A stretch of DNA of 64,000 bases from Amoebophrya sp. A120 (taxonomy: Eukaryota; Protista; Dinoflagellata): positions 466,969-530,968 of the forward strand of contig CAJINV010000004.1 in NCBI GenBank assembly GCA_905178155.1. The letters run 5' to 3'. A program made the position numbers and the translations under genes. Under the pieces are notes generated by a model. That model had not been told where the DNA came from. It did no database searches and saw only the letters and a list, made by a program, of their open reading frames with translations. Positions 1 through 64,000 of this stretch are shown piece by piece (positions within the stretch are counted from its first letter, which is position 1; each line of letters opens with the position of its first letter).

Positions 1-909
1 ACGTCAACATTGCGTGGAATCCCGTGACGCCGATGGAAACGGACGACGTCAACAAGCTTGTCACCGCGGTCACGAATGCCGTGCAGGATGCGGCATCGGC
101 GATTGGCTCTGGATCCGCAGCGGGTAACGTCGCTGTGTCGCAGACGCAGGGCGACACGGCCACTGTCGCGGTGACAACCACGACGAGTAGCACAACAGTC
201 GCGGCAACGACGACGACGACTACCACGACGAAACCGCTCTTGAGTAAGGGGCTAGAAATGGTGCTGAATATCCCTGACACCGCTACTGCCGCAGATGTCG
301 ACGCTGCGTTAACGGACCAGGATTTGCAAAACGCGTTGAAAGACGGTGTGATCGAGTACTTCAAGGACAAGGGAGTAACTCTAAACGCCACCCAGATCGA
401 GAACATGGTGATTACGCCGAAACCGGGGCAGAGCCCCCCGGACATTGGGGTGGACGTCAGTTTCGACGTGCGCGTTGAGCCGCAGGATGTGCCGGATTTA
501 AATATCGCCTGGAATCCCGTTACCCCACTATCCGGCACGGACTTGACAAACCTACAATCCGCCGTTGAGACCGCGGTGCTGACCGCCAGTCCGAACATCG
601 GGAACACGGGGATGGGCGTCACGGTATCGACGGACCAGGGGGATACCGCAACTGTTGCGGTGACAACGACGAGTACGAGTACCTCAGCGCCGCCCGTCGC
701 CTCGTCGACAACCACCACGACGACGCCGCTCCTGAGCAAAGGGCTAGAGATGGTGCTGAATATTCCGGGCGACGCCGCGGATGTGGACGCCGCGCTGCAG
801 GATCCTGATCTTGCGGCGGCTTTGAAAGACGGAATTGTCGAGTACTTTGCCAATAACGGCGTGACATTAACCCCGTCGCAGATCGAGAACATGGTGATCA
901 CGCAGAAGG
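1..909 (+). CDS. First exon in window (5' partial) of the giant repeat protein
   Basis: Frame of ORF 24..971 is open from position 3; domain + Thr-linker repeats; ends at TSD gaagg. Confidence 0.85.
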
Positions 910-3900
910 TATGCATTGCAAATATGTCTGGGTCTGGAAGTATCCGAACTTGTGATGCGTGTTTCGGATGATCCTACGAAGATCTGCGATGCATAACGTG
1001 CAAAAAGTGCCCACTTCTGGCCATGCTGAGAGGGCATTTCTCATGCAGAACACGCATCACGAAGGAGCTGCAGAACATGTGATGCTAGGCCCTGCATTCC
1101 AGAGGTGGGGGAGCTAGAGCTTGGAAAAACTGCATGACAAATCTCGGAATCTCCCAGACCCAGACATATTTGCATTTGATAGAAGGACAACCAGACCCCG
1201 CCCGACATCGGCGTGGACGTTACTTTCGGCGTGCGCGTGGACCCCGAGAACGTGCCGGCGGTGAACATCGCCTGGAATCCGGTCACTCCTCTGGGAGCCC
1301 AGGCGGTGACGCAACTGCAAAACGCCGTTACCGCTGCCGTCCAAACTGCAAGCGCGAACATCGGCAATGCCAATGTGGGTGTTTCGGTTTCGCAGAATCA
1401 GGGCGATACGGCGACTGTCGCGGTAACGACATCGACGACCACGACGACAACCACCACGACGACCACCACGACTACGACAAAACCATTGCTTAACAAGGGA
1501 CTCGAGATGGTGTTGACCTTCCCCGCGACAGCGAGTCCGGATGAGGTGACAGATGCGCTGAGTGACGCGGATTTGAGTGATGCATTAAAGGATGGCGTTG
1601 TGAAATATTTCGCTGATCAGGGCGTCACTCTCACCGATAGTCAAATTGAAAACCTGGTTGTCACGCAAAAGCCGGGATCCAGCCCGCCTGATGTTGGTGT
1701 GGATGTCACTTTTGGTGTCCGTGTGAACCCGGACAATGTGCCAGATGTAAACATCGCATGGAACCCAGTGACGCCTCTGGAGCAAAGCGATCTCGCATCG
1801 CTCCAAACTGCTTTGACCGACGCGGTCCAGAATTCTGCGGCAAGCATTGGCTCGGGATCTGCAGCAGGCAACGTCGCGGTGTCGCAGACGCAGGGGGACA
1901 CTGCTACTGTCGCGGTGACAACGACGACGAGCACGACGACAGTGGTCACTACAACCACCACGACAACGACGAAGCCGCGCTTGAGCAAGGGGCTCGAGAT
2001 GGTGCTCAATATCCCGGGACAAGCCGCGGATGTCGATGCGGCTTTAGCTGTATGAGAGTGCACAACTCCCCCTCCCCCTTATTTGTATAGCATCAACGGC
2101 AACACAAGCACCAGCAAGAATGCCGGTTGTGCATGACAAATTTCCACTGGATTGTAGTGCTATTTGGGCCACCAGAACTTGTCATGCAAACAGTGCCAAG
2201 AGGCAGAGGGTGGGTCGGGTATTTTGCATGACAAATAAGGGGGAGGGGGAGTTGTGAACTGTCATAAGCTGATCAGGACCTGCAAGATGCGTTAAAAGAC
2301 GGTGTGATTGCGTACTTTGATGGGAAAGGGGTGACTTTAACAACCTCGCAGATTGAAAATATGGTGATCACGCAGAAGGAGAACCAAACACCTCCAGAAA
2401 TCGGCGTGGACATTACGTTTGATGTCGTCGCTGACCCAGCAGATGTTGTGGATGTCAACGTCGCCTGGAATCCTACGATTCCTCTACCCGACCAAGACAT
2501 CTCCGACCTCAACACCGCCGTCACGCAAGCGGTGCAAACGCAAAGCGCAAACATCGGCACGGGTGGCGGGGTCACGGTGTCGCAGAACCAAGGCGACACG
2601 GCAACCGTTGCTGTGACTACCACGACCAGCACGACCTCCGTCGCAGCCACGACCACGACGACGACCACGAAACCGTTATTGAACAAGGGACTCGAGTTGG
2701 TGTTGACCATTCCATCTGGAAACGTCACTGCCGCGCTCGCAGATCCGGTGTTGAGCACGGCGCTGACACAAGGCGTCATCGATTACTTCCAGAATCAGGC
2801 GGGGGTAACGCTTACCCCGGCCGACATCAAGAACTTGGTGATTACGCAGAAGCCAAACCAAACCCCGCCGGCGATCGGCGTGGATATCAGTTTTGACGTT
2901 TCGGTTGACCCGGAAAACGTGCCGGACGTGAACATTGCCTGGAATCCGACGACTCCGATCGGCACCACCGAAACAAATCAACTTCTGTCCACTGTCACGG
3001 CCGCCGTGGCCGCGCAAAGCGGCAACATCGGAGACGGCGGCACGATCTCCGTGCAGCAAACGGATTTGGCGACTGTTCCCGCGACGACGACGACAACCAC
3101 CACAACGAAGGCGGTCCTGTCGCGGGGGCTGACCTTGCAACTGGCAATGACCGCGATATCAACTGCAAAAATGTCTGGGTCTGGAAGATTGCAACTTGTC
3201 ATGCTGTTTTTGGACTTTAAAAAAATTTGTATTCGCATGACCAGCAAGAGGGATCCACTTTGTGCTAAACGGACATGGCATTTCTCATGCGGAAGGTGCA
3301 TCAGGAAGCCCTTTAAAAGTCTGTGATGCTAGGTCATGCATTACAGGCGTCATGGATCATGAGAAATATGCATGACAAATAAGAAGGCACAGATTGTCAG
3401 GGGTGCAGAGCTCAAAAGTCGCTCATTTTCGTTTCGCACGTCGCTCACGGTCCTCCGTGGAATTTTCTCGAGGCGAAAAAAAATGTTTTGGAACGGAAAA
3501 AGACCGCGCCGCGAGTGGCAATCTCTGCCCTTTCCACTCTGAAAAATGCCCAGCCTGTGACAGTATAGATCGGGCTTTTTCAGAAGTAATTAGCGGAAAA
3601 ACAAAAGAGCAAAGTGCCGGGAAAGCGTTTTGAGACTTTTCGAAACGTTAGACAAAAGAACGCAGCACCGCAGTCGCGCCTGCCCTCGCTTGCCCACCCT
3701 TGTTTCTGCGCGACGGCTTTTGGAGAAGCCCCGGGCCCCAATCTCTGGGGCCGCCGGCGGAATTTTCTGTGACAGAGGCTGCAGTGAGGCCTCAATTCTC
3801 TTCGACCTTTTCTCGGGCTCCGGGTCAGAAGATTTCCTCTGAGGCGCTTTTTGCGGCGCCGTGGGTCAAAAAGCGGCAGAATTTGCGCTTTTTGGGCCGC

Positions 3901-6900
3901 GGCGCGCCGAAAAGCGTCTCAGAGGGTGCTTCCGACTCGTGGTCCGAAAACGATTATTCCTCTAGCTCTCGCAGAGAATGTCCGCAAGCGGCTGCGGAAA
4001 TTGGGCTCCGAGGTTTCCTCAGAAAATCTTTCCGTGGAAACGCACTCCGTTCGCGGAGAGCAATTGCCCAGCGAGGGCAGCTGTGGTATGCTGCAACTCG
4101 TCAATGTTTCCGAAAAATTTCAGGCGCTTTTTCTCCTATCTGCATTTGCGTACTTCGCTCTTTGCTTCTGAGAAAATCTGGTCGCCATTCTACACAGATT
4201 GGGGCTTTTTCAGAGGCAAAATGGCAAAAATAGCAACTCGCCGAGCGCTCTTTTGCCATTCCGCAAAAAAAATTTCACGTCTGGAAATTCTCACAGACGA
4301 CCGTGAGCGACGTACGAAACGAATTTGAGCGACTTTGGAGCTCTGCACCCCTGGGCCGCCCGTGCCTTCATAATGACAAATCTTGCATTCTTCCAGACCC
4401 AGACATATTTGCAGTTGATACGCGAGCGACCTGGACGATCCGGTCATCAAGGACGAGCTGGTGGACGCCCTGAAAGACATATGCAACGAAAAAACCATTT
4501 ACAGTTACACATTGACATTGTATTGCAGGCCAAGCAAGACAAACAAGTTCTGTCATGCCGAATATGCTCAAGAGCCTTGCTGAGTGCGTGTGTTCTCTTG
4601 TAGTCTCTGCATTACAAGTTTTCTCTGAGACGCAGATGAATAAGTTTGTGTTGCTAAAGTCGCAACATCAAATGTGTAACACATAGCACTGTTTTCCTTT
4701 GATAAGACGGCATCGTCGACTACTTCAAGGCGACCACCGGCGTGACCCTGGACCCGCAACAACTTGAAAATGTGGTGATCACACCGAAGCCGAACACGAA
4801 TCCAGTGGAAGTCGAGATCACATTCGACGTAACAGCCGACAACCCTTCGCAAGTGACCACCATCGATCTCGCGTGGAGCCCGGATGCTGTCATGCCAAGT
4901 GGCAGTGCGGAGCTCACGACGCTTCTGAACTCGGTGAAGACTTCTGTTGCGGATAGCGCCGCGCTGACAGGGGTGGTGACCGTGGAGGATACCGGGATTA
5001 CGACTGTGATTATCCCGACGACCACTACCACCTCGACCACGACCACGACAAAACCACTCCTCCCAAGAGGTTTGAGTTTGGAGTTAAATCTGCAAGATGC
5101 AGATGTGGACGGTGCATTGTCAGATCCGGACTTCTCAAATGCGGTGAAGGAGGGCATTATCAAGTACTTCCTTGATAGCGGTGTGACGCTTACCGCAGAC
5201 CAGATTGAGAACATGGAAATCCAGCAGACGTCCGGGACGGCGCCGGGCGACGTGGGCATCGAAGTGACATTTGGCGTGCGGGTTGATGATGACGCTCAGG
5301 TGGCTGCAGTCGACACTGCGTGGGACCCGGATACAACATTACCGACAACAGAAGTCGATTCGCTCGTCGACGCTGTGCAGGCCGCTGTGACAACCGCGGC
5401 GGCTAGTGTGCAAACCGGCTTAACCGTGAAAGACACAAACGCGGGCTCTGTCGTGGTGACGACAACAACGACGACGACCACGACGACGACGACCACTACG
5501 ACGCTTCCGTTGTTACAGCGGGGCTTGCAGCTAGACCTGAACATTCCGATCGGGACGACTGTCGACGATGCGTTGCAAGACCCCGCGTTGCAGGATGCTT
5601 TGAAGGCCGGCGTGGTCGCGTACTTTCAAAACGCCACGGGACTGACGTTGTCTGCCAGCGACATCGAGAACATGGTGATCACGCCGCAAACGGGGCAAAC
5701 GCAACCTAGTGTCGGCGTGGACATCACGTTTGGAGTAAGGGTTGAGCCGCAAGATGTCGTCGATGTGAATCTCGCTTGGAGCCCGGTAGTTCCGATGGAT
5801 ACTTCGGAAACGACGGAATTGCTTAATTATGTGAAAGATTCGGTTTCGGATGCTGTCTCTTCCGGAAGCATCTCCGCTACAGCTGGCGTCACCGCCGTGC
5901 AGGACACGGGGATCGCGACGGTTGCAGTGACAACCACTTATGCAGTGCAAGAGTACCGTACTAGTCGTAATCGCATCACAAATTCGCTCAGCATGAGAAA
6001 CGAAACTTGTAATGCGGATTTCCAGTGAGAAAGAGATTTGTAATGCGTGACTGCGCTTAGTGCGACCACGGTACTTTTGCAGTGCACACCAGCACGACAA
6101 CGACGACGACAACAAAAGCACTTTTAGAACGTGGGTTAACGCTCCAACTCGACATCACCGGCGACGTCGACGCCGCGTTAGCCGACACGGATTTGGCGGA
6201 CTCGGTGAAACAGGGCGTGATCAAGTACTTCGAAGCGACAACGGGGATTACCCTGACGGCCCAGGACATTGAGAACATGGTGATCACTCCCGTGAATGGA
6301 ACGAGTAACCCAGTAGAAGTCGACATCACGTTTGCGGTGCGAGTGGACGAGGAAGCCGTGACGCCCGTCAACCTCGCCTGGAACCCGACCACGCCGATGG
6401 ACGCGGGCAGCACGGAACTGGACAAATTGCTGGAAACGGTCAAGACTGTATCAAATGCAAAAATGTCTGGGTCTGGGACGAGATTGCGAGATTTGTCATG
6501 CTAGTCTGGCATGACTCTGAACTCTGTGTTGCATGGCCGCGAAGAGCTCCTCCTCCCTGTCATGCAAAAACGCAGTTTGTCATGCGAAATACGCAACTCA
6601 GAACCATCAAAAAAACTTGTCATGCTTGGCAGCGCATCACAGTGAGTTCACTATTCCCTTTCTTGCATCACAAGTTTCCAGACCCAGACGCAGACATATT
6701 TGCAATGCATAGACCGCGGTGCAGGACAACGCAGCTAGTTTGACCGGAACCGTGACCGTCCGGGACGACGCAAGTGCGGTATCAACTGTGCCCAGCACGA
6801 CGACGACCTCGACGACAACCACCACGCAGGCTGTGTTGTCCCGCTCTCTCACCCTGCAGCTCGACATCACCGGCGATGTAAACACCGCTGTGCAAGATCC

Positions 6901-9900
6901 GGAATTAGAAAACTCCCTGAAAGACGGTATCATCAAGTATTTCGAAACCACCACTGGGATCACATTGACGCCGCAAGAAATCGAAAACATGACCATCACG
7001 CCAGTGCCTGGAACTTCGCCCGTTGAAGTGAAAATCGACTTTGACGTGCGGGTCGACGGGAATGAAGTGACGCCGATCAACCTCGCGTGGAACCCAGACA
7101 CCGCCATGGCTTCCGATAGCACCGAGTATGGGACTCTCAAACGTTACATTCTCAACTGTTGCATGGATTTGTCATGCAAAATTGCCATTGCCCTCCACTT
7201 GATCAAGGTGCTTAGCATGACAAATTTTCGAAGGGCTAAATAGCATGATACTCTGTAGAAAATCTGTGATGCGAAAGTTGCAACGTTGCCACTTTCACTG
7301 TTGCTGTTCTTGCATTACAAACCCATGCAACAGTTGAGAATGTAACATTTGAGAACGCCATACCGAGGTGGAGACGCTTCTAAACACGGTGAAAACTGCT
7401 GTCTCGAGCAACGCAAATCTGCAAAATGTCGTGGTGACAGACGACAAGTCCGCGGTGGTGACCGCGACGACCTCGACTACCACAACGACAAGCACCACGA
7501 CAACCACGGACGGGCTGCTGCAACGCGGGCTGACGTTGCAGCTTGACATCACGAGCACCAACGTGACCGCGGCGCTAGAAGATCCGGACTTGGCGGACTC
7601 GGTGAAGCAGGGGGTTATCAAGTACTTCGAACTAACCAGCGGCATCACGTTCACTCCGCAGGAAATCGAGAACATGGTAATCACCCAGGTCCCCGGGACG
7701 ACTTCGCCGGTTGAAGTAGATATCACGTTCGAGGTGCGGGTTGACCCAACAGAAGTGACGCCCATCAACCTCGCCTGGAATCCCAATACTCCGATGGACT
7801 CCTCCAGTACTGAGCTGGAAACGCTCTTGAGCACGGTGAAAACGGCGGTGGCCGTATCAAATGCAAAAATGTCTGGGTTTGGAAGAATGCAAGATTGTCA
7901 TGCTTGTCTCACATGACGTTTGAATTTGTCATGCACATTACCCAAGAGCCCCATTTTTCTGTCATGCAGACACGCAGTTTGTCATGCAGAATAGGCAACA
8001 CCTAGAAGCTCAGAAGCTTGTCATGCTGAGCCAGCACTTCTTGTGGCCTTCTCATGATACGCCACCCAGCATCACAAGCTTCCAGAACCAGACAAATTTG
8101 CACTTCATAGGCCGACAGTGCCAGCGATTTCTCGCCTTCGACCATCGCCGTAAAGGACAACGCGGCGGCGGTTGTCACGATCTATGGACTGCAAAAGTAT
8201 CGTACTCGTATAAATGCATGACAAATTTCCTCAGCATGAGAAATGAAATTTGTAATGCAGATTTGCCTTGGGAACAAGATTTGTAATGCATGACTTGCAT
8301 TTATACGAGTACGATACTTTTGCACAGGATACGATCACGAGCAGCACTACATCGACCACGACGACGACGTATGCATTGCAAAAGTAACGCACTCGTAGTA
8401 ATTGCTTTGGTGCATGACAAATCTCCTATCTTAGCTCAACCAGCATTACAAATTCCACTTTTCTTCTTGGCGAAATTTGTCATGCTATTTGTTTCTACTA
8501 GTACGATAGGATACTTTTGCAACGCATACGACGACCACCACGACGACGGTGGTGGAGCGGACGTTTGAGCTGGAGCTGAACATTCCGGGGAACGTCGACG
8601 ATGCCTTGAATGACCCGGACCTGAAGGACGCCATGATTGACGGTGTTATCAAGTACTTCGAGCAGAGCACGGGGATCACCTTGACGGATCAGCAAATCGC
8701 GAGCATGAACATCACGCAAAAGAACGGGACAACGGCCGACGCGAGCGGAAATGTGCAAGTGGAGATCTCGTTCGGAGTGTCTGTGAATCCAAGTCAGTCT
8801 ACCGCGGTGAACCTCGGCTGGAGTCCCGACACTGCTATGAGTCCGAACGGAACCGCGATCAGTACCTTGTTGAATAGTGTGCAAACAGCCGTGTCCACGA
8901 ACACCGGGTTGACAAACGTGGTGTCCGTCGACACTGATGCGGACATCGCAACTGTTCCGTCGACCACGACGACGTCCACTACGACTTTGAGCACTATTGC
9001 TGTCAAGCCTTTGCTCACCCGCGGCTTAACCCTGCAGCTCGATGTCACGAGCAGCAACCTGACGGAGTCGCTGCAAGACCCGGACTTGGCGGACTCGGTG
9101 AAAACTGGTGTGATCAAGTACTTTATCAAATGCAAAAATGTCTGGGTCTGGAAGAGTGCAAGATTTGTCATGCATATTTCTCATGACCTATGATGCGTGT
9201 AATGCTTGACTAGCATCGCAGACTTTTAGAGAGCTTCCTGATGCACCTTCCGCATGAGAAATGGCCTGTCTGTGTGGCAAAAACTGTACCCCTCTTGCTG
9301 GTCATGCAATACAAATTTTTTTAGAGTCCAAAAACAGCATGACAAGTTGAAATCTTCCAGACCCAGACATTTTTGCAGTTGATATACTTCGAGCTTACCA
9401 CCGGCATTACGTTGACGGAGCAAGAGATCGAGAATTTGGTCATCACGCAGGTCCCGGGCACGACATCCCCTGTGGAAGTCGACATCACCTTCGGTGTTCG
9501 CGTCGAGGAGAATCAAGTAACAGCAGTCAATCTTGCCTGGAATCCGGACACATCCATGGCTCCTGGTAGCACCGAGTTGGACACCTTGCTCGACACGGTT
9601 AAGACTGCGGTCGCGGACAATGCGGCGAGCTTGACCGGCACTGTCACAGTAAAAGACGATGCGAGTGCGGTGTCAACTGTGCCGAGCACAACGACTAGCA
9701 CGACTACCACGACGACTAAGCCTGTCTTATCTCGGTCTTTAACTCTGCAGCTCGACATCACGGGCGATGTGGCTACAGCGGCGCAAGATCCGCAGCTGGA
9801 GAAATCCTTGAAGAACGGCATCATTGAGTATTTCCAGCTGACGACTGGAATTACTCTGACGCAGGACGAGATTGAAACCATGACAATCACCCCAGTGTCT

Positions 9901-12900
9901 AGAATATCCAAGAAAAAAACTGTGTTAGTGTAGCTGTGTTGGGGTAACAGAATGACAAAGCTGCTCTGCATGACAGAGAAGTCCTATCATGCACAGCTAG
10001 TATGTGAAAAGACGTAAAGGAAACAGGCCACTGAGATTATGGCTGGCCAGTACGACAAGGACAATCAAGCGTAATGCATTTACAGACTTACACTTGCGCT
10101 GTTTTTTTCGTGCATATGGAACCTCCCCGGTTGAAGTGGATATCGACTTCACAGTGAGGGTGGAACCGTCGGAAGTGACGCCCATCAACCTGGCTTGGAA
10201 CCCGAATACCGCCATGGCGGCCAATAGCACAGAGGTGGAAACGCTTTTGAAAACGGTGAAAGCCGCTGTTTCGAGCAACACCAATCTGCAGAATGTTGCG
10301 GTTACAGACGATGTGTTTGGTGTGGTTACCGCAGAGACAACCAGCACGACGACCACGACGAAATCAACTCTTCTTCGCAGCTTCGATTTGGAACTCACCA
10401 TTCCGCAGAACACTACCGTCGCCGACGCGCTTGCGGACCCGGATTTGAAGGATGCTATGATTACGGGTATCATCGATTACTTCGAGGAATCCACCGGAAT
10501 AACTTTGGCTCCAGACCAGATCGCGAATCTGAACATCACGGAGGGTACCACCACTGGGCAAACCGTCGGAGTCACGGTGGATTTTGGTGTCGAAGTCACC
10601 GACGCAGACCAAGCGACCGCGGTCGACCTCGGCTGGAGTCCCACCACGGCGTTACCGACTAACGGCGCCCAAGTCAACGCGTTGCTCGACAGCGTGCAGG
10701 AAGCGGTTGCGGGGAATACTGGCTTGGATAACGTGGTCGAGGTGGAAGACACTGCAAACCTTTCGACTACTCCGGTCGTCACCACCACGACGTCGACCAC
10801 CACAACCAGCACAACGCGGCCGCTGCTGACCCGCGGGTTAGAATTACAGTTGAACATTCCGGGCAACGTGCGCACGGCTTTGTCCGACACGGCGTTACAG
10901 CAGTCGGTGAAGGAAGGAGTTATCGAATACTTCTTGTTGACCGCGGGGATCGAGCTCACCGCCCAACAAATCGAGAACCTCGACATTTCCCAAATCTCCG
11001 GCACTTCCCCGCCGGATATCGGCGCCAAAGTGACCTTCGGCATCCGTTGCAACGAAGACGACGTGACGACCATCAACCAGGTGTGGAGCCCGACCAGCGA
11101 AATCCCGGCGGGGGGTAACGCTTTGAAAACCCTTTTGGAGTCGGTGACCAAGGCGGTAGCCGACAATAGCGGGAATTTAGCGACACCAGTGACGGTGAAA
11201 GACACCGGGATCGTATGGAAAGAAAAAAGTTTGTCACAGTCACTAACTTGGAGGTTTTGCAAATTTTGTGAGCGTCACAAATTTTCCTTGTATTGCAGAA
11301 ACACTACGGAAACCCCGTATGAACTTTGGCTGCGAAGACGCATTTTTACGCATGACTGACAGACATTTCTGTATTGCAAAAATACCCATCTTCAGTGATC
11401 GTGACAAACTTTTTTCTTTTGATAGATTGCGACCCTTCCCGCATCGACGACCACCACGACGACAACGACGAAGGCGTTGCTACCCCGTGGTTTGAATTTA
11501 CAATTACAAATTCCACAGGGAAATAACGTCACCGCGGTCTTGGCTGATCCGAAGCTGAAAGAGTCTTTGGTTTCGGGTATCATCCAATACTTCAAGGAGG
11601 AAGAGGGCATCACGTTGACGCCCGACCAAATCGAGAACCTCGACATTACCCAAACTTCCAGTGGCGCAAATAACGTGGTTGGTGTCCAGGTCACGTTCGC
11701 GGTACGCGCGGAAGATGATACGCAGATTACGCAGATTAACACGGCCTGGAGTCCGGACACGGTTCTGGATCCTTCCGGCACGCAGATTGATAATTTACTC
11801 AATACCGTGAAATCCGCTGTGACGAACAACGCGGCTCTGACCGGGACGGTAACCGTGCAAGACGACGGAGTGGCCACGGTGGTGGTCACGACCACTACAA
11901 CGAGCACCACCACGCTTGCGCCGCCGTTCGAAGCGCAGCGGCAAATCACCTTCACGTTTGACGTGAAGAGTCTGTCCGACGCGGAGGCCAGTACGCTAAT
12001 GACGAACGCAACTTTGCGCGGCGCGATCATGACTGCGATGGAAAATTTCGTGAAGGATACACTGCAAATCCCCGACAATAACGCCCCCGCGATCGGCAGT
12101 GTGCTCTTGCAAATGTTGGGAAAGCAGCAAGCGGACACGGCGGGGGACGATCGCATTACCGTTCAGGTTTTGTTCCGGTTTCAGGATTACGATGAACAGA
12201 AGATCAGTGCTTTGACCAGCAAATGGGACGCGGTACAAGGGTTAAGCGCTAGTGAAGAGACGGATCTGGTCGAGGATCTGCGGGCGGCGATCACGGCTGC
12301 TGGCTTTGCGCTCACCGCGATCCCGGCGGCCGGGGGCCTGCAGAGTCCCACCACGTCGACCAGCACCACGACAACGACCGCGGCAGAAGCGGCGACGACC
12401 ACGACAACGGAAGCCCCGGCGACCACCGCGACTACTACGACAACCGCCGCTCCGGTACTGGAGTTGACGCGGCAAATCACGTTTACCTTTGACTTAGACA
12501 AACTCTCCGAGCAGCAATCTTCGGACATGATGACGGACGACAAGATGAAATCGGCTGTGAGAACCGCGGTGGAGGAATTTCTCCTGTCCACGCTGCTCAT
12601 CGACCCCGCCGACCGGGCGCCGATCGAGTTCGTGGCGCTGCAAAAGTTCAGCCACCAGAAAAACACTCCCCAAACGGACATTGACCGGATCACGGCGCAG
12701 GCCAGCTTTGTGTTCCGATCGACGGACCAAGCGCTGCTGGACAAAGTTTCCGACAAGTGGTCCGCTACTGGCGGTTTGACGGATGCGCAGAAATCCAGTT
12801 TGGTCACCGAGCTGCAGACCGCAATCGCAAACGAAGGCTTTACGGTATCCGCCATCGCCGGCGCGGGCGGGTTAACCAGTCCGACCACGACAAGCACGAC

Positions 12901-15900
12901 GACAACTACCACGAGCACGACAACGACGACGACAACAAGTTTGGCCGTAGCTAGTGTGGAGTTAGAGCGAGAGGTGACGTTCACAGCGGACATGGACACG
13001 ATCAGTAGTACTGATGCCCAGGATTTGATGACCGACGCGAACTTCAACCAAGCTGTGAAAACCGGAATTTTAGCGTTTTTGGACAGCGGGCTCAGCGTGA
13101 ACGCAACCACCCAACCGCCGTTGCAGATCGTCAGGCTGCAATTATTGACAACCCCGTACGCGATCTCGAACACTGCTTCTCGGTTGACCGTGCAAGCGGA
13201 AGTGTTGTTCCGCGATCCTGCCCCATCAAGTAAGATCGACGCGGTTTCTGCCGTGTGGTCCGCGACCGCGGCTTTCACGTCTACCGTCGCGGCGAAGTTG
13301 GCAGACGAATTGAAAACCGCGTTGGTGAACGCGGGGTACTCCATCACTGCGGTTCCGGGGGGCAGCTCGATCCCAGCGCCCACGACCACCACCAGTACTT
13401 CTACGACGACAGCAGCAGTAACTGCTACGACGTCGACCACGTCTGTTGCGCCAACTGCCTTGCTGCCGCGCGGCTTAAGTCTGCAGCTGAGCATCAGCGG
13501 CGACGTTAGTACCGCGTTGCAGGATAACGACTTCCAGGCAGCGGTGAAAGCCGGTATCGTGGAATACTTCCAGGACCAGGGAGTCACGCTGACAGAAAAC
13601 CAGATCGAGGATTTAGAGATCACGCAAACCTCCGGCAGCGGGCAGGATATCGGCGTGGAGATCAAATTTGGCATCCGGGTGGAGCAAGCAGACGTCGCTG
13701 CGATCGATACCGCTTGGGACCCGGACGTGGCGGTGACGAGCGGACCTGCCTTATCCGATATCGTCGACGCGGTGCAAACCGCGGTGGCGGACCCGACTGC
13801 AAACGTGGCTGACGTCACTGTGAAATCGACGGGGGCAGCGACCATTGTGGTGACCACCACGACAACTACGACAACAATCCTTTCCACGACAACAACCACC
13901 ACCACCGGGGCCTTGCTCGCCCGAGGAATGGAGTTGGAACTAACCCTACCAGCGGGCGTGACGGACATTGCCGCTGCACTAGCCGATCCAGATTTGTCCG
14001 CGAGCGTCAAGCAAGGCGTGATCGAGTACTTCGAAAATAGTACAGACATCACTTTAACGCCGGAACAGCTCGAAAACTTCGACATCAACCTCGCTTCTGG
14101 CACTCCACCAGACATCGCAATCAACATCACGTTTGATGTTCGCGTCCCGGCAACTCAGGTGGATGACATCGACGCCGCGTGGAACCCGGATACTGCGATG
14201 GTGACGGGGAGCGATGATTTGGATGATCTGCTCGAACAAATCCAAATGGCAGTGTCAACCGCCGGCCCGGCGGGAACGACGGTAAAAGACACGGGGATCG
14301 CGACGGTCCCAGTCAGTACCACCACCAGCACGACGACCACCACGAAGCCAATTTTGTCTCGTGGGCTCCAGCTGCAGCTCGACATCCCTTCCGGGGATGT
14401 GGACGCGACGTTAACGGACGCGGAATTCCTAGCTGCTTTGAAGGACGGGGTCGTGGAGTTCTTCAAGAACACGACGGGGATCACTTTATCCCCGACTGAT
14501 ATCTTAAATCTGCAAATCGAGCAAACTGGTGGCAGCAGTACCAGCCCCACGGTGGAGATCAAATTTGACATCGAGGTGGACAATGCAGCTCAAGCCGGGG
14601 AAATCGACTCCACCTGGGATCCGGACACGCCGATGAGCCCGACCGGCACGGCGATTGAGACACTGCTCAGCTCTGTGGAAAGCGCGGTCGCCGCTTCCCC
14701 TGTGACGGGAGTGACGGTGGAGACGCAGACAGGTACGGCGACTACGGTCGTGGTTCCTACGACAACTTCCACCACTACGACGACAACACTCGGGGAAATC
14801 CAGCGCGACATTTCCTTCACGTTCGACGTTGCGTCATTGTCCTACTCCGATGCAACAGATCTGGTTTCCGACGCGAAGATGAAAACTGCGATTCGCACCG
14901 CGGTTTTGAACTTTGTGCAGAATGATTTGTTGGTTCCGACGGGGCAAACCCCGTCTTTGTCCTCCGTGTTCCCGCAATTACTGGCAAAGATTGATGGCAT
15001 TTCCCAGGGCAATGACCGGTTGACCACGCAGGCGCAGGTGGTGTTCAGAAGTTTAGTGGAGGCGAAGATCGCAAGTCTCGAATCCGCTTGGTCGGGGAGT
15101 GCCGCCTTGTCCAATGCGAATGCCACAGCGTTGGCAGACAAGCTGCGGACGGAGATCGCGAGTCAGGGCTTCACGATTGCGTCGTTCGAGGGAGCGAACA
15201 GTGTCGTCAGTCCGACCACAACGACCACGACGACAACGACTACGACGACCAGCACGTCAACGTCGACAACGACAACCACAAGCACTACGACCAGCACGAC
15301 GACAAGCACGACCACGGTTCCTACCTTTGAGATCAAGCGGGACATCGTGTTCACGATCGATGTCGCTTCGTTAACGGACGCGGACGCGGATTTATTGATG
15401 TCAAACCAGACTTTGATCACCGCAATTTCAACAGCGACGCAGACCTTCTTGTCCACGTATTTGCAGATTGATCCGAATCAAATCCCCGCGACGATTTTCG
15501 ACGCCTTGCAGATCCTGGGTAAAAACGATGATGTTTCCCCGGGTGTTGATCGGGTGACGGTGCAAGCCGATGTGACGTTTAGAGACACTGTCGAGCAGCA
15601 CATTGATGACGTCGCGGACATGTGGTCGGCCACGAGCCCGCTGTCGCAAGCCGCGACCGACAATCTCGCGCTCGAGATTCAAACGGCCATCGAAAACTCC
15701 GGGTTTGAAGTCAAGGCGTACCAGGGCGCGGGGTCCGTGCCGGTCGCAACCACGACCTCGACCACGACCACCACGACGACGACAAGCACGACGACGACGA
15801 CAAGCACGACAACCTCGACCACGACGACAGTCACAGTGGTGTTCGAACTAGAAAGAGAAATCACTTTCACGATTGACATGCTGGGGATCACGAAAATCGA

Positions 15901-18900
15901 AGCGGATGCCATGATGACAAACGACACTATGATAGTTGCGGTGCAAACGGCGGTGAAGAGTTTCATGGAAAACCACATGAGTCTACCGCAGAATCTGATC
16001 CCCGACACTGTCGCGGACGAGCTGGTGTTATTGTCCTTCCAAGAGGACACACCGCAAGCCGGGACGCAGCGGCTGACGATCCAGGCGACTATCTTCTTTT
16101 CCGACCCTGTGCAGTCGAATATCGATGCCATCCACAACAACTGGAGCGCAACGCAGGGGCTGGATGCCGCGGGTGTGACCAGTCTCGGAAATGAATTGAA
16201 AACCGCGATTGCGTCTGCCGGATTTCAAGTGTCGTCCTTCGCGGGCGCTGGCTCGTTACCGACGAGCCCTGCAAGGACGACCACCACGACGACGACGACC
16301 ACGACAACAACCACGACAGTTGTCACCACGACGACCACGACTACGACAAGCACGACTATGGCGGTCTTGGAGCGGGAGATTACGTTCACCTTTGACATCG
16401 ACAGCTTGTCGCAGACTGCTGCGAACGCACTGATGACGAACGCGACTTTTATCGCAGCGGTCGATGTTGCCGTCAGAAAATTTTTGACTGACACTTTGCA
16501 AGTCGCTACTCCTGATATGCCAAGTTTGATCTTCGAGACCATGCAGCTGCTTGCCATTGAGGCCAGGCCGAATAGCGTCGACCGATTAACGACGGCGTTG
16601 GTGATCACCATGGAGGACGGAGACATGGCGAAAATCAACGCCATCGCCGCAAAGTGGTCAGGAACATCCGCATTACCCGCGAACCAGGGCACGGCTTTCG
16701 CGGAAACGCTTCGCGCCGAGATTGCCGCTGGTGGCTTCCAGATCAGCTCAGTGGCCGGTGCGGGGACCCTAACGCAGGTGACGACAACGACCACCACTAC
16801 GACTAGCACGACAACCACAACGTCAACCACGCCTACACCGACGACTACTACCACCACGACGACCACGACAACTACCACGACCATGACGCAGATTGAGCGC
16901 GAAATCAGCTTCACGTTTGACGTCAACAGTTTGCCAAATGGGTATGCGGAGGCTGCGGGTCTTATGGTCAATGCCACTATGATCGAAGCGGTAAAGACCG
17001 CGGTGGAGAGCTTCGTCGAGAACTTCTTGAACGTGCAGCAAACTATGATTCCCATCACGATCGCGGACCAGCTGCAACTACTTGCGCACCAGGTGGACAT
17101 CCCGAACGCCGGTGCGGACCGCTTGACCACGCAGGCGACGATCACGTTCAAAGACCAAAACTCCACGCACATTGAAGCCATTGAGAACAAGTGGTCGGCA
17201 ACCCAGGGATTAACTTCTCAGGGGATTCAGGCTTTGTCTGACGAACTCCGGGCTGCGATTGCGAACGCAGGTTTCCAGGTCAGCAGTTTTGCGGGCGCGG
17301 GGTCGATTAACCAAGCAACAACCACAACTACGACGAGCACAACGACTACAACAACGACGTCAACTACGACAACGACAACCACGACTACGTCAACGACCAC
17401 AACCACGACGACGATCCCTATGTTCATTTACGAGGAAGATATCACTTTCACGTTTGACCTCGACTCCTTGCCGCAGGCAAAAGCAAGCGCGTTGATGACC
17501 AACACGACTCTTGTTGCCGCGGTGCGAACCGCGGTCATAAATTTTCTGGAAACGACATTAAACGTTCCGGCGAGTCAGGTTCCGTCAATCAATTTGATTC
17601 AGTTGCAATTGCTCGCTTTGCAGAAGGACACGGGGCAGGGGGTGGATACATTGACGACGCGTGCAAGTCTGAAGTTCGAGGACACGGTTGAAGCGAACAT
17701 CGATCTGGTCGACGCGAAGTGGACGGACCCGCTGGACAGCAGTGAGTCAACCGCGCTGGAGGATCAGCTCCGTACTTCTATCAAGAACGCCGGCTTTGCG
17801 ATCACTTTATCCGGCGCGGGGTCAGTTGTGACGGTGACCACGTCGACCACCACGACAACATCGACAACCACGACGACCACGACGACGACCACCACGACAA
17901 CTACCACGACAAGCACCACGACCACCACCGTGACGTTCGCGGAGGTGATTCGGGAGGTGACGTTTACGTTCCAAATTGATAGTTTAACCGACGCAGAAGC
18001 GGATCAGTTGATGCAAAACGCAACACTGACCAATGCTGTCAAGACCGCGGCGGAGGACTTCGCGACAACCAATTTGCAAGTCGCGCTGAGCATGCTCCCG
18101 CCGATTACTTCTGTCGTGTTGCAACTGATGGCGAAAACCGACGCTGTTTCCACCGGCGTGGACGAGCTTACCACGGATGTCAAGTTGACCTTCCGCGACT
18201 CGGTACTCCAAAACATCGAGGAAATCAACCAGAGCTGGCCAGCCTCCGGATCTTCGTTGTCCCAAACCGACGCTGACGACTTCGCGGACAAGCTGCGCAC
18301 GGAGATCAACAATGCTGGGTTCACGGTGACCGTTGAGGATGCTGGTGGTATGAACAGTCCGGTGACTACGACGACCACTACAACGACGACAACCACGACA
18401 ACTACCACCACCACAACGACCACCACGACTACAACTAGTACCACCACGACGACAACCACGAGCACCACAACCACAGAACCGTCTTTGACCCGGACCTTCG
18501 ACGTCGAGTTCACGGTCCCCGCTGGGACAACCGGCGATGTCGTGGCAACAAACACGGCGATTTTCAACGGTCTGAAAAACGCAACTTTGTTCTATTTGAA
18601 CGCCCACCCGAATATCAACGTTGTTTTATCCGATTTCATGTCCTTCACGGCGACTGGCGGCCAGATCGCCAGTGGCACGAGTGCCGAAGTCGAGGTCACT
18701 TACAGAGTCCGGATTCCGGCTGGACAGGATATTTCGACCTTCGAGGCCCGGTGGCCGGACGATATTTCCACGGACGCGGTTTTGGAAGCGGATTTGATCA
18801 AGTATTTGGGCGAGAACGTCGTGAAAGCGAACATGGCAGGAGTTTCCGTGACCGGGCACGTGGTGAGTGTGACGACGACGTCGACCACGTCGACGACGAC

Positions 18901-21900
18901 CGAGGCGGGCACGACGACTACTACCAGTACCACGACCACCACAACAACTACAACTAGCACCACTACCACCACGACCACAACAACCACGACGCCGGCGCAC
19001 ACAGAGAGGAGCTTCAGCTTCACTTTGTACGTGGTTCAGAATGAGGATGTGAATAGTTTGATGGCTTCGTCAGAAATGGAGACAGCGGTGAAAGATGCGG
19101 CGGTTAGATTTGTGAAGGAAGAGTTGCAAGCACAGCTCACGCCATCGATTTCCAATGCCGATATCTCCTACGTGTTGTTAGAAGTCGCCTCCGTCTCCGC
19201 AGGAACGCCGAACGACATGGTAGTTACGAAAGCGACCGTGCGGTTTACCGGAACGGAAACGCGGGTCGACGCGATTGATGCAAAGTGGGTGGATACGACC
19301 TTGGCGGTGAGTAGTCCGAGTCTGCAGGCTTTGACATCTGCTTTGAATAACTCGACAACGACTTTGTTACCAGCGAAGGTGGACAGCGTGGTGCAGTCGC
19401 AGGTCATGACGACAACGACTACCACCACGACCACAAGCACGACAACAACCACAACGACGACAACCACCACCACCACGACGACCACGACAACAACCACCAC
19501 CACGACGACAACTACATCGACTATGCCATTAGTTTTGCGTGCGTTCGAGCTGCAATTCGACATGGATGATTCTTTGACTTCCGCAGCGGCGGTGGTGGCA
19601 GATTCTTCGTTCGTGGACTCGGTTGTGAAGGGATCCTTGCAGTATTTGAATAACCAATTGCAAACTGCACTCTCTGAGTCGCAGATCGAGAATTTGAACA
19701 TCACAGTGTTGTCAACGTCTTTGTTGCAAACTGGAGCGAAGGGCGCTTCTCTCCCCGGTGCAGGAGCTGCTCATGGACGGCGAGTAGAAGAAGCGCCTTC
19801 TCAAGGCGGTTCGTTCTTGCAACTCTTTGACGGGCTGGGGCTGTTTACAGACGAGAAGAACAAGAAAGCGGTTGTAACCGTGACAGCAGAGGCGTCTTTC
19901 GGCATTCGCGTGAATGCGAGTCTGGTAGCTGAGATTGATGCTGTGTGGGATCCGCAGGGGTTGACAGCAGCAGAGTCCGACGCTTTGATGGAAGATGTGA
20001 AAGATTTCTTCCCGGCGAACACCATTCAGGGCGTCAGTGTTGGCAAAGTCGACGCGACCCAACCGGCGCCGACGACAACAACCACGACTACCACCACGAC
20101 TACTACAACGACTACCACGACGACCACGACAACTATCCACAGCAAATGATAAAAGTTTCCGTGCGCCTGCAAATGCGGTTTCTGCATGACAAAAATTTCC
20201 TCGAATCCCACTCAGCATGACAAGTCGCATAAGTACTTTAAGTCGGGATGAAAGTCTTGTATATGCACTTTGTACGAACGCAGACGCAAGCGGCCAAATT
20301 TGTCTTGCATAAGAACCACCACAACCACGACTACAACCACCACAACAACGACAACGCTGCCGACGCTCGAGCGAGAGATCACCATCACTTTCGACCAGCC
20401 GAGTTTGAGCCAAAGCGAGCTGATTACTCTGATTGATACCACGCATTTCCAGGACGCCATTAAGGCCGGCGTAGACCAATTTGCAGTCCATGACCTGCCG
20501 CTTGCGGGTGCGCCTAGCGTGCATAAAGTGCAGCCGCAGGTTTTGTCCAAGGTCGACGATTTCACGACGGATGCTAGTGGGACCACGTTTGACCGAGTCA
20601 CGATCGATGTGAAGTTGGGTTGGGAGGATGTGGAAACGAAAATCACGGCGTTGAGTAACCTCTGGTCCTCGCAGTCGCTTTCAGATCACGATTTGACGAA
20701 TCTCGCGAAATCCTTCAAAAAGACGCTCGGCGACGCCGGCTACAGCACGACAACGGTTGTTGGAGCGGGAAGCTTGATCTTGCCTACTACCACAACCACC
20801 ACGACGACGACAACCACGACCAGCACCACGACAACATCGACGACGTCGACGAGCACGACAACAACGACGACAACCAGCACGAGCACAACGACCACTCTTC
20901 CCTCGATTTTGCGCGCCTATGAAATCGAGTTCACGGTGCCGCAAGGAACTACAGCGAACGATGTGGCGACGGAACCTTCCATCCTCGCCGGGCTGAAGAA
21001 TGCAACTCATTTCTACCTGAACAAAGCTACCAATATCGACATCGTGATGTCTGATCTTATCGAGTTCACCGCCGGTGGCGCGAGCGTAGCGACGGGGACG
21101 GATGTCACTGTGAACATCACCTACAGAGCGGAGGTCCCCCTAGGGCAGGACTTAGGAGATTTCGAGACCCGCTGGCCGGATCCGGATTTGGATCAGATGC
21201 AGAAGGACGAATTGCGGATCTACTTGGTCGAAAACGTGGAGAAAGCGAACGTCTACGGGGTGTCGCTGAAAGGCTCAGTCGTGAACCAACCGTCGCCGAC
21301 TACGACGACCACGACAAGTACGACTGTTGCGATCACGACAACCACCACGACGACGACAACAACGACAACTACCACGACGACAACCACAACGACTCTCCCG
21401 GTCATCATGCGTGGGTACCAGGTGGAATTCGAGGTTCCATCCGGCACTACCGCCGACGACGTCGCTGCGAACACGGCTATTTACGACGCGCTGAAAAACG
21501 GGACGTGGTTCTATCTGAAAGAAGACCCGAACATCCAGATTTCGATTGACGATTTGACGCAGTTTGGTGTGGTTGGGGAGTCGACAACTGGAACTTCTGC
21601 CACCGTGAACATCACCTACACAGCGCAAATCAATGCCGGTACTTATTCTGGGAACACGCTTCACAACTTCGAAACCCGTTGGCCAGACCCGAATTTGGAT
21701 GACACGCAGAAGGATGAGGTGAAAAAATATCTCCAAGAGAGCGTCGCGAAAGCGAACGTGCAAGGGATTTCGATTCCAACCTCGGCTGTTGTCGTCCCCG
21801 CTCCGTCGCCGACGACCACGACAACGACGAGCACGACAACAGAGGTGACCACGACAACCACGAGCACTACGACAACGACCACCACAACAACCACCACGAC

Positions 21901-24900
21901 CACGACATTAGCCGTGATTTTACGTGTATCCAGGAAAAAAAGTGTGTAAATGTAACCTTCTTTGAGAAACAGCATCACAAATTTGCTCTACATGACAGAG
22001 AAAACCTGTCATGCGTGCCTTTTAAGGGAAAACACACATGAAAAGAGGACTTCATGGCTGTCTGGCATGACAGGTGTGCTTCTGTTGCATGTTCTGCAAC
22101 ACAAATTTACACTTACGCAGTTTTGTTTTGCATAACGTGCGTACGAGTTGGAGTTCACAGTGCCGTCCGGCACCACGGCCGATGACGTGGCGGCGAGTTC
22201 GGATATTGTGGCTGCGCTGAAAAACGGCACGTGGTTATCCTGAGTAAAAACGTACCCACACCAGAGTTGTAATGCAGATTTGCAAAGACAGGAAGACTTG
22301 TAATGCGCATCCCCATGAGAGCCATTTCCAATTCCAGTCGTGTTTTGGAATTTGTGATGCTGTGAACAGGATGAGCAGATGGATTTCTGACGCAGCTGGC
22401 CTTGCGAACCTGCACTAGCTACACTACGGACTGCAACTTGTCATGTGTGACTCACAAAACTCCTAGGTTTGTTTTGCAAAATCCCCATCCTGACTCTGGT
22501 GTGGGTATGTTTTTACTCAGGATAGTGGTTCTATCTAAACGCGGATGCGAACATCGACATCGACATTACCGATCTGACAGAGTTCAACGTGTATCCATGG
22601 CAAATTTTTGCTCTACAAGTGCTGACCACTCTGCATGATGATTTTTTCTCCTATTGACCTTTGGCATGACAATTTTTCGGAAGATTCATTTGCTGACAGA
22701 ATTTGTGATGCAGGTTGTAGAAGTACTTACTTGCGCAGCAAATTTGTGTTGCATAACGCCGCCGGCACCTCTACCGTTGACACCTCCGCAAAGTGCAACA
22801 TCACGTACACGGCCCAAGTGCCCAACACGTCCCCCAACACGCTGGCGAATTTCGAGGCCCGGTGGCCCGCGCCGACGCTGGGGGTGACGGGCAGGAATGA
22901 GCTGAAAGATTACTTGACCGAGTCCGTCGCGAAAGCCGCGGGGGCGTCCGGTATTTCCGTCGGGGCGACTTCCCCGGTCAATCCGCAGCCGGCGCCGACC
23001 ACGACGACTACTACGACTACTAGTACAACGACTACAACAACGACTAGTACGACGACAACAACGACTACAAGCACCACAACTACCACGACCACAACCACGA
23101 CGACAACAACGACCACCACCACGACTCTACCATCCATCATGCGTGCGTATCAGCTGGACTTCACGGTTCCGACCGGAACTACTGCCGCGTCGTTGGAGCA
23201 GAACGCAGATTTGGTCTCAGCGCTGAAGAACGGGACGTGGTTTTACTTGGATTCCGCGGCCAGCATCACTTTATCCGTAACGGATATCACCGCCTTCGAC
23301 GTGATTATGGATTGCAAAAATGTCTGGGTCTGGAAGATTCTAAACTTGTAACTAATGCTGTCTCTGGATTCCAAAAAAAAATTGTATGTAGTGAGGTCAC
23401 GAACGTTCTATCCTAGCGGTTTTTTTGCCAGGTCTTATGCAAAACGGCCGGCAGTTTTCAAGCGGCCGGAAGTGTTTTTTGACAAAAAAAATTTCCAATT
23501 ATCAAGCGGCCGGGGCTTTGCCAACAAACAAGCCCGGTCGAAAACTATCGATTCCCGCTTGATAAAACGACGCAGGGGAGCCGGCAAAAGGGGCGCCCTT
23601 CTGAGGCGCCCACCGCCTTAGTTTCTGGCGATTTGGGGCGCCCAAAAATGGGCGCCCAAAAAGCAGCGCTCCGAAAAAAACAGCGAATCCGCATGGTATG
23701 GGCCTCATTTTGCTCCACATTCGGGCCCCGCAACAGACGCCTTCAAAATCCGCCATTTCAGAGGCGGACTGAAGGCCAGAAGATGCGGCATTTTGAAAAA
23801 AAAAAAACAAAAAAAACAAAGTCCGCCAAAAGCAAGAAGCGAATCCGCATGCTATGGGCCCGATTTGGGACTCCCAAGAGGCCGACCCTGGCGCGGGCCC
23901 TGGCGGGGCCATAGCATGCGGGGAAGGTTTTTCGATTCGAAACCAAACGGAGGCCGCCTCTGGATTGAGATTCTTAGCGATCGCCGTGCCGTCGTGCGTA
24001 ACATTACCCACGATGGCATGGTGGGCAGAGCAGTTGCGTCCTTTTTTGGCGTAAAGACAAAAAGACCGCCATGACCTCACTACCTCCGCGGACGCGGCTA
24101 TTATTGGTATTGCGTGACCAGCAAGAGGACTCCAGTTGCAGTTTGTGCTACGCGGAAAGGGCATTTCTCACGCGGTAGAGGCATCACAAAGTCCTGTAAA
24201 AATCTGTGATGCTAGGGCATGCATCACAGACATCATGGATCATTCAAAATATGCACGACAAATCTCAGAATCTTCCAGACCCAGACACTTTTGCAGTGCA
24301 TAGTGATCCCCGATAGCCAACTGGGCACCACCGCGACCCTGAACATCAGCTACACGGTATCCTGTGTAAAAACGTCCCCACACCATAGTTGTCACGCAAC
24401 TCTGCATGCTTAAAATGTTTCTCATGCGGAGCCCCATGAGAAGCATTTTCTAATGGTGTTTTGAAATTTGTCATGCTCCAATCAGCATGAGAGACTAGAT
24501 CTGTAATGCTGCTGAACTAGCTCAAACAGCACTACACTACGCGTCCAAATTTGTCATGCCAAACAGCCAAAGCTTGTGGATTTGTCTAGCCGATTCCCCA
24601 TCTTGACTTATGGGGTGGGTACGTTTTTACATAGGATACACGGCGGAAGTCCCTACGGGGAACACTCTCGCTGCGTTCGAGACGCGGTGGCCGGATCCGG
24701 CGACGGGGGGCATGATTCAAACCCAGAAGGACAAGTTGATGAAGTATCTGCAAGGTTCGGCTCAAGCGGCGCAAAACATCCCCGCCGGGGTGTCTGTCGG
24801 GACAATGGTCCCGGCGCCGAGTCCGACGACTACGACCACGACGACCACAACCACCACGACCACCACTCTGGCGGTGATCATGCGGGCGTACAAAGTGCAA

Positions 24901-27900
24901 CTGGTAGTGCCAGTTGGGACGACTGCAGATGATGTAGTGGCGAACACGGCTGTGACAAATAAGTTGAAGAACGCGACCTACAGCTACTTGGATGCCGATG
25001 CGGACATCAGCTTCCAGGTATCCGATGTGACCGTGTTCAAGGTCCTTGCGAACACAACCGCGGGAACGAAAATCACTTTGGACGTCGAGTACACGGCGCA
25101 GATTCCGCCTGGAGGCGCTGGGAACCTGAACAGCCTATCCGCATTCGAGACGCGTTGGCCGGATCGGGCGAGCTATGGATTGCAAAAGTGTCTGGGTCTA
25201 GAAGATTGCAACTTGTCATGCTGTCTTTGGGTTTGGATTCCAAAAAAATCTGTATTGCGTGACCAGCAACAGGACTCCAGTTTGTGTTACGCGGAGAGGG
25301 CATTTCTCATGCGGAATAGGCATTAGGAAGCCTCTAAAAATCTGTGCTGCTACATCAATGATGTAGCAGCACATAATGCATTAGAGGCATTAATTTTAAT
25401 CATCATACAAAATATGCATGACAAGTCTGCACTCTTCCAGACCGAGACACTTTTGCATTTGATACGAGCGGTGGTTTAACTACCGCACAGCTAGACGAGT
25501 TGAAGAAGATGTTGACTGTGAATGTCGATGCGGCGGGAGTATCGGGGATTTCGGTCGATCAGGGCGCGCAGGTAGCGCCGGCCCCGTCTCCCACGACGAC
25601 GACTACAACGACTACGACTACTACTACTAGTACCACAACAACGGTGGCGGCAGCTGCAACGACCACGAGTACTAGCACCACAACCTCAACTAGCACCACA
25701 GCCAGTACTACTGCAACAGCTGCTGCTGGTGGTAACACGACCAGCACTTCGACCACAACTTTGCCCACCCGGCAGTACGGAGCGTCGATCGATATCCCGA
25801 ATGGGGTGGACCCGGCTACGTACATCCAGGACCCAGATTTGGTTGCGGCGTTCAAGTCAGGGACGGTGACGTATTTGCAGAGCAACGGGCTCTCGGGCAT
25901 CGACACCTCGCAAGTGATCAACTTCCAACTGACGGTTTATGAAATTGCAAAAGCTTTCACAGCACCGCGGTACTTACTAGTTGGCATTGCATTGCAAATT
26001 TAATAGATTTTCGTCACAATTTGAAGAAGAATACAGTTTTTCATGCAACAGATTTCTCAGGAATTAAGGAAGCTAAATTTGTCATGCAAAATTGCGATTA
26101 GCATGGTTGCGAAGATACTTTTGCAATTTTCCATACGGCTTCGTCGTCCACCTTCTTCCTGCTCGGAACCACAAGGCGAACGACGGTTCAGATTGCGCAG
26201 TCGACAGCTGCGCAGAAGAAATCGCAAGCAGAGATGCAAAAAAGCCAGTCCGTGAACCTGGTCGCTTCCTTCCAAGTCAACATCCCCGCTTCGCAGCAAG
26301 CGGCTTTGAACAATGCCTTCCCGGCAGCCGGAATGCCAGCTTCCGCTCTGTCCGCCCTCGGCTCGGCCGTGACGGCAAGTGTGGCGAACAGTGGGGTCGC
26401 TGGGGTCTCCGTCCAGAGCCTGAGCAGCATGCCGGCACCGGGGGTTGCGACAACCACCTCTACCTCTACGACCCCGGTGCCCAGCATCACCAGGGGGTTT
26501 GTGGTGGAGTTGGAGATTCCCGCGACCGAGACTGCGCAGTCCTTGTCGGCCAAAACCGCTTTAGTGGACAAGCTCCGCAACGCGACGTACTTCTATTTAG
26601 ACGAAGATACTGCTCTCTCTTTAGACGCAGCGGACATCAGCTCCTTCCTAGTCGAGCCGGGGGATGACACTGGAGCCGCGGGGTATGTGAACTTAAATGT
26701 CTCCTACACGGCTCAGATCAAACAGCCAAACGCTCTCGCCGACGCTTTGCTCCGGTGGCCGGATCCGGCGACTGGTACTGGTTTATCCACGGATCAAGTG
26801 CAGGAGTTCAAGAAATTGCTGATCGAAAATGTGGAACTAGCGAACCTACCCGGCGTGCAGGTCGGCCCCGCGCCGATTTCCCAAGTACCGTTGTCAACCA
26901 CGACGACAAGCACAACAAGCACGTCGACGATGGCACCGTATGAACATTGACAACTCCCAGCTCGCCTCATTTGTATGGCATAAAAAGCAACACAAGCAAC
27001 CGCAGATGTGTGGCATCCGCATGGCAAACCTGAAGACGGATTCTAGTACTGTTTGAGGTTTTAAAATTTGGCATGCAGATAGTGCGTACAGGCAGGGCAT
27101 TTTATTTGATATTCTGCATTACAAATGGGGGGGGGGGGGAATTGTGCACTCTCATACGCCGAACACGACTTCCACAACCTCGACTACCACCTCGACGAGC
27201 ACTACGACGACCACGTCAACCACGACTACAACAACAAAAGTCTTGGATCGGGCGTTCACGATGAACATCACGATCGAAAATAGCAAGTTCACGCCTGCAC
27301 AAGCTCTTGCGAACGCCGAACTCGCCAGTGCGGTGACCACCGCGACTTTAGATTATTTCAACGACAAGGATAATTCTCTACAATTAGAATACGCTTCGAT
27401 CGTCGATTTGAAACTCGAACAGGGCGCCGCCGCGTTCCTACTGTTCAACAAGTGGCAGAAAATGGAACAAGATGCTTTCTCCTCCAGGCACCCGGGATTA
27501 GTCGCCGTGACCCAGCAAGCAGTGACCGTGCAATCGAGTTTATTGAAGAAAAACGTGTTTTCCGCGAAGGAGATGAAACGAGAGCAGAGGAGAAAATCTC
27601 AAACCGAAGTGAAGGTTGAAGTCACGTTTGGAATTGGCGTGGACTCGGATATTATCGCCGGGAAAATCGCTGCAGTTTGGCCGGAGTCCGGATTGGTCAG
27701 CTCGTCTGGACTACTGACCTTCCTGCAGCCGAAGGTGGACGCGATTGAGGGGATGTTGCTCGGGTCCTTAGCCCCGGCCGCTGCCAACCCGACCACCACG
27801 ACCACGACGACAACAAGCACCACGACGACGACAACGACGACTAGTGTGACGACAACGACCACCACCGTTACCACTACAACCACGACCACAACCACGCCTG

Positions 27901-30900
27901 TCAGCTACGGAACGGTCCAACGGGCGATCGGGTTCTCGCTCGATGTTTCTGCCGCCCCAGATCCCGACCCGACGGCACAGGAGCTGATCTCGAATGACGC
28001 GATCAAGGCAGAAATCGTCAAGGTTTCTGTCGCTACGACCGTCAGCTTCTTAGAAGACGGGGGTGTGTTGGATCTGACGACGGATATGGTCAGTTGTGCT
28101 CTATCGTTGGATACGAACAGCACCGGCGGGCAGAGCAGTTTGCTGCTACAAGAATTGGAGCGCATGTTCTTCGAACAGGAGCAAGCGAGTTTTTTGCAAA
28201 CGCAGAGTGAGAAGTTATCTCTCGTCCAGACGGGGACAAGTACGGCGTTGACGGCGGAGAGGACCAGCAGTTCTTTGACTTCCGCGCAGAGGGAGAAGTT
28301 GGGGATTGAATTGAAAGCCGAGATGGACTCCCAGGTGGAGCTGCATTATTCTGTGGAGTTCATGCGGTTGGAGATGGAAAGGAATAAGAAGTTCCAGGAA
28401 GAATACCACTTCACGCGGAACTTATGCATAGCAAAAGTGTCGTACTACGTACACATCGCATGACAAATCTACTTAAATCTTTTCCAGAAGAAAAATAAAA
28501 TTAATCATGCAGATTCAAGTATAGAAAGCAGATCTGTCATGCGCAACTGGCATTTATACGAGTGCGATACTTTTGCGATGCATAGAATTCCACCGTCCAC
28601 GACCTAGTCATGACCTGCACAATCGACGTAAACGCGAACAACGCACATGAGATAGCTCTCGCCTGGCCGCCGGAGGGGCTGGATTCGAACGAGCTAACCG
28701 GGTTCTTGAATCTCTTCTCCGCAAATTTAGACGCCGATCAGTTACCGTATGAGATTGTCGGGGCGGTCTCCTTGCCGGCGCCGAGTGTGACGACCAGCAC
28801 GACTACAACGACCATTGCGGTTACGACATCCACGACAACGACGACGACGGGGAGGAATTTACACCCGTATTCCATGCTGATCCAGATGGAGATCGAGTAT
28901 GTTTACCCGCGGACGGTGGATACGTTGTTGGTGAATCCTTATTTCCGAGATGCGATCAACACGACGATTTTAAATTTGTTCGACGAGTGGGCTGCTGGGC
29001 TTTTGCCGATGGACATCGTCTACCTGAAGTATGAGGAGTTGAAGAACCAGACGACTGCGACCGCCGATGTGAGCAACACGACTACTTTGCTGCAGAGCAG
29101 CGCCAGCGCCACCAGGGCTGCTCTGCCACCTGGATCTTCTTTGCATCAAGAAAAGCAGCTGTACAAAGATATCAACCTGCATCAGCAAGGGGGTAGTACT
29201 AGTAGCAGCTTCTTGGCTCTCAGTGAAGAAGGACAGGGATCGAGTGAAGTAGAGCTTTCCACTTCCGAAGGCGCTCTGTCTAGTATGCGAAACATCCGCA
29301 ACAGCCTTAACGGCCACCGCCCCGGTACTAGTAGTGGCGAAAGGCTGAAGCACCAAATGAAGATTGCGTTAGGGGATGTGGAAGCGGCTCGCAGAGGCGT
29401 GGAGCAAGCCAGGGAAATGGCGGGGTACCAAACCAAGAAGCACAACCAAGAAAAAGCTTTGCGTGATAGTGTTTCTCTCGTGCGCTCCGACTACACGACA
29501 GGTAAAAAGCACAAGTTGATGACAGGCGCGGCTTTAACTGAACAGAAGCGCCTCGAGTCCGCTCGGATGAAGTTGCAAAAGATCGCGGGTGAAACTGGGA
29601 TCGCTTCGGGAAAGAAAGGCATGCTGATGAAATCTGGGAGCAGTACTAGCTCTGTCACGGTGACACAGTTCTTCGCGCAAGTCACGATCATGATCGAGAA
29701 CATCGATTTAGCGGATGACATTTGGCCCTGGAACACGCAACTCTCGGCGGAAGATGAAGCGGAAGCTTTGAACTTCTTCAAAACCCAGATGTCAATAGAC
29801 GAGCTCCAGGATATCAATTGCGTTCGCTTCACCGGTCACGTGGACCCGTCGATCACGACCACAACAACCTCGACTACAACCACGACGACGACTACCACGA
29901 CAACCACCACGACAACCACGACCACTACCACCACGACTTTAATGCGGAGGCAGTTCGGGATCACGTTTTACTTCGATGATTCTCTCGATGTGGACGACAC
30001 CATGTACGAGATTTTGCCGATGGTGGAGAAAGGGGTTTACGTCTTCTTCGTCACAGAAGGGGTGAATTTGGATGAAGAAGACATCCTGGATTTTGAACTC
30101 GAAGTCAACGCGACCACGTATATGGCAAGCAATAATACCAACACGACCTTGCTTTTGCAGGAAGCCATCCGCACCGCGCAGCAAGCGGCGTTCTTGCAGG
30201 AGTCGATCAAACCATATGGGGTTGTGAGAAAACAGCCAGCGAAAGCGGTGCTGCCCTCATTGGTGAAGCACGAGCGGTATCACGGGGCGCAAATCCCGGT
30301 GGTGCATCCTAGGACAGTAAAGGGAATGGTCGCGGCGGGTGGTAATACCGGTAAAAATTTCGCTGTTGTTCCAGGGCGGGGTACTAGTGGTGGAAGTAAT
30401 CCAGCTAATATGCAGACTAGTCTAATGCAGGACGACAGCAGCTACCTGTACACCGCGCAAGTCGAGCTGGACGCGATCTGCCGCTTCGACATCCGGCCGA
30501 TATCCGCAGCGCTGCAGATGAACATGAACGGCCTTTGGTCTTTGCAGAACGGATATCAAATGTAAAAGTGTCTGGGTCTGGAAGATTGGAACTTGTGATG
30601 CTGCATTTGGATTACAAAAAAATCTGTATTGCATGAGCAGCAAAGGGAATGCATTTTTTGCTACGCGGAGATGGCATTTGTAATGCGGAATAGGCATCAA
30701 GAAGGCCTCAAAAAATCTGTGATGCTAGGGCACGCATCACAGACATCAAGACTTGTGCAAAACCTGCATGACAAGTCTAGAAAATTTCCAGACCCAGACA
30801 CTTTTGCATTTGATAACGGATTAGACGCCAGTAAGACGACCCAACTGCTCGGTGCAATCAAGAACCAGATCGAGACAATCCACAACGTGCAGGGCGTGGA

Positions 30901-33900
30901 AGTTGGCGCGGTGGCGATCATCACCACGTCAACCAGCACGACTACGACCACGACGACAACCACCACGACAACCGTCACGACGACGACCACCACGACGGTC
31001 ACGACAACCACAGGGACTACGTCCACGACGACGACGTCGACTACGACAACTACGATGTACAAAATGCTGCGGAACTTCGAGATCACGATCGAAGTCCCGG
31101 ACGACGCAGACGACACGGAGATCTCCCAGAAGCCGGCACTGATAAAAGCTTTTGTGAATGGAACTCTGAACTATCTACGCAACGCCGCGCCCGTGTTAGA
31201 CACCCAGTTGACAGTCATGACGATTTCGGTCGCCGCGAATCAGACCCTGATGCTGTTGCAGCAGTCGGCGCACGCTGGCGTGAGTAGTAGATCCGGCGTC
31301 GCAGTTTCCAAGAGCAGGAAGGAGTGGGAGCTGGGCAGTGAGAATTTGCCTGGCGCCGTCGCGGATGGTGTCAGAAGTACGAGCTTCTTGCTGGATGACC
31401 AAGGCGACAACGAGCAATCTCAGTCGCAGGAGGACAAAAATAGCTTTTTGCTCGAAAAAGCCGAAATGGCGATTGAGCAAGCCATGAAGCCGAACAAAGT
31501 TGTCGACACGGTCAGAAAATTGTACGAGCCACATTCCTGGAATCTTCAAGATCGATCCACCTGGCTGCTCGCCAGCTCCCCGAACAAGAAGAGAAAGAAG
31601 GCTGAACAAAAAGTAGATCCGGAATTCCTCCCCACTTCTGCGCGATCCTCCTCCCCCATTCTGATTGAACAGGGAAGGAAGGTTCTTACTACAAAAGCCA
31701 CGGCCTTCAGGGATTTGAAACTCGAAGTCAGCTTCTTGGTCGAAATCCCGAAGGAAGACATCACGGCGCTGACCGATCATATGGGAGTGCACAACTCCCC
31801 CTCCCCCTCATTTGTCACGCAAAATCCCCAATCCAGCTGCTGCCTTGTAGCACTGTTTGCATGACAAATTCTTGAAGCCCACACTAGGCGCGTGAATTTG
31901 TCATGCACAGGCTCCACGTGTGCTGGTGTTTGTATTGCCGTTCATGCTATACAAATGAGGGGGAGGGGGAGTTGTGCGCCGTCATAGATCAGTGGCCATC
32001 TTCCGGTTTGTCCTCTTCGCAGATCAATGCTCTAGTAGATTTGATCCGCGCTGCGGTCAGTTACGCGGCGATTCCGGGCGTGAGTGTTCCGGGCGGGGCG
32101 GTGATCACCACACCGGTGGCGGCGACCACGACGACAACTAGTACTACTGTCGCCGCGAATACGACCACGACTACAACCAGCACTACGACGAGTACCACTA
32201 CAGAGACGACAACCACGACGACAATCGCCGCGCTGGAAGTGCTGGAAAGGCGGTTCGAGTTGAACTTCGACATCGATGCGAGTGCCACGGTGGACCCGGC
32301 GGCGCAGATCCTGAACAATCAAGTGCTGCTGGACAACATTGAAGCTGGTATAATACTGCGCTGGTTTTTTGTGGTCAGCCGCAAAGTCTTGGTCTGAGTA
32401 ACATCAAGTGCTGCACTATTTGCGTCGAGTATACGCTGGTGTGTAATGTCTTGCAGCATGCTACCATGGTCAGTAAATCGACCGCTGTCGTGCCATGCTG
32501 TATAATGTTACTCACGATGGTATGAAAGGTCTAAGAAGAGCACGGATCGCTTGTAGAAAAGACGAGCAGCGCTTGCCCGGCCGTGATGCTTCGGACGCAA
32601 CGAGCCTCGACTTGTGCGAGGGCGTCTGGTTTGGTGCTTGAGCGCGCGGATCTTTCACGTTGTTGCGTCAGCGCGAGCCCTTTTTGCGCCAGACGAGCTT
32701 TGAATATGTGTTAAAATTAGCGGTGAATCAGCACGACCTTTCGCTGTGGACGAAGATCCACTTTTTAGGTACTAGCTCTAGCACACGATCGCGCATAACG
32801 ATTTGCAGCATGCTATCGCGGACGTTACATTATCGCCTGCAGCACCATGCTGAAAAAGATTATGCGCGATGGGATACAACAGGTAGAAAATGTCTTGGCT
32901 TAGTTGCCTTCCTTGGATTTGCCTCCTTGGGATCTGTCTTCCTCGGCTTGCCTTCTTGAGATTTGTCGTCCTCGGCCTGCCTTCTTGGGATTTGTCTTCC
33001 TCGGCTTGCGTTCTTGGGATTTGTCGCCCCCGGCTTGCCTTCTTGGGATTTGTCGCCCCCGGCTTGCCTTCTTGGGATTTGTCTTCCTTGGATTTGCCTT
33101 CTTGGAATTTGTCTTCCTTGGCTTGTCTTCTTGGGATTTGTCGCCCCCGGCCTGCCTTCTTGGGATTTCTCGCCCCCGGCTTGCCTTCTTGGGATTTGTC
33201 TTCCTCGGCTTGCCTTCTTGGGATTTGTTGCCCCCTGCTTGTCTTCTTGAGATTTGTCGCCACCGGCCTGCCTTCTTGAGATTTCTTCTTGAGATTTGTC
33301 GCCCCCTGCTCGTCTTCTTGAGATTTGTCGCCACCGGCTCCCCCTTCTTGAGATTTGTCGCCCCCTGCTTGTCTTCTTGAGATTTGTCGCCACCGCTCTC
33401 CTTCTTGAGATTTGTCTCCCTCGGCTTTCCTGGTATGCCTTCTTGAGATTTGTCCCCTCCTGCTTGTTTTCTTGAGATTTGTCGCCACCGGCTTGTCTTG
33501 GCATTTCTTCTTGAGATTTGTCGCCCCCTGCGCCCTGCTTGTCTTCTTGAGATTCGTCGCCGCCGGCTCTCCCTTCTTGAGATTTGTCGCCCCCTGCTTG
33601 TCTTCTTGAGATTTGTCGCCACCGGTCTTCCTTCTTGAGATTTGTCTCCCTCGGCTTTCCTGGTATGCCTTCTTGAGATTTGTCCCGTCCTGCTTGTTTT
33701 CTTGAGATTTGTCGCCACCGGCTTGTCTTGGCATTTCTTCTTGAGATTTGTCGCCCCCTGCGCCCTGCTTGTCTTCTTGAGATTCGTCGCCACCGGCTCT
33801 CCCTTCTTGAGATTTGTCGCCCCCTGCTTGTCTTCTTGAGATTTGTCGCCACCGGTCTTCCTTCTTGAGATTTGTCTCCCTCAGCTTTCCTGGTATGCCT

Positions 33901-36900
33901 TCTTGAGATTTGTCCCCTCCTGCTTGTTTTCTTGAGATTTGTTGCCACCGGCTTGTCTTCTTGAGATTTGTTTTCCTCGGCTTTCCTTCTTGGGATTTTT
34001 TTGTCTTCCTCGGCTTGCCTTCTTGGGATTTGTGTTCTTCGGTTCGCCGAAAAAGCTCAAGCAGATTCTCTGCCCTCACAGGCTGTTTTCTGTTTGTAAT
34101 TGGTGATACCGTGGTGAGTAATCTTATCCACCATGCTACGATGTTGCACAAAACCAATACAAAGCACAGCATCCTGGGTAATCTTATGCTGCATAGTATA
34201 ATGCTACTTTCTTTTTCAACATTTTGCATCACGCTCATCCACATTACTTCTCAGGTATTCTGAAGTGGTTGCAAGGCTCAACGGCCTCGCTGAACAACTT
34301 CGATGGCAACCAGTTTACCAACTTCACTCTGACCCCGAAGGGCAGCGCGTTGCTGTACGTGCAGCGAAGGGACGAGCAGTCTCCATCCGCTGCAAATGCG
34401 GGTCCTGGTTTATTACAATGAAAAATGCCCCCTCCCCATATCAAAACGGAAATCTGTGATGCAGATTTGGGGCCACAAGTCAGCTCTGTATTGCAGAGAG
34501 GCATTGCGGCTAGATCCCCCGGCTAGGTAGGCGCGTATGGGTCTAGTTGTTCAGCATGGCAAACGGCTCCCCTTTAGTCCCAAGAGCGTGACAAATCGCT
34601 TGCATAATGGGGCGGACGGCTCTGCCCTCGTCTTCTTGCAAGACAGATGTGATTTGTGACCTCAAATCCGCAACACAAATTTTTGGAAACATACCTTTTC
34701 GATATGGGGAGGGGGGATTTTTCCTCTCAATATGGTTTCCTCCTACAAATTTCCTACCACGTGGACAAGCGGAACGCGTATGACGTGGTGGTATCAAATG
34801 CAAAAGTGTGTGGATCTGGAAGATTGCAACTTGTCATGCTGTTTTTGGACTCTAAAAAAAATGTGTATTGCATGACCAGCAAGATGGGTGCAGTTTTTGC
34901 TATACAGACAGGCCATTTCTCATGCGGAAGGTGCATCAGGAAGCGGCCCTGTAAAAGTCTGCGATGCTACTTCAAGCATTACAGGCGTCGTGGGTCATGA
35001 GAAATATGCATGACAAATCTTGCATTCTTCCAGACCCAGACATATTTGCAATGCATAGGTGGCCTCCTTGAACATCATTTGCGCGACCAACGCAGAACTC
35101 ACCGCGGTCGAAGCGTCCTGGCCGGCTCCTGGCTTGGACGCCGTCCAGCTTTCCGCTTTAGCAAGCGAAGTTACCTCTGCGGTTTCAAACACCGGGGTGC
35201 CGGGGGTCACGGCGACAGGGATCAAATCCATGCCCGCGCCGGAGAAGCCGACGACTACCACGACGACAAGCACGACAAGCACGACGACCACCTTACCGCT
35301 CTCCCAGCGCGAGTTCCAGATGATTGTTTCCACGGATGACGCGATTATCAACGACGTGGATACGCAGATCATTGGAAGTACAGAGTTGCTGACTGCGGTC
35401 AAGCTGGCCATCGTGCGCTTCCTGAGGGATTACTTGTCCTTTACGAGTGTCACGTCTTCCAGCATTGAAGATCTGGCGTTCTCCAAAACCGCACTGCTTA
35501 TGCTGTTGCAAGGACAACACGAGCAAGCCTCAACGTCGTTGAGAGTAGACTTAACCGCCAATAAAATTCTGCACCGTTCTCTCGATATGAGTCTAGTCTT
35601 TGTGCAAACGGAGAACAAACTGCAGCGTCGCGGGTCGGTCGATGTCACTGTATCGTTCGGAATCCGGGACGCAGACGTGACTGGTCTGAACAGCGTGTGG
35701 CCGTTGGCGGATCTCACTACCGATGGGAAAGCAGATTTGCTCGCGGTGCTGCAAGCGGAGGTGAATACCGCAAATGTCAACGGTGTGGTCGATATCACGC
35801 AGGTGATCGGCCTGCCGGCGCCGACAACCACTTCCACGACCACCTCGACGTCTACAACCAGCACAACCACGACGACCACCTTAGGTGTAGAAGTCCGAGA
35901 GTTCGACGTTGGCTTCAGCCTGAACACGTCTGTCTTCAGCAACGAAACCGGGTTGATCAAACAAGATTTACTGGATGATCAAAACCTACTCCAAGCCCTC
36001 AAAGACGGCGCGACGAGCTTCTTAATCGACGCGGGCATGAGCGGTTTTGACGTGATTGACGTAAAATTAGTCGAAGATTTTACCGCATCCGGTGCGTATG
36101 ACGACGACTACTTGGCGACGGAGTTCTCGTTCTCCGTGCAGGGGGATGAGATATGCATCGCAAATATGTCTGGGTATGGAAGGATGCAGCTTGTCATGCT
36201 GAATCTGGATCATGCAAAAATTTGTGTTGCTTGATTACCAAAAGCTCGTCTTCATTCTTGACCAAGTTGGGAGTGAGTTTCTCATGCAGGATAGGCATGA
36301 TAGAGATCTCACAAAATCACAATAAAATACGTCATGCTAGATCCTGCATCGCAGACCGCATGCGTCATGTTGAACCTGCAAGAGAAGTCCTGCACTCTTC
36401 CAGACCCAGACATTTTTGCAATCCATATGAGACGGCCTTGTCCGATTTAAACTCCTTCTGGGACAACCAGGGCTTAGCCACGAACCAAGCAGTTCTGGAC
36501 TTCCAGCAGGCGATCAACGACACGGTGGTTGCAGGGAATATCAAGGGGGTCTTGCAAGTCGGCCACGTGGTTTCCGTACCCACGAAAACCACCACGACGA
36601 CGACCACAACTTCCACCACGACAACTCTCGGGATGGCGATGCGGGAATTCGAATTGCAATTGACCGTGAGCAACGACAACGCGACGGACCAAGATTTGGA
36701 AAACATCGTGAGCAATCAGGTTTTGCTCGACGCGGTGGCGCAGGGAGCGGTGGACTACTTGAACTTCAAGGGCATGTTCGACCCGAACATCACTTTCAGC
36801 GATATCGAGAACCAGAGTCTCAGGATCGTGTATTGGACGCCTGACAATACCAGTATGATGCTTTTGGAGTCAACCGAAGCGATCCAGATGGGCCGGGGGT

Positions 36901-39900
36901 TACTGGATGTCATTTCCGCTTTCCAAATCCGTGGGAAAGAGAGTTTATTAGCAGAAATCGATGCCGCGTGGAACCCGGTGGGGTTGACGTCCAATGAAAC
37001 AAATTACTCCCAGATATTTAATTAGCGGCCCTTTCATAAGTCCGGACCTTTCACCTCTTGTCACATACCCAACGCTGAAGAAAAAAAAAAGAACTTTAAA
37101 TAGGTCGGAACGTGGCCAGGAGCTGCGTCTGCAGCTACTCGCTCTTGTGCAGCAGGCGCGCTTCCTTTAGTTCCGTACAATAAAAGAAGCAAGAGGCTTG
37201 TTTACAAGGAGCCTACGCTTTATCAGTGGCGTAGGCTTCTGAAGCAGCTTGCACAGGGAAATAACGTGATGGAAGAAGTAGAAACAGCCAGCCAAAGAAA
37301 GCTCTCGACAGCTCGGAAACTTTAGTCCCCGTCGGCTGCCACCCAATGCAGTGCGCCGGGCGGCTTTGGTGTTTGTGTTTCCGTATAATAAACCACGCAA
37401 GTGCGTTGCGCATTTGCGACGCCTGTTCCTTTGTCTATCGGCGCCGCATCTGCAACACCTTGCACAGTGTAGGCATCAGGAATACACAAACACGACAAAA
37501 CAAGAAAACTGATAGTCCGCACATTTCTACAGGTTGTGACTGTGTAGGCGCGCGCAGTGTAGTAACTAAGCGGGCAGCTCTCGTTCTGGACCTGGATGCG
37601 CCACGCTGCGCTGTACTGACTAAATACTCAGGTGAGCGCTTCGGAGTGCTACGCGGGGGCGGCTGCTCTGCGGGGGGACTGCTGGATGGAAGCTTAGGAG
37701 AAAAATTTGCGCGGGGAGTATTGGGGCATGAACTTCGAGTAAGCAGCCCTCTGAAACGCACCAAAGCAGTGCGCGCGTACTTAGACGTAGAAAATAGGTG
37801 GGCAAGCGGCGTAGATAGGTTGCAATGCTCGGGGGCTCGCACTGTAAGCAAAATAAAAAAAGCCCGGGTAGGAAAAATGCATTTTGCGTTTTTTCCTACC
37901 CGGGGTTTTTATTTTCAAAACCCCGGGTAGGAAATATTTATCCGCTGCTCTGCACGTCTGTGAGGGTGATAACAGCTGATAAATATTTCCTACCCGGGGT
38001 TTTGAAAATAAAAACCCCGGGTAGGAAAAAAATCAAAACTCATATTTCCTACCCGGGCTTTTTATTTTCAAAACCTCGTATAGGCCCTCCGAAATCTGGG
38101 CGGCGCGGCAGCGCCGCGAATTTTTTTTTTTTTGGATCGCGGAGAGCTATGTGAGGTTTTGAAAACCAAAACCTCGTATAGCCCCCTCGAAATTCGGGCG
38201 GCGCGGCAGCGCCGCGAAGATTTTTTTTTTTGGGTTCGCGGAGGGCTATGTGAGGTTTTGAAAGCCAAAACCTCGTATAGCCTCCTCGAAATTTGGGCGG
38301 CGCGGCAGCGCCGCGGAGAATTTTTTTTGGTTCGCGGATAGCTATGCGAGGTTTTGAAAATCAAAACCTCGTATAGCCTTCTCGAAATTTGGGCGGCGTA
38401 GCAGCGCCACGAAAAGTATATTTCCTACCCGGGCCTTTTTTTTTCAAAACCTCGTATAGCCTCTCCGAAATCTGGGCGGCATATTTTTTTTTTGGTTCCC
38501 GGATGGCTATGTGAGGTTTTGAAAACTAAAACCTCGCATAGCCCCCTCTAAATTTGGGCGGCGCGGCAGCGTCGTGAAGAATTTTTTTTGGTTCGCGGAG
38601 GGCTATGCGAGGTTTTGGAAGCCAAAACCTTGGATAGCCCCCTCAAAATTTGGGCGGCGTGGCAGCGCCGCGAAGGAGTTTTTTTATTTTGGTTCGCGGA
38701 GCGCTATGTCAGGTTCCGAAAACCAAAACCCCACGTAAGCCTCAGGGGGTCGCATCGGGTAAGTCGCGCCAACGCGCGGGCGCAGGGGCTGCAGCGCTGC
38801 ATTTGGTTTCTACCGTCAGTGGTGTGGGCCAGAATGTGAAAAGTCATTTGACCTGTGACCTTTATGAAAGGGCCGCTAATTACGTCATGTAGAGTACTTG
38901 GAAGATTTCGTGGCTCAGGAGGTGAACGCGGCGGGCATTCCAGATGTGCAAATTGTGGACGTGGTGTCCTTACCCGCACCAAGTACCACGACAACCACCG
39001 CGGCTCCATTACCTCCGGGCGAGACCTCCACCAGCACGACCTCGAGCACATCCAGCACCACAACGACCACAACGACAACGACCTCGACTTTTGAGCTGAA
39101 ATTACGGCAATTCGCACTGGACTTGACGGTAGATGACACCGTGGACCAGCAGAACTTGCTGCAATCTCAAGTCATGCTCGACGCGTTCACGATCGGGTCC
39201 TTGAACTTCCTGCGCAACCGCGGCATGACAAATTTGACGGAAGCTCAGTTTGAAGATCAAGAATTGACCGAAGCAACCTCCTCGGGCACGAACTTCATGA
39301 TCGTTTTGGTCGAACGTGCGGCGGATAGAAGGTTGAGCCTGAAAGAGTACGGACAGGACGATTTACCCGTCGTGTTCTCCTTCGGAATTCGGGAGACGGC
39401 AAGTAGCAGTTTAGACCTGCTCGACACCGCCTGGTCGCCGCAGGGCCTGACGGCGAACCAAACGAGCCAATTAGAGGCTGCGGTAAACCAAACCATCATT
39501 TCCGCGGCGATCGCCGGGGTGTCTGTCGGGAAAGTGACCGCCATGGCGGCGCAGACGACAACTACGACCACGACGACGACCACCACCACGACCACACTGG
39601 GAATGGAAATTCGGGAGTTCGATTTGGATTTTACCGTCGACCCCGCCGTGATTCAAGACAAATCTTCTTTATGTACCTACCCGCAACTGCTCGAAGCGAT
39701 TGCGGAGGGCAGTAGGGAATTCCTCGTGGCGAACGGTATGAAAAATTTGACGGGCACTGCGGTGATCGAGACCCCGGTGCTGACCGCGAACGCGACTTCC
39801 TCAGCCGCAAACGACAGCTTCCTAGAAGTGACGACGGAGCTGACCATCCGCGGAGACAACACGACGCTTGAATCTTTGATCGGCGGTGCGTGGCCGCGGG

Positions 39901-42900
39901 ACACTTTGTCCGACGCGGAGACGCAAGCTTTGGAAGACCACGTGAACACATCCATGACGATGATGAATGTGCCTGGCGTATCCTGAGTGAAAACGTCCCC
40001 ACCCCAGAGTTGTAATGCAAATCTGCATGCTGAGAATGTTTTTCATGCGGAGACCCATGAGAAGCAGTATCTACTGGCGTTTTGCGATTGGTGATGCTCA
40101 AATCCGCATGGTGTGCGAGATCTGTGATGCTGCTGCACTAGCTAAACACGACTACACTGCGAGCCCAGATTTGTCATGCGCAACAGCCAAAGCTGGTAGA
40201 TTTGTGTAGCAGATTTGCCATGTTGACTCTGGGGTGGAAACGTTTTTGCTCACCATAGGGGGTTCTGTTAGGGAAGATTACTCCAAAACCCGCCCCGACT
40301 ACGACGACCACCACAACCACTTCGACGACTACCACCACAACGACAACCTCCACCGAGGGCGTCGCACTCAGGCAGTTCGAAATCGACTTCACGATCGACG
40401 ATAGTTTGAATCACACGAAAGTGATTGCGCAACTGAACTTGCAGAACGCGGTGCGGCAAGGGTCGTATGATTTCTTGGTTTCGAGAGGGGTGGAGAATCT
40501 AACAGTTCAAGAATTGCAGAATCAGACCTTGGAAATATTACCAGGGAACACCACAACTTTCTTCATGAACTTGTTGGAAACGAACAGAAAATCAAAGGGG
40601 AAGCGTGGGTACGTGGAAACTATTGCGAAATTTGCTATCCAGGGACCTGTGCTGAAAATCCAGCAAGTCGATTCCGCGTGGGACCCAAGTGGCTTGGATG
40701 ACGCGGAATTGGATGCGTTGAAGGATGCGATTAACGATACCGTTATGCAATACAAATTTCCCGTACATGTACAAAATGCATGACAAATTGCGCTAACTTG
40801 CAGTTTCCAACTTGTCATGCTAGACTAGGATTGATGGCAAGTTTTGTCATGCAGCGACTGCATTTGTACGTGTCCGGGAAATTTGCTGTGGATAACCGTG
40901 ATCATGGCGAACATTACTGGTGTCCAAGTCGGAAAAGTCGTCTCCATGGCTAGTCCGACAACTACGACGACGACAACCACGACCACAACGACCACAACCT
41001 TCGGGACGATGGTGCGGCAATTCAACATCGATTTCACGGTGGACAGCTACACGATCCCGGACAAGACGACATTATTGACGGATGAGGATTTGTTGAATGC
41101 GATTGCTCAGGGTTCCACCGATTTCCTTGATGCCAAGGGCTTCATGAACAACACGGATGTGGTGACGTCGATTTATTCCGCGACTTTGGCAGTGAATCCG
41201 GGCTCCGCGTCCAACAGCACCTATTTAGAGGCGATCTACGAGTTTGAAGTCAAGGGCGATCCGACGACTTTGTCCAGCTTCACAAATTCTTGGTCGCCGT
41301 TAAACTTAACCGCGACAGAGACGGACGACTTGCTACAGAGGATCAACAGCAGCATCCTCGCCGCGGTTGTTCCGGGCGTAACGCTCGGGAAGGTCGCACC
41401 ACTGCCCGCACCGGTTACGACCAGCACGACCACCACGACGACCACGAGCACCACGACCACTACGACGACGCTGGGTCTGGCTTTGCGGACTTTCGAACTG
41501 GATTTCACCGTGGACAGTGCGGTCGACGTGGATGTGATGTGCGAGGACCCGGATTTACTGAACGCCATGGCGGACGGCTCCTGGGCTTATCTCGTCGCGA
41601 GCGGCATGTCGAACTTGACGCTCGGGTCGATTGAAAACCAAACGCTGTCCGTCGTTCTCGCGAACGCGACCTCACCGAACGCGACTTCATTGATCCTGCT
41701 CGCGAATTTGAGGAGAAGGGAGCGGGGGATTAAGGAAGTTAGGTTACAGTCGGAATTCGGAGTCCGCGGTAACGAACAAGATTTGCAACTCGTCGACCAG
41801 GTCTGGGATCCGGTCGGGTTGGATGCCGTGCAGATGCAAGCATTGAGAAACGCGATTATCGCGGCGGTGGGAGCGGCGACGATCTCGAATTTGCCAAATC
41901 TGCAGGTCGGGACTTTATCCTCTCTACCGGCACCCAACACGACCACCACGACGACCACCACCACCGCAACGACGACCACAACGAGCACGACGACGACCAC
42001 AACGACCACTCTGCCGATCGGCATGCGGCAATTCGATTTGGAGTTCACCATTGATGACGCGGTGAACAGGACTGCATTGGTGGCGAGTGACGTCTTCGTG
42101 TCCGCGCTCGCTTTAGGTTCCGTGGCTTTTGTGAAAGCAGCGGGGATGTCAGATTTGAACCTGACGCAGGTTGAGGAATCCAATATCACGATCGTTGCCG
42201 GGGAAAACGGAACGAAAGCACACGCTTTAGAAATCATCTACGGCTTCGGGATCCGCGCGAACCAAACGGTTTTGGATGAGTTAGATACTGTTTGGAACCC
42301 ATCGGGCTTAGACTCCCAGCAAACACTGGCGCTGGAAGCGGCAATTGGCGCTACCATTTCTGCCAGTGGGTTCTCCGGTGTGAAAGTTGGATTCGTCACC
42401 CCTTTACCAGCGCAGACGACCACGACAACCACCACGACGACTCTCGAACTCGCGGAGCGGCAGTTTCAGTTGGAGTTCAAGATCGATGGAACTGTTGTGG
42501 CTGATAAGCAACAACTTTTGACCAACCAAGATTTGTTGAACGCAGTCGCACGCGGATCGTTGGACTTCCTAACGGTGAAAGGCTTCGATAACTCGACGGG
42601 GACGGCGAAGCTCGACGGCCAGAAACTCGAATTTTCCGCGACCGACGATCCGAACGACAAGAACTATCTGGATACGATTTCGACTTTGGGCGTTCGCGTC
42701 GAGCCGCAGCAGCTGATCAGCTTAAACAATGCCTGGGACGCTACTAACTTGACTGACGCAGAGACTACGGATTTGAGAACGAGGATCAAGACCACGGTTC
42801 TCGCTGCAGGGATCCCCGGTGTGACGAACGTGGTCATTGTGAAGCCGATGCCCGCGCCGAGCACGACGACGAGCACAACTACGACAGTGGCTTCTATCTT

Positions 42901-45900
42901 GCGCCAATTCGAAATTGACTTCACCATTGATGACTCGCTGAACGTTTCGGAGACTTTGAAGGACTCGGATCTGCAACTGGCAGTGCAAGAGGGGACAGTG
43001 GACTTCCTTGTCGACAGAGGAGTAAGCAACTTGACGATCGGTGACATCGACAGCTTCAACCTGACGCTTCTCACAGGCGCGGGAGCTGCGACCGCCGGAA
43101 ACCAAACTTCCTTCTTGATGCTCTTGGAGAACGAGCGAAGGAAGAGGCACAAGAAAGCGTATATTGAAACCCTTGCGGAATTTTCCATCCAAGCGAACCA
43201 GATCGCGAAAGATGCGATCGAAGTCGCATTCCCGTATAACGGGATCAATCAAACCGAAGTTGACGCGCTGCTGAAGTTCATCAACATAACCGTGGGCATC
43301 GCCGGGTTGCCGCCGAAAGTGGTTGTCGGGAAAGTTATCTCGATGCAGGCCCCGACGACAACTACCACGACGACGACGACAACGACCACCACCACTCTGG
43401 GCGTCGAACTCAGGCAGTTCGAAATCGATTTCACCGTCGACAAAACCGTGGTCACGAACACCACGACGCAGGTGTTGCAAAACGCCGATTTGCTGAACGC
43501 GATTGCGGAGGGGAGTTTGGTGTTCTTGAAATCCAACGGCTTGGTCGACTTAACCTCCGTCGCTTACATCGAGAATGCGCAGATCGAGGTCGCGAACGTG
43601 ACGCATTACGACGACGACAAAGTGATTGAAACGGTGGTGACGTTCGGAGTGCGAGGGACTTTGAAAACCAGGGAATCTTTGAACGCAACCGCGTTCCCGG
43701 CGGCGGGTTTACCATCCGATGAGCTCGAGGCCTTAGTCAAACAGGTCAACAACTCCGTTATCGCCGCAAATGTCCCGGGCTTGCAAGTGGGAAAAATTAT
43801 CCCCATGCCGCCACCGACAACCACGACGACAACGACTACCACGACTACTACTCTTGGTCTCGGTCTCCGCCAGTTCGACATCGAGTTCGGGATCAAGGAC
43901 GATTCGAATTTCACGGACGAGGAGTGGATCCTCGACCCAGTTCTGTTGAACGCGACTGCGCAGGGCAGTGTGGATTTTTTACTCTCCCAGGGCATGAACG
44001 TCACGCTCTCGATGATTGAAAACCAAACGCTGACCATCGCAACGGCGAACACGACCATGATGATGGTTTTGTTCGCGGCGGAAAGCACCGGCGAGCAAAC
44101 CGCTTTTGATGCAACTGGTTCCCGGACTACCGGTGTAGCCTCTTCCAGACTGGCTGCGAACATGCAGAAGCGGCAACTGGAAGCGATTTCCAAATTCGGT
44201 GTGCGAGGCAACGCGGAGGAGCTGGCCACGTTGGATTCGGTTTGGAATCCGGGCGGTCTGAATACAAGCCAGATCGTCCTATTGGAAGATTACGTTGACG
44301 CTGCGATCACGGCTGCGGGCCTGACGGACATTCAGGTGGGTCAGATGGTTTCTATGCCGGCGCAGACGACAACCTCGACAAGCACCTCGACGTCTTCGAC
44401 CACAACCAGCACGACCACAAGCACTTCCACCACGACCACGACTCAGCAACTGGTCGAGCGCGAGTTTGACCTTGCGTTCACGGTGGAGGACAGCGTGAAC
44501 AGGACTGATTTATTGACCAGCCAGGTTCTATTGAAAGCAGTCGGGTTGGGAAGCTTAGGCTTTTTAGAAGCGGGCGGTTTGACGCAACTCCAATCGTCGA
44601 ACATTGAGGGCGAAGAATTCACGCTGGTATCTGGCTTGAACGGGACAAAAGATGTTTCCTTCGAGGTCGTCTTCAAATTTGGCGTGCGCGCAGCGGATGA
44701 CGTCTTGCAGGGTATGGATTCTGTTTGGTCTCCGGTGGATTTAAACAACACGCAGCTTCTCGCTTTGGAAGCCGCAGTTTCCGCTACGGTGAGCGCCGCC
44801 GGGATTTCTGGGGTTACGGTTGGAGCCGCGACACCTCTACCAGCTCCGAGCACGACCACCACCACGACTACGACCACCGGGCTGGCCTTGCGGCAGTTTT
44901 TACTGGATTTCAAGGTGGACGTGACTCTTATTCCAGACAAGACGGTTTTGCTATCCGATCCGGACTTGCTGAAAGCCGTGGAACAAGGGACGCTGGAGTT
45001 CATGAAGAACAATGGTTTCAAGAACTTAAGCGGCACAGCGGAGTACTACAACCAGACTTTGGAACTAGCGCCGAATGCTACCTACAATGCTGCCTACCTC
45101 GAAACAGTTTCCAGCTTCGGAATCTTCGGCGACAACGAGACGATGGTCTCGATGGAATCCGCTTTCCCGCCACAGACGCTGACCCTGGCGGAGCAAGCAG
45201 CGCTGCTGCAAGCGATTAACAATTCTGTCGTCAACTTCCCGATTCAAGGCGTGACCGCGGTGAAGGATGCGCCCCTCCCGGCGCCAACCACGACCACAAC
45301 AACGACGACCACCACAACGACGACCACCACGACGACGACCCCCATGCAGACGGTGGAGCGGAAGTTCAAGCTGGATGTGACGATCGACGATTCAGTGACC
45401 AACGCAGCAGATCTGGTCAACAACAACCTCTTCCAAACTGCCGTGACGCAGGGGTCGCTGAACTTCTTGACGACACGAGGGGTATCAGCTTTGACTTTCG
45501 CGATGTTCGAGAACACGACTTTGAGCGTCGTGAACGTGACGACGAGCTTGTTAGAAACCGGGGAGAAGGCGACCTCGTTCTTGCTGCTTGTGGAGAAATC
45601 GAGACGAAAAGTAGCATCGAAGTCCTCGTCGAAAGCGACCCTCTTCGCGGAGCTTTTGTCCACGTTCGAGATCACGGCGGACAGCGATACTTTGGATCTG
45701 ATCGAGGATGCGTGGAACCCGCAGGGCTTGAACCAGACGCAACGCGACGAGTTGGAAGATACCATAGCCAACGCGGTCACTTCCACCGGCATTCAGGGCG
45801 TCCAGATCGGGAAAGTGACTCCCATTGCAGCACCGACGACCACCACGACAACCACCACCACCACGACGATGATGATTGCGAGGAGGCAATTTGAGTTGGA

Positions 45901-48900
45901 TTTCACTTACGACGAGTCGATTGTCACGAACACAAGTCTACTAATGCTCGACACCGATATATTGAACGCGATCGCGAACGGGAGTCACGAATTTTTGACC
46001 AGCAACGGTATGGTGGACTTGAACGGAACCGCGTACATCGACGAGCAAGAGCTGGAACTGATCAACGACACGGACGGCCAGTATCTGGAGACGATTTCCA
46101 GGTTTGGCATCCGGGGGTCCGCGAAAACGATCAACAGCTTGGCAACCGCGTTATGCATTGCAAAAGGATCGTACTAGTATGAATCGCATCACAAGTTTTT
46201 TTTAGAAAAAAAAATGGAATTTGTGATGCTGATTTGGGTACTAGAGGAGGAAATCTGTATATGTAGTGCTGCGATTAGTACGAGCGCCGTAGTTTTGCAG
46301 TGCATAGGCGTGGCCGGGAAGCAACACATCTTTCACGCAAGACGAAGTGGATTGGTTGATGAAAGACTTGAACGCGAGCATTGTCGCGGCCGGAATCCCC
46401 GTAGGACAGTGCACAACTCCCCCTCCCCCTCGTTTGTATTGCATCAACAGCAATACAAACGCCAGCGACCCTGGAGTCTGCGCATGACAAATTTTTTATG
46501 TGCGTACTGGAGTACTGCTTGGGCTACTTTCGAAATTTGTCATGCAAACCTTGCCACAGGGAAGCCAATCGGTGTGCGATTTTGCATGACAAATGAGGGA
46601 GACGGGGAGTTGTGCACTTTCATATCCCGGTGTCAAAGTCGGAAAAATTATTCCGATGAACCCGCCGACAACGACGACTACCACGACGACCGAAGAGCCA
46701 ACGACGACCACGAGTACGACAACGACGACCACAATTGGAACTGCTTACAGGAGGTTTGAACTTGATCTGGTTGTGGACGACGTGATAACAGACGACTCTT
46801 TGATTTCCGATTCGAACTTGCTATCCGCTTTGACGCAGGGGACGTACGACTGGTTGAATGACAATGGCGTCGCGGTCACGTTGGTGCAAATGATCAACTA
46901 CACACTGTCGATTTACAACGCGACTGCCGTGGGGGTAAACACCACTTCCAACACGACTTCGAACACGACCACGACGAACCAAAGCGCTGCTGCCGGTGTT
47001 CCGTTCCTGTTAGATGAGCAGATTATGGAGCAGGCGAAGCAGAACGCAATTGTCCTACTGGCGAAGGGGAGAAAACTACGGGTGACGAAAAAGATGAAAA
47101 CGAAAGTGGTGGAGGTAGAAGCCGACTTCGGCGTCAAAGGAGACCAAGCTTTGATCGACGCGCTGGACCTTGCTTGGGACCCGGCTGGGCTCGACGCTGC
47201 GACCATGGACGACTTGACAGTAAGCTTGTCTGACGCGGTTGCCGCTTCCGGTATCACGTATATCCAGGTGGGCCAGGGCACCGGTTTACCGGCTCCGACC
47301 ACCACGACAACCACCACCACGACCACGACTACCACGGTGACGACGACGACCACGACGACGACCACAACGCTCGCGATTTCTTTGCGGCAGTTCGACCTGA
47401 CATTCACCGTGGACACCGGAATTAACAGAACGGAATTAGTGGAGAAACAGGTTTTGTTAACCGCGGTGGGTTTGGGTGCGTTGGGCTACTTGAACTCCGC
47501 CGGAATGACCGGGCTGGTGTCAGACCAAATCGAGGGAGAGAAGTTCGACATTGTGTCCGGGGAAACTGGTGACGTGGATGAAGCGCTGGAAGTGGTGTTC
47601 CAATTCGGAATCCGAGCGGATAACGACACGTTAGACGAGTTGGAGATCATCTACCCGAGTGCAGGGTTGGCGACCAACCAAACCGATGCGTTAGAAGCGG
47701 CAGTGAACACCGCCGTGATTTCTGCTGCAGTGATATGCAATACAAATTTCCTGTACATGTACAAAATGCATGACAAATTTTACCAAGTTGGAGCACACCG
47801 CTTGTCATGCTGAATAGGATTGGAAGAAAAGTTTGTCATGCGGAAATCACATTTGTACGCGTACGGGAAATTTACTGTGGATAAGTCAACGGCGTGAAGG
47901 TCGGTTTTGTCGCCCCGATGCCAGCGCCGACCACCACGACAACCACGACGACGACTCTGGCTACGGATTCGCGGGAGTTCGATATCGATTTCAAGGTGGA
48001 CAACACCGTGCCGAAGGTCGATTTGGTGAATGACACCTTACTGCTGGAAGCGATTACCGCTGGGACGGCCGGCTTCTTGAACGCGAACGGTTTAGACAAC
48101 AGTACTGGCACGGCGTACTTGGAGACCGGGAAACTACTCTTCCGCCCCAACGCCGACACCAGCGCGACCACGGATTCGCTGGAAGCAACGTTCAGTGTCG
48201 CGGTCCGTGGCGACAACGCGACATCGACTTCGATGGCGACGGCGTTCCCGGAATCCGGGATCATGGCGCAGGTAGAAGTGAACGCGCTCAAAGACACGGT
48301 GAACGGGGAAGTCGTTTCCGCGGGAATCCCGGGGATCATTTCCGTCACTTTCGTGCAGCCCAAAACCGCGCCAACGACCACTACGACCACCACCACCACG
48401 ACGACCACGACAACGACCACCACGACGACCACAACTTTAGGCTTGGCGATGCGCCAGTTTGATCTGGACTTCACGATCGGGGACCAGGTGAACGCGACGC
48501 TGTTAGTGGAGAACCAAGATTTGCTGGATGCGGTTGCCAAGGGAGCATTCAACTATTTGGTGGATCAGGGCATGCAAAACCTGACCATCACTGACATCAA
48601 AGACACGGACTTAGAACTCACTTCCGTGACGCAGGCAGCTGCACAACAAACCAGCTTCTTGGTCTTGATCGAGAAGGCGAGGAAGAAGCAGGGTAGCTCT
48701 GCCTCCTTGAGGAAGGGCACTATGGAAACCATCGCGAAGTTCGGCGTTAGTGGGAATAACGAAACGTTGACACTTTTAGATTCTGTTTGGGATCCGCTTT
48801 CGTTGACCCCACCGCAAGTGGATTTGCTGGAAGACGCCGTGAACAAAACGGTGCTCGCTTCTGGGTTGCAGAATGTTCAAGTTGGGGCGCTGCACTCCAT

Positions 48901-51900
48901 GCCGGCACCGAATACGACGACTTCAACGACGACCACGACGAGCACCACGACGATCCCGCAGGCGGCGAGGCAGTTCGAGATCGACTTCACGGTGGATTTG
49001 AACATTGTCGCTGTGAAACAGGACATTTTGACCGACCAAACATTGCTAGACGCAGTCTCCGACGGCACTTTAGAGTTTTTGAAGTCCAACGGACTGGTGG
49101 ATTTGCAGAACACGGCGAAGATAATCAACCAGACACTGTCCGAAGTTGCCAACCCAACTGTGCAGGCGAATTCGAGCTACTTGGAGACGTTGTCCGAGTT
49201 TATCTTCACCGGCTCTGCCACCGCGGTGAATTCCATCAATACCCAAGCCTGGACGCCTGGGGTTTTGACCTCCGCGGAATTAGACGCTTTGATCGCAGAC
49301 ATTAACAGCACGGTTATCGCCGCGGGTATCCAGGGTGTGAAAGTCGGGAAAATCATTCCCATGACGGCGCCGACAACCACCACAACGACGACCACGGCCA
49401 GCACGACAACCACCACGACGACGAGCACCACGACGACTTTGGAACTGAAATTGCGCTCGTTTAATATCGACTTGACTGTGGACGATGGGTTCGATTTGAA
49501 CGACGTTGTGCAGGATGCGAATTTATTGCAGTCCTTCATCGACGGGTCGTATGACTTCCTCGTTTCCGCGGGTATGACTAATCTGACTAAATCGCAGATC
49601 GAGGACCAAACGCTGACGATTGTGAACAATACGGCGAATAGCAACAACACGAGCTTTTTGCTCTTGGCGAAAGTTCGGCAGGCGATGCGGGATCAAGAAG
49701 TGACTGTGACCTCCACTTTCGGCATCCGGGGCACGCAAGCGACGTTTGACGAATTGGACGTGGCCTGGGACCCGAGCGGTTTGGGGACCGTGGAATTAAG
49801 TGCTCTAGAGCAGTTTCTGACGGATGCGATTTTGGCAAGTGGGATTGTGGAAGTGACCGTTGGGCACCCTGCATCTCTACCCGCGCCGAACACGACAACG
49901 ACGACCTCTACCACGACGACCAGCACAAACACGACTACCTCGACGACAACTTCTACCACGACAACTTCGACGACCACGACGACGACAACGACCATCCCTA
50001 TCGGGCTGCGGCAGTTTGACTTGGGCTTGATCATCGACGACAACAGCATCAACCGCACGGAGCTAACAAATGCAAATATGTCCGGGTCTGGAAGCTTGGA
50101 ACTTGTAATGCTGTCTTTGGACGATTCCAAAAAAATCTGTATTGCATGACCAGCAACAGGAGTCCAGTTTGTGTAACGCGGAGAGGCGGGAACTTCTCAT
50201 GCGGGATAGGCATTAGGAAGCCCTTTCAAAATCTGTGATGCTAGATCATGCATCACAGGCGTCGCGGATCATGCAGAATCTGCATGACAAACCTGGCAAT
50301 CTTCCAGACCCAGACACTTTTGCAATCCATAGGAGCTTGCGGAGAACGACGTATTGGTGACGGCGATTTCCCTTGGTTCCCTCGGCTTCTTGAAAGCCGC
50401 AGGGATGCCAACGCTGAACCAGACCCAGATCGAACAAGAGAAGATCGAAATTGTTGCTGGGGAGACCGGGGACGAGACGGTCACTATGGAGATCGTCTTT
50501 TCCTTCGGGCTCCGCGGCGACAACGCCACGCAGGAATTACTCGACCAAACGTGGAACGAAAACGGCCTGGCTATCCTATGTAAAAACGTCCCCACCCCAT
50601 AGTCAAGATGGGGAATCGGCTAGACAAATCCACAAGTTTTGGCTGTTTTGCATGACAGATTTGGACTCGTAGTGTAGTGCTTTTGAGGTAGTTAAGCAGC
50701 ATCACAGATCCAGTATACAATGCTGATTGGAGCATGAGAAATTTCAAAGCGCGAATAGAAAACGCTTCTCATAGTGCTCCGCATGAGAGACATTCTCAGT
50801 GTGTGCGTGCAGATTTGCACTACAACTAGTATGGGGCTGAGATGTTTTTAAATACGATTCTGGCGGACGCGGATGCGGAGGCGCTGGAATCTGCGGTTTC
50901 TGCCACTGTTTCCGCTTCGGGCATCAACAGCGTTACGGTGGGCGTAGCCAGCGGCATGCCCGCACCGACCACCACCACGACAACTACGACGACGACGGGA
51001 ATCGACACTCGGGAGTTCGAAATCGACTTCACGGTCGATAACGGAATTATCGCGAACAAGTACGACTTGCTGACAGATTTGGATCTGTTGGATGCGGTGG
51101 CGAACGGAACGTTAGGTTTTCTCAAGGCGAACGGGCTGAAGAACCTGACGGGGTCCGCAGAGTTCTTCAACCAGACTTTGACCTTATCCGACAATGACGA
51201 CAACACTAGTACCATGTTCTTAACCGCGATCTCCTCGTTTGGCGTGAAAGGGGACAACGACACGCGGAACAGCATGACCACCGCGTGGAATGAAGTGACG
51301 TTAACGGCTTCGGAAACGAAGGCGCTGACCGACCAGATTGAGTCTGCGGTCCTTTCCGCGGGCATCCCGGGCGTGCAGGTCGGGATTATCACTCCGATCA
51401 CCGTTACCACGACGAGCACCACGACGACAACCACAACGACCACTACCTCAACGACGACCACGTTGGACGTGCTGGAGAGGCAGTTCGACTTGGATTTGAC
51501 GATCGACGACACTATGAACCAGACTCAGCTGATTCAGGACCCAGATTTGCTGGAAGCTGTCAGGGAGGGGTCGTTCAACTTCCTCTTCGACTCCGGTATG
51601 GTGAACTTGACCCTCGACCAGGTCTTCGACCAGACTTTGTCGATCGCTTCCTGGATATCCTGTGCAAAAATATCGTACTCGTATTTTTGCAGTCATGCAT
51701 TACAAATCTTTTTGTCAAGGTAAATCCGCATCACAAATTTTATTTCTCATGCTGAGAAAATTTGTAATGCATTTGTACGAGTGCGATGCTTTTGCAGTGC
51801 ATACCGGACTCCAGGCACGGCGTTCTTGGTCTTACTCGAGCACCAGGTGAAACTGAGACAGCATAGACGAAGACGCGGCAAGCTTGGATTGCTATCGAAG

Positions 51901-54900
51901 TTCAAGGTGAAGGGCGATAACGAGACGTTAGCATTGTTGAACCAAACCTGGTCGCCTTTGGCTTTGACCCCGTCGCAAACGGACTTACTCGAAACCTCGA
52001 TCAACGACACTATCATTGCAGCCGCGATACCGGGGGTCCAAGTGCATTACGTCGTGCCACTACCGGCGCCGCCACCGACGACGACCACAACGACGACGAC
52101 AACCACGACGACAACGACGGTGTTGACGAGGATCCGGGAATTCGCCTTGAATTTCACCGTGGATGATAACTACTTCGCATTCGCAGATAGGTCAACTTTG
52201 TTCTCCAATGCGCAACTGTTGAACGCCGTTGCGGACGGGAGCATGAACTTCTTGAAATCGAACGGATTGGTAGACTTGACGAACTCATATCCACAGTAAA
52301 TTTCCCGCACACGTACAAATGCGATCTCTGCATGGCAAAACTTGTCTTCTTTCCTAGTTTAGCATGAGAAGTTTTACACTCCAAATTGGTGAAATTTGTG
52401 ATGCATCTTGTACATGTACGGGAAATTTGTATTGCATAACTCAGCAATGGTGCAGGACACGGTGCTGAATCCGAAAGGGCAGTCCGTAAAGGAAAACTCG
52501 ACGGACTTGTACTACTTGGGAGCCGTGGCGACGTTCACGGTTAGTGGAACGGAATCCACTTTGAACAGCATCGACAACACCGCCTGGACGCCCGCGAACT
52601 TGACGGAGGTGCAGACAAAAGCGCTGCTCGCGGATGTGAATGCTTCCGTTGTCGGCTCCGGATTACAAGGGATTCAAGTAGGGCAAATCATTCCGATGGT
52701 GGCGCCGACGACTACCACCACGACAACTCCACCAACCACTACGACCACATCCACGACGACAACTTCGACGGGGATGATATGGAGTTCTCAAATGTTACAT
52801 TCTCAACTGTTACATGAATTTGTAATGCAAGACTGGCAAAATTGGAAGGAGGAAGAAGATTGCGCCTTTTGCATTACAAGTTTGGCGCAGATTTAGATGC
52901 TGTCTAGCCCTCCCGAAATTTGTCATGGGAAACAGCTCGATCATCTGCCGGCTTAAGGTGCTTTTGCATGGCAAATTCATGTAACAGTTTAGAATGTAAC
53001 GTTTGAGAGCGCCATAGATGATTCTCCGCGAGTTCAATGTGGAGCTGCAGATCAACGAAACCGTGTTCAGCAAGGACTATTTGGATTCCGATGTGAACCT
53101 CATCGCCGCTCTGGCCTCCGGCGCGTACAATTTCTTCATTTCCGCGACCGTGCCGGACATCATCGAGACAGATTTGAAGGACCGGAAAATCACGATCTTC
53201 TCCGAAGTTTCCGCAGGGACACCTTTGTGGGACATGGACATCATTTACGGTTTCAGCATTTCCGGGAACAACGAAACCTTGACAAACGTGAACGACACCT
53301 GGTCGGATGCGGGTTTGGCCGGGAACCAGGAAGTTGCGCTTCAGTACGCGGTGCAGCAGGCGATCACTGGTAGCGGGTTGCAGGGACTCAAAGTAGGCGC
53401 AGTGACCACCGGCCCCGCGCCGACGACCACCACGTCGACAACCACGACGACGAACACGACGACCACAACGACGACGACATTACCGACAGACATGCGGCGG
53501 TTCGATTTGGACTTCACGATCAATGAGAATGTGGTTGCGGATAAACAAGTTCTGCTCACTGATATGCAAGAAAAAAACTGTGTAAGTGTAAATCTGTGAT
53601 GCAGAAAATGCAAAACAGTAACACTCATCATGCTGCAATTGCGTCATAGGCTACTATCACACGTGTTTCCACCACGTACTAGCTGCGCATGACAGGTCCT
53701 CCCTGTCATGCAAAGCGAATTTGTGATGCTGCTCTTCCTACAGAGTTCACTTACACAGTTTTTTTCCTGGATGGCAGACCAGTCCCTGTTGAAGGCGATC
53801 GCGGAGGGGTCGGTGACCTATTTGACCGCGAACGGGTTTATGAACATCAGCAACGACTTTGAAATCTACAACACGACCCTAACGGAGGATCCGAACGCGA
53901 CCAGCACGCTGACGGCCGACCCAACTGCGCTGGACACGATTTTCAACTTCTACCTCCGCGGTCAACCGGATACCATGAGCGATTTGCCGCTTGCTTGGGA
54001 CGCGAGTGGATTAACGGCTCCACAGTTGAAAGAGTTGACAAATGCGGTGAACGCGTCGGTTATCGCTGCCAGCATTGCGGGCGTCAAGGTCGGAAAGATC
54101 GCACCTTTGGTCACCCCGACGACAACCACCACGACGAGCACAACGACCACAACCAACACGACGACAACCACCACGACGACTTCCACGACGACAACCACCG
54201 GTCGCGGGCAGCGTCAGTTCAACGTGACAATTGTGATCGACTCTACTTTAGATCCGAACACGGACGTCGCGTTGGACCCGAACGTTTTGACTGCGTTCGG
54301 GGAAGCTGAGTACGACTATTTAAGGCAGGCGGGGATGATTTCCCTTATCAAATACAAAAGTCTACTCTGGGTCTGGAAGATTCATTGTGAGATTTGTCAT
54401 GCTGATCTGGCATGTTGGCCCTCAAATCTGTATTGCGTGGCCACAAACAGCCTCTCTCGCCTGTCATGCAAAAACGCAGCTTCTCATGCGGAATACGCAG
54501 CACAGAAGCACGAAGCAACTTGTCATGCTTGGCGGCGCATTACAGTGCATTTGTTATTGACTGACTTGCAACACAAGTTTCCAGACCCAGACATTTTAGC
54601 ATTTCATATCCCTGACCTTCTCGCAAATCGAAAACCAAACAATCACGATAGAATCGATTGTCCTATCGGGTTCCGGCGCCACCTACATCGCGAACGCGGT
54701 GTCCAACTTCGACGTTGTGGGTTCTGCGGACAACCTATCAAATGCAAAAGTGTCTGGGTCTGGAAGGTTGCAACTTGTGATGCTGTCTTTGGAAGGCAAA
54801 AACAATCTGTATTGCATGACCAGCAAGAGGAGTTCAGTTTGTGCTACGCGGAGTGGGCGTTTCTCATGCGGAATACGCATCAGAAGGCCCTGCAAAAATC

Positions 54901-57900
54901 TGTGATGCTAGGTCATGCATTGCAGGCATCATGGGTTATGCAAAATATGCATAACAAACCTGGCACTCTTCCAGACCCAGACACTTTTGCACTTGATACA
55001 ACCTCGCGCAGCTAGACAACGCCTGGTCCCCTATCAAGAAGAAAAATCCCCCCTCCCCATATCAAAACGGAAATCTGTGATGCAGATTTGTGGTCACAAA
55101 TCAGCTTTGCCATGCTAGAACGGAAAAGATGCGGACTGTAGTGGTGGTTGGCGTGGGAAAGGGTTGCATCTTCAGCATGACAGGAGGCAGCTGGAAGCGG
55201 GAAACAGCATGACAAATTGCCTGCAAAGGAGGCCACAGCTGCGACTCTTGGCATTCTAGCATTACATACAAGTCGATTTGTGTACTCAAATACAGCAGCA
55301 CAAATTTGGTTTTCGATATGGCTATGGGGAAGGGGGATTTTTCCTTTCGATATCCCCTCTTGCAAACGGGCTGGACAGCAACATGACCAAGAAGCTCGTC
55401 GATTTGATCGACCAGAAAATCGCTGATGCGGGCATCACCGGGATCGATGTGTCCGACGTTGCGCCGGCACCAGCGCCAACGACAACGACCACCACAACCA
55501 CCACGATGGGGATCAATTTCAGGCAATTCGAGATTTACTTGACCATCAACGACACCATTGACCCGGACCAGCTGATTGTCGACCCGGATTTACTCGCCGC
55601 ACTGCAGCTGGGTGAGTTCAACTACTTAGTTGGGTCCGGGATGACGAATTTGACGCTATCTGACATCGTCAACCAAACGATGGAGATTTCGAAGCTGTCG
55701 AACCAAACAACGTTGATGCTCATCGAGGTCGCGAGAAAGAAGGGGAAGTTAGTCGCAAAAGTGATTTCCAAATTCGGAGTTCTGGGTTACCAGCCGACTT
55801 TGGATCTACTGGACCAGATTTGGGACGCGTCCGGGCTGTCGAATGTGCAACTGGAGGCGCTGAAAAATGAGGTGAAAGCGACCGTGACGAACGCTGCCAT
55901 TATGGATTGCAAATATGTCTGGGTCTGGAAGAATTGGAATTTGTGATGCTGTTTTTGGACTCGAAAAAAAATTGTATTGCATGACCAGCAAGAGGGGTGC
56001 AGTTTTTGCTACACGGACAGGGCATTTTTCATGCGGAAGGTGCATCAGGAAGCCCTCTAAAAGTCTGCGATGCTAGGTCAAGCATAACAGGCATCATGGG
56101 CCATGAGAAATATGCATGACAAATGTTGCACTCTTCCAGACGCAGACACTTTTGCAATCCATAGCCATTCCCGGCGTGCAATTCGGTCAAATCGCGTCGA
56201 TCGCGGCGCCAACAACGACGACATCGACGACGACAACCTCAACCACCACTACAACGACTTACGGAACGGAGTTACGGAGGTTCGATATTGACTTCACCGT
56301 GAACGATAACTACTACCCGATTAAGGGGGACATTCTGGATGAGCCGGATTTGATCGACGCCTTGTACGAAGCGTCTTTGGAATTCTTAACAAACAACGGC
56401 TTCGTCAACACCACCGGCACGACCGTATCAACTGCAAATATGTCTGGGTCTGGAAGATTCTAAACTTGTGATGCTGTCTCTGGATTCGAAAAAAATTTGT
56501 ATTGCTTGACCAGCAAGAGGACTCCAGTTTGTGCTGCGCGGAGAGGGCATTTTTCATGCGGGATAGGCATCGAGAAGTCCTCAAAAAATCTGTGATGCTA
56601 GGTCATGCATAACTGGCGTCATGGATCATGATGCAAAATATGCATGACAAACCTGCCAATCTTCCAGACCCAGACATATGTGCAATGCATAGACCGTCGG
56701 GTTGACCAACTTCACGCTTACCGACCGCTACACCGGGGCGCTGGCGAACACGAGCTATCTAGAGGCGGACGTGGTCTTTGGTATCACCGGCTCGGCCGCA
56801 ACCCAAACCTCTGCGGTCGCCGCGTGGAACCCGCAGAATTTAACCGCGAACGCAACCGCAGAGCTGATTGACTTGATCAAGGACAAGGTGGCTGCGACGG
56901 GCCTGATCGGGTTCGAAGTGGGGAAAATCGTGCCAGTGGCAACCCCGACCACGATATCAAATGTAAAAATGTCTGGGTCTGGAAGATTGGAACTTGTGAT
57001 GCTGCATTTGGATTGCAAAAAAATCTGTATTGCATGAGTAGCAAAGGGAATGTGATTTTTGCTACGCGAAGATGGCATTTGTAATGCGGAATAGGCATCA
57101 AGAAGGCCTCAAAAAATCTGTGATGCTAGGGCACGCATCACAGACATCAAGACTCATGCAAAACCTGCATCACAAATCTTGCATTCTTCCAGACCCAGAC
57201 ATTTTTACAGTTGATACACGACCACAACGACGACCACGACAGTGACCAGCACGACAACGACAGTGCTGAACACCACGACAACGACGACCACAACCCGTTT
57301 GTTTGAGGAGCGCGAATTTGAACTGTATTTAACGATTGACGATACGATCAACACAACGGCTATGGGAGTGTCAGGATTGAAATCGACAAAGTTGAAGTGA
57401 TTTGTCATGCATAAAATGGATGCCAGCTGTCACCCAGTTTTCAAATGGCGCATGACAAATTTGGGTAGAGCCATGCTGTTTGGGTAAGGAAGACGCCTTT
57501 TGCCATGCTGTTTGGGTAAGGAAGACGCCTTTTGCCATGCTGTTTGGGTAAGGAAGACGCCTTTTGCCATGCTACTTTACCAGCTCTGCTGCTACCCCTC
57601 AGCAGGCTTTCTAAAATCTGCCTCCCTTGCCAACTCTGCAAGACAGGCATTTTGTGTGTTGCATTTTATGCATCACAAACTATTTCAACTTTGACGATCT
57701 CAATCCTGACGCTTCCATAACGGCTTTAATGGTGGACCCGAACTTGCTGACCGCTCTGGTCGAGGGAACGTGGTCATTCTTCGATCTGGAGCAGACCAAC
57801 GTCACGATTGACATGTTCCAGGAGGAGAATATCCTGTGCAAAAGTATCGTACTCGTAGTAATCGCAATCATGCATTACAGATTTCCATCTCAAGGTAAAA

Positions 57901-60900
57901 CAGCATCACAAATTACATTTGTCACGCTGACCGAATTTGTAATGCGATTTCTACTTGTACGATGCTTTTGCAATGCATAGAGAATTTGATGATCTTATCT
58001 TCCACGAATCAAACAACAGTTGCGGCTGCGAACACTTCCAGTTCGTCTGTCTTGATGCTGGTGCAGGTGGCGAAGAAGAAGGGGAAACTGGTGCTGCAAC
58101 TGGTCTTCAACTTCAAGATCTACGCGGACACACCGACGCTGAACATCGTGGACTCGGTTTGGCTCGACGCTGGCTTGTCTGTGAACCAGGTTTCGAGCTT
58201 GAAGTACGAAATCACCGAAAGTGTAAACAACGCGGGGATCCAAGGGGTCCAGGTGGGGCAGATTTCCTCGGTTGCGGCCCCCACGACGAGCACAACGTAT
58301 GACAGTGGACAACTCCCCCTCCCTCTCATTTCTCATGCGAAATACCCAATCCACTCTTTGCCTCCTGGCACTGTTTGCGTGACAAGTTCTGGCAGCCCAA
58401 AGAGGACTACACTCCATTGCCAACCTGTCATGCAAAGCCGGCATTCTTGCTGATGCTTGTATTGCCGTTCATGCAATACAAATGAGGGGGAGCAGGGGGA
58501 TTAGTTGTGCACTGTCATACAACGAGCACGAGTACGACAAGTACCACGAGCACCACAACGACCACAACGGGCTTCCGGATTCGGCAGTTCGACATTGAAT
58601 TCACCGTGAACTTGACTGTCCATCCGAACAAGGAGGACTTGCTTTCGAACATCAAACTGCTCAAAGCATTATCTGAGGCCAGTGTCTATGCATTGCAAAT
58701 GTGTCTGGGTCTGGAAGGTTGCAACTTGTGACGCGCATTTCACAATACAGACAAATCTCTCATGCATAGGCAGCAAGAGACGTCCACTTTCTGTTACCAA
58801 AGTGGTGAATTTATCATGCGGAGTAAGCAATGCGGAAGCTTCTCGAAATCTGTGATGCTTGAGCTTCTATGACAGACATTCTGTGTCATGCAAAAGCAGC
58901 ATGACTCTTCCAGACCCAGACATCTTTGCAATGCATAGTGTCAACTACTTGAACGCCAATGGGTTTGACAACAGCACGGGGACGGGAAAGCTGATCAACC
59001 AAACGCTGGTGCAGATCGCCAACGCTTCGGCCGCCGCGATGGACCCGTTCTTGCAGACGACGGCAAAATTCGCCATTGTCGGTGACAATCAGACGGTGAT
59101 GTCTGTCGATGCAGCGTGGTCGCCGGGGGTTCTAAACGTGAACCAGACGAAGGATCTCGTCAACGCGGTGAACGCAACCGTGATTGTCGCGAACATCGCG
59201 GGTGTGAAAGTTGGGAAAGTCATTCCAAAAGCGGCCCCGACGACCACGACGACGAGCACCACGCCTGCAGAGACGACGACCACCACTTCGACCACAACAA
59301 CCACTTTGGGTCTGTACTACCGGCAGTTTGTGATCGACCTGACTATAGACGATAGTATCAACAAGACGGAGCTAGCGTCGGACCCGAATTTGCTGACCGC
59401 GTTCAGCCAGGCGAGTTGGGACTTCCTGATCGCGCAGGGCATGACAAATCTCGCCTACGCCCAGATTGAAAAGCAGTCGATCACGATTGTTTCCCAGTCG
59501 GGCAACTACACGACGAACACGTCTGCCGTGATTCTGTTGGAGTTATCCACCAAGCGGGTCAGGAGAGAATTTGTGGAAGTGGTTTCCAGCTTCGCGATTC
59601 GGGGAGACGCGACGCTGAAGCAGGAGCTGGACACGTACTGGAATCCGGTGACACTTTCTTCGAACGAGACGGATACTTTGCAGCAACTGCTCGATGACGC
59701 GGTTTACCTTGCGGGAATTGCGGGCGTGCAAGTAGGACAAATCACCCCGTTGCCCGCGCCGACGACGACCACAACCACGACAACCTCTACGACGACCACC
59801 ACCACGACGACGACGTTGGCGACAGAGACGAGAATCTTTGACATCGACTTCACGGTCGACCCCGGGGTGGATAAAGCTGCGCTACTGTCGAACAGCTCCG
59901 ACTTGCCACAGGCGGTGGCGCAGGGTGCGTTGGACTTTCTCACGGCTGCCGGATTTGTGAATTCCACCGGTGGTGCGGCGGAAGCAGCGGGCTTCGAGTT
60001 GTTACCGTTGAACAACAGCGCCGCTAGCAGTTCGGCGTACCTGGAGACGCAGGGAACGTTGAAATTGAAGGGAGACCCGACTGCGGTTAGTTCTATCGAA
60101 AGCTCCTGGACCGAGCCTCTGTCCGATACACAAACCAAACAGCTCCTTTTATCCTGAGTAAAAACGTACCCACACCAGAGTCAGGATGGGGATTTTGCAA
60201 CACAAACCTAGGGGTTTTGTGAGTCACGCATGACAAGTTGCAGGCTGTATTGTAGTGCAGTTTAGCAAGGGAAGCCGCATAACAAATCCACCTCCTCATC
60301 CTGTTCACAGCATCACAAATTCCAAAACACGATTGGAAATTGCTCTCATGGGGATGCGCATTACAAGTCTTCCTGTCTTTGCAAATCTGCATTACAACTC
60401 TGGTGTGGGTACGTTTTTACTCACGATACCTTTCCGCGATCAACGACACTGTGATAGCTTCCAACATTCCTATGGCGATCTCAACTGTTACATTCTCAAC
60501 TGTTACATGAACTTGTGATGCAAGAACTGGAAAAGTGCAAGGGGGAAGGTTGCACCTGTAGCATTACAAATTCCGCACAGATTTAAGTGCGGTTTGGGCC
60601 TTCGCAAATTTGTCATGCGGAGCAGCTTGATCGTGAGGATGATGATGCTGCTTTTGCATGACAAATTCATGTAACAGTTGAGAATGTAACAATTGAGAAT
60701 CCCATAATTCCTGGCGTGAAAGTCGGCCGGGTGGTGCCCAAAACGACGACCACCACAACGACATCCACCACCACGACCACGACGACTTTCGGTCTGTATC
60801 TCCGGCAGTTCGACATGGATTTAACGATCGACGACACCATCATCACCGACCAGAACGCCGTGCTCACCGATCCGGACGTTTTGAATGGGTTGATGACGGG

Positions 60901-63900
60901 TACGAAAAATTACCTGGTGAACGCGGGTCTAAACATCACGCTCGCGGACATCGAGGACCAGAAGTTAGAGCTCGCCACGAACAGTACCGGCACGCCCTAC
61001 GTCATGCTTTTGCATTTAGTTGCGAAAGCAAAGAAGGCGCATGCTGGTCGGAGGCAGCAGAAAGGGTTGCTCGAAGTCGTTTCCTCTTTCGGCGTCCGCG
61101 GGGACAACGCGACTAGGGACGGATTGAATACCTTGTGGGACCCGAGCGGGTTGTCGGTGAATCAATTACTGATTCTGAAAGACGCTCTGAACACTTCCTT
61201 CACGACACTGCAAATCCCGGGAGTTGTCATCGGAAAAATCGCGTCCATGCCGCAGCCGACAACCACAACGACGACCACCACGTCTATCCACAGCAAATTT
61301 TGTTCCGCACATGACTTTCCAGGGGCGCTGCTGCACGATCACAGAGCTCCTCTCTAACTCTATTTGGCATGACAAACTATCGGCTTGTTTCCATCGATTG
61401 GGACGATTTGTGATGCATTTTGCACATGTGCGGTACAGTTTGTGTTGCATAGCATCGATTGCAAGCAGGACGTTCAACATCGACTTTACGGTGTCAAAGA
61501 TTTTGATTCCGAATTCCGAAAACATCGTTAACTACCCGACTCTGATGGACGCGTTGTCGCAGGGTGTGGAAAAATACATGGAGGACGCGGGGGTGAATGA
61601 AACCTTCGCGGTGGAAAACATGACGCTGAACGTTACTTCTGTCACGAGCGGTGCCATGTCGAACACGGTGGCGACGAAAGCCGACTTCATCTTCGAAGCT
61701 GGCTCTGACACCGGTTTCGCCCAGATCGACTCCGTTTGGGCGGCGCAGTCGACCTTCGACCAGAACGAGACGGACAAACTCCTGGACGCCATCAAGCCGG
61801 AGGTTGCCGTCGCGGCGAACTGCGCCGGCATCACCGTCGGCTCTGTCGCGCCGGTGCCGCAGCCGACGACCACCACAACCACAACGACGACGACCACCAC
61901 AACAACCACGACGCTGCCGCTGATTCATCGAGAATTGGACCTGGATTTCACAGTGAAAAACGGCGTCAATATCACCGCTCTGCCGGAAAACGAAAACCTC
62001 GTCACTGCGTTATCCCAGGGAACCTGGAGCTTCCTGATTGCGGGGAACATGACAGGATTGCCCTTCGACCAGATCGAAAATGACGAATTCAAAGTGCAGT
62101 CGGTGGGGAACACCACCGCGGCAGAGACGATTGTTTCTATCATGTGGCGGTTCGGGGTCCGGTGTGATAGTGCTATGCAAGTCAAATTCGACCAGGCCTG
62201 GAACCCGGTGGGGTTGACGGCGAACGAGACGGCCTCTTACACGAAAAGGCTGAACGCGACGGTGTTCAATGCGGGGATTCAGGGCGTGCAAGTGGGGAAG
62301 ATCACGGCCGTCGCCGTCCCGCCCACAACAAGCACGACCACCACGACCACTATCACGCTTGGGGAGGTCGTTCGGGCGTTTGACTTGGATTTCACGGTGG
62401 ATTCGAACATCATCAGCGACAAAAACGACTTGCTGACCAACCAGGTCTTGCTCGATGCGCTGGCGAAGGGGTCCGCGGACTTCTTGAACAGCAACAACCT
62501 GGTGAACACCAGTGGCCTCGCGGAAATCCGGAACCAAACTTTGACCCTCCGCGCAGGCGCGAGTCAGAGTGGGGACTACCTCGAAACGGTGTCGCAGTTC
62601 ACCCTAGCGGGGGACAGCGCCACTCTCGGGTCGATGCCGGGCGCTTGGCCAGCGGGGACGCTGACGACCGCGTTGACCGAAGCGCTGCAACAAGCGATCA
62701 ACGCGACCGTGATTGCGGCGAACATTGCTGGCGTGAAGGTGGGGAAAATCGCGCCGCTACCGGCGCCGACCACGACCACCACGACGACGACGACAAGCAC
62801 CAGCACCACTACAACGACCACGACCACCACGACAGAAGCGTTAGCCCTCCGCGAGTTCGAGCTGAAGTTAACGGTTGACGACAGCTTGGATATCGACGAA
62901 ACCTTGAAGAACACCACGTTAGTTACTGCGGTCGCGAAAGGGTCGCTGGCATTCTTGGTGAACGCGGGGATGACGGAATTGAATTTCACCCAGATCGAGA
63001 ACCAAACGCTGACTTTGAAAACCGCGAATCCATTCTTGCTCCTAGAAAACGGCCACAGGGTTTCGAAGAAGGCCGTCTACGATGTTGTCTCGAAGTTCGG
63101 TGTGCGGGGTGACAGCCCAACGCTGACCGCCTTGGACATTGCGTGGGACCCGCAGGGGCTGAACAGTACAGAGTTGACGGATCTTTCCGACCGGATCAAA
63201 ACCGCGGTTCTTAACGCCGGGGTCTCCGGGGTGCAAGTCGGGGACATCACGCCCCTGCCTGCGCCGACGACCACCACGACCACAACCACGACAACCACCA
63301 GTACGACCACGACGACAACCACGATCGGAATCGCTTACCGCGAGTTCGATCTGGACTTCACGGTCGACTCGAACGTGATTGCGGACAAGAACACGCTCTT
63401 AACCGACCCGCAATTATTAGACGCGATTTCCGAGGGTAGTTTGGAGTTTATGAAGGCCAACGGGTTGGTGGTCACGACGGCGAACAACGGGTACAGTGCG
63501 CAGATCGAAAACCAAACTCTGAGCCTGAATCCGAGTTCCAGCAATACTATCGCTGGCTATCTGGAAACGGTGTCCAAGTTCGGCCTTCGTGGTGGGAACG
63601 ATTCGATTGCGAGTATGCCGACCGCCTGGCCGGAGCAGACGTTATCGGATGCGCAATTGGAGGAGTTGTCGAAAAAGATCAACGAGTCCATGATCGCCGC
63701 CAACATTGCCGGGGTGCAACTCGGCAAGATCGCGCCAAAACCCGCACCGACGACGACAACAACGACGACGACCACCACGTCGACCACCACGACGACCACG
63801 ACCACTTTCGGCATCGCGGAGAGGATTTTCGATCTCGATTTCACGATCGACTCCGCGCAAATCCCCGACAAGACCGCGCTGTTGACAAACCAAAACCTGA

Positions 63901-64000
63901 TTTACGCGGTAGCGGAGGGTGCTTTGAACTTCATGAAGGCGAACGGCTTCGTCAACACGACAGGGACGGCAACTCTGGAGCACCAGGCCTTAGAGGAAAG
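1..64000 (+). CDS. Giant multi-exon mucin-like repeat protein (SEA-like domains + Thr-rich linkers), partial at both ends, ~15,400 aa in window
   Basis: Manual join: 1-909,1187-2050,2272-3156,4426-4479,4710-5938,6094-6448,6717-7126,7368-7854,8115-8182,8337-8369,8534-9123,9390-9904,10122-11213,11430-20133,20317-21926,22140-22235,22530-22591,22761-23305,24308-24357,24644-25173,25470-25937,26141-26938,27162-28422,28590-30553,30821-31779,31992-32347,34255-34410,34738-34791,35063-36151,36433-37006,38897-39978,40263-40743,40900-46151,46312-46401,46630-47733,47889-50063,50337-50571,50865-51655,51809-52287,52444-52777,53022-53562,53779-54345,54614-54735,55004-55031,55358-55900,56169-56425,56697-56954,57222-57360,57725-57829,57985-58297,58525-58686,58943-60149,60434-60470,60712-61284,61457-64000. 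Removed length 17,814 nt is a multiple of 3. Junctions restore repeat consensus (e.g. IKY|FE, GTW|FYL, GIP|GVK). No start or stop codon of the gene is in the window. Confidence 0.85.
910..1181. mobile_element. Introner E1, family A
   Basis: TIR tatgcattgcaaatatgtctgggtctgg / tatcaaatgcaaatatgtctgggtctgg; TSD gaagg/gaagg. Confidence 0.9.
2051..2266. mobile_element. Introner E2, family B
   Basis: ~36-bp TIR tatgagagtgcacaactccccctcccccttatttgt; TSD agctg/agctg; join AALA|DQDL. Confidence 0.92.
3157..4420. mobile_element. Introner E3, family A, with nested element
   Basis: TIR tatcaactgcaaa-atgtctgggtctggaaga; TSD cgcga/cgcga. Confidence 0.9.
3380..4372. mobile_element. Nested non-autonomous DNA transposon with ~200-bp imperfect TIRs and 8-bp TSD
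   Basis: Ends taagaaggcac / gtgccttcata; TSD atgacaaa at 3372-3379 and 4373-4380; arms share caggggtgcagagctc-aaagtcgctca. Confidence 0.85.
4480..4704. mobile_element. Introner E4, diverged singleton
   Basis: TAT..ATA ends, degenerate TIR; TSD agaca/agacg; join LKD|GIVDYF. Confidence 0.75.
4710..5938 (+). CDS. Exon of giant repeat protein
   Basis: ORF 4742..6028 repeats, bounded by introner elements. Confidence 0.85.
5939..6088. mobile_element. Introner E5, family D
   Basis: tatgcagtgcaagagtaccgt..acggtacttttgcagtgcaca; TSD ccact/ccagc. Confidence 0.8.
6449..6711. mobile_element. Introner E6, family A
   Basis: Family A TIRs; TSD gactg/gaccg. Confidence 0.88.
7127..7362. mobile_element. 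Introner E7, family C (reversed relative to E40/E53)
   Basis: TIR tatgg---tctcaaa-gttacattctcaactgttgcatgg; TSD ccgag/ccgag. Confidence 0.92.
7855..8109. mobile_element. Introner E8, family A
   Basis: Family A TIRs, right end degenerate; TSD ggccg/ggccg. Confidence 0.85.
8183..8331. mobile_element. Introner E9, family D
   Basis: TIR tat----tgcaaaagtatcgtactcgtataaatgca; TSD cgatc/cgatc. Confidence 0.9.
8370..8528. mobile_element. Introner E10, family D
   Basis: tatgcattgcaaaagta..tacttttgcaacgcata; TSD cgacg/cgacg. Confidence 0.88.
9124..9384. mobile_element. Introner E11, family A (reversed relative to E3/E28/E45)
   Basis: Family A TIRs; TSD tactt/tactt; join IKY|FELT. Confidence 0.92.
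9905..10116. mobile_element. Introner E12, family E
   Basis: tatccaagaaaaaaactgtg..gtttttttcgtgcata; TSD tagaa/tggaa. Confidence 0.82.
10122..11213 (+). CDS. Exon of giant repeat protein
   Basis: ORF 10004..11359 minus element-derived ends. Confidence 0.85.
11214..11424. mobile_element. Introner E13, singleton
   Basis: TIR tat--aaagaaaaaagtttgtcac; TSD gatcg/gattg. Confidence 0.88.
11430..20133 (+). CDS. 8.7-kb exon of giant repeat protein
   Basis: ORF 11477..20149 (2890 aa); two alternating domain subtypes (LxRGLxLQL.. and REITFTFD..) with poly-Thr linkers. Confidence 0.92.
20134..20311. mobile_element. Introner E14, family G
   Basis: tatccacagcaaat..atttgtcttgcata; TSD acaac/agaac. Confidence 0.78.
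20317..21926 (+). CDS. Exon of giant repeat protein
   Basis: ORF 20270..21949. Confidence 0.88.
21927..22134. mobile_element. Introner E15, family E
   Basis: tatccaggaaaaaaagtgtgtaa..ttacgcagttttgttttgcata; TSD acgtg/acgtg; join ILR|AYEL. Confidence 0.87.
22236..22524. mobile_element. Introner E16, family F
   Basis: 32-bp near-perfect TIR tatcctgagtaaaaac(g/a)tacccacaccagagt; TSD gtggt/gtggt. Confidence 0.93.
22592..22755. mobile_element. Introner E17, family G
   Basis: tatccatggcaaattt..aaatttgtgttgcata; TSD acgtg/acgcc. Confidence 0.78.
23306..24302. mobile_element. Introner E18, family A, with nested element
   Basis: Family A TIRs; TSD gtgat/gtgat. Confidence 0.9.
23388..24106 (+). mobile_element. 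Nested element with asymmetric (subterminal) inverted repeat and 3' hairpin, Helentron/Helitron2-like
   Basis: Starts gtagtgaggtca; its complement tgacctcactac ends at 24083, followed by hairpin ccgc-ggac-gcgg; gtat on both flanks; host family A sequence resumes as tgcgtgaccagcaagagg. Confidence 0.7.
24358..24638. mobile_element. Introner E19, family F
   Basis: TIR tatcct-tgtaaaaacgt-cccac-ccata; TSD cacgg/cacgg. Confidence 0.9.
25174..25464. mobile_element. Introner E20, family A
   Basis: Family A TIRs; TSD cgagc/cgagc. Confidence 0.88.
25938..26135. mobile_element. Introner E21, diverged family D-like
   Basis: tatgaaattgcaaaag..cttttgcaattttccata; TSD cggtt/cggct. Confidence 0.78.
26939..27156. 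mobile_element. Introner E22, family B
   Basis: tatgaacattgacaactccc..ggggaattgtgcactctcata; TSD caccg/cgccg. Confidence 0.83.
27162..28422 (+). CDS. Exon of giant repeat protein (domains with long inserted loops)
   Basis: ORF 27144..28463. Confidence 0.85.
28423..28584. mobile_element. Introner E23, family D
   Basis: tatgcatagcaaaagtgtcgtact..gatacttttgcgatgcata; TSD gaact/gaatt. Confidence 0.87.
28590..30553 (+). CDS. Exon of giant repeat protein (domains with long basic/helical inserts)
   Basis: ORF 28610..30565. Confidence 0.87.
30554..30815. mobile_element. Introner E24, family A
   Basis: Family A TIRs; TSD acgga/acgga; close relative of E47. Confidence 0.92.
31780..31986. mobile_element. 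Introner E25, family B
   Basis: TIR core gcacaactccccctccccctcatttgt; TSD gatca/gatca; join TDQ|WP. Confidence 0.9.
32348..34254 (+). other. Canonical GT-AG intron (1907 nt)
   Basis: gct g|gtataa ... ttacttctcag|gt att ctg; join IEA|GILKWL in frame; no TIR. Confidence 0.8.
32890..34035. repeat. Intronic satellite: ~30-bp cttcttg(a/g)gatttgtc-based units with a 230-bp higher-order repeat
   Basis: Block cttcttgagatttgtctccctc-gctttcctggtatgcc recurs at ~33402, ~33632 and ~33862. Confidence 0.9.
34411..34732. mobile_element. Introner E27, family I
   Basis: TIR tatt-----gaaaaat-cccctccccatatc-aaa-gg; TSD tggtt/tggtt. Confidence 0.88.
34792..35057. mobile_element. Introner E28, family A
   Basis: Family A TIRs; TSD ggtgg/ggtgg. 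Confidence 0.9.
35063..36151 (+). CDS. Exon of giant repeat protein
   Basis: ORF 35059..36234; contains RRGSVDV. Confidence 0.85.
36152..36427. mobile_element. Introner E29, family A
   Basis: Family A TIRs; TSD tgaga/tgaga. Confidence 0.88.
37856..38063. repeat. ~85-bp-arm palindrome built from ccgggtaggaaa/tttcctacccgg units
   Basis: 37856-37942 is the near reverse complement of 37978-38063. Confidence 0.88.
38070..38730. repeat. ~7 tandem 82-99 bp self-complementary units
   Basis: aaaacctcgtatagcc...ggctatg-gaggtttt units start at ~38070, 38168, 38267, 38363, 38446, 38528 and 38624. Confidence 0.88.
38897..39978 (+). CDS. Exon of giant repeat protein
   Basis: ORF 38898..39986. Confidence 0.85.
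39979..40257. mobile_element. Introner E31, family F
   Basis: tatcctgagtgaaaacgtccccaccccagagt..actctggggtggaaacgtttttgctcaccata; TSD tggcg/ggggg. Confidence 0.85.
40744..40894. mobile_element. Introner E32, family H
   Basis: tatgcaatacaaatttcccgtac..cgggaaatttgctgtggata; TSD accgt/accgt. Confidence 0.9.
40900..46151 (+). CDS. 5.25-kb exon of giant repeat protein
   Basis: ORF 40844..46177 (1777 aa); RQFxIDFT.. subtype, many N-x-S/T sequons. Confidence 0.92.
46152..46306. mobile_element. Introner E33, family D
   Basis: tatgcattgcaaaa..ttttgcagtgcata; TSD cgcgt/ggcgt; join ATA|WPG. Confidence 0.85.
46402..46624. mobile_element. Introner E34, family B
   Basis: taggacagtgcacaactcccc..ggggagttgtgcactttcata; TSD ccccg/tcccg. 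Confidence 0.87.
47734..47883. mobile_element. Introner E35, family H
   Basis: Homologous to E32; TSD agtga/agtca. Confidence 0.88.
47889..50063 (+). CDS. Exon of giant repeat protein
   Basis: ORF 47894..50149. Confidence 0.88.
50064..50331. mobile_element. Introner E36, family A
   Basis: Starts taacaaatgc; TSD ggagc/ggagc. Confidence 0.88.
50572..50859. mobile_element. Introner E37, family F (reversed relative to E19)
   Basis: tatcctatgtaaaaacgtccccacccc..; right end degraded (gatt); TSD ctggc/ctggc. Confidence 0.85.
51656..51803. mobile_element. Introner E38, family D
   Basis: tatcctgtgcaaaaatatcgtactcgta..; TSD ctgga/ccgga. Confidence 0.86.
52288..52438. mobile_element. Introner E39, family H (reversed relative to E32/E35)
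   Basis: tatccacagtaaatttcccg..cgggaaatttgtattgcata; TSD actca/actca. Confidence 0.9.
52778..53016. mobile_element. Introner E40, family C
   Basis: Family C TIRs; TSD gatga/gatga; join GM|ILREF. Confidence 0.92.
53563..53773. mobile_element. Introner E41, family E (reversed relative to E12/E15)
   Basis: tatgcaagaaaaaaactgtgtaagtg..cacttacacagtttttttcctggatg; TSD actga/gcaga; join LLT|DQSL. Confidence 0.83.
54346..54608. mobile_element. Introner E42, family A (E6-like)
   Basis: Family A TIRs, degenerate; TSD tccct/tccct. Confidence 0.86.
54736..54998. mobile_element. Introner E43, family A
   Basis: Family A TIRs; TSD caacc/caacc. Confidence 0.92.
55032..55352. mobile_element. Introner E44, family I
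   Basis: Homologous to E27; TSD tcccc/tcccc. Confidence 0.88.
55901..56163. mobile_element. Introner E45, family A
   Basis: Family A TIRs; TSD gccat/gccat. Confidence 0.92.
56426..56691. mobile_element. Introner E46, family A
   Basis: Family A TIRs; TSD gaccg/gaccg. Confidence 0.92.
56955..57216. mobile_element. Introner E47, family A
   Basis: Family A TIRs; TSD cacga/cacga. Confidence 0.92.
57361..57719. mobile_element. Introner E48, singleton
   Basis: TIR tatgg-ag-gtcaggattga-atcg-caaagttgaa; TSD acggc/acggc. Confidence 0.9.
57470..57573. repeat. 3 perfect tandem copies of a 32-bp unit inside E48
   Basis: gccatgctgtttgggtaaggaagacgcctttt at 57470, 57502 and 57534, plus 8 bp. Confidence 0.95.
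57830..57979. mobile_element. Introner E49, family D
   Basis: Family D TIRs; TSD gagaa/gagaa. Confidence 0.9.
58298..58519. mobile_element. Introner E50, family B
   Basis: tatgacagtggacaact..agttgtgcactgtcata; TSD caacg/caacg. Confidence 0.9.
58687..58937. mobile_element. Introner E51, family A
   Basis: Family A TIRs; TSD gtgtc/gtgtc. Confidence 0.9.
58943..60149 (+). CDS. Exon of giant repeat protein
   Basis: ORF 58859..60157. Confidence 0.85.
60150..60428. mobile_element. Introner E52, family F (close inverted copy of E16)
   Basis: Family F TIRs; TSD ccttt/ccttt. Confidence 0.93.
60471..60706. mobile_element. Introner E53, family C
   Basis: Family C TIRs; TSD attcc/attcc; join NIP|GVK. 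Confidence 0.92.
61285..61451. mobile_element. Introner E54, family G
   Basis: tatccacagcaaattt..tttgtgttgcata; TSD acgtc/gcatc. Confidence 0.8.
61457..64000 (+). CDS. Last exon in window (3' partial); absent from the ORF track because it runs off the edge
   Basis: Reads SIASRTFNIDFTV... to ...GTATLEHQALEE, same repeat pattern. Confidence 0.85.

Follow-up and report, generated by a model that had tools for sequence, protein, structure and literature searches.

The window, a 64,000-nucleotide stretch of the Amoebophrya sp. A120 genome, carries a giant repeat-protein gene on the plus strand (3..63998), with 55 exon pieces and 15,394 codons within the window. Its product consists of about 90 units, each of about 141 amino acids, with Thr tracts between units. 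Because the reading frame is open at both the 5' and 3' ends of the window, the gene extends beyond it. The frame is broken at 54 places, by 52 elements with terminal inverted repeats (TIRs) and by two other inserts, and our recount was identical to that of the original prediction. Once the inserts were removed, 46,186 nt (15,394 codons) could be read with no stop, in agreement with the earlier claim that deleting each element with one copy of its flanking direct repeat (TSD) leaves an intact frame. No stop appeared with either TSD copy retained, while retention of the element itself, computed for each one, caused a frame break or an added stop in 52/52 cases. In 38 paralogous unit pairs, differences stood at 0.59 at third versus 0.24 at second codon positions. 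From the absence of stops and this codon-position pattern, the exons appear to be under constraint. The named relatives of the giant protein are the Amoebophrya sp. A120 proteins P0001, P0004, and P0006; P0005 and P0002 (the latter over 65 residues within the window) are identical to the last exon.

Elements were located with a strict scan (TAT..ATA ends, a TIR of at least 13/20, and a direct repeat of at least 3/5), which returned 52 rows, cross-pairs included. Forty-one nonoverlapping elements were retained and 11 were added later, 10 of them at remaining frame breaks. For one late addition the boundaries were set by eye, and the alternative automatic pick also restores the frame. The 52 elements span positions 910 to 61451 and measure 148 to 1264 bp, with a median of 237.5 bp. 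TAT starts 50/52, ATA ends 49/52, and both are present in 47/52; in a logo of all 104 ends, the first three positions are T in 102, A in 103, and T in 102, and positions 11 to 14 are A-rich. The 5-bp direct repeat is perfect in 35/52 pairs, the same count as in the original prediction, with a mean identity of 0.92. Perfect repeats of 3, 4, 6, 7, 8, or 9 bp were found in 0/52 elements each and those of 2 bp in 5/52. In a control in which repeats were cross-paired, 2/2652 matched. Pairs of TAT..ATA ends with a TIR of at least 13/20 and a perfect repeat numbered 32 in the window; the 20 Markov-resampled windows contained none.

The elements fall into seven multimember families (43 elements) and nine singletons. 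In the coordinates that follow, which are given without strand, the TSD is 5/5 unless marked. Family A comprises elements 1 (910..1181), 3 (3157..4420), 6 (6449..6711; 4/5), 8 (7855..8109), 11 (9124..9384), 18 (23306..24302), 20 (25174..25464), 24 (30554..30815), 27 (34792..35057), 28 (36152..36427), 34 (50064..50331; TAA start), 40 (54346..54608), 41 (54736..54998), 43 (55901..56163), 44 (56426..56691), 45 (56955..57216), and 49 (58687..58937). Family B is made up of elements 5 (5939..6088; 3/5, ACA end), 9 (8183..8331), 10 (8370..8528), 23 (28423..28584; 4/5), 31 (46152..46306; 4/5), 36 (51656..51803; 4/5), and 47 (57830..57979). To family C belong elements 2 (2051..2266), 22 (26939..27156; 4/5), 25 (31780..31986), 32 (46402..46624; 4/5, TAG start), and 48 (58298..58519), and to family D elements 16 (22236..22524), 19 (24358..24638), 29 (39979..40257; 3/5), 35 (50572..50859; ATT end), and 50 (60150..60428). 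The smaller families are E, with elements 14 (20134..20311; 4/5), 30 (40744..40894), 33 (47734..47883; 4/5), and 37 (52288..52438); F, with elements 7 (7127..7362), 38 (52778..53016), and 51 (60471..60706); and G, with elements 15 (21927..22134) and 39 (53563..53773; 3/5, ATG end). The singletons are elements 4 (4480..4704; 4/5), 12 (9905..10116; 4/5), 13 (11214..11424; 4/5), 17 (22592..22755; 3/5), 21 (25938..26135; 4/5), 26 (34411..34732), 42 (55032..55352), 46 (57361..57719), and 52 (61285..61451; 3/5), although elements 26 and 42, whose ends resemble each other, are singletons by a 60% coverage rule.

The closest element pairs are up to about 93% identical, and elements diverged from one another by 7 to 25%. 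Both orientations are present in 7/7 families, with element 40 left unoriented. Two elements carry nested inserts: element 3 holds a near-palindromic TIR insert (3380..4372) with an 8-bp direct repeat at its flanks, and element 18 an insert (23389..24082) with TAG..CTA inverted ends and no clear direct repeat. These two were left unfolded; among the 50 folded elements, the terminal stem pairs at least 10 of 20 terminal positions in 43 and fewer than 10 in the minimum-energy fold of the other 7. No transposase was found in the window, and reading the ORFs by eye revealed no integrase-like ORF in any window element. Many further copies of the elements are present in DNA contigs X3, in which some pieces cross exon-element borders.

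The two remaining frame breaks differ from these elements. One is the sole canonical GT-AG intron (32348..34254, plus strand; 1907 nt), which has tandem repeats inside. The other is an insert without GT-AG (37007..38894, or 37009..38898 in the frame reconstruction) that has TA flanks, CTC..GAG ends, and a 22-bp subterminal inverted repeat. When it is taken out together with a single TA, the frame is recovered. A TA-flanked element of a different kind seems to be tolerated too.

We examined the elements for splice signals. Canonical U2 spliceosomal introns have GT/GC-AG borders, whereas a frame-preserving register of this type was available in only 4/52 elements, GT-AG in elements 1 and 27 and GC-AG in elements 8 and 31. 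Random exon sites would be expected to give 1.5 GT-AG registers versus the 2 observed. The original prediction that most elements lack a usable GT-AG therefore stands, with the exceptions at chance level. A G at the repeat position that would create GT or AG was not enriched (16 versus 14.9 and 19 versus 16 expected). Both G's occurred together in 7/52 elements versus 3.5 expected (P = 0.057, with an expectation that was not phase matched), a weak signal in favor of a spliceosome. The elements lack a pyrimidine tract (0.52 versus 0.70 in the GT-AG intron). A GCATNAC motif, which we take to be compatible with a branch-like UnA pattern, is common to several element families and also occurs in the GT-AG intron, with its A 24 nt from the intron end. 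Within elements, the motif is strand symmetric (79 versus 89 hits), and only 28/52 have a sense-strand copy at a distance of 20 to 80 nt from their 3' end. The lack of G enrichment, the missing tract, and the placement and symmetry of the motif count against a spliceosome. The 17 imperfect repeats fail to fix a single cut register: differences in 8/17 are synonymous, 3 lie inside Thr tracts, and among the 6 that could be scored, two registers tied at 4.

Transposon-derived noncanonical introns have already been published for Amoebophrya sp. A120, in 2021 and, as a catalogue, again in 2025. According to PMC7789003 (Farhat et al. 2021), more than 60% of RNA-supported A120 introns are noncanonical and measure about 240 nt; their inverted repeats begin with TAT, seven variable bases, and then at least three A's, their direct repeats are 3 to 5 nt, and a transposase was not found in A120. 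The window elements share the TAT inverted repeats and the A run, their 5-bp repeat lies within the published range, and they likewise form many noncoding families of about 240 nt (235 nt here) with noncanonical borders. Intron density is about 1.2 per kb of coding sequence in the giant gene versus 1.42 per kb genome-wide. Compared with the published description, there is no difference in kind. What our data add to it is that the repeat is exactly 5 bp and lies directly outside the TAT/ATA ends. PMC12130899 (Gozashti et al. 2025) catalogued A120 TIR DNA introners at tens per gene, with large families of 149 to 320 bp.

We then compared removal models with the published splice ends of A120 family fam1 (n = 1322), which was assumed to represent the window families. 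In the simulation, excision takes the element plus 5 nt, and the aligner may then shift the junction along the repeat until the G-T..A-G match is best. This shift follows the slide rule of BLAT, with which the A120 gene models were built. Precise removal with this slide reproduced the fam1 end spectrum (KL of 0.04 to 0.07), and the best of 21 settings of terminus and TSD length was TAT ends with 5 bp. A slide without motif preference fit poorly (KL of 0.37 to 0.42). Only precise removal predicts the GT-CG end pair of Table S4. We explain the diversity of the published borders as a slide inside the 5-bp repeat. Of 14 supplement files searched for two short TIR words, 13 did not contain them, and no published element sequence matched directly; for that reason the equation of fam1 and fam38 with the window families is an assumption.

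The original prediction of Amoebophrya-type noncanonical introns fits the sequence, the homologues, the published A120 description, and the simulation. From the published A120 RNA data and the simulation, we infer with high confidence that removal at the giant gene takes place at the RNA level. Taken together, we believe that 52 noncoding TIR transposons lie in the exons of this gene and are probably excised precisely by a stem-guided, U1-less spliceosome. In our model, an integrase-like DDE transposase making a 5-bp staggered cut may, by a modest preference, have mobilized the elements in trans. The element plus 5 nt would then very probably be removed from the pre-mRNA, with the original coding sequence restored. 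Paired TIRs would quite probably juxtapose both repeat copies and substitute for GT/AG recognition, the cut falling within the repeat. On whether catalysis would be by a modified U2-type spliceosome and not by a separate enzyme, we are evenly divided. A120 has U2, U4, U5, U6, and nearly all spliceosomal proteins, and U1 was not found (PMC7789003). In both strains that have such introns U1 is reported as missing, and the strain with canonical introns has it (PMC12005148); this suggests a change in the spliceosome.

The same U1 pattern argues against the possible but rather doubtful alternative that the same precise RNA removal is carried out by a nonspliceosomal, structure-guided nuclease-ligase that recognizes any long terminal stem between direct repeats, a route put forward for euglenid nonconventional introns. 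We know of no candidate enzyme for it. This alternative would agree with the absence of canonical dinucleotides and of selection for them, with the missing pyrimidine tract, with elements working in either orientation, and with a TA-flanked insert and kilobase nested inserts that are also frame restorable. Euglena introns need paired ends, and a distinct machinery has been suggested for them (PMC12501133); however, the Euglena signature is found in 0/52 elements in any register. An extended version, which we regard as unlikely, is that A120 possesses a family-blind, nonspliceosomal RNA repair that removes any stem-closed insert between direct repeats (the TAT elements with their 5-bp repeat, the TA-flanked insert, and the kilobase nested inserts) and gives back exactly the mRNA from before the insertion, that the TAT elements are mobilized by an undescribed integrase-like transposon superfamily (TA..TA, 5-bp TSD), and that the splice-motif diversity reported is alignment slide alone.

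Other readings place the cut elsewhere or do without splicing. A relaxed spliceosome that cuts one base outside the TIR (N-T...A-N), with the second and penultimate bases still canonical, would keep 8/10 repeat bases and add one codon per insertion; this frame also has no stops, and NT-AN accounts for 8/9 of the top A120 noncanonical end pairs (Table S4). One third of fam1 ends, however, depart from NT or from AN, and with a motif-seeking aligner such a register cannot yield them; without one it fits poorly (KL of 0.24 to 2.3 versus 0.04 to 0.07). We rejected this +3 splicing and consider it very improbable. A dead or silent gene with accumulated MITEs and no splicing would agree with protein collections that gave only two small identical fragments, both from the last exon, and with word-based searches that gave no match. 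It is hard to reconcile with 46 kb of exon that has no stop or unexplained frameshift despite 52 diverged insertions and 17 decayed repeats, or with the constraint seen in the codon-position pattern, and we find it scarcely credible. Ciliate internal eliminated sequences are eliminated at the DNA level, and a TIR with a direct repeat of which one copy is left is anatomy suited to precise DNA excision. Removal from DNA in an expressing stage is nonetheless what we give the least credence of all: pieces in DNA contigs X3 run across exon-element borders, and PMC7789003 defines A120 introns as RNA-versus-genome junctions in an organism with a single nucleus type and, in the sections used, does not mention a programme of DNA elimination.

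The A120 introns are among the strangest intron sets known, and this locus offers a test bed with 52 junctions in one transcript. Seventeen of these have unequal repeat copies, from which the true cut register, masked where repeats are perfect, could be read with a few RT-PCR products; the insert of another transposon kind tests whether removal is family blind. A nonspliceosomal pathway, if true, would be a second route of nuclear pre-mRNA intron removal and would show why a genome can bear exonic insertions numbering in the tens of thousands.

Among known transposons, integrase-related DDE transposases are likely kin of the window elements. IS3EU/GingerRoot elements (PMC10045372 and PMC2836005) share the TA..TA ends, but their usual TSD is 6 bp, whereas the window elements were perfect at 6 bp in 0/52 and at 5 bp in 35/52. 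Their transposase is a DDE enzyme of the IS3/IS481 type, and the window contains no autonomous copy. IS481EU (same sources) has TNT..AYA ends, a pattern to which the TAT..ATA of 47/52 window elements conforms, and a TSD of about 4, 15, or 25 bp; the TSD here is 5 bp, with 0/52 perfect at 4 bp. Ginger1 and Ginger2 (same sources) have TGTNR ends, and TGT was present in 1/104 window element ends; their TSD is 4 bp, or 5 bp in TDD-4/5, and the 5 bp of the window matches TDD only. The combination of TAT..ATA with 5 bp is a full match to none of IS3EU/GingerRoot, IS481EU, and Ginger2/TDD. This bears out part of the original prediction, which could name no superfamily, since no defined superfamily fits fully; the signature is nevertheless on record for A120 fam38, annotated as "5-bp TSD, TA/TA Termini" (PMC12130899). 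By description, fam38 resembles the window elements in TSD and termini, but it measures about 810 bp and contains an integrase-like ORF, which the window elements lack when their ORFs are read by eye.

As introns, the window elements resemble the MITE introners of Micromonas and Aureococcus (PMC11282704 and PMC7789003), which are also nonautonomous TIR/TSD transposons turned introns. The Micromonas and Aureococcus introners either bring canonical splice sites with them or co-opt such sites, whereas the window elements offer GT-AG in 2/52, as by chance. Euglenid nonconventional introns (PMC12501133 and PMC11282704) have paired ends and borders that slide in direct repeats, as the window elements do. 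The Euglena signature (5'-N3CDG ... CH'G N5-6 | purine) was found in 0/52 window elements over six registers tested, and, unlike euglenid nonconventional introns, the window introns are recognizable TIR transposon families.

The plus-strand reading frame runs through the whole window and is interrupted 54 times. A de novo scan plus a search at the leftover breaks identified 52 TIR elements of 148 to 1264 bp, with TAT at the 5′ end in 50 and ATA at the 3′ end in 49. All 52 are flanked by 5-bp direct repeats (35 pairs perfect), and among these elements no perfect pairs were found at any other length from 3 to 9. The scan thus reproduced both counts of the original prediction, which had assigned 52 of the 54 breaks to TIR elements and called 35 of the 52 repeats perfect. 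As controls, strict criteria gave 32 matches in the window versus 0 in each of 20 resampled windows, and repeats cross-paired between elements matched in 2 of 2652 cases.

As also predicted, taking out each element with one repeat copy restored the frame: once a plus-strand GT-AG intron (32348-34254) and the stretch at 37009-38898 were removed as well, 15,394 codons with no stops remained. Frame restoration alone is weak evidence, because one wrong automatic element boundary restored the frame as well; the boundaries are fixed by the TIR, the direct repeat, and the protein-repeat consensus taken together. Retention would destroy the frame for all 52 elements. The claim that most elements have no usable GT-AG holds, since a frame-preserving GT-AG register exists in only 2 of 52 (random expectation, 1.5) and a GC-AG register in 2 further elements. 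At the 52 target sites, G was not overrepresented at the positions needed for a GT or AG border; it occurred at both jointly in 7 versus 3.5 expected (p = 0.057). Insertion sites were uneven by codon phase (26, 14, and 12 of 52 sites; p = 0.037, uncorrected). The insertions appear clustered along the gene, with element-free exons at 11430-20133 (8.7 kb) and 40900-46151 (5.3 kb) and 22 elements within 15 kb at 46152-61451.

The elements fall into seven families of 17, 7, 5, 5, 4, 3, and 2 members plus 9 singletons, and every family has inserted in either orientation. At least half of the 20 terminal positions are paired in 43 of 50 predicted folds. No convincing ORF was found in the elements, the four long inserts being judged by eye. 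Two long elements are members of the largest family, A, that carry nested inserts. That in element 3 (3380-4372) is near-palindromic and 1 kb long, with an 8-bp direct repeat and TAA..ATA ends; from its repeat length, it is presumably hAT-like. That in element 18 (23389-24082) has inverted ends reading TAG..CTA and lacks a clear direct repeat. An insert of another kind lies at 37007-38894. It is flanked by TA, its ends read CTC..GAG, and it carries a subterminal inverted repeat of 22 bp together with an internal 96-bp hairpin and tandem repeats of ~98 bp. It has no GT-AG, and the frame is restored when it is deleted along with one of the two TAs; we take it to resemble Tc1/mariner-type MITEs. 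Within the GT-AG intron, a T/C-rich tandem repeat (32900-34050) has minus-strand open frames of 326 to 490 codons in all three frames, which we took as an effect of the repeat.

The host gene (3-63998) codes for more than 15,000 amino acids and extends past both ends of the window. It comprises ~90 units of ~141 amino acids with Thr tracts between them (Thr, 19%), and its paralogous units diverge by 0.35, 0.24, and 0.59 at the three codon positions, the third being highest (38 pairs). From composition, we believe that the protein is mucin-like and probably glycosylated, at the surface or secreted. In five exon pieces covering 6,452 of 15,394 amino acids (42%), no credible Pfam family was found; EspA alone exceeded its cutoff (24.9 versus 23.4 bits), although no individual stretch did so, and was taken as a repeat artifact. 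A profile-free search of 1.84 billion representative proteins gave five matches. The same ~141-residue unit occurs in the named proteins P0001 and P0004 of Amoebophrya sp. A120, P0006 belonging to the cluster of P0001, while P0002 and P0005 are fragments of 79 to 100 amino acids identical to the last exon. P0003 was rejected as a relative, its match being confined to the Thr tract. Neither word-based searches (E ≤ 0.001) nor the five profile-free matches yielded an annotated protein across an element junction. Since the protein collections gave only the two identical fragments, public annotation may lack the complete gene.

Two RNA runs (X5 and X6), DNA contigs (X3), and a further run with the same species label (X8) were aligned to 46000-62000 at 85%. 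X5 and X6 gave 147 and 420 aligned reads, of which 146 and 416 aligned only partially, on TIR ends and Thr tracts, leaving unique exon uncovered. None of the 15 read joints listed falls at an element border (698 further joints exist), and the reads are uninformative on splicing. Summed X3 depth was 4 to 21 in bins without elements and as high as 55,000 where elements are present, which indicates many element copies, although depth is no copy number. X5, X6, and X8, which are RNA or RNA-like, hold element ends and copies at ~85 to 99% identity with different flanks; the families therefore exist in the transcripts or DNA of these runs.

Precision of removal was tested against published annotation, with the end spectrum of the A120 introner family fam1 (1322 introns, 32 categories) as the target. 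The simulation assumed that fam1 is a TAT/5-bp family and that BLAT slides an alignment to its best match to G-T..A-G. Under these assumptions, precise removal followed by the slide reproduced all 32 categories, including GT-CG (KL, 0.04 to 0.07), while an unbiased slide gave 0.37 to 0.42. The best of 21 terminus and repeat-length settings was TAT with 5 bp, with 6 bp close. BLAT was used for that annotation (PMC7789003), and Table S4 of the same paper pointed to an N-T..A-N register, which adds one codon by keeping 8 of the 10 repeat bases. That register yields no stop in the window gene and was viable on six marginal counts, but it was rejected on the full fam1 spectrum (KL, 0.24 to 2.3). 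The simulation thus supports the precise excision originally proposed and would mean that published border dinucleotides are uninformative on the true cut. Among the 17 unequal repeats, 9 differ nonsynonymously and 8 synonymously, and those at elements 4, 39, and 52 support a cut inside the repeat; a constant cut position one base ahead of the TIR, favored by eye, tied with another register on scoring.

In PMC7789003, 65% of the A120 introns with RNA support are non-canonical, with a length of about 240 nt, and 29,850 introner elements are placed in 1,954 families whose inverted repeats start with TAT and run on to an A run, with direct repeats of 3 to 5 nt. Most A120 families are classed as TIR DNA elements in PMC12130899, with tens possible per gene. 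Among the 56 of 58 A120 family rows compared, fam38 is listed with “5-bp TSD, TA/TA Termini,” an integrase-like ORF, and no Ginger termini. Because the first paper describes the introns and the second notes this signature, both the phenomenon and its ends are already on record for A120. The 52-element system is real and striking; what is new is only the exact element and repeat geometry at one locus, alignment slide as an explanation of the published motif diversity, the seemingly tolerated insert of a different type, and a set of junctions suited to mapping the cut register.

We propose that a trans-acting integrase-like transposase would insert the element and generate the 5-bp duplication. 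In the transcript, paired TIRs are predicted to draw both repeat copies together, and cuts at equivalent points of both copies would restore the exon in either orientation. In literature outside subscription journals, we found no work locating lariats or the position of the cut in A120. As catalyst we favor, at roughly even chances, the resident spliceosome working without U1. In the available text of PMC7789003, neither U1 nor a transposase was found in A120. Our preference rests on the presence of other spliceosome parts (PMC7789003), on U1 being absent from strains that carry these introns and present in a strain that lacks them (PMC7789003, PMC12005148, as far as their available text goes), and on the motif GCATNAC. 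This motif is 31-fold denser in elements (168 in 13.8 kb) than in exons (18 in 46.2 kb), is present on both strands in every family, and occurs once at 34225-34231, 24 nt upstream of the AG that closes the canonical GT-AG intron. It may be branch-site-like or bind the transposase. Against the spliceosome, the motif is symmetric and has a branch-like placement in only 28 of 52 elements, and the elements have no pyrimidine tract. The main rival to a U1-less spliceosome is a separate stem-guided nuclease-ligase; the Euglena nonconventional intron code is matched by 0 of 52 elements.

The element ends and repeat length were compared with those of known transposons. Integrase-related DDE transposons include examples with TA..TA ends, with TNT..AYA ends, and with 5-bp TSDs, but the combination of TAT..ATA with 5 bp is in none of the groups described in the available text of PMC10045372 and PMC2836005. 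No link between the window elements and IS3EU was found in literature outside subscription journals. The original prediction that this combination fits no nameable superfamily therefore stands for the described DDE groups, while within A120 a 5-bp TSD with TA/TA termini is already on record for fam38.

Follow-up and report, generated by a model that had tools for sequence, protein, structure and literature searches.

A host gene interrupted by 52 elements

The window analyzed here, a 64,000-nt stretch of Amoebophrya sp. A120 DNA, lies within one host gene (1..64000, + strand) whose frame, at least 15,400 codons long, is open at both window ends: once 52 elements (each with 5 nt) and two long insertions are taken out, one stop-free frame of 15,400 codons is left, and its product consists of repeats with Thr-rich linkers between them. 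The gene also contains a GT-AG intron with a tandem array (32348..34254, + strand) and a long insertion of non-TAT type (37013..38884, boundaries approximate, no strand assigned), neither of which has an exact copy of the motif TTGTNATGC and both of which serve as negative controls.

The elements are listed without strand, and the number in brackets after each interval is its count of exact motif copies. Family A comprises E1, 910..1181 (2); E3, 3157..4420 (2), in which a different element is nested at ~3381-4371; E6, 6449..6711 (4); E8, 7855..8109 (5); E11, 9124..9384 (2), which is reversed; E18, 23306..24302 (1), with a different element nested at ~23389-24082; E20, 25174..25464 (2); E24, 30554..30815 (3); E27, 34792..35057 (2); E28, 36152..36427 (1); E34, 50064..50331 (2); E40, 54346..54608 (2); E41, 54736..54998 (2); E43, 55901..56163 (2); E44, 56426..56691 (2); E45, 56955..57216 (3); and E49, 58687..58937 (0, with seven degenerate sites). 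To family B belong E5, 5939..6088 (3); E9, 8183..8331 (3); E23, 28423..28584 (1); and E31, 46152..46306 (2), together with the reversed copies E10, 8370..8528 (3); E36, 51656..51803 (3); and E47, 57830..57979 (2). Family C is represented by E30, 40744..40894 (3, and a further, strong copy occupying terminal nt 4-12); E33, 47734..47883 (3); and the reversed E37, 52288..52438 (1), with E14, 20134..20311 (2, spaced 31 nt), a C-like singleton. Family D includes E2, 2051..2266 (3); E22, 26939..27156 (1); E25, 31780..31986 (2); E32, 46402..46624 (3); and E48, 58298..58519 (0, five degenerate sites). The members of family F are E16, 22236..22524 (3, every site on the + strand); E19, 24358..24638 (2); E29, 39979..40257 (2); and two reversed copies with every site on the - strand, E35, 50572..50859 (0, five degenerate sites) and E50, 60150..60428 (5). 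Family G has E7, 7127..7362 (3); E38, 52778..53016 (2); and E51, 60471..60706 (4), and family H has E12, 9905..10116 (0, a degenerate site only); E15, 21927..22134 (1); and, reversed, E39, 53563..53773 (1), with E4, 4480..4704 (1), being H-like. Family I consists of E26, 34411..34732 (0, six degenerate sites) and E42, 55032..55352 (1). E13, 11214..11424 (0, three degenerate sites) and E46, 57361..57719 (3; numbered E48 in the preliminary description) belong to small families, and E17, 22592..22755 (2), E21, 25938..26135 (1) and E52, 61285..61451 (2) are singletons.

A 5-nt direct repeat flanks all 52 elements, exactly in 35, with one mismatch in 12 and with two in 5 (22 mismatches over 260 positions in the window), and exact flanking repeats of 4, 6, 7 or 8 nt were found around none of the 52. 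TAT begins 99 of the 104 ends, which makes TAT…ATA a near-universal end type, and the terminal repeats diverge between families only beyond about nt 14; the description of the families as having unrelated ends was therefore wrong. In a second assembly, for whose RPB1 the best named relatives are alveolates, nt 11-13 are A in 90-95% of element ends. A GT-AG register is possible in only 2 of the 52 window elements and any near-canonical register in 6. The elements thus have the TAT-type inverted repeat, border direct repeat, non-canonical borders and dispersed repeated families of introners, and they are also short and non-coding, with terminal inverted repeats, a duplication of fixed length and insertion in both orientations, as MITEs are. 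Clustering, from which E3 and E18 (because of their nested elements) and elements longer than 450 nt were left out, sorted 339 elements into 24 clusters, and in run X1 the summed contig depth over elements was far above that over exons. In anatomy the window elements match the published introner elements of Amoebophrya A120; the elements themselves were already known.

An internal motif that is enriched and conserved across families

The motif TTGTNATGC has 107 exact matches in the window where 2.3 are expected (shuffle mean; maximum 6), and 105 of these are inside the 52 elements (12,072 nt; 8.7 per kb), whereas shuffling element sequence alone gave 1.5 matches (maximum 5). The exons have 2 matches in 46,464 nt; the two elements of other kinds that are nested in E3 and E18 (1,685 nt), the pair of long insertions of non-TAT type (3,779 nt) and five GT-AG introns of locus L062 have none. 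At least one exact copy is present in 46 of the 52 elements and a weight-matrix site in every one; the consensus, (A/G)(T/C)(T/C)TGTVWTGC, occurs in several copies per element, and sites are also spread through element interiors. At the N of the motif, the elements have C in 57 copies, G in 24, A in 22 and T in 2. The recurrence across families proposed from initial inspection is thus upheld, as are all six of its examples, at 3196 (+), 7169 (+), 22267 (+; given then as 22268), 2226 (-), 40778 (-) and 57402 (+). The accompanying statement that one copy usually lies near each end holds for 47 of 52 elements if degenerate sites are admitted, but only 22 have an exact copy no more than 60 nt from each end.

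The excess over background recurs in the second assembly, where the motif is present in 275 of 289 elements that were found without using it (the shuffled control for element finding yielded 1 element versus 296), at 8.4 matches per kb inside element-like sequence versus 0.19 outside. Of the 24 clusters of the 339 elements, 21 have the motif in a majority of members. Conservation is 0.90 at the motif versus 0.73 at other internal columns, with the motif higher in nine families of nine. Private differences affect 3.4% of positions in sites versus 8.5% elsewhere, a deficit that either selection for transposition or selection on inserted copies could produce. When sites and outer ends are masked, the family representatives barely align, z exceeding 3 in only 5 of 66 pairs (median z 0.55), so the prospect that the families might be alignable descendants of one element with no extra conservation at the motif did not materialize. 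Because the motif is above background and extra conserved in all nine families while the masked representatives barely align, a single trans-acting factor for all families, as originally suggested, is a reasonable inference; the part of that suggestion that names a transposase stays inferred, since the factor itself was not found in the frames and loci searched.

Those searches found no transposase or integrase family among 250 frames of at least 170 aa from related loci, and no autonomous element or transposase in ~0.7 Mb of related loci. Of 110 frames listed within long elements and insertions, 39 were searched and likewise yielded no transposase or integrase family. The stretch L016:505-1608 is a family end with a nested repeat, and a homologue search with L021:972-1382 gave none. 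The family-A end pattern had no match among viral contigs, and the scattered single matches of a 16-nt end word in prokaryote genomes, estimated at ~240 where the size of the collection predicts roughly 280 by chance, were taken to be noise.

Spacing of sites and a terminal copy

Same-strand pairs of sites 31-32 nt apart occur in 9 of 14 window groups (mean 8.1 versus a null of 0.9, maximum 4; E3 and E18 were left out of this test) and in 15 of 20 clusters of the second assembly, although family G has no such pair. Outside any family, 6 of 21 same-strand pairs have this spacing versus 0.6 expected; a spacing of 31-33 nt persists in sequence resembling no family, and regular spacing is also kept in elements with poor terminal repeats. 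A degenerate copy of the motif often occupies terminal nt 4-12: with a leave-one-family-out matrix, 22 of 40 family ends score best when the site starts at nt 4, versus 1.8 among shuffled ends. Four singleton clusters with A- or B-type ends were dropped from this comparison, and its shuffle control relied on a single matrix throughout. On average the terminal copy scores weakly (mean -6.1), and in many ends the match is poor. The first inner site lies at 32-34 or 42-44 when pointing one way and at 34-37 or 43-52 when pointing the other, depending on the family, a variation in distance and direction that would not be expected of a rigid end complex. A strict 10.5-nt phase relative to the ends could not be told apart from the neighboring periods of 9 to 11.5.

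Probable removal of elements from the transcript

At locus L062, contigs from probable RNA runs are missing the element along with 5 nt in 7 of the 9 sites; the source strain differs by 2-3%, so that these gaps could be empty alleles. On window positions 1-12000, exon coverage by the RNA-run contigs is nil, which says nothing about splicing of the host gene. The element sites in RPB1 tolerate no extra residue. The NT-AN borders of PMC7789003 Table S4 prompted consideration of a splice that cuts one base outside each end, leaving 3 extra nt and keeping the frame, yet this is disfavored: RPB1 blocks that are free of gaps would gain a residue, and the contig pieces displayed have no such insertions. 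Ciliate-like excision from DNA is also disfavored, as contigs of run X1, among the joints listed, run from unique flanks into element ends with the depth of a single copy.

Discussion

On the preferred reading, the 52 elements are short non-coding mobile elements, and TTGTNATGC is a likely double-stranded DNA site for one protein. What is new here is the conservation of the motif, the 31-32-nt pairing, the terminal copy and the recurrence in a second assembly. The site is conserved above its flanks, independent of strand and regularly spaced, as would suit a transposase site, and the balance tips modestly towards its being bound by one transposase shared by all families, of an IS3EU/GingerRoot-like type as judged by the TA termini, though with a duplication of 5 rather than 6 bp. 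The 5-nt repeat would then be the target-site duplication left by a DDE enzyme, and paired sites about three helical turns apart might let protein subunits assemble along the same side of the helix and draw the two ends into contact. Elements retaining the site would multiply more, conserving it while the spacers drift into separate families. Separately, the transcript would drop each element and one repeat, a process in which the site need not take part.

The preliminary description had left open whether the factor acts on DNA or on RNA, and of these the DNA level is now favored. It is very improbable that the motif is an RNA signal, with inverted copies pairing into an intron hairpin of the kind proposed in PMC7789003 or with a single-strand RNA-binding protein reading the copies. 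In predicted RNA folds, motif bases are indeed paired at 0.78 versus 0.59 elsewhere, with 47% of motif pairing being with another copy, but 14 of 52 folds make pairing of the ends unlikely, and the compensatory change between partners expected of a hairpin was not found: matching N bases number 711 versus 799 expected across 42 opposite-strand site pairs, and in the mirror sites of family A 38 versus 41. Family F, moreover, has all of its strong sites on one strand, with no strong partner on the other, and yet is inserted in both orientations in the same frame; it is this, with the lack of co-variation, that argues for a double-stranded DNA site. The changes that sites do tolerate are position-specific transversions (G to C at position 3, A to T at position 6), and N is seldom T (26 of 1,200), as if T were avoided there, which also speaks against an RNA signal. 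Still more doubtful is the idea that the motif is a functionless leftover of one ancestral repeat module inherited by all families. Remote common descent is itself likely, given one end type across all families, and would fit the local matches of 17-71 nt, centered on sites, that are common to 15 of 78 window group pairs, the slight excess of spacer similarity (0.35 versus 0.29 shuffled) and the few masked family pairs that still align. The greater conservation of sites than of spacers in all nine families largely refutes a lack of function, in keeping with the lower rate of private differences and with a spacing that is kept where spacer sequence mostly is not.

A host or domesticated protein might instead bind the site on DNA and earmark the element to be taken out of the transcript while this is nascent, making the site a splicing mark instead of, or besides, a transposition site. 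The frame needs every element out, even at RPB1 sites intolerant of extra residues, and yet canonical registers are rare; GT-AG introns are without the site; spaced sites persist outside families and in elements with poor terminal repeats; U1 snRNA is reported as undetected (PMC7789003); and indifference to strand would suit any DNA-bound factor. On the other hand, the 3.4% of private differences in sites is compatible with neutral change after insertion, as gauged by the 22 mismatches over 260 repeat positions, and the six window elements without an exact site must still be removed; we regard a splicing mark as unlikely in either form. That a host DNA-binding or DNA-bending protein other than the transposase occupies the sites, aiding transposition or shielding elements from silencing, seems improbable: the variable geometry relative to the ends, the sites throughout the interior and the failure to find a transposase in the frames searched would agree with it, but the site is almost confined to elements and a degenerate copy adjoins the end, as in end recognition. 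It is tempting to speculate that one DNA-bound protein, a transposase or its domesticated copy, both mobilizes the elements and tags them so that they are cut precisely out of the transcript, a combination that we consider distinctly unlikely. If it were so, it would explain how tens of thousands of non-GT-AG introns are tolerated, and would amount to a transposon-supplied, DNA-templated intron code in a genome in which U1 snRNA has gone undetected.

The preferred reading, a site for a shared transposase, brings some practical handles to the question of how the non-canonical introns of Amoebophrya spread and leave the transcript. That end type, duplication length and spaced internal site are all shared speaks for one mobile system, versus the ~1,950 published families. 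Paired sites could be used as bait in protein pull-downs, and mutations in the site could separate transposition from splicing. An autonomous element would be expected to combine TAT…ATA ends, a 5-bp duplication and site arrays with a long frame, and the first three of these would also aid annotation of the introns.

Comparison with known systems

The introner elements of A120 have been described as non-canonical introns of ~240 nt with inverted repeats consisting of TAT, seven variable bases and then As, accompanied by short direct repeats of 3-5 nt, and were sorted by inverted repeat into 1,954 families (Farhat et al., 2021; PMC7789003). The window elements and the related loci share the TAT ends and short direct repeats, but here the repeat has one length, 5 nt, throughout, the stretch of seven variable bases and following As can often be read as a degenerate copy of the internal site, and the sites are regularly spaced. 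Its available text reports no transposase, rejects general transposase-mediated mobilization and does not name the TTGTNATGC motif; we found no title or abstract on the motif, and full-text matches to the motif words were, among the matches listed, to unrelated papers only. A later survey classes A120 introner family 38 as Ginger-like, with '5-bp TSD, TA/TA Termini' (supplement row 580), and most of the other A120 entries examined as 'TIR DNA, Unknown', and it ascribes diverse origins to the families (Gozashti et al., 2025; PMC12130899). Family 38 resembles the elements here in its duplication, its termini and its terminal repeats of ~50 nt, but at ~810 nt it has frames like Copia/Gypsy integrase regions, whereas the elements here are without a recognizable frame. 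In contrast to diverse origins, the common site across families suggests one system.

The TA..TA termini are also those of IS3EU and GingerRoot elements, which have integrase-like enzymes (PMC10045372; PMC6839031; PMC12730594), and the fungal IS3EU end TAYGG resembles one end variant here. Their duplication is 6 bp, unlike the 5 bp here (exact 6-nt repeats flank 0 of 52 elements and exact 5-nt repeats 35), and the spaced internal site that is present here was not found in their published descriptions, as far as these were available. A precedent for the internal sites is the Emigrant/Lemi1 system, in which the transposase binds the subterminal repeats of a MITE cooperatively (PMC1636448) and which likewise has non-autonomous elements with internal repeated motifs. 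Emigrant, though, is a single pogo-like MITE family whose members are not introns, whereas here one site spans ~20 clusters, difficult to align in other respects, and does so within coding sequence.

Results

The nine-letter motif TTGTNATGC, in which N is a free position, has 107 exact matches in the window where 2.3 are expected (at most 6 in 100 shuffles), and all but the 2 in exons fall within the 52 short TAT…ATA elements (E1–E52) that interrupt the one giant gene, 105 in total; the recurrence across families claimed in the preliminary description is thus upheld, and its six example positions are all present. Its further statement that copies lie near each end depends on the criterion, as exact copies lie near both ends in only 22/52 elements whereas weight-matrix sites do so in 47/52. 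At least one exact motif occurs in 46/52 elements and weight-matrix sites in all 52, for which boundaries came from a reading of the whole window with inverted repeats located by script. The exact motif is absent from two long insertions in the window and from two nested foreign elements, repeats with ends of their own at 3381–4371 and 23389–24082. Similar repeat elements with their own ends lie at about 3990–5130 of L062, a locus of a second, related assembly, and inside two other loci of that assembly (L016:505–1608 and L075:6553–7700); some of these various elements are nested in TAT elements.

The families had been described as having unrelated ends, but the ends are in fact related, since 99 of 104 start with TAT and a 5-nt direct repeat flanks every element (perfect in 35, with a single mismatch in 12 and two mismatches in 5); exact flanking repeats of 4, 6, 7 or 8 nt were found at 0/52. 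Cutting each element with 5 nt, together with a GT-AG intron that holds a 29-nt tandem array (32348–34254) and a long insertion bounded by 21-nt inverted ends of its own and containing a 96–99-nt array (about 37013–38884), neither of which matched a transposase family, leaves one stop-free frame of 15,400 codons. The frame is stop-free only when the element plus 2, 5 or 8 nt is removed, and a GT-AG register is possible in just 2/52 elements. In the 17 elements with mismatched repeats, 13 of 22 mismatches are synonymous against 6.6 expected under a calculation that does not model transition bias, and coding constraint may act on both repeat copies, as though the position of the cut varied within the repeat. 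The host protein (window 1–64000, + strand), at least 15,400 aa long and 19% Thr, with 115 Thr/Ser runs between repeated domains, looks like a giant mucin-like surface protein; Pfam returned nothing useful for two pieces of it.

A second sample, biased to family A and to exact repeats, consists of 146 loci from one other assembly, in which the best named relatives of RPB1 are alveolates; the loci were retrieved by scanning for family-A ends with a pattern free of the motif. Within them, a separate motif-blind finder identified 296 elements, compared with 1 in shuffled loci, and 275 of the 289 short elements carry the exact motif. Motif density, with overlapping loci counted, is 8.4 per kb inside element-like sequence and 0.19 outside. 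When 339 elements (second assembly plus 50 from the window) were grouped into 24 clusters, the motif was present in most members of 21. At L023:11473–11726 and nearby are elements that contain the motif and combine TAT…ATA ends with an exact 5-nt repeat, yet their termini are poorly complementary and they match no family. An 834-nt element at L021:632–1465 joins family-A ends to about 600 nt of unrelated interior, for which no protein homologue was found; it is near published A120 family 38 in size.

Motif columns are more conserved than other inner columns in all nine aligned families (pooled 0.90 vs 0.73), and single-copy differences affect 3.4% of motif positions and 8.5% of others, with P values that are nominal because columns and copies are not independent. 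The preliminary description had offered alignable descent from one element as the alternative; with sites and outer ends masked, however, only 5/66 family pairs align above z=3 (median z 0.55), and the unmasked matches between families (15/78 pairs) are short and centred on sites. Remote common descent of the families is likely, but it does not account for the extra conservation of the site.

Same-strand pairs of sites 31–32 nt apart occur in 9/14 window groups; with one member drawn per group there are 8.1, against 0.9 for random placement and a maximum of 4 in 2,000 draws. Such pairs are also found in most members of 15/20 second-assembly clusters; of the 21 same-strand pairs in sequence that resembles no family, 6 have this spacing where 0.6 are expected. 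The spacers between sites are only slightly alike across families (0.35 vs 0.29). One 109-nt family consists almost entirely of its two ends and a single pair of this kind. Since three turns of B-DNA measure about 31.5 bp, we infer that paired sites would present the same helical face to a bound protein. When ends were scored with a matrix derived from the internal sites of the remaining families, the best terminal offset was nt 4 in 22/40 family ends (1.8 when shuffled), so that the published end pattern 'TAT, seven variable bases, As' can often be read as TAT plus a degenerate GCATNACAA. Several observations count against a simple model: the match at nt 4 is weak on average, the first inner sites vary between families in distance and direction, a 10.5-nt period in site positions is not singled out, and family G has no 31–32-nt pair. 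At family A ends, nt 4–7 switch among a few types, independently at both ends, and nt 11–28 are 94% conserved.

Discussion

The preliminary description left open whether a factor acts on DNA or on RNA, and the DNA option is favoured over the RNA one by two observations. The first is that seven families are present in both orientations within the single gene; in family F, where one strand holds every strong site, E16, E19 and E29 carry TTGTNATGC on the sense strand and E35 and E50 only its complement. The second is that the free N does not co-vary between pairable copies (711 matches vs 799 expected, 42 site pairs). Co-variation between the two ends is likewise absent from the variable outer bases of family A; in families H and F the left and right ends are correlated to some degree at these bases, perhaps through subfamily structure. 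Motif bases are paired more often than others in predicted folds (0.78 vs 0.59), which in such models is what any inverted copies would give. On balance, the motif appears to be a double-stranded DNA site, with a putative binding protein.

RNA runs gave no exon coverage of the window gene. For L062, which carries RPB1, 7 of the 9 elements detected are skipped, each with exactly 5 nt, in contigs from three probable RNA runs of one sample, the remaining two being one inside a GT-AG intron and one whose joint is undisplayed. As these contigs are 2–3% different from L062, the skipped elements may instead be alleles without insertions; spliced or empty, the uninterrupted sequence retains a single repeat copy. 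Removal of the element plus 5 nt rejoins the protein without a gap at the five RPB1 junctions that have reference matches; a cut leaving 3 extra nt would add a gap there and is disfavoured. Elements at L062:7992–8253 and 9015–9986 lie within the most conserved RPB1 stretches, which we take to be the bridge helix and the base of the trigger loop; removal must therefore be exact if the gene is functional. The exact motif is absent from five GT-AG introns of L062 RPB1. Several GT-AG introns (in L062, and at window 32348) have the canonical donor GTATA, similar in sequence to an element end read as N plus TAT, and this likeness may be linked to the NT-AN borders that Table S4 of PMC7789003 often lists.

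We lean, with some reserve, towards the view that the families are non-autonomous and share a single mobilising DDE enzyme, which would recognise the TAT ends, load on the paired sites and leave a 5-bp duplication upon transposition, with removal from RNA a separate step. Searches of about 0.7 Mb of related loci turned up no transposase, and PMC7789003 likewise reports none in A120. It is also conceivable, if rather unlikely, that the elements are marked for splicing by a factor bound to DNA, either a host protein or a domesticated one: elements whose terminal repeats are poor still keep their sites, and private differences cannot separate selection for such a factor from selection for transposition.

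How does a single mobilising DDE enzyme fit with known systems? The window elements match the A120 introner elements of Amoebophrya described in PMC7789003; the elements themselves are already known. They share TA..TA termini with IS3EU/GingerRoot, as portrayed in sections of PMC10045372, PMC12730594 and PMC6839031, but are not classed there because those elements make a 6-bp duplication and the repeats here are 5 nt. One candidate relative appears among 38 of the 58 A120 rows of the PMC12130899 supplement: a family whose frames are integrase-like, with TA/TA termini and a 5-bp duplication. A MITE offers a precedent for subterminal binding repeats (PMC1636448). The internal site, its spacing and the terminal copy were not found in the text available for PMC7789003 (whose figures S19–S25 may show the site), PMC12130899 or PMC1636448, in the portions available of PMC10045372, PMC12730594, PMC6839031, PMC11282704 and PMC12005148, or in wider literature searches. 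Set beside these systems, the site is real, conserved and spaced; it brings known introner families together and opens their mobilisation to testing.

Follow-up and report, generated by a model that had tools for sequence, protein, structure and literature searches.

The 52 inserts that interrupt the gene filling the window, by which we mean the whole 64,000-nucleotide stretch of DNA analysed, are probably (roughly three chances in four) inverted-repeat elements of the Amoebophrya A120 introner type that are removed from pre-mRNA, each with one copy of its target duplication, by a machinery that reads their mirror-image ends and not GT-AG. From the sequence, we strongly infer that removal takes place in both orientations; that it occurs at the RNA level in this gene is suggested by frame logic together with published RNA-seq for the element class. 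The window is a single frame of 15,394 codons, and once the 52 elements, each with one duplication copy, and two other introns are taken out it contains 0 stops, where about 26-51 would be expected at 2-4% neutral drift. The main features, the element set and the TA-flanked element being entered without strand, are:

3..63999, + strand, gene in which every element sits: a single frame of at least 15,394 codons, both ends open, with 0 stops after removal
910..61451, full set of 52 elements, 148-359 nt, plus two of 997 and 1,264 nt
32348..34254, + strand, putative GT-AG intron of the ordinary kind, 1,907 nt, within this gene, proposed from frame restoration
37005..38896, inverted-repeat element of another kind, TA-flanked, 1,892 nt; the frame is restored when it is removed with one TA

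The set was drawn from 69 candidates, with 46 kept, 23 dropped as fortuitous pairings within coding or repeat DNA and 6 added later. A perfect 5-bp target duplication flanks 35 of the 52 elements, and 51 contain an in-frame stop, the remaining one shifting the frame. Since the duplication copies differ at 22/260 sites, the inserts are not fresh. In related loci, 323/420 element calls have a perfect 5-bp duplication (overlapping loci counted twice). Fifteen families common to the window and these loci take in 362 of 406 distinct elements, 12 of the 15 being present in both orientations on related contigs. Proteins bearing the name Amoebophrya sp. A120 are encoded at loci that share these families, and the host is likely an Amoebophrya of the A120 type. 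The inverted ends are TAT...ATA, and either strand reads TAT-N7-A-rich ... T-rich-N7-ATA; TAT is found at 98-100% of 188 ends on either side and A at positions 11-13 in 81-90%. No letters are fixed in the target duplication, and the terminal consensus is TAT[CG]..., with a fixed CAG absent.

Copies of the same element lie in both directions within this one gene. The original prediction described E52 as a close reverse-complement copy of E16, and alignment bears this out: E16 and reversed E52 share 90% global identity, and with the terminal repeats trimmed they agree at 86% reversed versus 50% forward, shuffles reaching at most 51%. When the opposite-orientation pairs that it named were aligned, 11/11 proved closer reversed than forward, all above the shuffle maximum. 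These elements are listed below without strand and with inner identities as reversed/forward; E numbers other than E16 and E52 were assigned by order along the window.

22236..22524, E16, family 3, 289 nt; inverted ends 27/28 paired, duplication GTGGT, in-frame stop at the second codon
60150..60428, E52, family 3, 279 nt; opposite to E16, duplication CCTTT
24358..24638, E19, family 3; orientation as E16
50572..50859, E37, family 3; orientation as E52, 83% to E19 reversed (inner 0.82/0.51)
39979..40257, unnumbered family-3 element; orientation as E16
9124..9384, E11, family 0; sole minority-orientation copy among 15 clustered window copies
34792..35057, E28, family 0; majority orientation, 90% to E11 reversed (inner 0.90/0.53)
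55901..56163, E45, family 0; majority orientation, 89% to E11 reversed (inner 0.92/0.49)
3157..4420, E3, family-0-like, 1,264 nt; nested 956-nt inverted-repeat element at 3398-4353, ends and duplication intact (inner to E11, with the nested insert taken out, 0.73/0.47)
52288..52438, E39, family 9; opposite to E32 and E35
40744..40894, E32, family 9; opposite to E39 (inner 0.77/0.49)
47734..47883, E35, family 9; opposite to E39 (inner 0.76/0.45)
7127..7362, E7, family 6; opposite to E40 and E53
52778..53016, E40, family 6; opposite to E7 (inner 0.66/0.52)
60471..60706, E53, family 6; opposite to E7 (inner 0.72/0.55)
53563..53773, E41, family 2; opposite to E15 and, weakly, E12
21927..22134, E15, family 2; opposite to E41 (inner 0.62/0.45)
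9905..10116, E12, unclustered distant relative of family 2; weakest pair, with E41 (inner 0.60/0.49)

The further claim that all elements lie in the same + strand frame holds in the sense that one + strand frame results after removal.

The extent of removal is indicated by two annotated A120 proteins, P0007 and P0001, which equal loci L068 and L038 minus the element and 5 bases at 15/15 and 3/3 junctions, respectively. These 18 junctions take in both orientations, family 0 occurring both ways in each locus and family 2 both ways in L068. The strain of the two loci differs from A120, by one residue in P0007 and by more in P0001; because of the age of the inserts, the A120 copies of L068 and L038 probably carry the same ones. 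Alignments of transcripts and proteins underlie the A120 gene models (PMC7789003 section 25), and P0007 aligns gaplessly with a distant homologue at 12/15 junctions. Removal of the element and only 2 bases, giving an intron NT...AN and one extra codon per site, was rejected because both annotated proteins give the 5-base version at 18/18 junctions, stop counts being undecisive between the two (3/189 versus 1). Registers that leave element bases in the exon are disfavoured, as they create stops at 4-47 of 189 junctions. One element, L043:1008-1119, was excluded as mis-assigned. Mismatches between duplication copies fall at 32/329 third codon positions versus 26/611 sites otherwise (p=0.006), and the third-position ratio is about 1.9 in both orientations, albeit on small numbers (majority 13/188 vs 13/362; minority 8/101 vs 7/169).

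Orientation is unevenly distributed in family 0 (54:25, p=0.0015; 14:1 within the window), in family 5 (9:1, p=0.02) and, at p=0.06, in family 2 (11:3), and even in families 1, 3 and 4 (15:11, 8:6 and 6:6), counts that leave out 196/406 elements without a safe gene strand. The predicted orientation independence of removal thus stands in part: the 15,394-codon frame needs both orientations gone, whereas equal efficiency is less secure. Because these two families are biased, the efficiency of removal may differ between the orientations. It is conceivable, at clearly less than even odds, that both orientations are removed but unequally, with interior sequence or mirrored motifs favouring one and selection having shaped the ratio. 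This would fit the biases of families 0, 5 and 2, and one-orientation bias is also reported for Polarella classes in excerpts of a preprint (bioRxiv 2020.10.14.339549), but families 1, 3 and 4 are even, minority-orientation copies are no more decayed and occur in conserved genes (KIN17 and a sugar dehydratase), and a transcription-linked insertion bias would yield the same ratios.

A conventional GT/AG pair for each orientation would have accounted for two-way removal, but GT-AG is possible at only 8/189 junctions (2/52 in the window), and GT, GC or GA with AG at 17/189. A GT-AG hidden in other frame-keeping registers was also considered and rejected, being possible at only 28/189 junctions. 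Both element ends are equally conserved whichever of them comes first in the direction of transcription; none of 22 tests for role-dependent conservation gave a difference (lowest p=0.07), and polar constraint, as from a branch point, was not found in families 0 and 1 (79 and 26 copies; modest power). A UNAC core lies at a median of 46 nt from the 3' end in 156/188 elements and is mirrored near the 5' end in 153. The GCATNACAA motif has mid-element occurrences too and may be a transposase site only. An end-to-end stem is predicted in 42/49 elements as transcribed and in 41/49 reversed. The proposal that recognition uses symmetric features agrees with the mirror symmetry of every conserved signal (TAT, the A5 run, the stem and the GCATNACAA motif), but the predicted stem is weak in 7/49 elements; as these must still be removed, the stem alone is not the whole signal. 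The polarity of spliceosomal introns, which had been presented as an obstacle, was overstated, given that the same preprint excerpts report either-orientation introners for Aureococcus and Polarella. Symmetric ends could supply each orientation with its own donor-like and branch-like motif.

We propose that a DNA transposase would insert the element in either direction, that the element ends would pair as a stem in the RNA, and that distance from this stem, in the direction of transcription, would set the cut. The most likely cut lies 1 base before the stem and 4 after it, giving an intron N-TAT...ATA-N4. Judged from these sequences, the cut looks polar relative to the transcript; if it is, the symmetry therefore belongs to the element only and not to the reaction. 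E12 provides one case against the favoured cut, the mismatch at base 2 of its duplication favouring the downstream copy, and the direction of mutation, as a marker of the intronic duplication copy, gave no clear signal at bases 1-4 when judged by eye. The donor would be N-UAU with its first base free, and the mirrored GCAUNAC motif, which lies some 46 nt short of the 3' end, may serve as the branch site. In Table S4 of PMC7789003, the second base is T in all 9 of the predominant boundary pairs of A120. The enzyme is most likely a divergent spliceosome, which we give slightly better than even odds within the RNA-level reading, with a separate nuclease-ligase distinctly behind. U1 snRNA was not detected in A120, which retains U2, U4, U5, U6 and 83/89 spliceosomal proteins (PMC7789003).

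Taken as a full explanation, a spliceosome-independent route is rather unlikely: a structure-specific endonuclease would cut at set distances from the stem formed by the ends, and the exons would be joined by a ligase, leaving a linear or circular intron, as proposed for euglenids. Boundary letters are not fixed, lengths from 148 to 1,264 nt are tolerated, nested insertion included, and U1 is the snRNA that escapes detection, while Euglena introns require paired ends with fixed 3 and 5 nt spacers (PMC12501133) and are reportedly released as circles (review PMC11282704). The retained snRNAs and spliceosomal proteins argue against such a route, as do the resemblance of the favoured 5' end N-UAU and of the UNAC core to spliceosomal signals, and the seven weak stems.

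Excision from DNA in an active stage, as with ciliate internal eliminated sequences, such that the mRNA never contained the elements, is very improbable. It would give transposon ends with a target duplication and restore the empty site exactly, but the mismatch data indicate a cut that is polar along the transcript, and we know of no separate somatic genome in Amoebophrya. Moreover, the elements are treated as RNA-seq-supported introns of the assembled genome (PMC7789003). That the gene is dead and the elements plain random-orientation insertions never removed is barely credible and already largely refuted: subtracting any insertion with its duplication restores the old frame by construction, and expression of the gene was not observed, but a dead gene would not account for the stop-free frame, the third-position bias of the mismatches, or the same pattern in KIN17 and the dehydratase, which have annotated proteins.

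The elements are closest to the A120 introners of Farhat et al. 2021 (PMC7789003), which have an inverted repeat of 8-20 nt or more consisting of TAT, seven variable bases and at least three A, and a direct repeat of 3-5 nt at exon borders (5 bp in the Fig. S19 legend). The window elements match these in TAT ends, direct repeat and a mean length near 240 nt, and are alike in the lack of a boundary dinucleotide rule, the many families and the hairpin model. That paper leaves open the border position and the mechanism by which tens of thousands of non-canonical Amoebophrya introns are removed; in its main and supplement text, element orientation goes unmentioned, 'orientation' being used of genes only and 'strand' being absent. 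We came across no claim of orientation independence for Amoebophrya. Our orientation counts, symmetric conservation test, fixed removal of element and 5 bases, and likely cut position are additions to this picture.

Introner-like elements of Polarella glacialis and Aureococcus anophagefferens are alike in DNA-transposon origin and target duplications, and several classes make introns either way with one orientation favoured, according to excerpts of the preprint (bioRxiv 10.1101/2020.10.14.339549; Aureococcus as cited there). As described in those excerpts, they differ in having GT, GC or GA donors and splice sites supplied by the end of the element or by a duplication whose sequence is constrained, whereas here the duplication is free. 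Nonconventional introns of euglenids, an unrelated lineage with a likeness in form, also lack GT-AG, have paired ends and a proposed MITE origin, and carry a self-complementary terminal motif from which the two cuts lie at unequal but fixed distances (PMC12501133; PMC11282704). They differ in that their motif is CAG/CTG (+4 and -8), their spacers measure 3 and 5 nt and a purine follows the 3' site, while the window elements have TAT/ATA, spacers that are probably 1 and 4 nt, long repeats specific to each family and an intact 5-bp duplication. The GT (or GC) donor and AG acceptor of U2-type spliceosomal introns are not those of the elements. Like MITEs, non-autonomous TIR DNA transposons, the elements are short and non-coding, with terminal inverted repeats, a fixed-length duplication, either orientation and repeated subterminal motifs, a placement by structural likeness; they differ in being dense in coding exons without killing the gene.

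Opposite-direction pairs of one element in one gene limit the signal to mirror-symmetric ends. We consider it possible, though somewhat short of an even chance, that identical transposon ends are a complete direction-free splicing code, in which a U1-less machinery cuts 1 before and 4 after the TAT...ATA stem at any letters. If so, any insertion, in either direction, would be repaired without trace in the mRNA, and the result would be a general tolerance system in which a transposon could spread within coding exons almost free of cost, neither junction dinucleotide being constrained. Mismatched duplications let ordinary RNA-seq reveal a cut position that identical repeats mask, and a cut at N-TAT...ATA-N4 both ways would provide a precise gene-finding rule for the lineage and a target for an enzyme search. 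A scarless, direction-free, sequence-free intron would also interest designers of splicing tools. The surprise is limited, since the elements, the hairpins and introners working both ways are already in print; in the preprint excerpts, the two-way introners described (Aureococcus, Polarella) rely on defined splice sites.

No transposase was seen in the frames of the window, and its 64,000 bases gave 0 Rfam matches at gathering score. When the window exons were searched against 7,980 candidate proteins, 707-2,015 residues in length, none proved to be a named protein of this gene, and a second search returned 4 matches, two short relatives and two weak ones, none of them a named protein of the gene. 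Three pieces of the host protein gave no Pfam match above the curated cut-off. Four RNA runs compared with 42500-62000 left its exons uncovered and yielded no usable junction; nearly all their matches were partial and fell on element-like or Thr-repeat sequence of other loci, which has no bearing on splicing. The host protein consists of repeated domains of about 150 residues each with Thr-rich linkers between them, Thr making up 2,941 of its 15,394 residues.

A search for repeat-flanked inverted ends returned 69 candidates in the window, of which 46 were kept and six weaker ones were added at leftover frame breaks; the other 23 were discarded as chance pairings. The resulting 52 elements are 148-359 nt long, apart from two of 997 nt and 1,264 nt that have extra DNA inserted within. 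They start with TAT and end with ATA, a few deviating by one base, and their 5-bp flanking duplication is perfect in 35/52. All but one contain an in-frame stop, and the remaining one shifts the frame. Removal of each element plus one duplication copy at all sites yields three frames of 8,313, 649 and 6,478 codons, leaving two frame breaks:

32348-34254, GT-AG intron
37005-38896, TA-flanked inverted-repeat element

When these are also removed, the window becomes a single stop-free frame of 15,394 codons, in agreement with the original prediction that the elements lie within one frame. The encoded protein consists of repeated domains joined one after another by Thr-rich linkers, and a Pfam search with three pieces of it found no match above the cut-off.

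The same prediction held that single elements occur in both directions, E52 (60150-60428) being a reverse-complement copy of E16 (22236-22524). With one of them reversed, the two share 90% identity; after trimming of the terminal repeats the figure is 86% reversed against 50% forward (shuffle maximum 51%). With this pair counted in, 11/11 named opposite-orientation pairs are closer reversed than forward, the weakest being E41/E12 (0.60 against 0.49; E numbers were assigned by order along the window, coordinates having been given for E16 and E52 only). A search of metagenome_contigs with the element-end pattern retrieved at least 155 stretches (151 loci used), from one assembly throughout. Window and loci together hold at least 406 distinct elements, 362 of which fall into 15 families among the matches listed, and the 6,031 pairwise links across the window and listed loci contain no orientation conflict. 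Gene strand could be assigned for 210/406 elements of the window and listed loci, and both orientations are present in 12/15 families, the other three having three or fewer assigned copies. In the window and listed loci, orientation is even in families 1 (15:11), 3 (8:6) and 4 (6:6), stands at 11:3 in family 2 (p=0.06), and is uneven in family 0 (54:25, p=0.0015) and family 5 (9:1, p=0.02). This unevenness is the chief result against fully independent orientation; both directions occur and both appear to be removed, but strict indifference to direction may not hold.

At the element ends, all four bases occur at each position of the duplication. A GT-AG pair is possible in any of six registers at just 8/189 junctions in the window and listed loci, and G[TCA]-AG at 17/189, so that the conventional GT/AG pair named beforehand as counter-evidence is largely missing from these junctions. 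Base frequencies along the 5' end are the same as along the reversed 3' end (TAT 98-100%, A at positions 11-13 81-90%). Across 184 elements there are 182 copies of the motif TTGTVATGC and 173 of its mirror, with maxima near each end, against two in 46,446 exon bases. With each end serving as its own control in the opposite role, none of 22 tests on end segments of families 0 and 1 showed a difference in conservation (lowest p=0.07), and an end-to-end stem is predicted for 42/49 folded window elements as transcribed and 41/49 reversed (p=0.47). Given equal end profiles, a mirrored motif, no difference between roles and a stem either way, all conserved signals detected are mirror-symmetric. Recognition by symmetric features is thereby supported in part; the predicted stem is weak in 7 of the 49 elements, and the cut appears polar.

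Since removing an insertion restores a frame automatically, exon decay after insertion had to be tested. Paired duplications in the window mismatch at 22/260 sites; neutral change of 2-4% would be expected to produce 26-51 stops, and none is observed. Duplication mismatches are enriched at third codon positions (32/329 sites versus 26/611 elsewhere, p=0.006; 188 junctions, window and listed loci), as expected when one copy remains coding, and the ratio is similar, on small numbers, whether elements lie in the commoner or rarer direction relative to the host gene. The lack of stops and the third-position bias, alike for both orientations, suggest that both are removed before translation. A dead host gene is unlikely beside these figures. 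RNA data under the same species label, comprising three runs of raw reads and one set of contigs, did not cover the exons of 42500-62000 and showed no junction. In RNA runs X5-X7, stacks of 100-450 reads at 50580-50678, 53673-53714 and 56952-57003 consist of element sequence of other loci, some of it joined to flanks, and could represent retained elements, pre-mRNA or amplified DNA.

Annotated proteins provide a second view of removal. Exons of two metagenome loci, L038 and L068, match at 100% proteins named Amoebophrya sp. A120, namely P0001 (KIN17) and P0007 (a polysaccharide-biosynthesis dehydratase), respectively. P0007 matches L068 minus element and one duplication copy at 15/15 junctions, with family 0 present in four copies of one orientation and one of the other, and family 2 once in each. 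P0001 matches L038 so processed at 3/3 element junctions (orientations one versus two), beside which L038 has one GT-AG intron. Against a 46%-identical homologue, P0007 is ungapped at 12/15 junctions, the other three lying in or adjoining gapped loops. According to section 25 of PMC7789003, ordinary predictors failed on A120, and its gene models were therefore based on alignments of transcripts and proteins. The loci come from a different strain, with P0007 differing by one residue; as some elements nevertheless have mismatched duplications, the inserts are presumably old and A120 probably holds them too. The dehydratase gene (L068:2122-7276, 357 residues) has 15 elements, no ordinary introns and exons between elements as short as about 13 nt, making it a good test gene.

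The cut position can be read from mismatched duplications, by which copy acts as exon (elements are named by window start). At base 1 the exon agrees with the upstream copy (P0007; element 53563, where 6/8 paralogues have T; the other copy yields one stop), as it does at base 2 (P0001; element 20134; the other copy again yields one stop) and, on weak evidence, at base 4 (elements 22592 and 5939). At base 5 it agrees with the downstream copy (P0007; element 4480, where 8/8 paralogues have G). Element 9905 is contrary at base 2; the evidence from 61285 is weak, and 51656 and 25938 give none either way. The cut would thus follow base 2, 3 or 4, with base 4 the best choice and N-TAT...ATA-N4 the resulting intron. 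In Table S4 of PMC7789003, T is second in all nine predominant A120 boundary pairs, which is consistent with this form, though read aligners may bias such pairs; Figs. 3 and S19-S25 of that paper may also bear on the border. A symmetric element combined with a transcript-polar cut accounts for the finding, direction being supplied by the transcript.

The ends are symmetric, the duplication sequence is free and the frame is restored; the best explanation as a whole, to which we assign a probability of about 0.75, adds that elements would be removed from RNA, their ends pairing with each other and the cut leaving one base before the element and four after. A UNAC core lies at a median of 46 nt from the element 3' end; we take it to resemble the branch consensus, and N-UAU to resemble a donor whose first base is free. 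Together with the retention in A120 of U2, U4, U5, U6 and most spliceosomal proteins, U1 going undetected (PMC7789003), these features tilt the choice of enzyme slightly towards a divergent spliceosome. The main rival is a separate nuclease-ligase of the kind put forward for Euglena (PMC12501133 and PMC11282704). Excision of the elements from DNA, rather than from RNA, is unlikely.

The same elements are described for A120 in PMC7789003, whose accessible text mentions orientation for genes only. Introns created in either orientation are reported for Polarella and, by citation, Aureococcus (bioRxiv 2020.10.14.339549, in the portion available), and the accessible parts of PMC12130899 and PMC9860276 do not discuss Amoebophrya element orientation. 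Full-text searches, mostly of papers outside subscription journals, found no statement that Amoebophrya introns are orientation-independent. The finding is real and belongs to a known class by every feature testable. Orientation independence lacking any boundary dinucleotide, combined with a likely fixed cut, adds a new and testable property to that class and does not amount to a new kind of system.

The host protein is longer than 15,394 residues and is without known family; its repeat differs from those of the giant A120 repeat proteins (about 20,000 residues) proposed as glycofibril cores, as far as these are presented in the available part of bioRxiv 2025.09.30.679562. The element at 37005-38896 (1,892 nt) has inverted ends, internal palindromic repeats and TA flanks instead of a 5-bp duplication. 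The frame is restored when it is excised together with one TA, no GT-AG pair able to do so was seen there, and its geometry, unlike that of the 52 elements, may require another removal rule. Inside the GT-AG intron, the minus strand of 32800-34100 carries a Lys/Arg/Gln-rich tandem-repeat tract with three frames open for 433, 326 and 398 codons; flanked by alike short segments near 32432-32522 and 34107-34198, it is possibly another nested element. A 956-nt element with CAGGGG ends is nested at 3398-4353, and element 23306-24302 holds about 700 extra nt, the outer ends being intact in both cases. Insertion phase is skewed at 188 junctions from the window and listed loci, the duplication ending at codon position 1 in 94 versus 47 and 47 (p=8e-6) with the skew present in both sets, which may reflect target preference or selection. 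Exon stretches at 11426-20133 (8.7 kb) and 40900-46150 (about 5 kb) are element-free, and elements are densely clustered elsewhere, as at 50000-61500.
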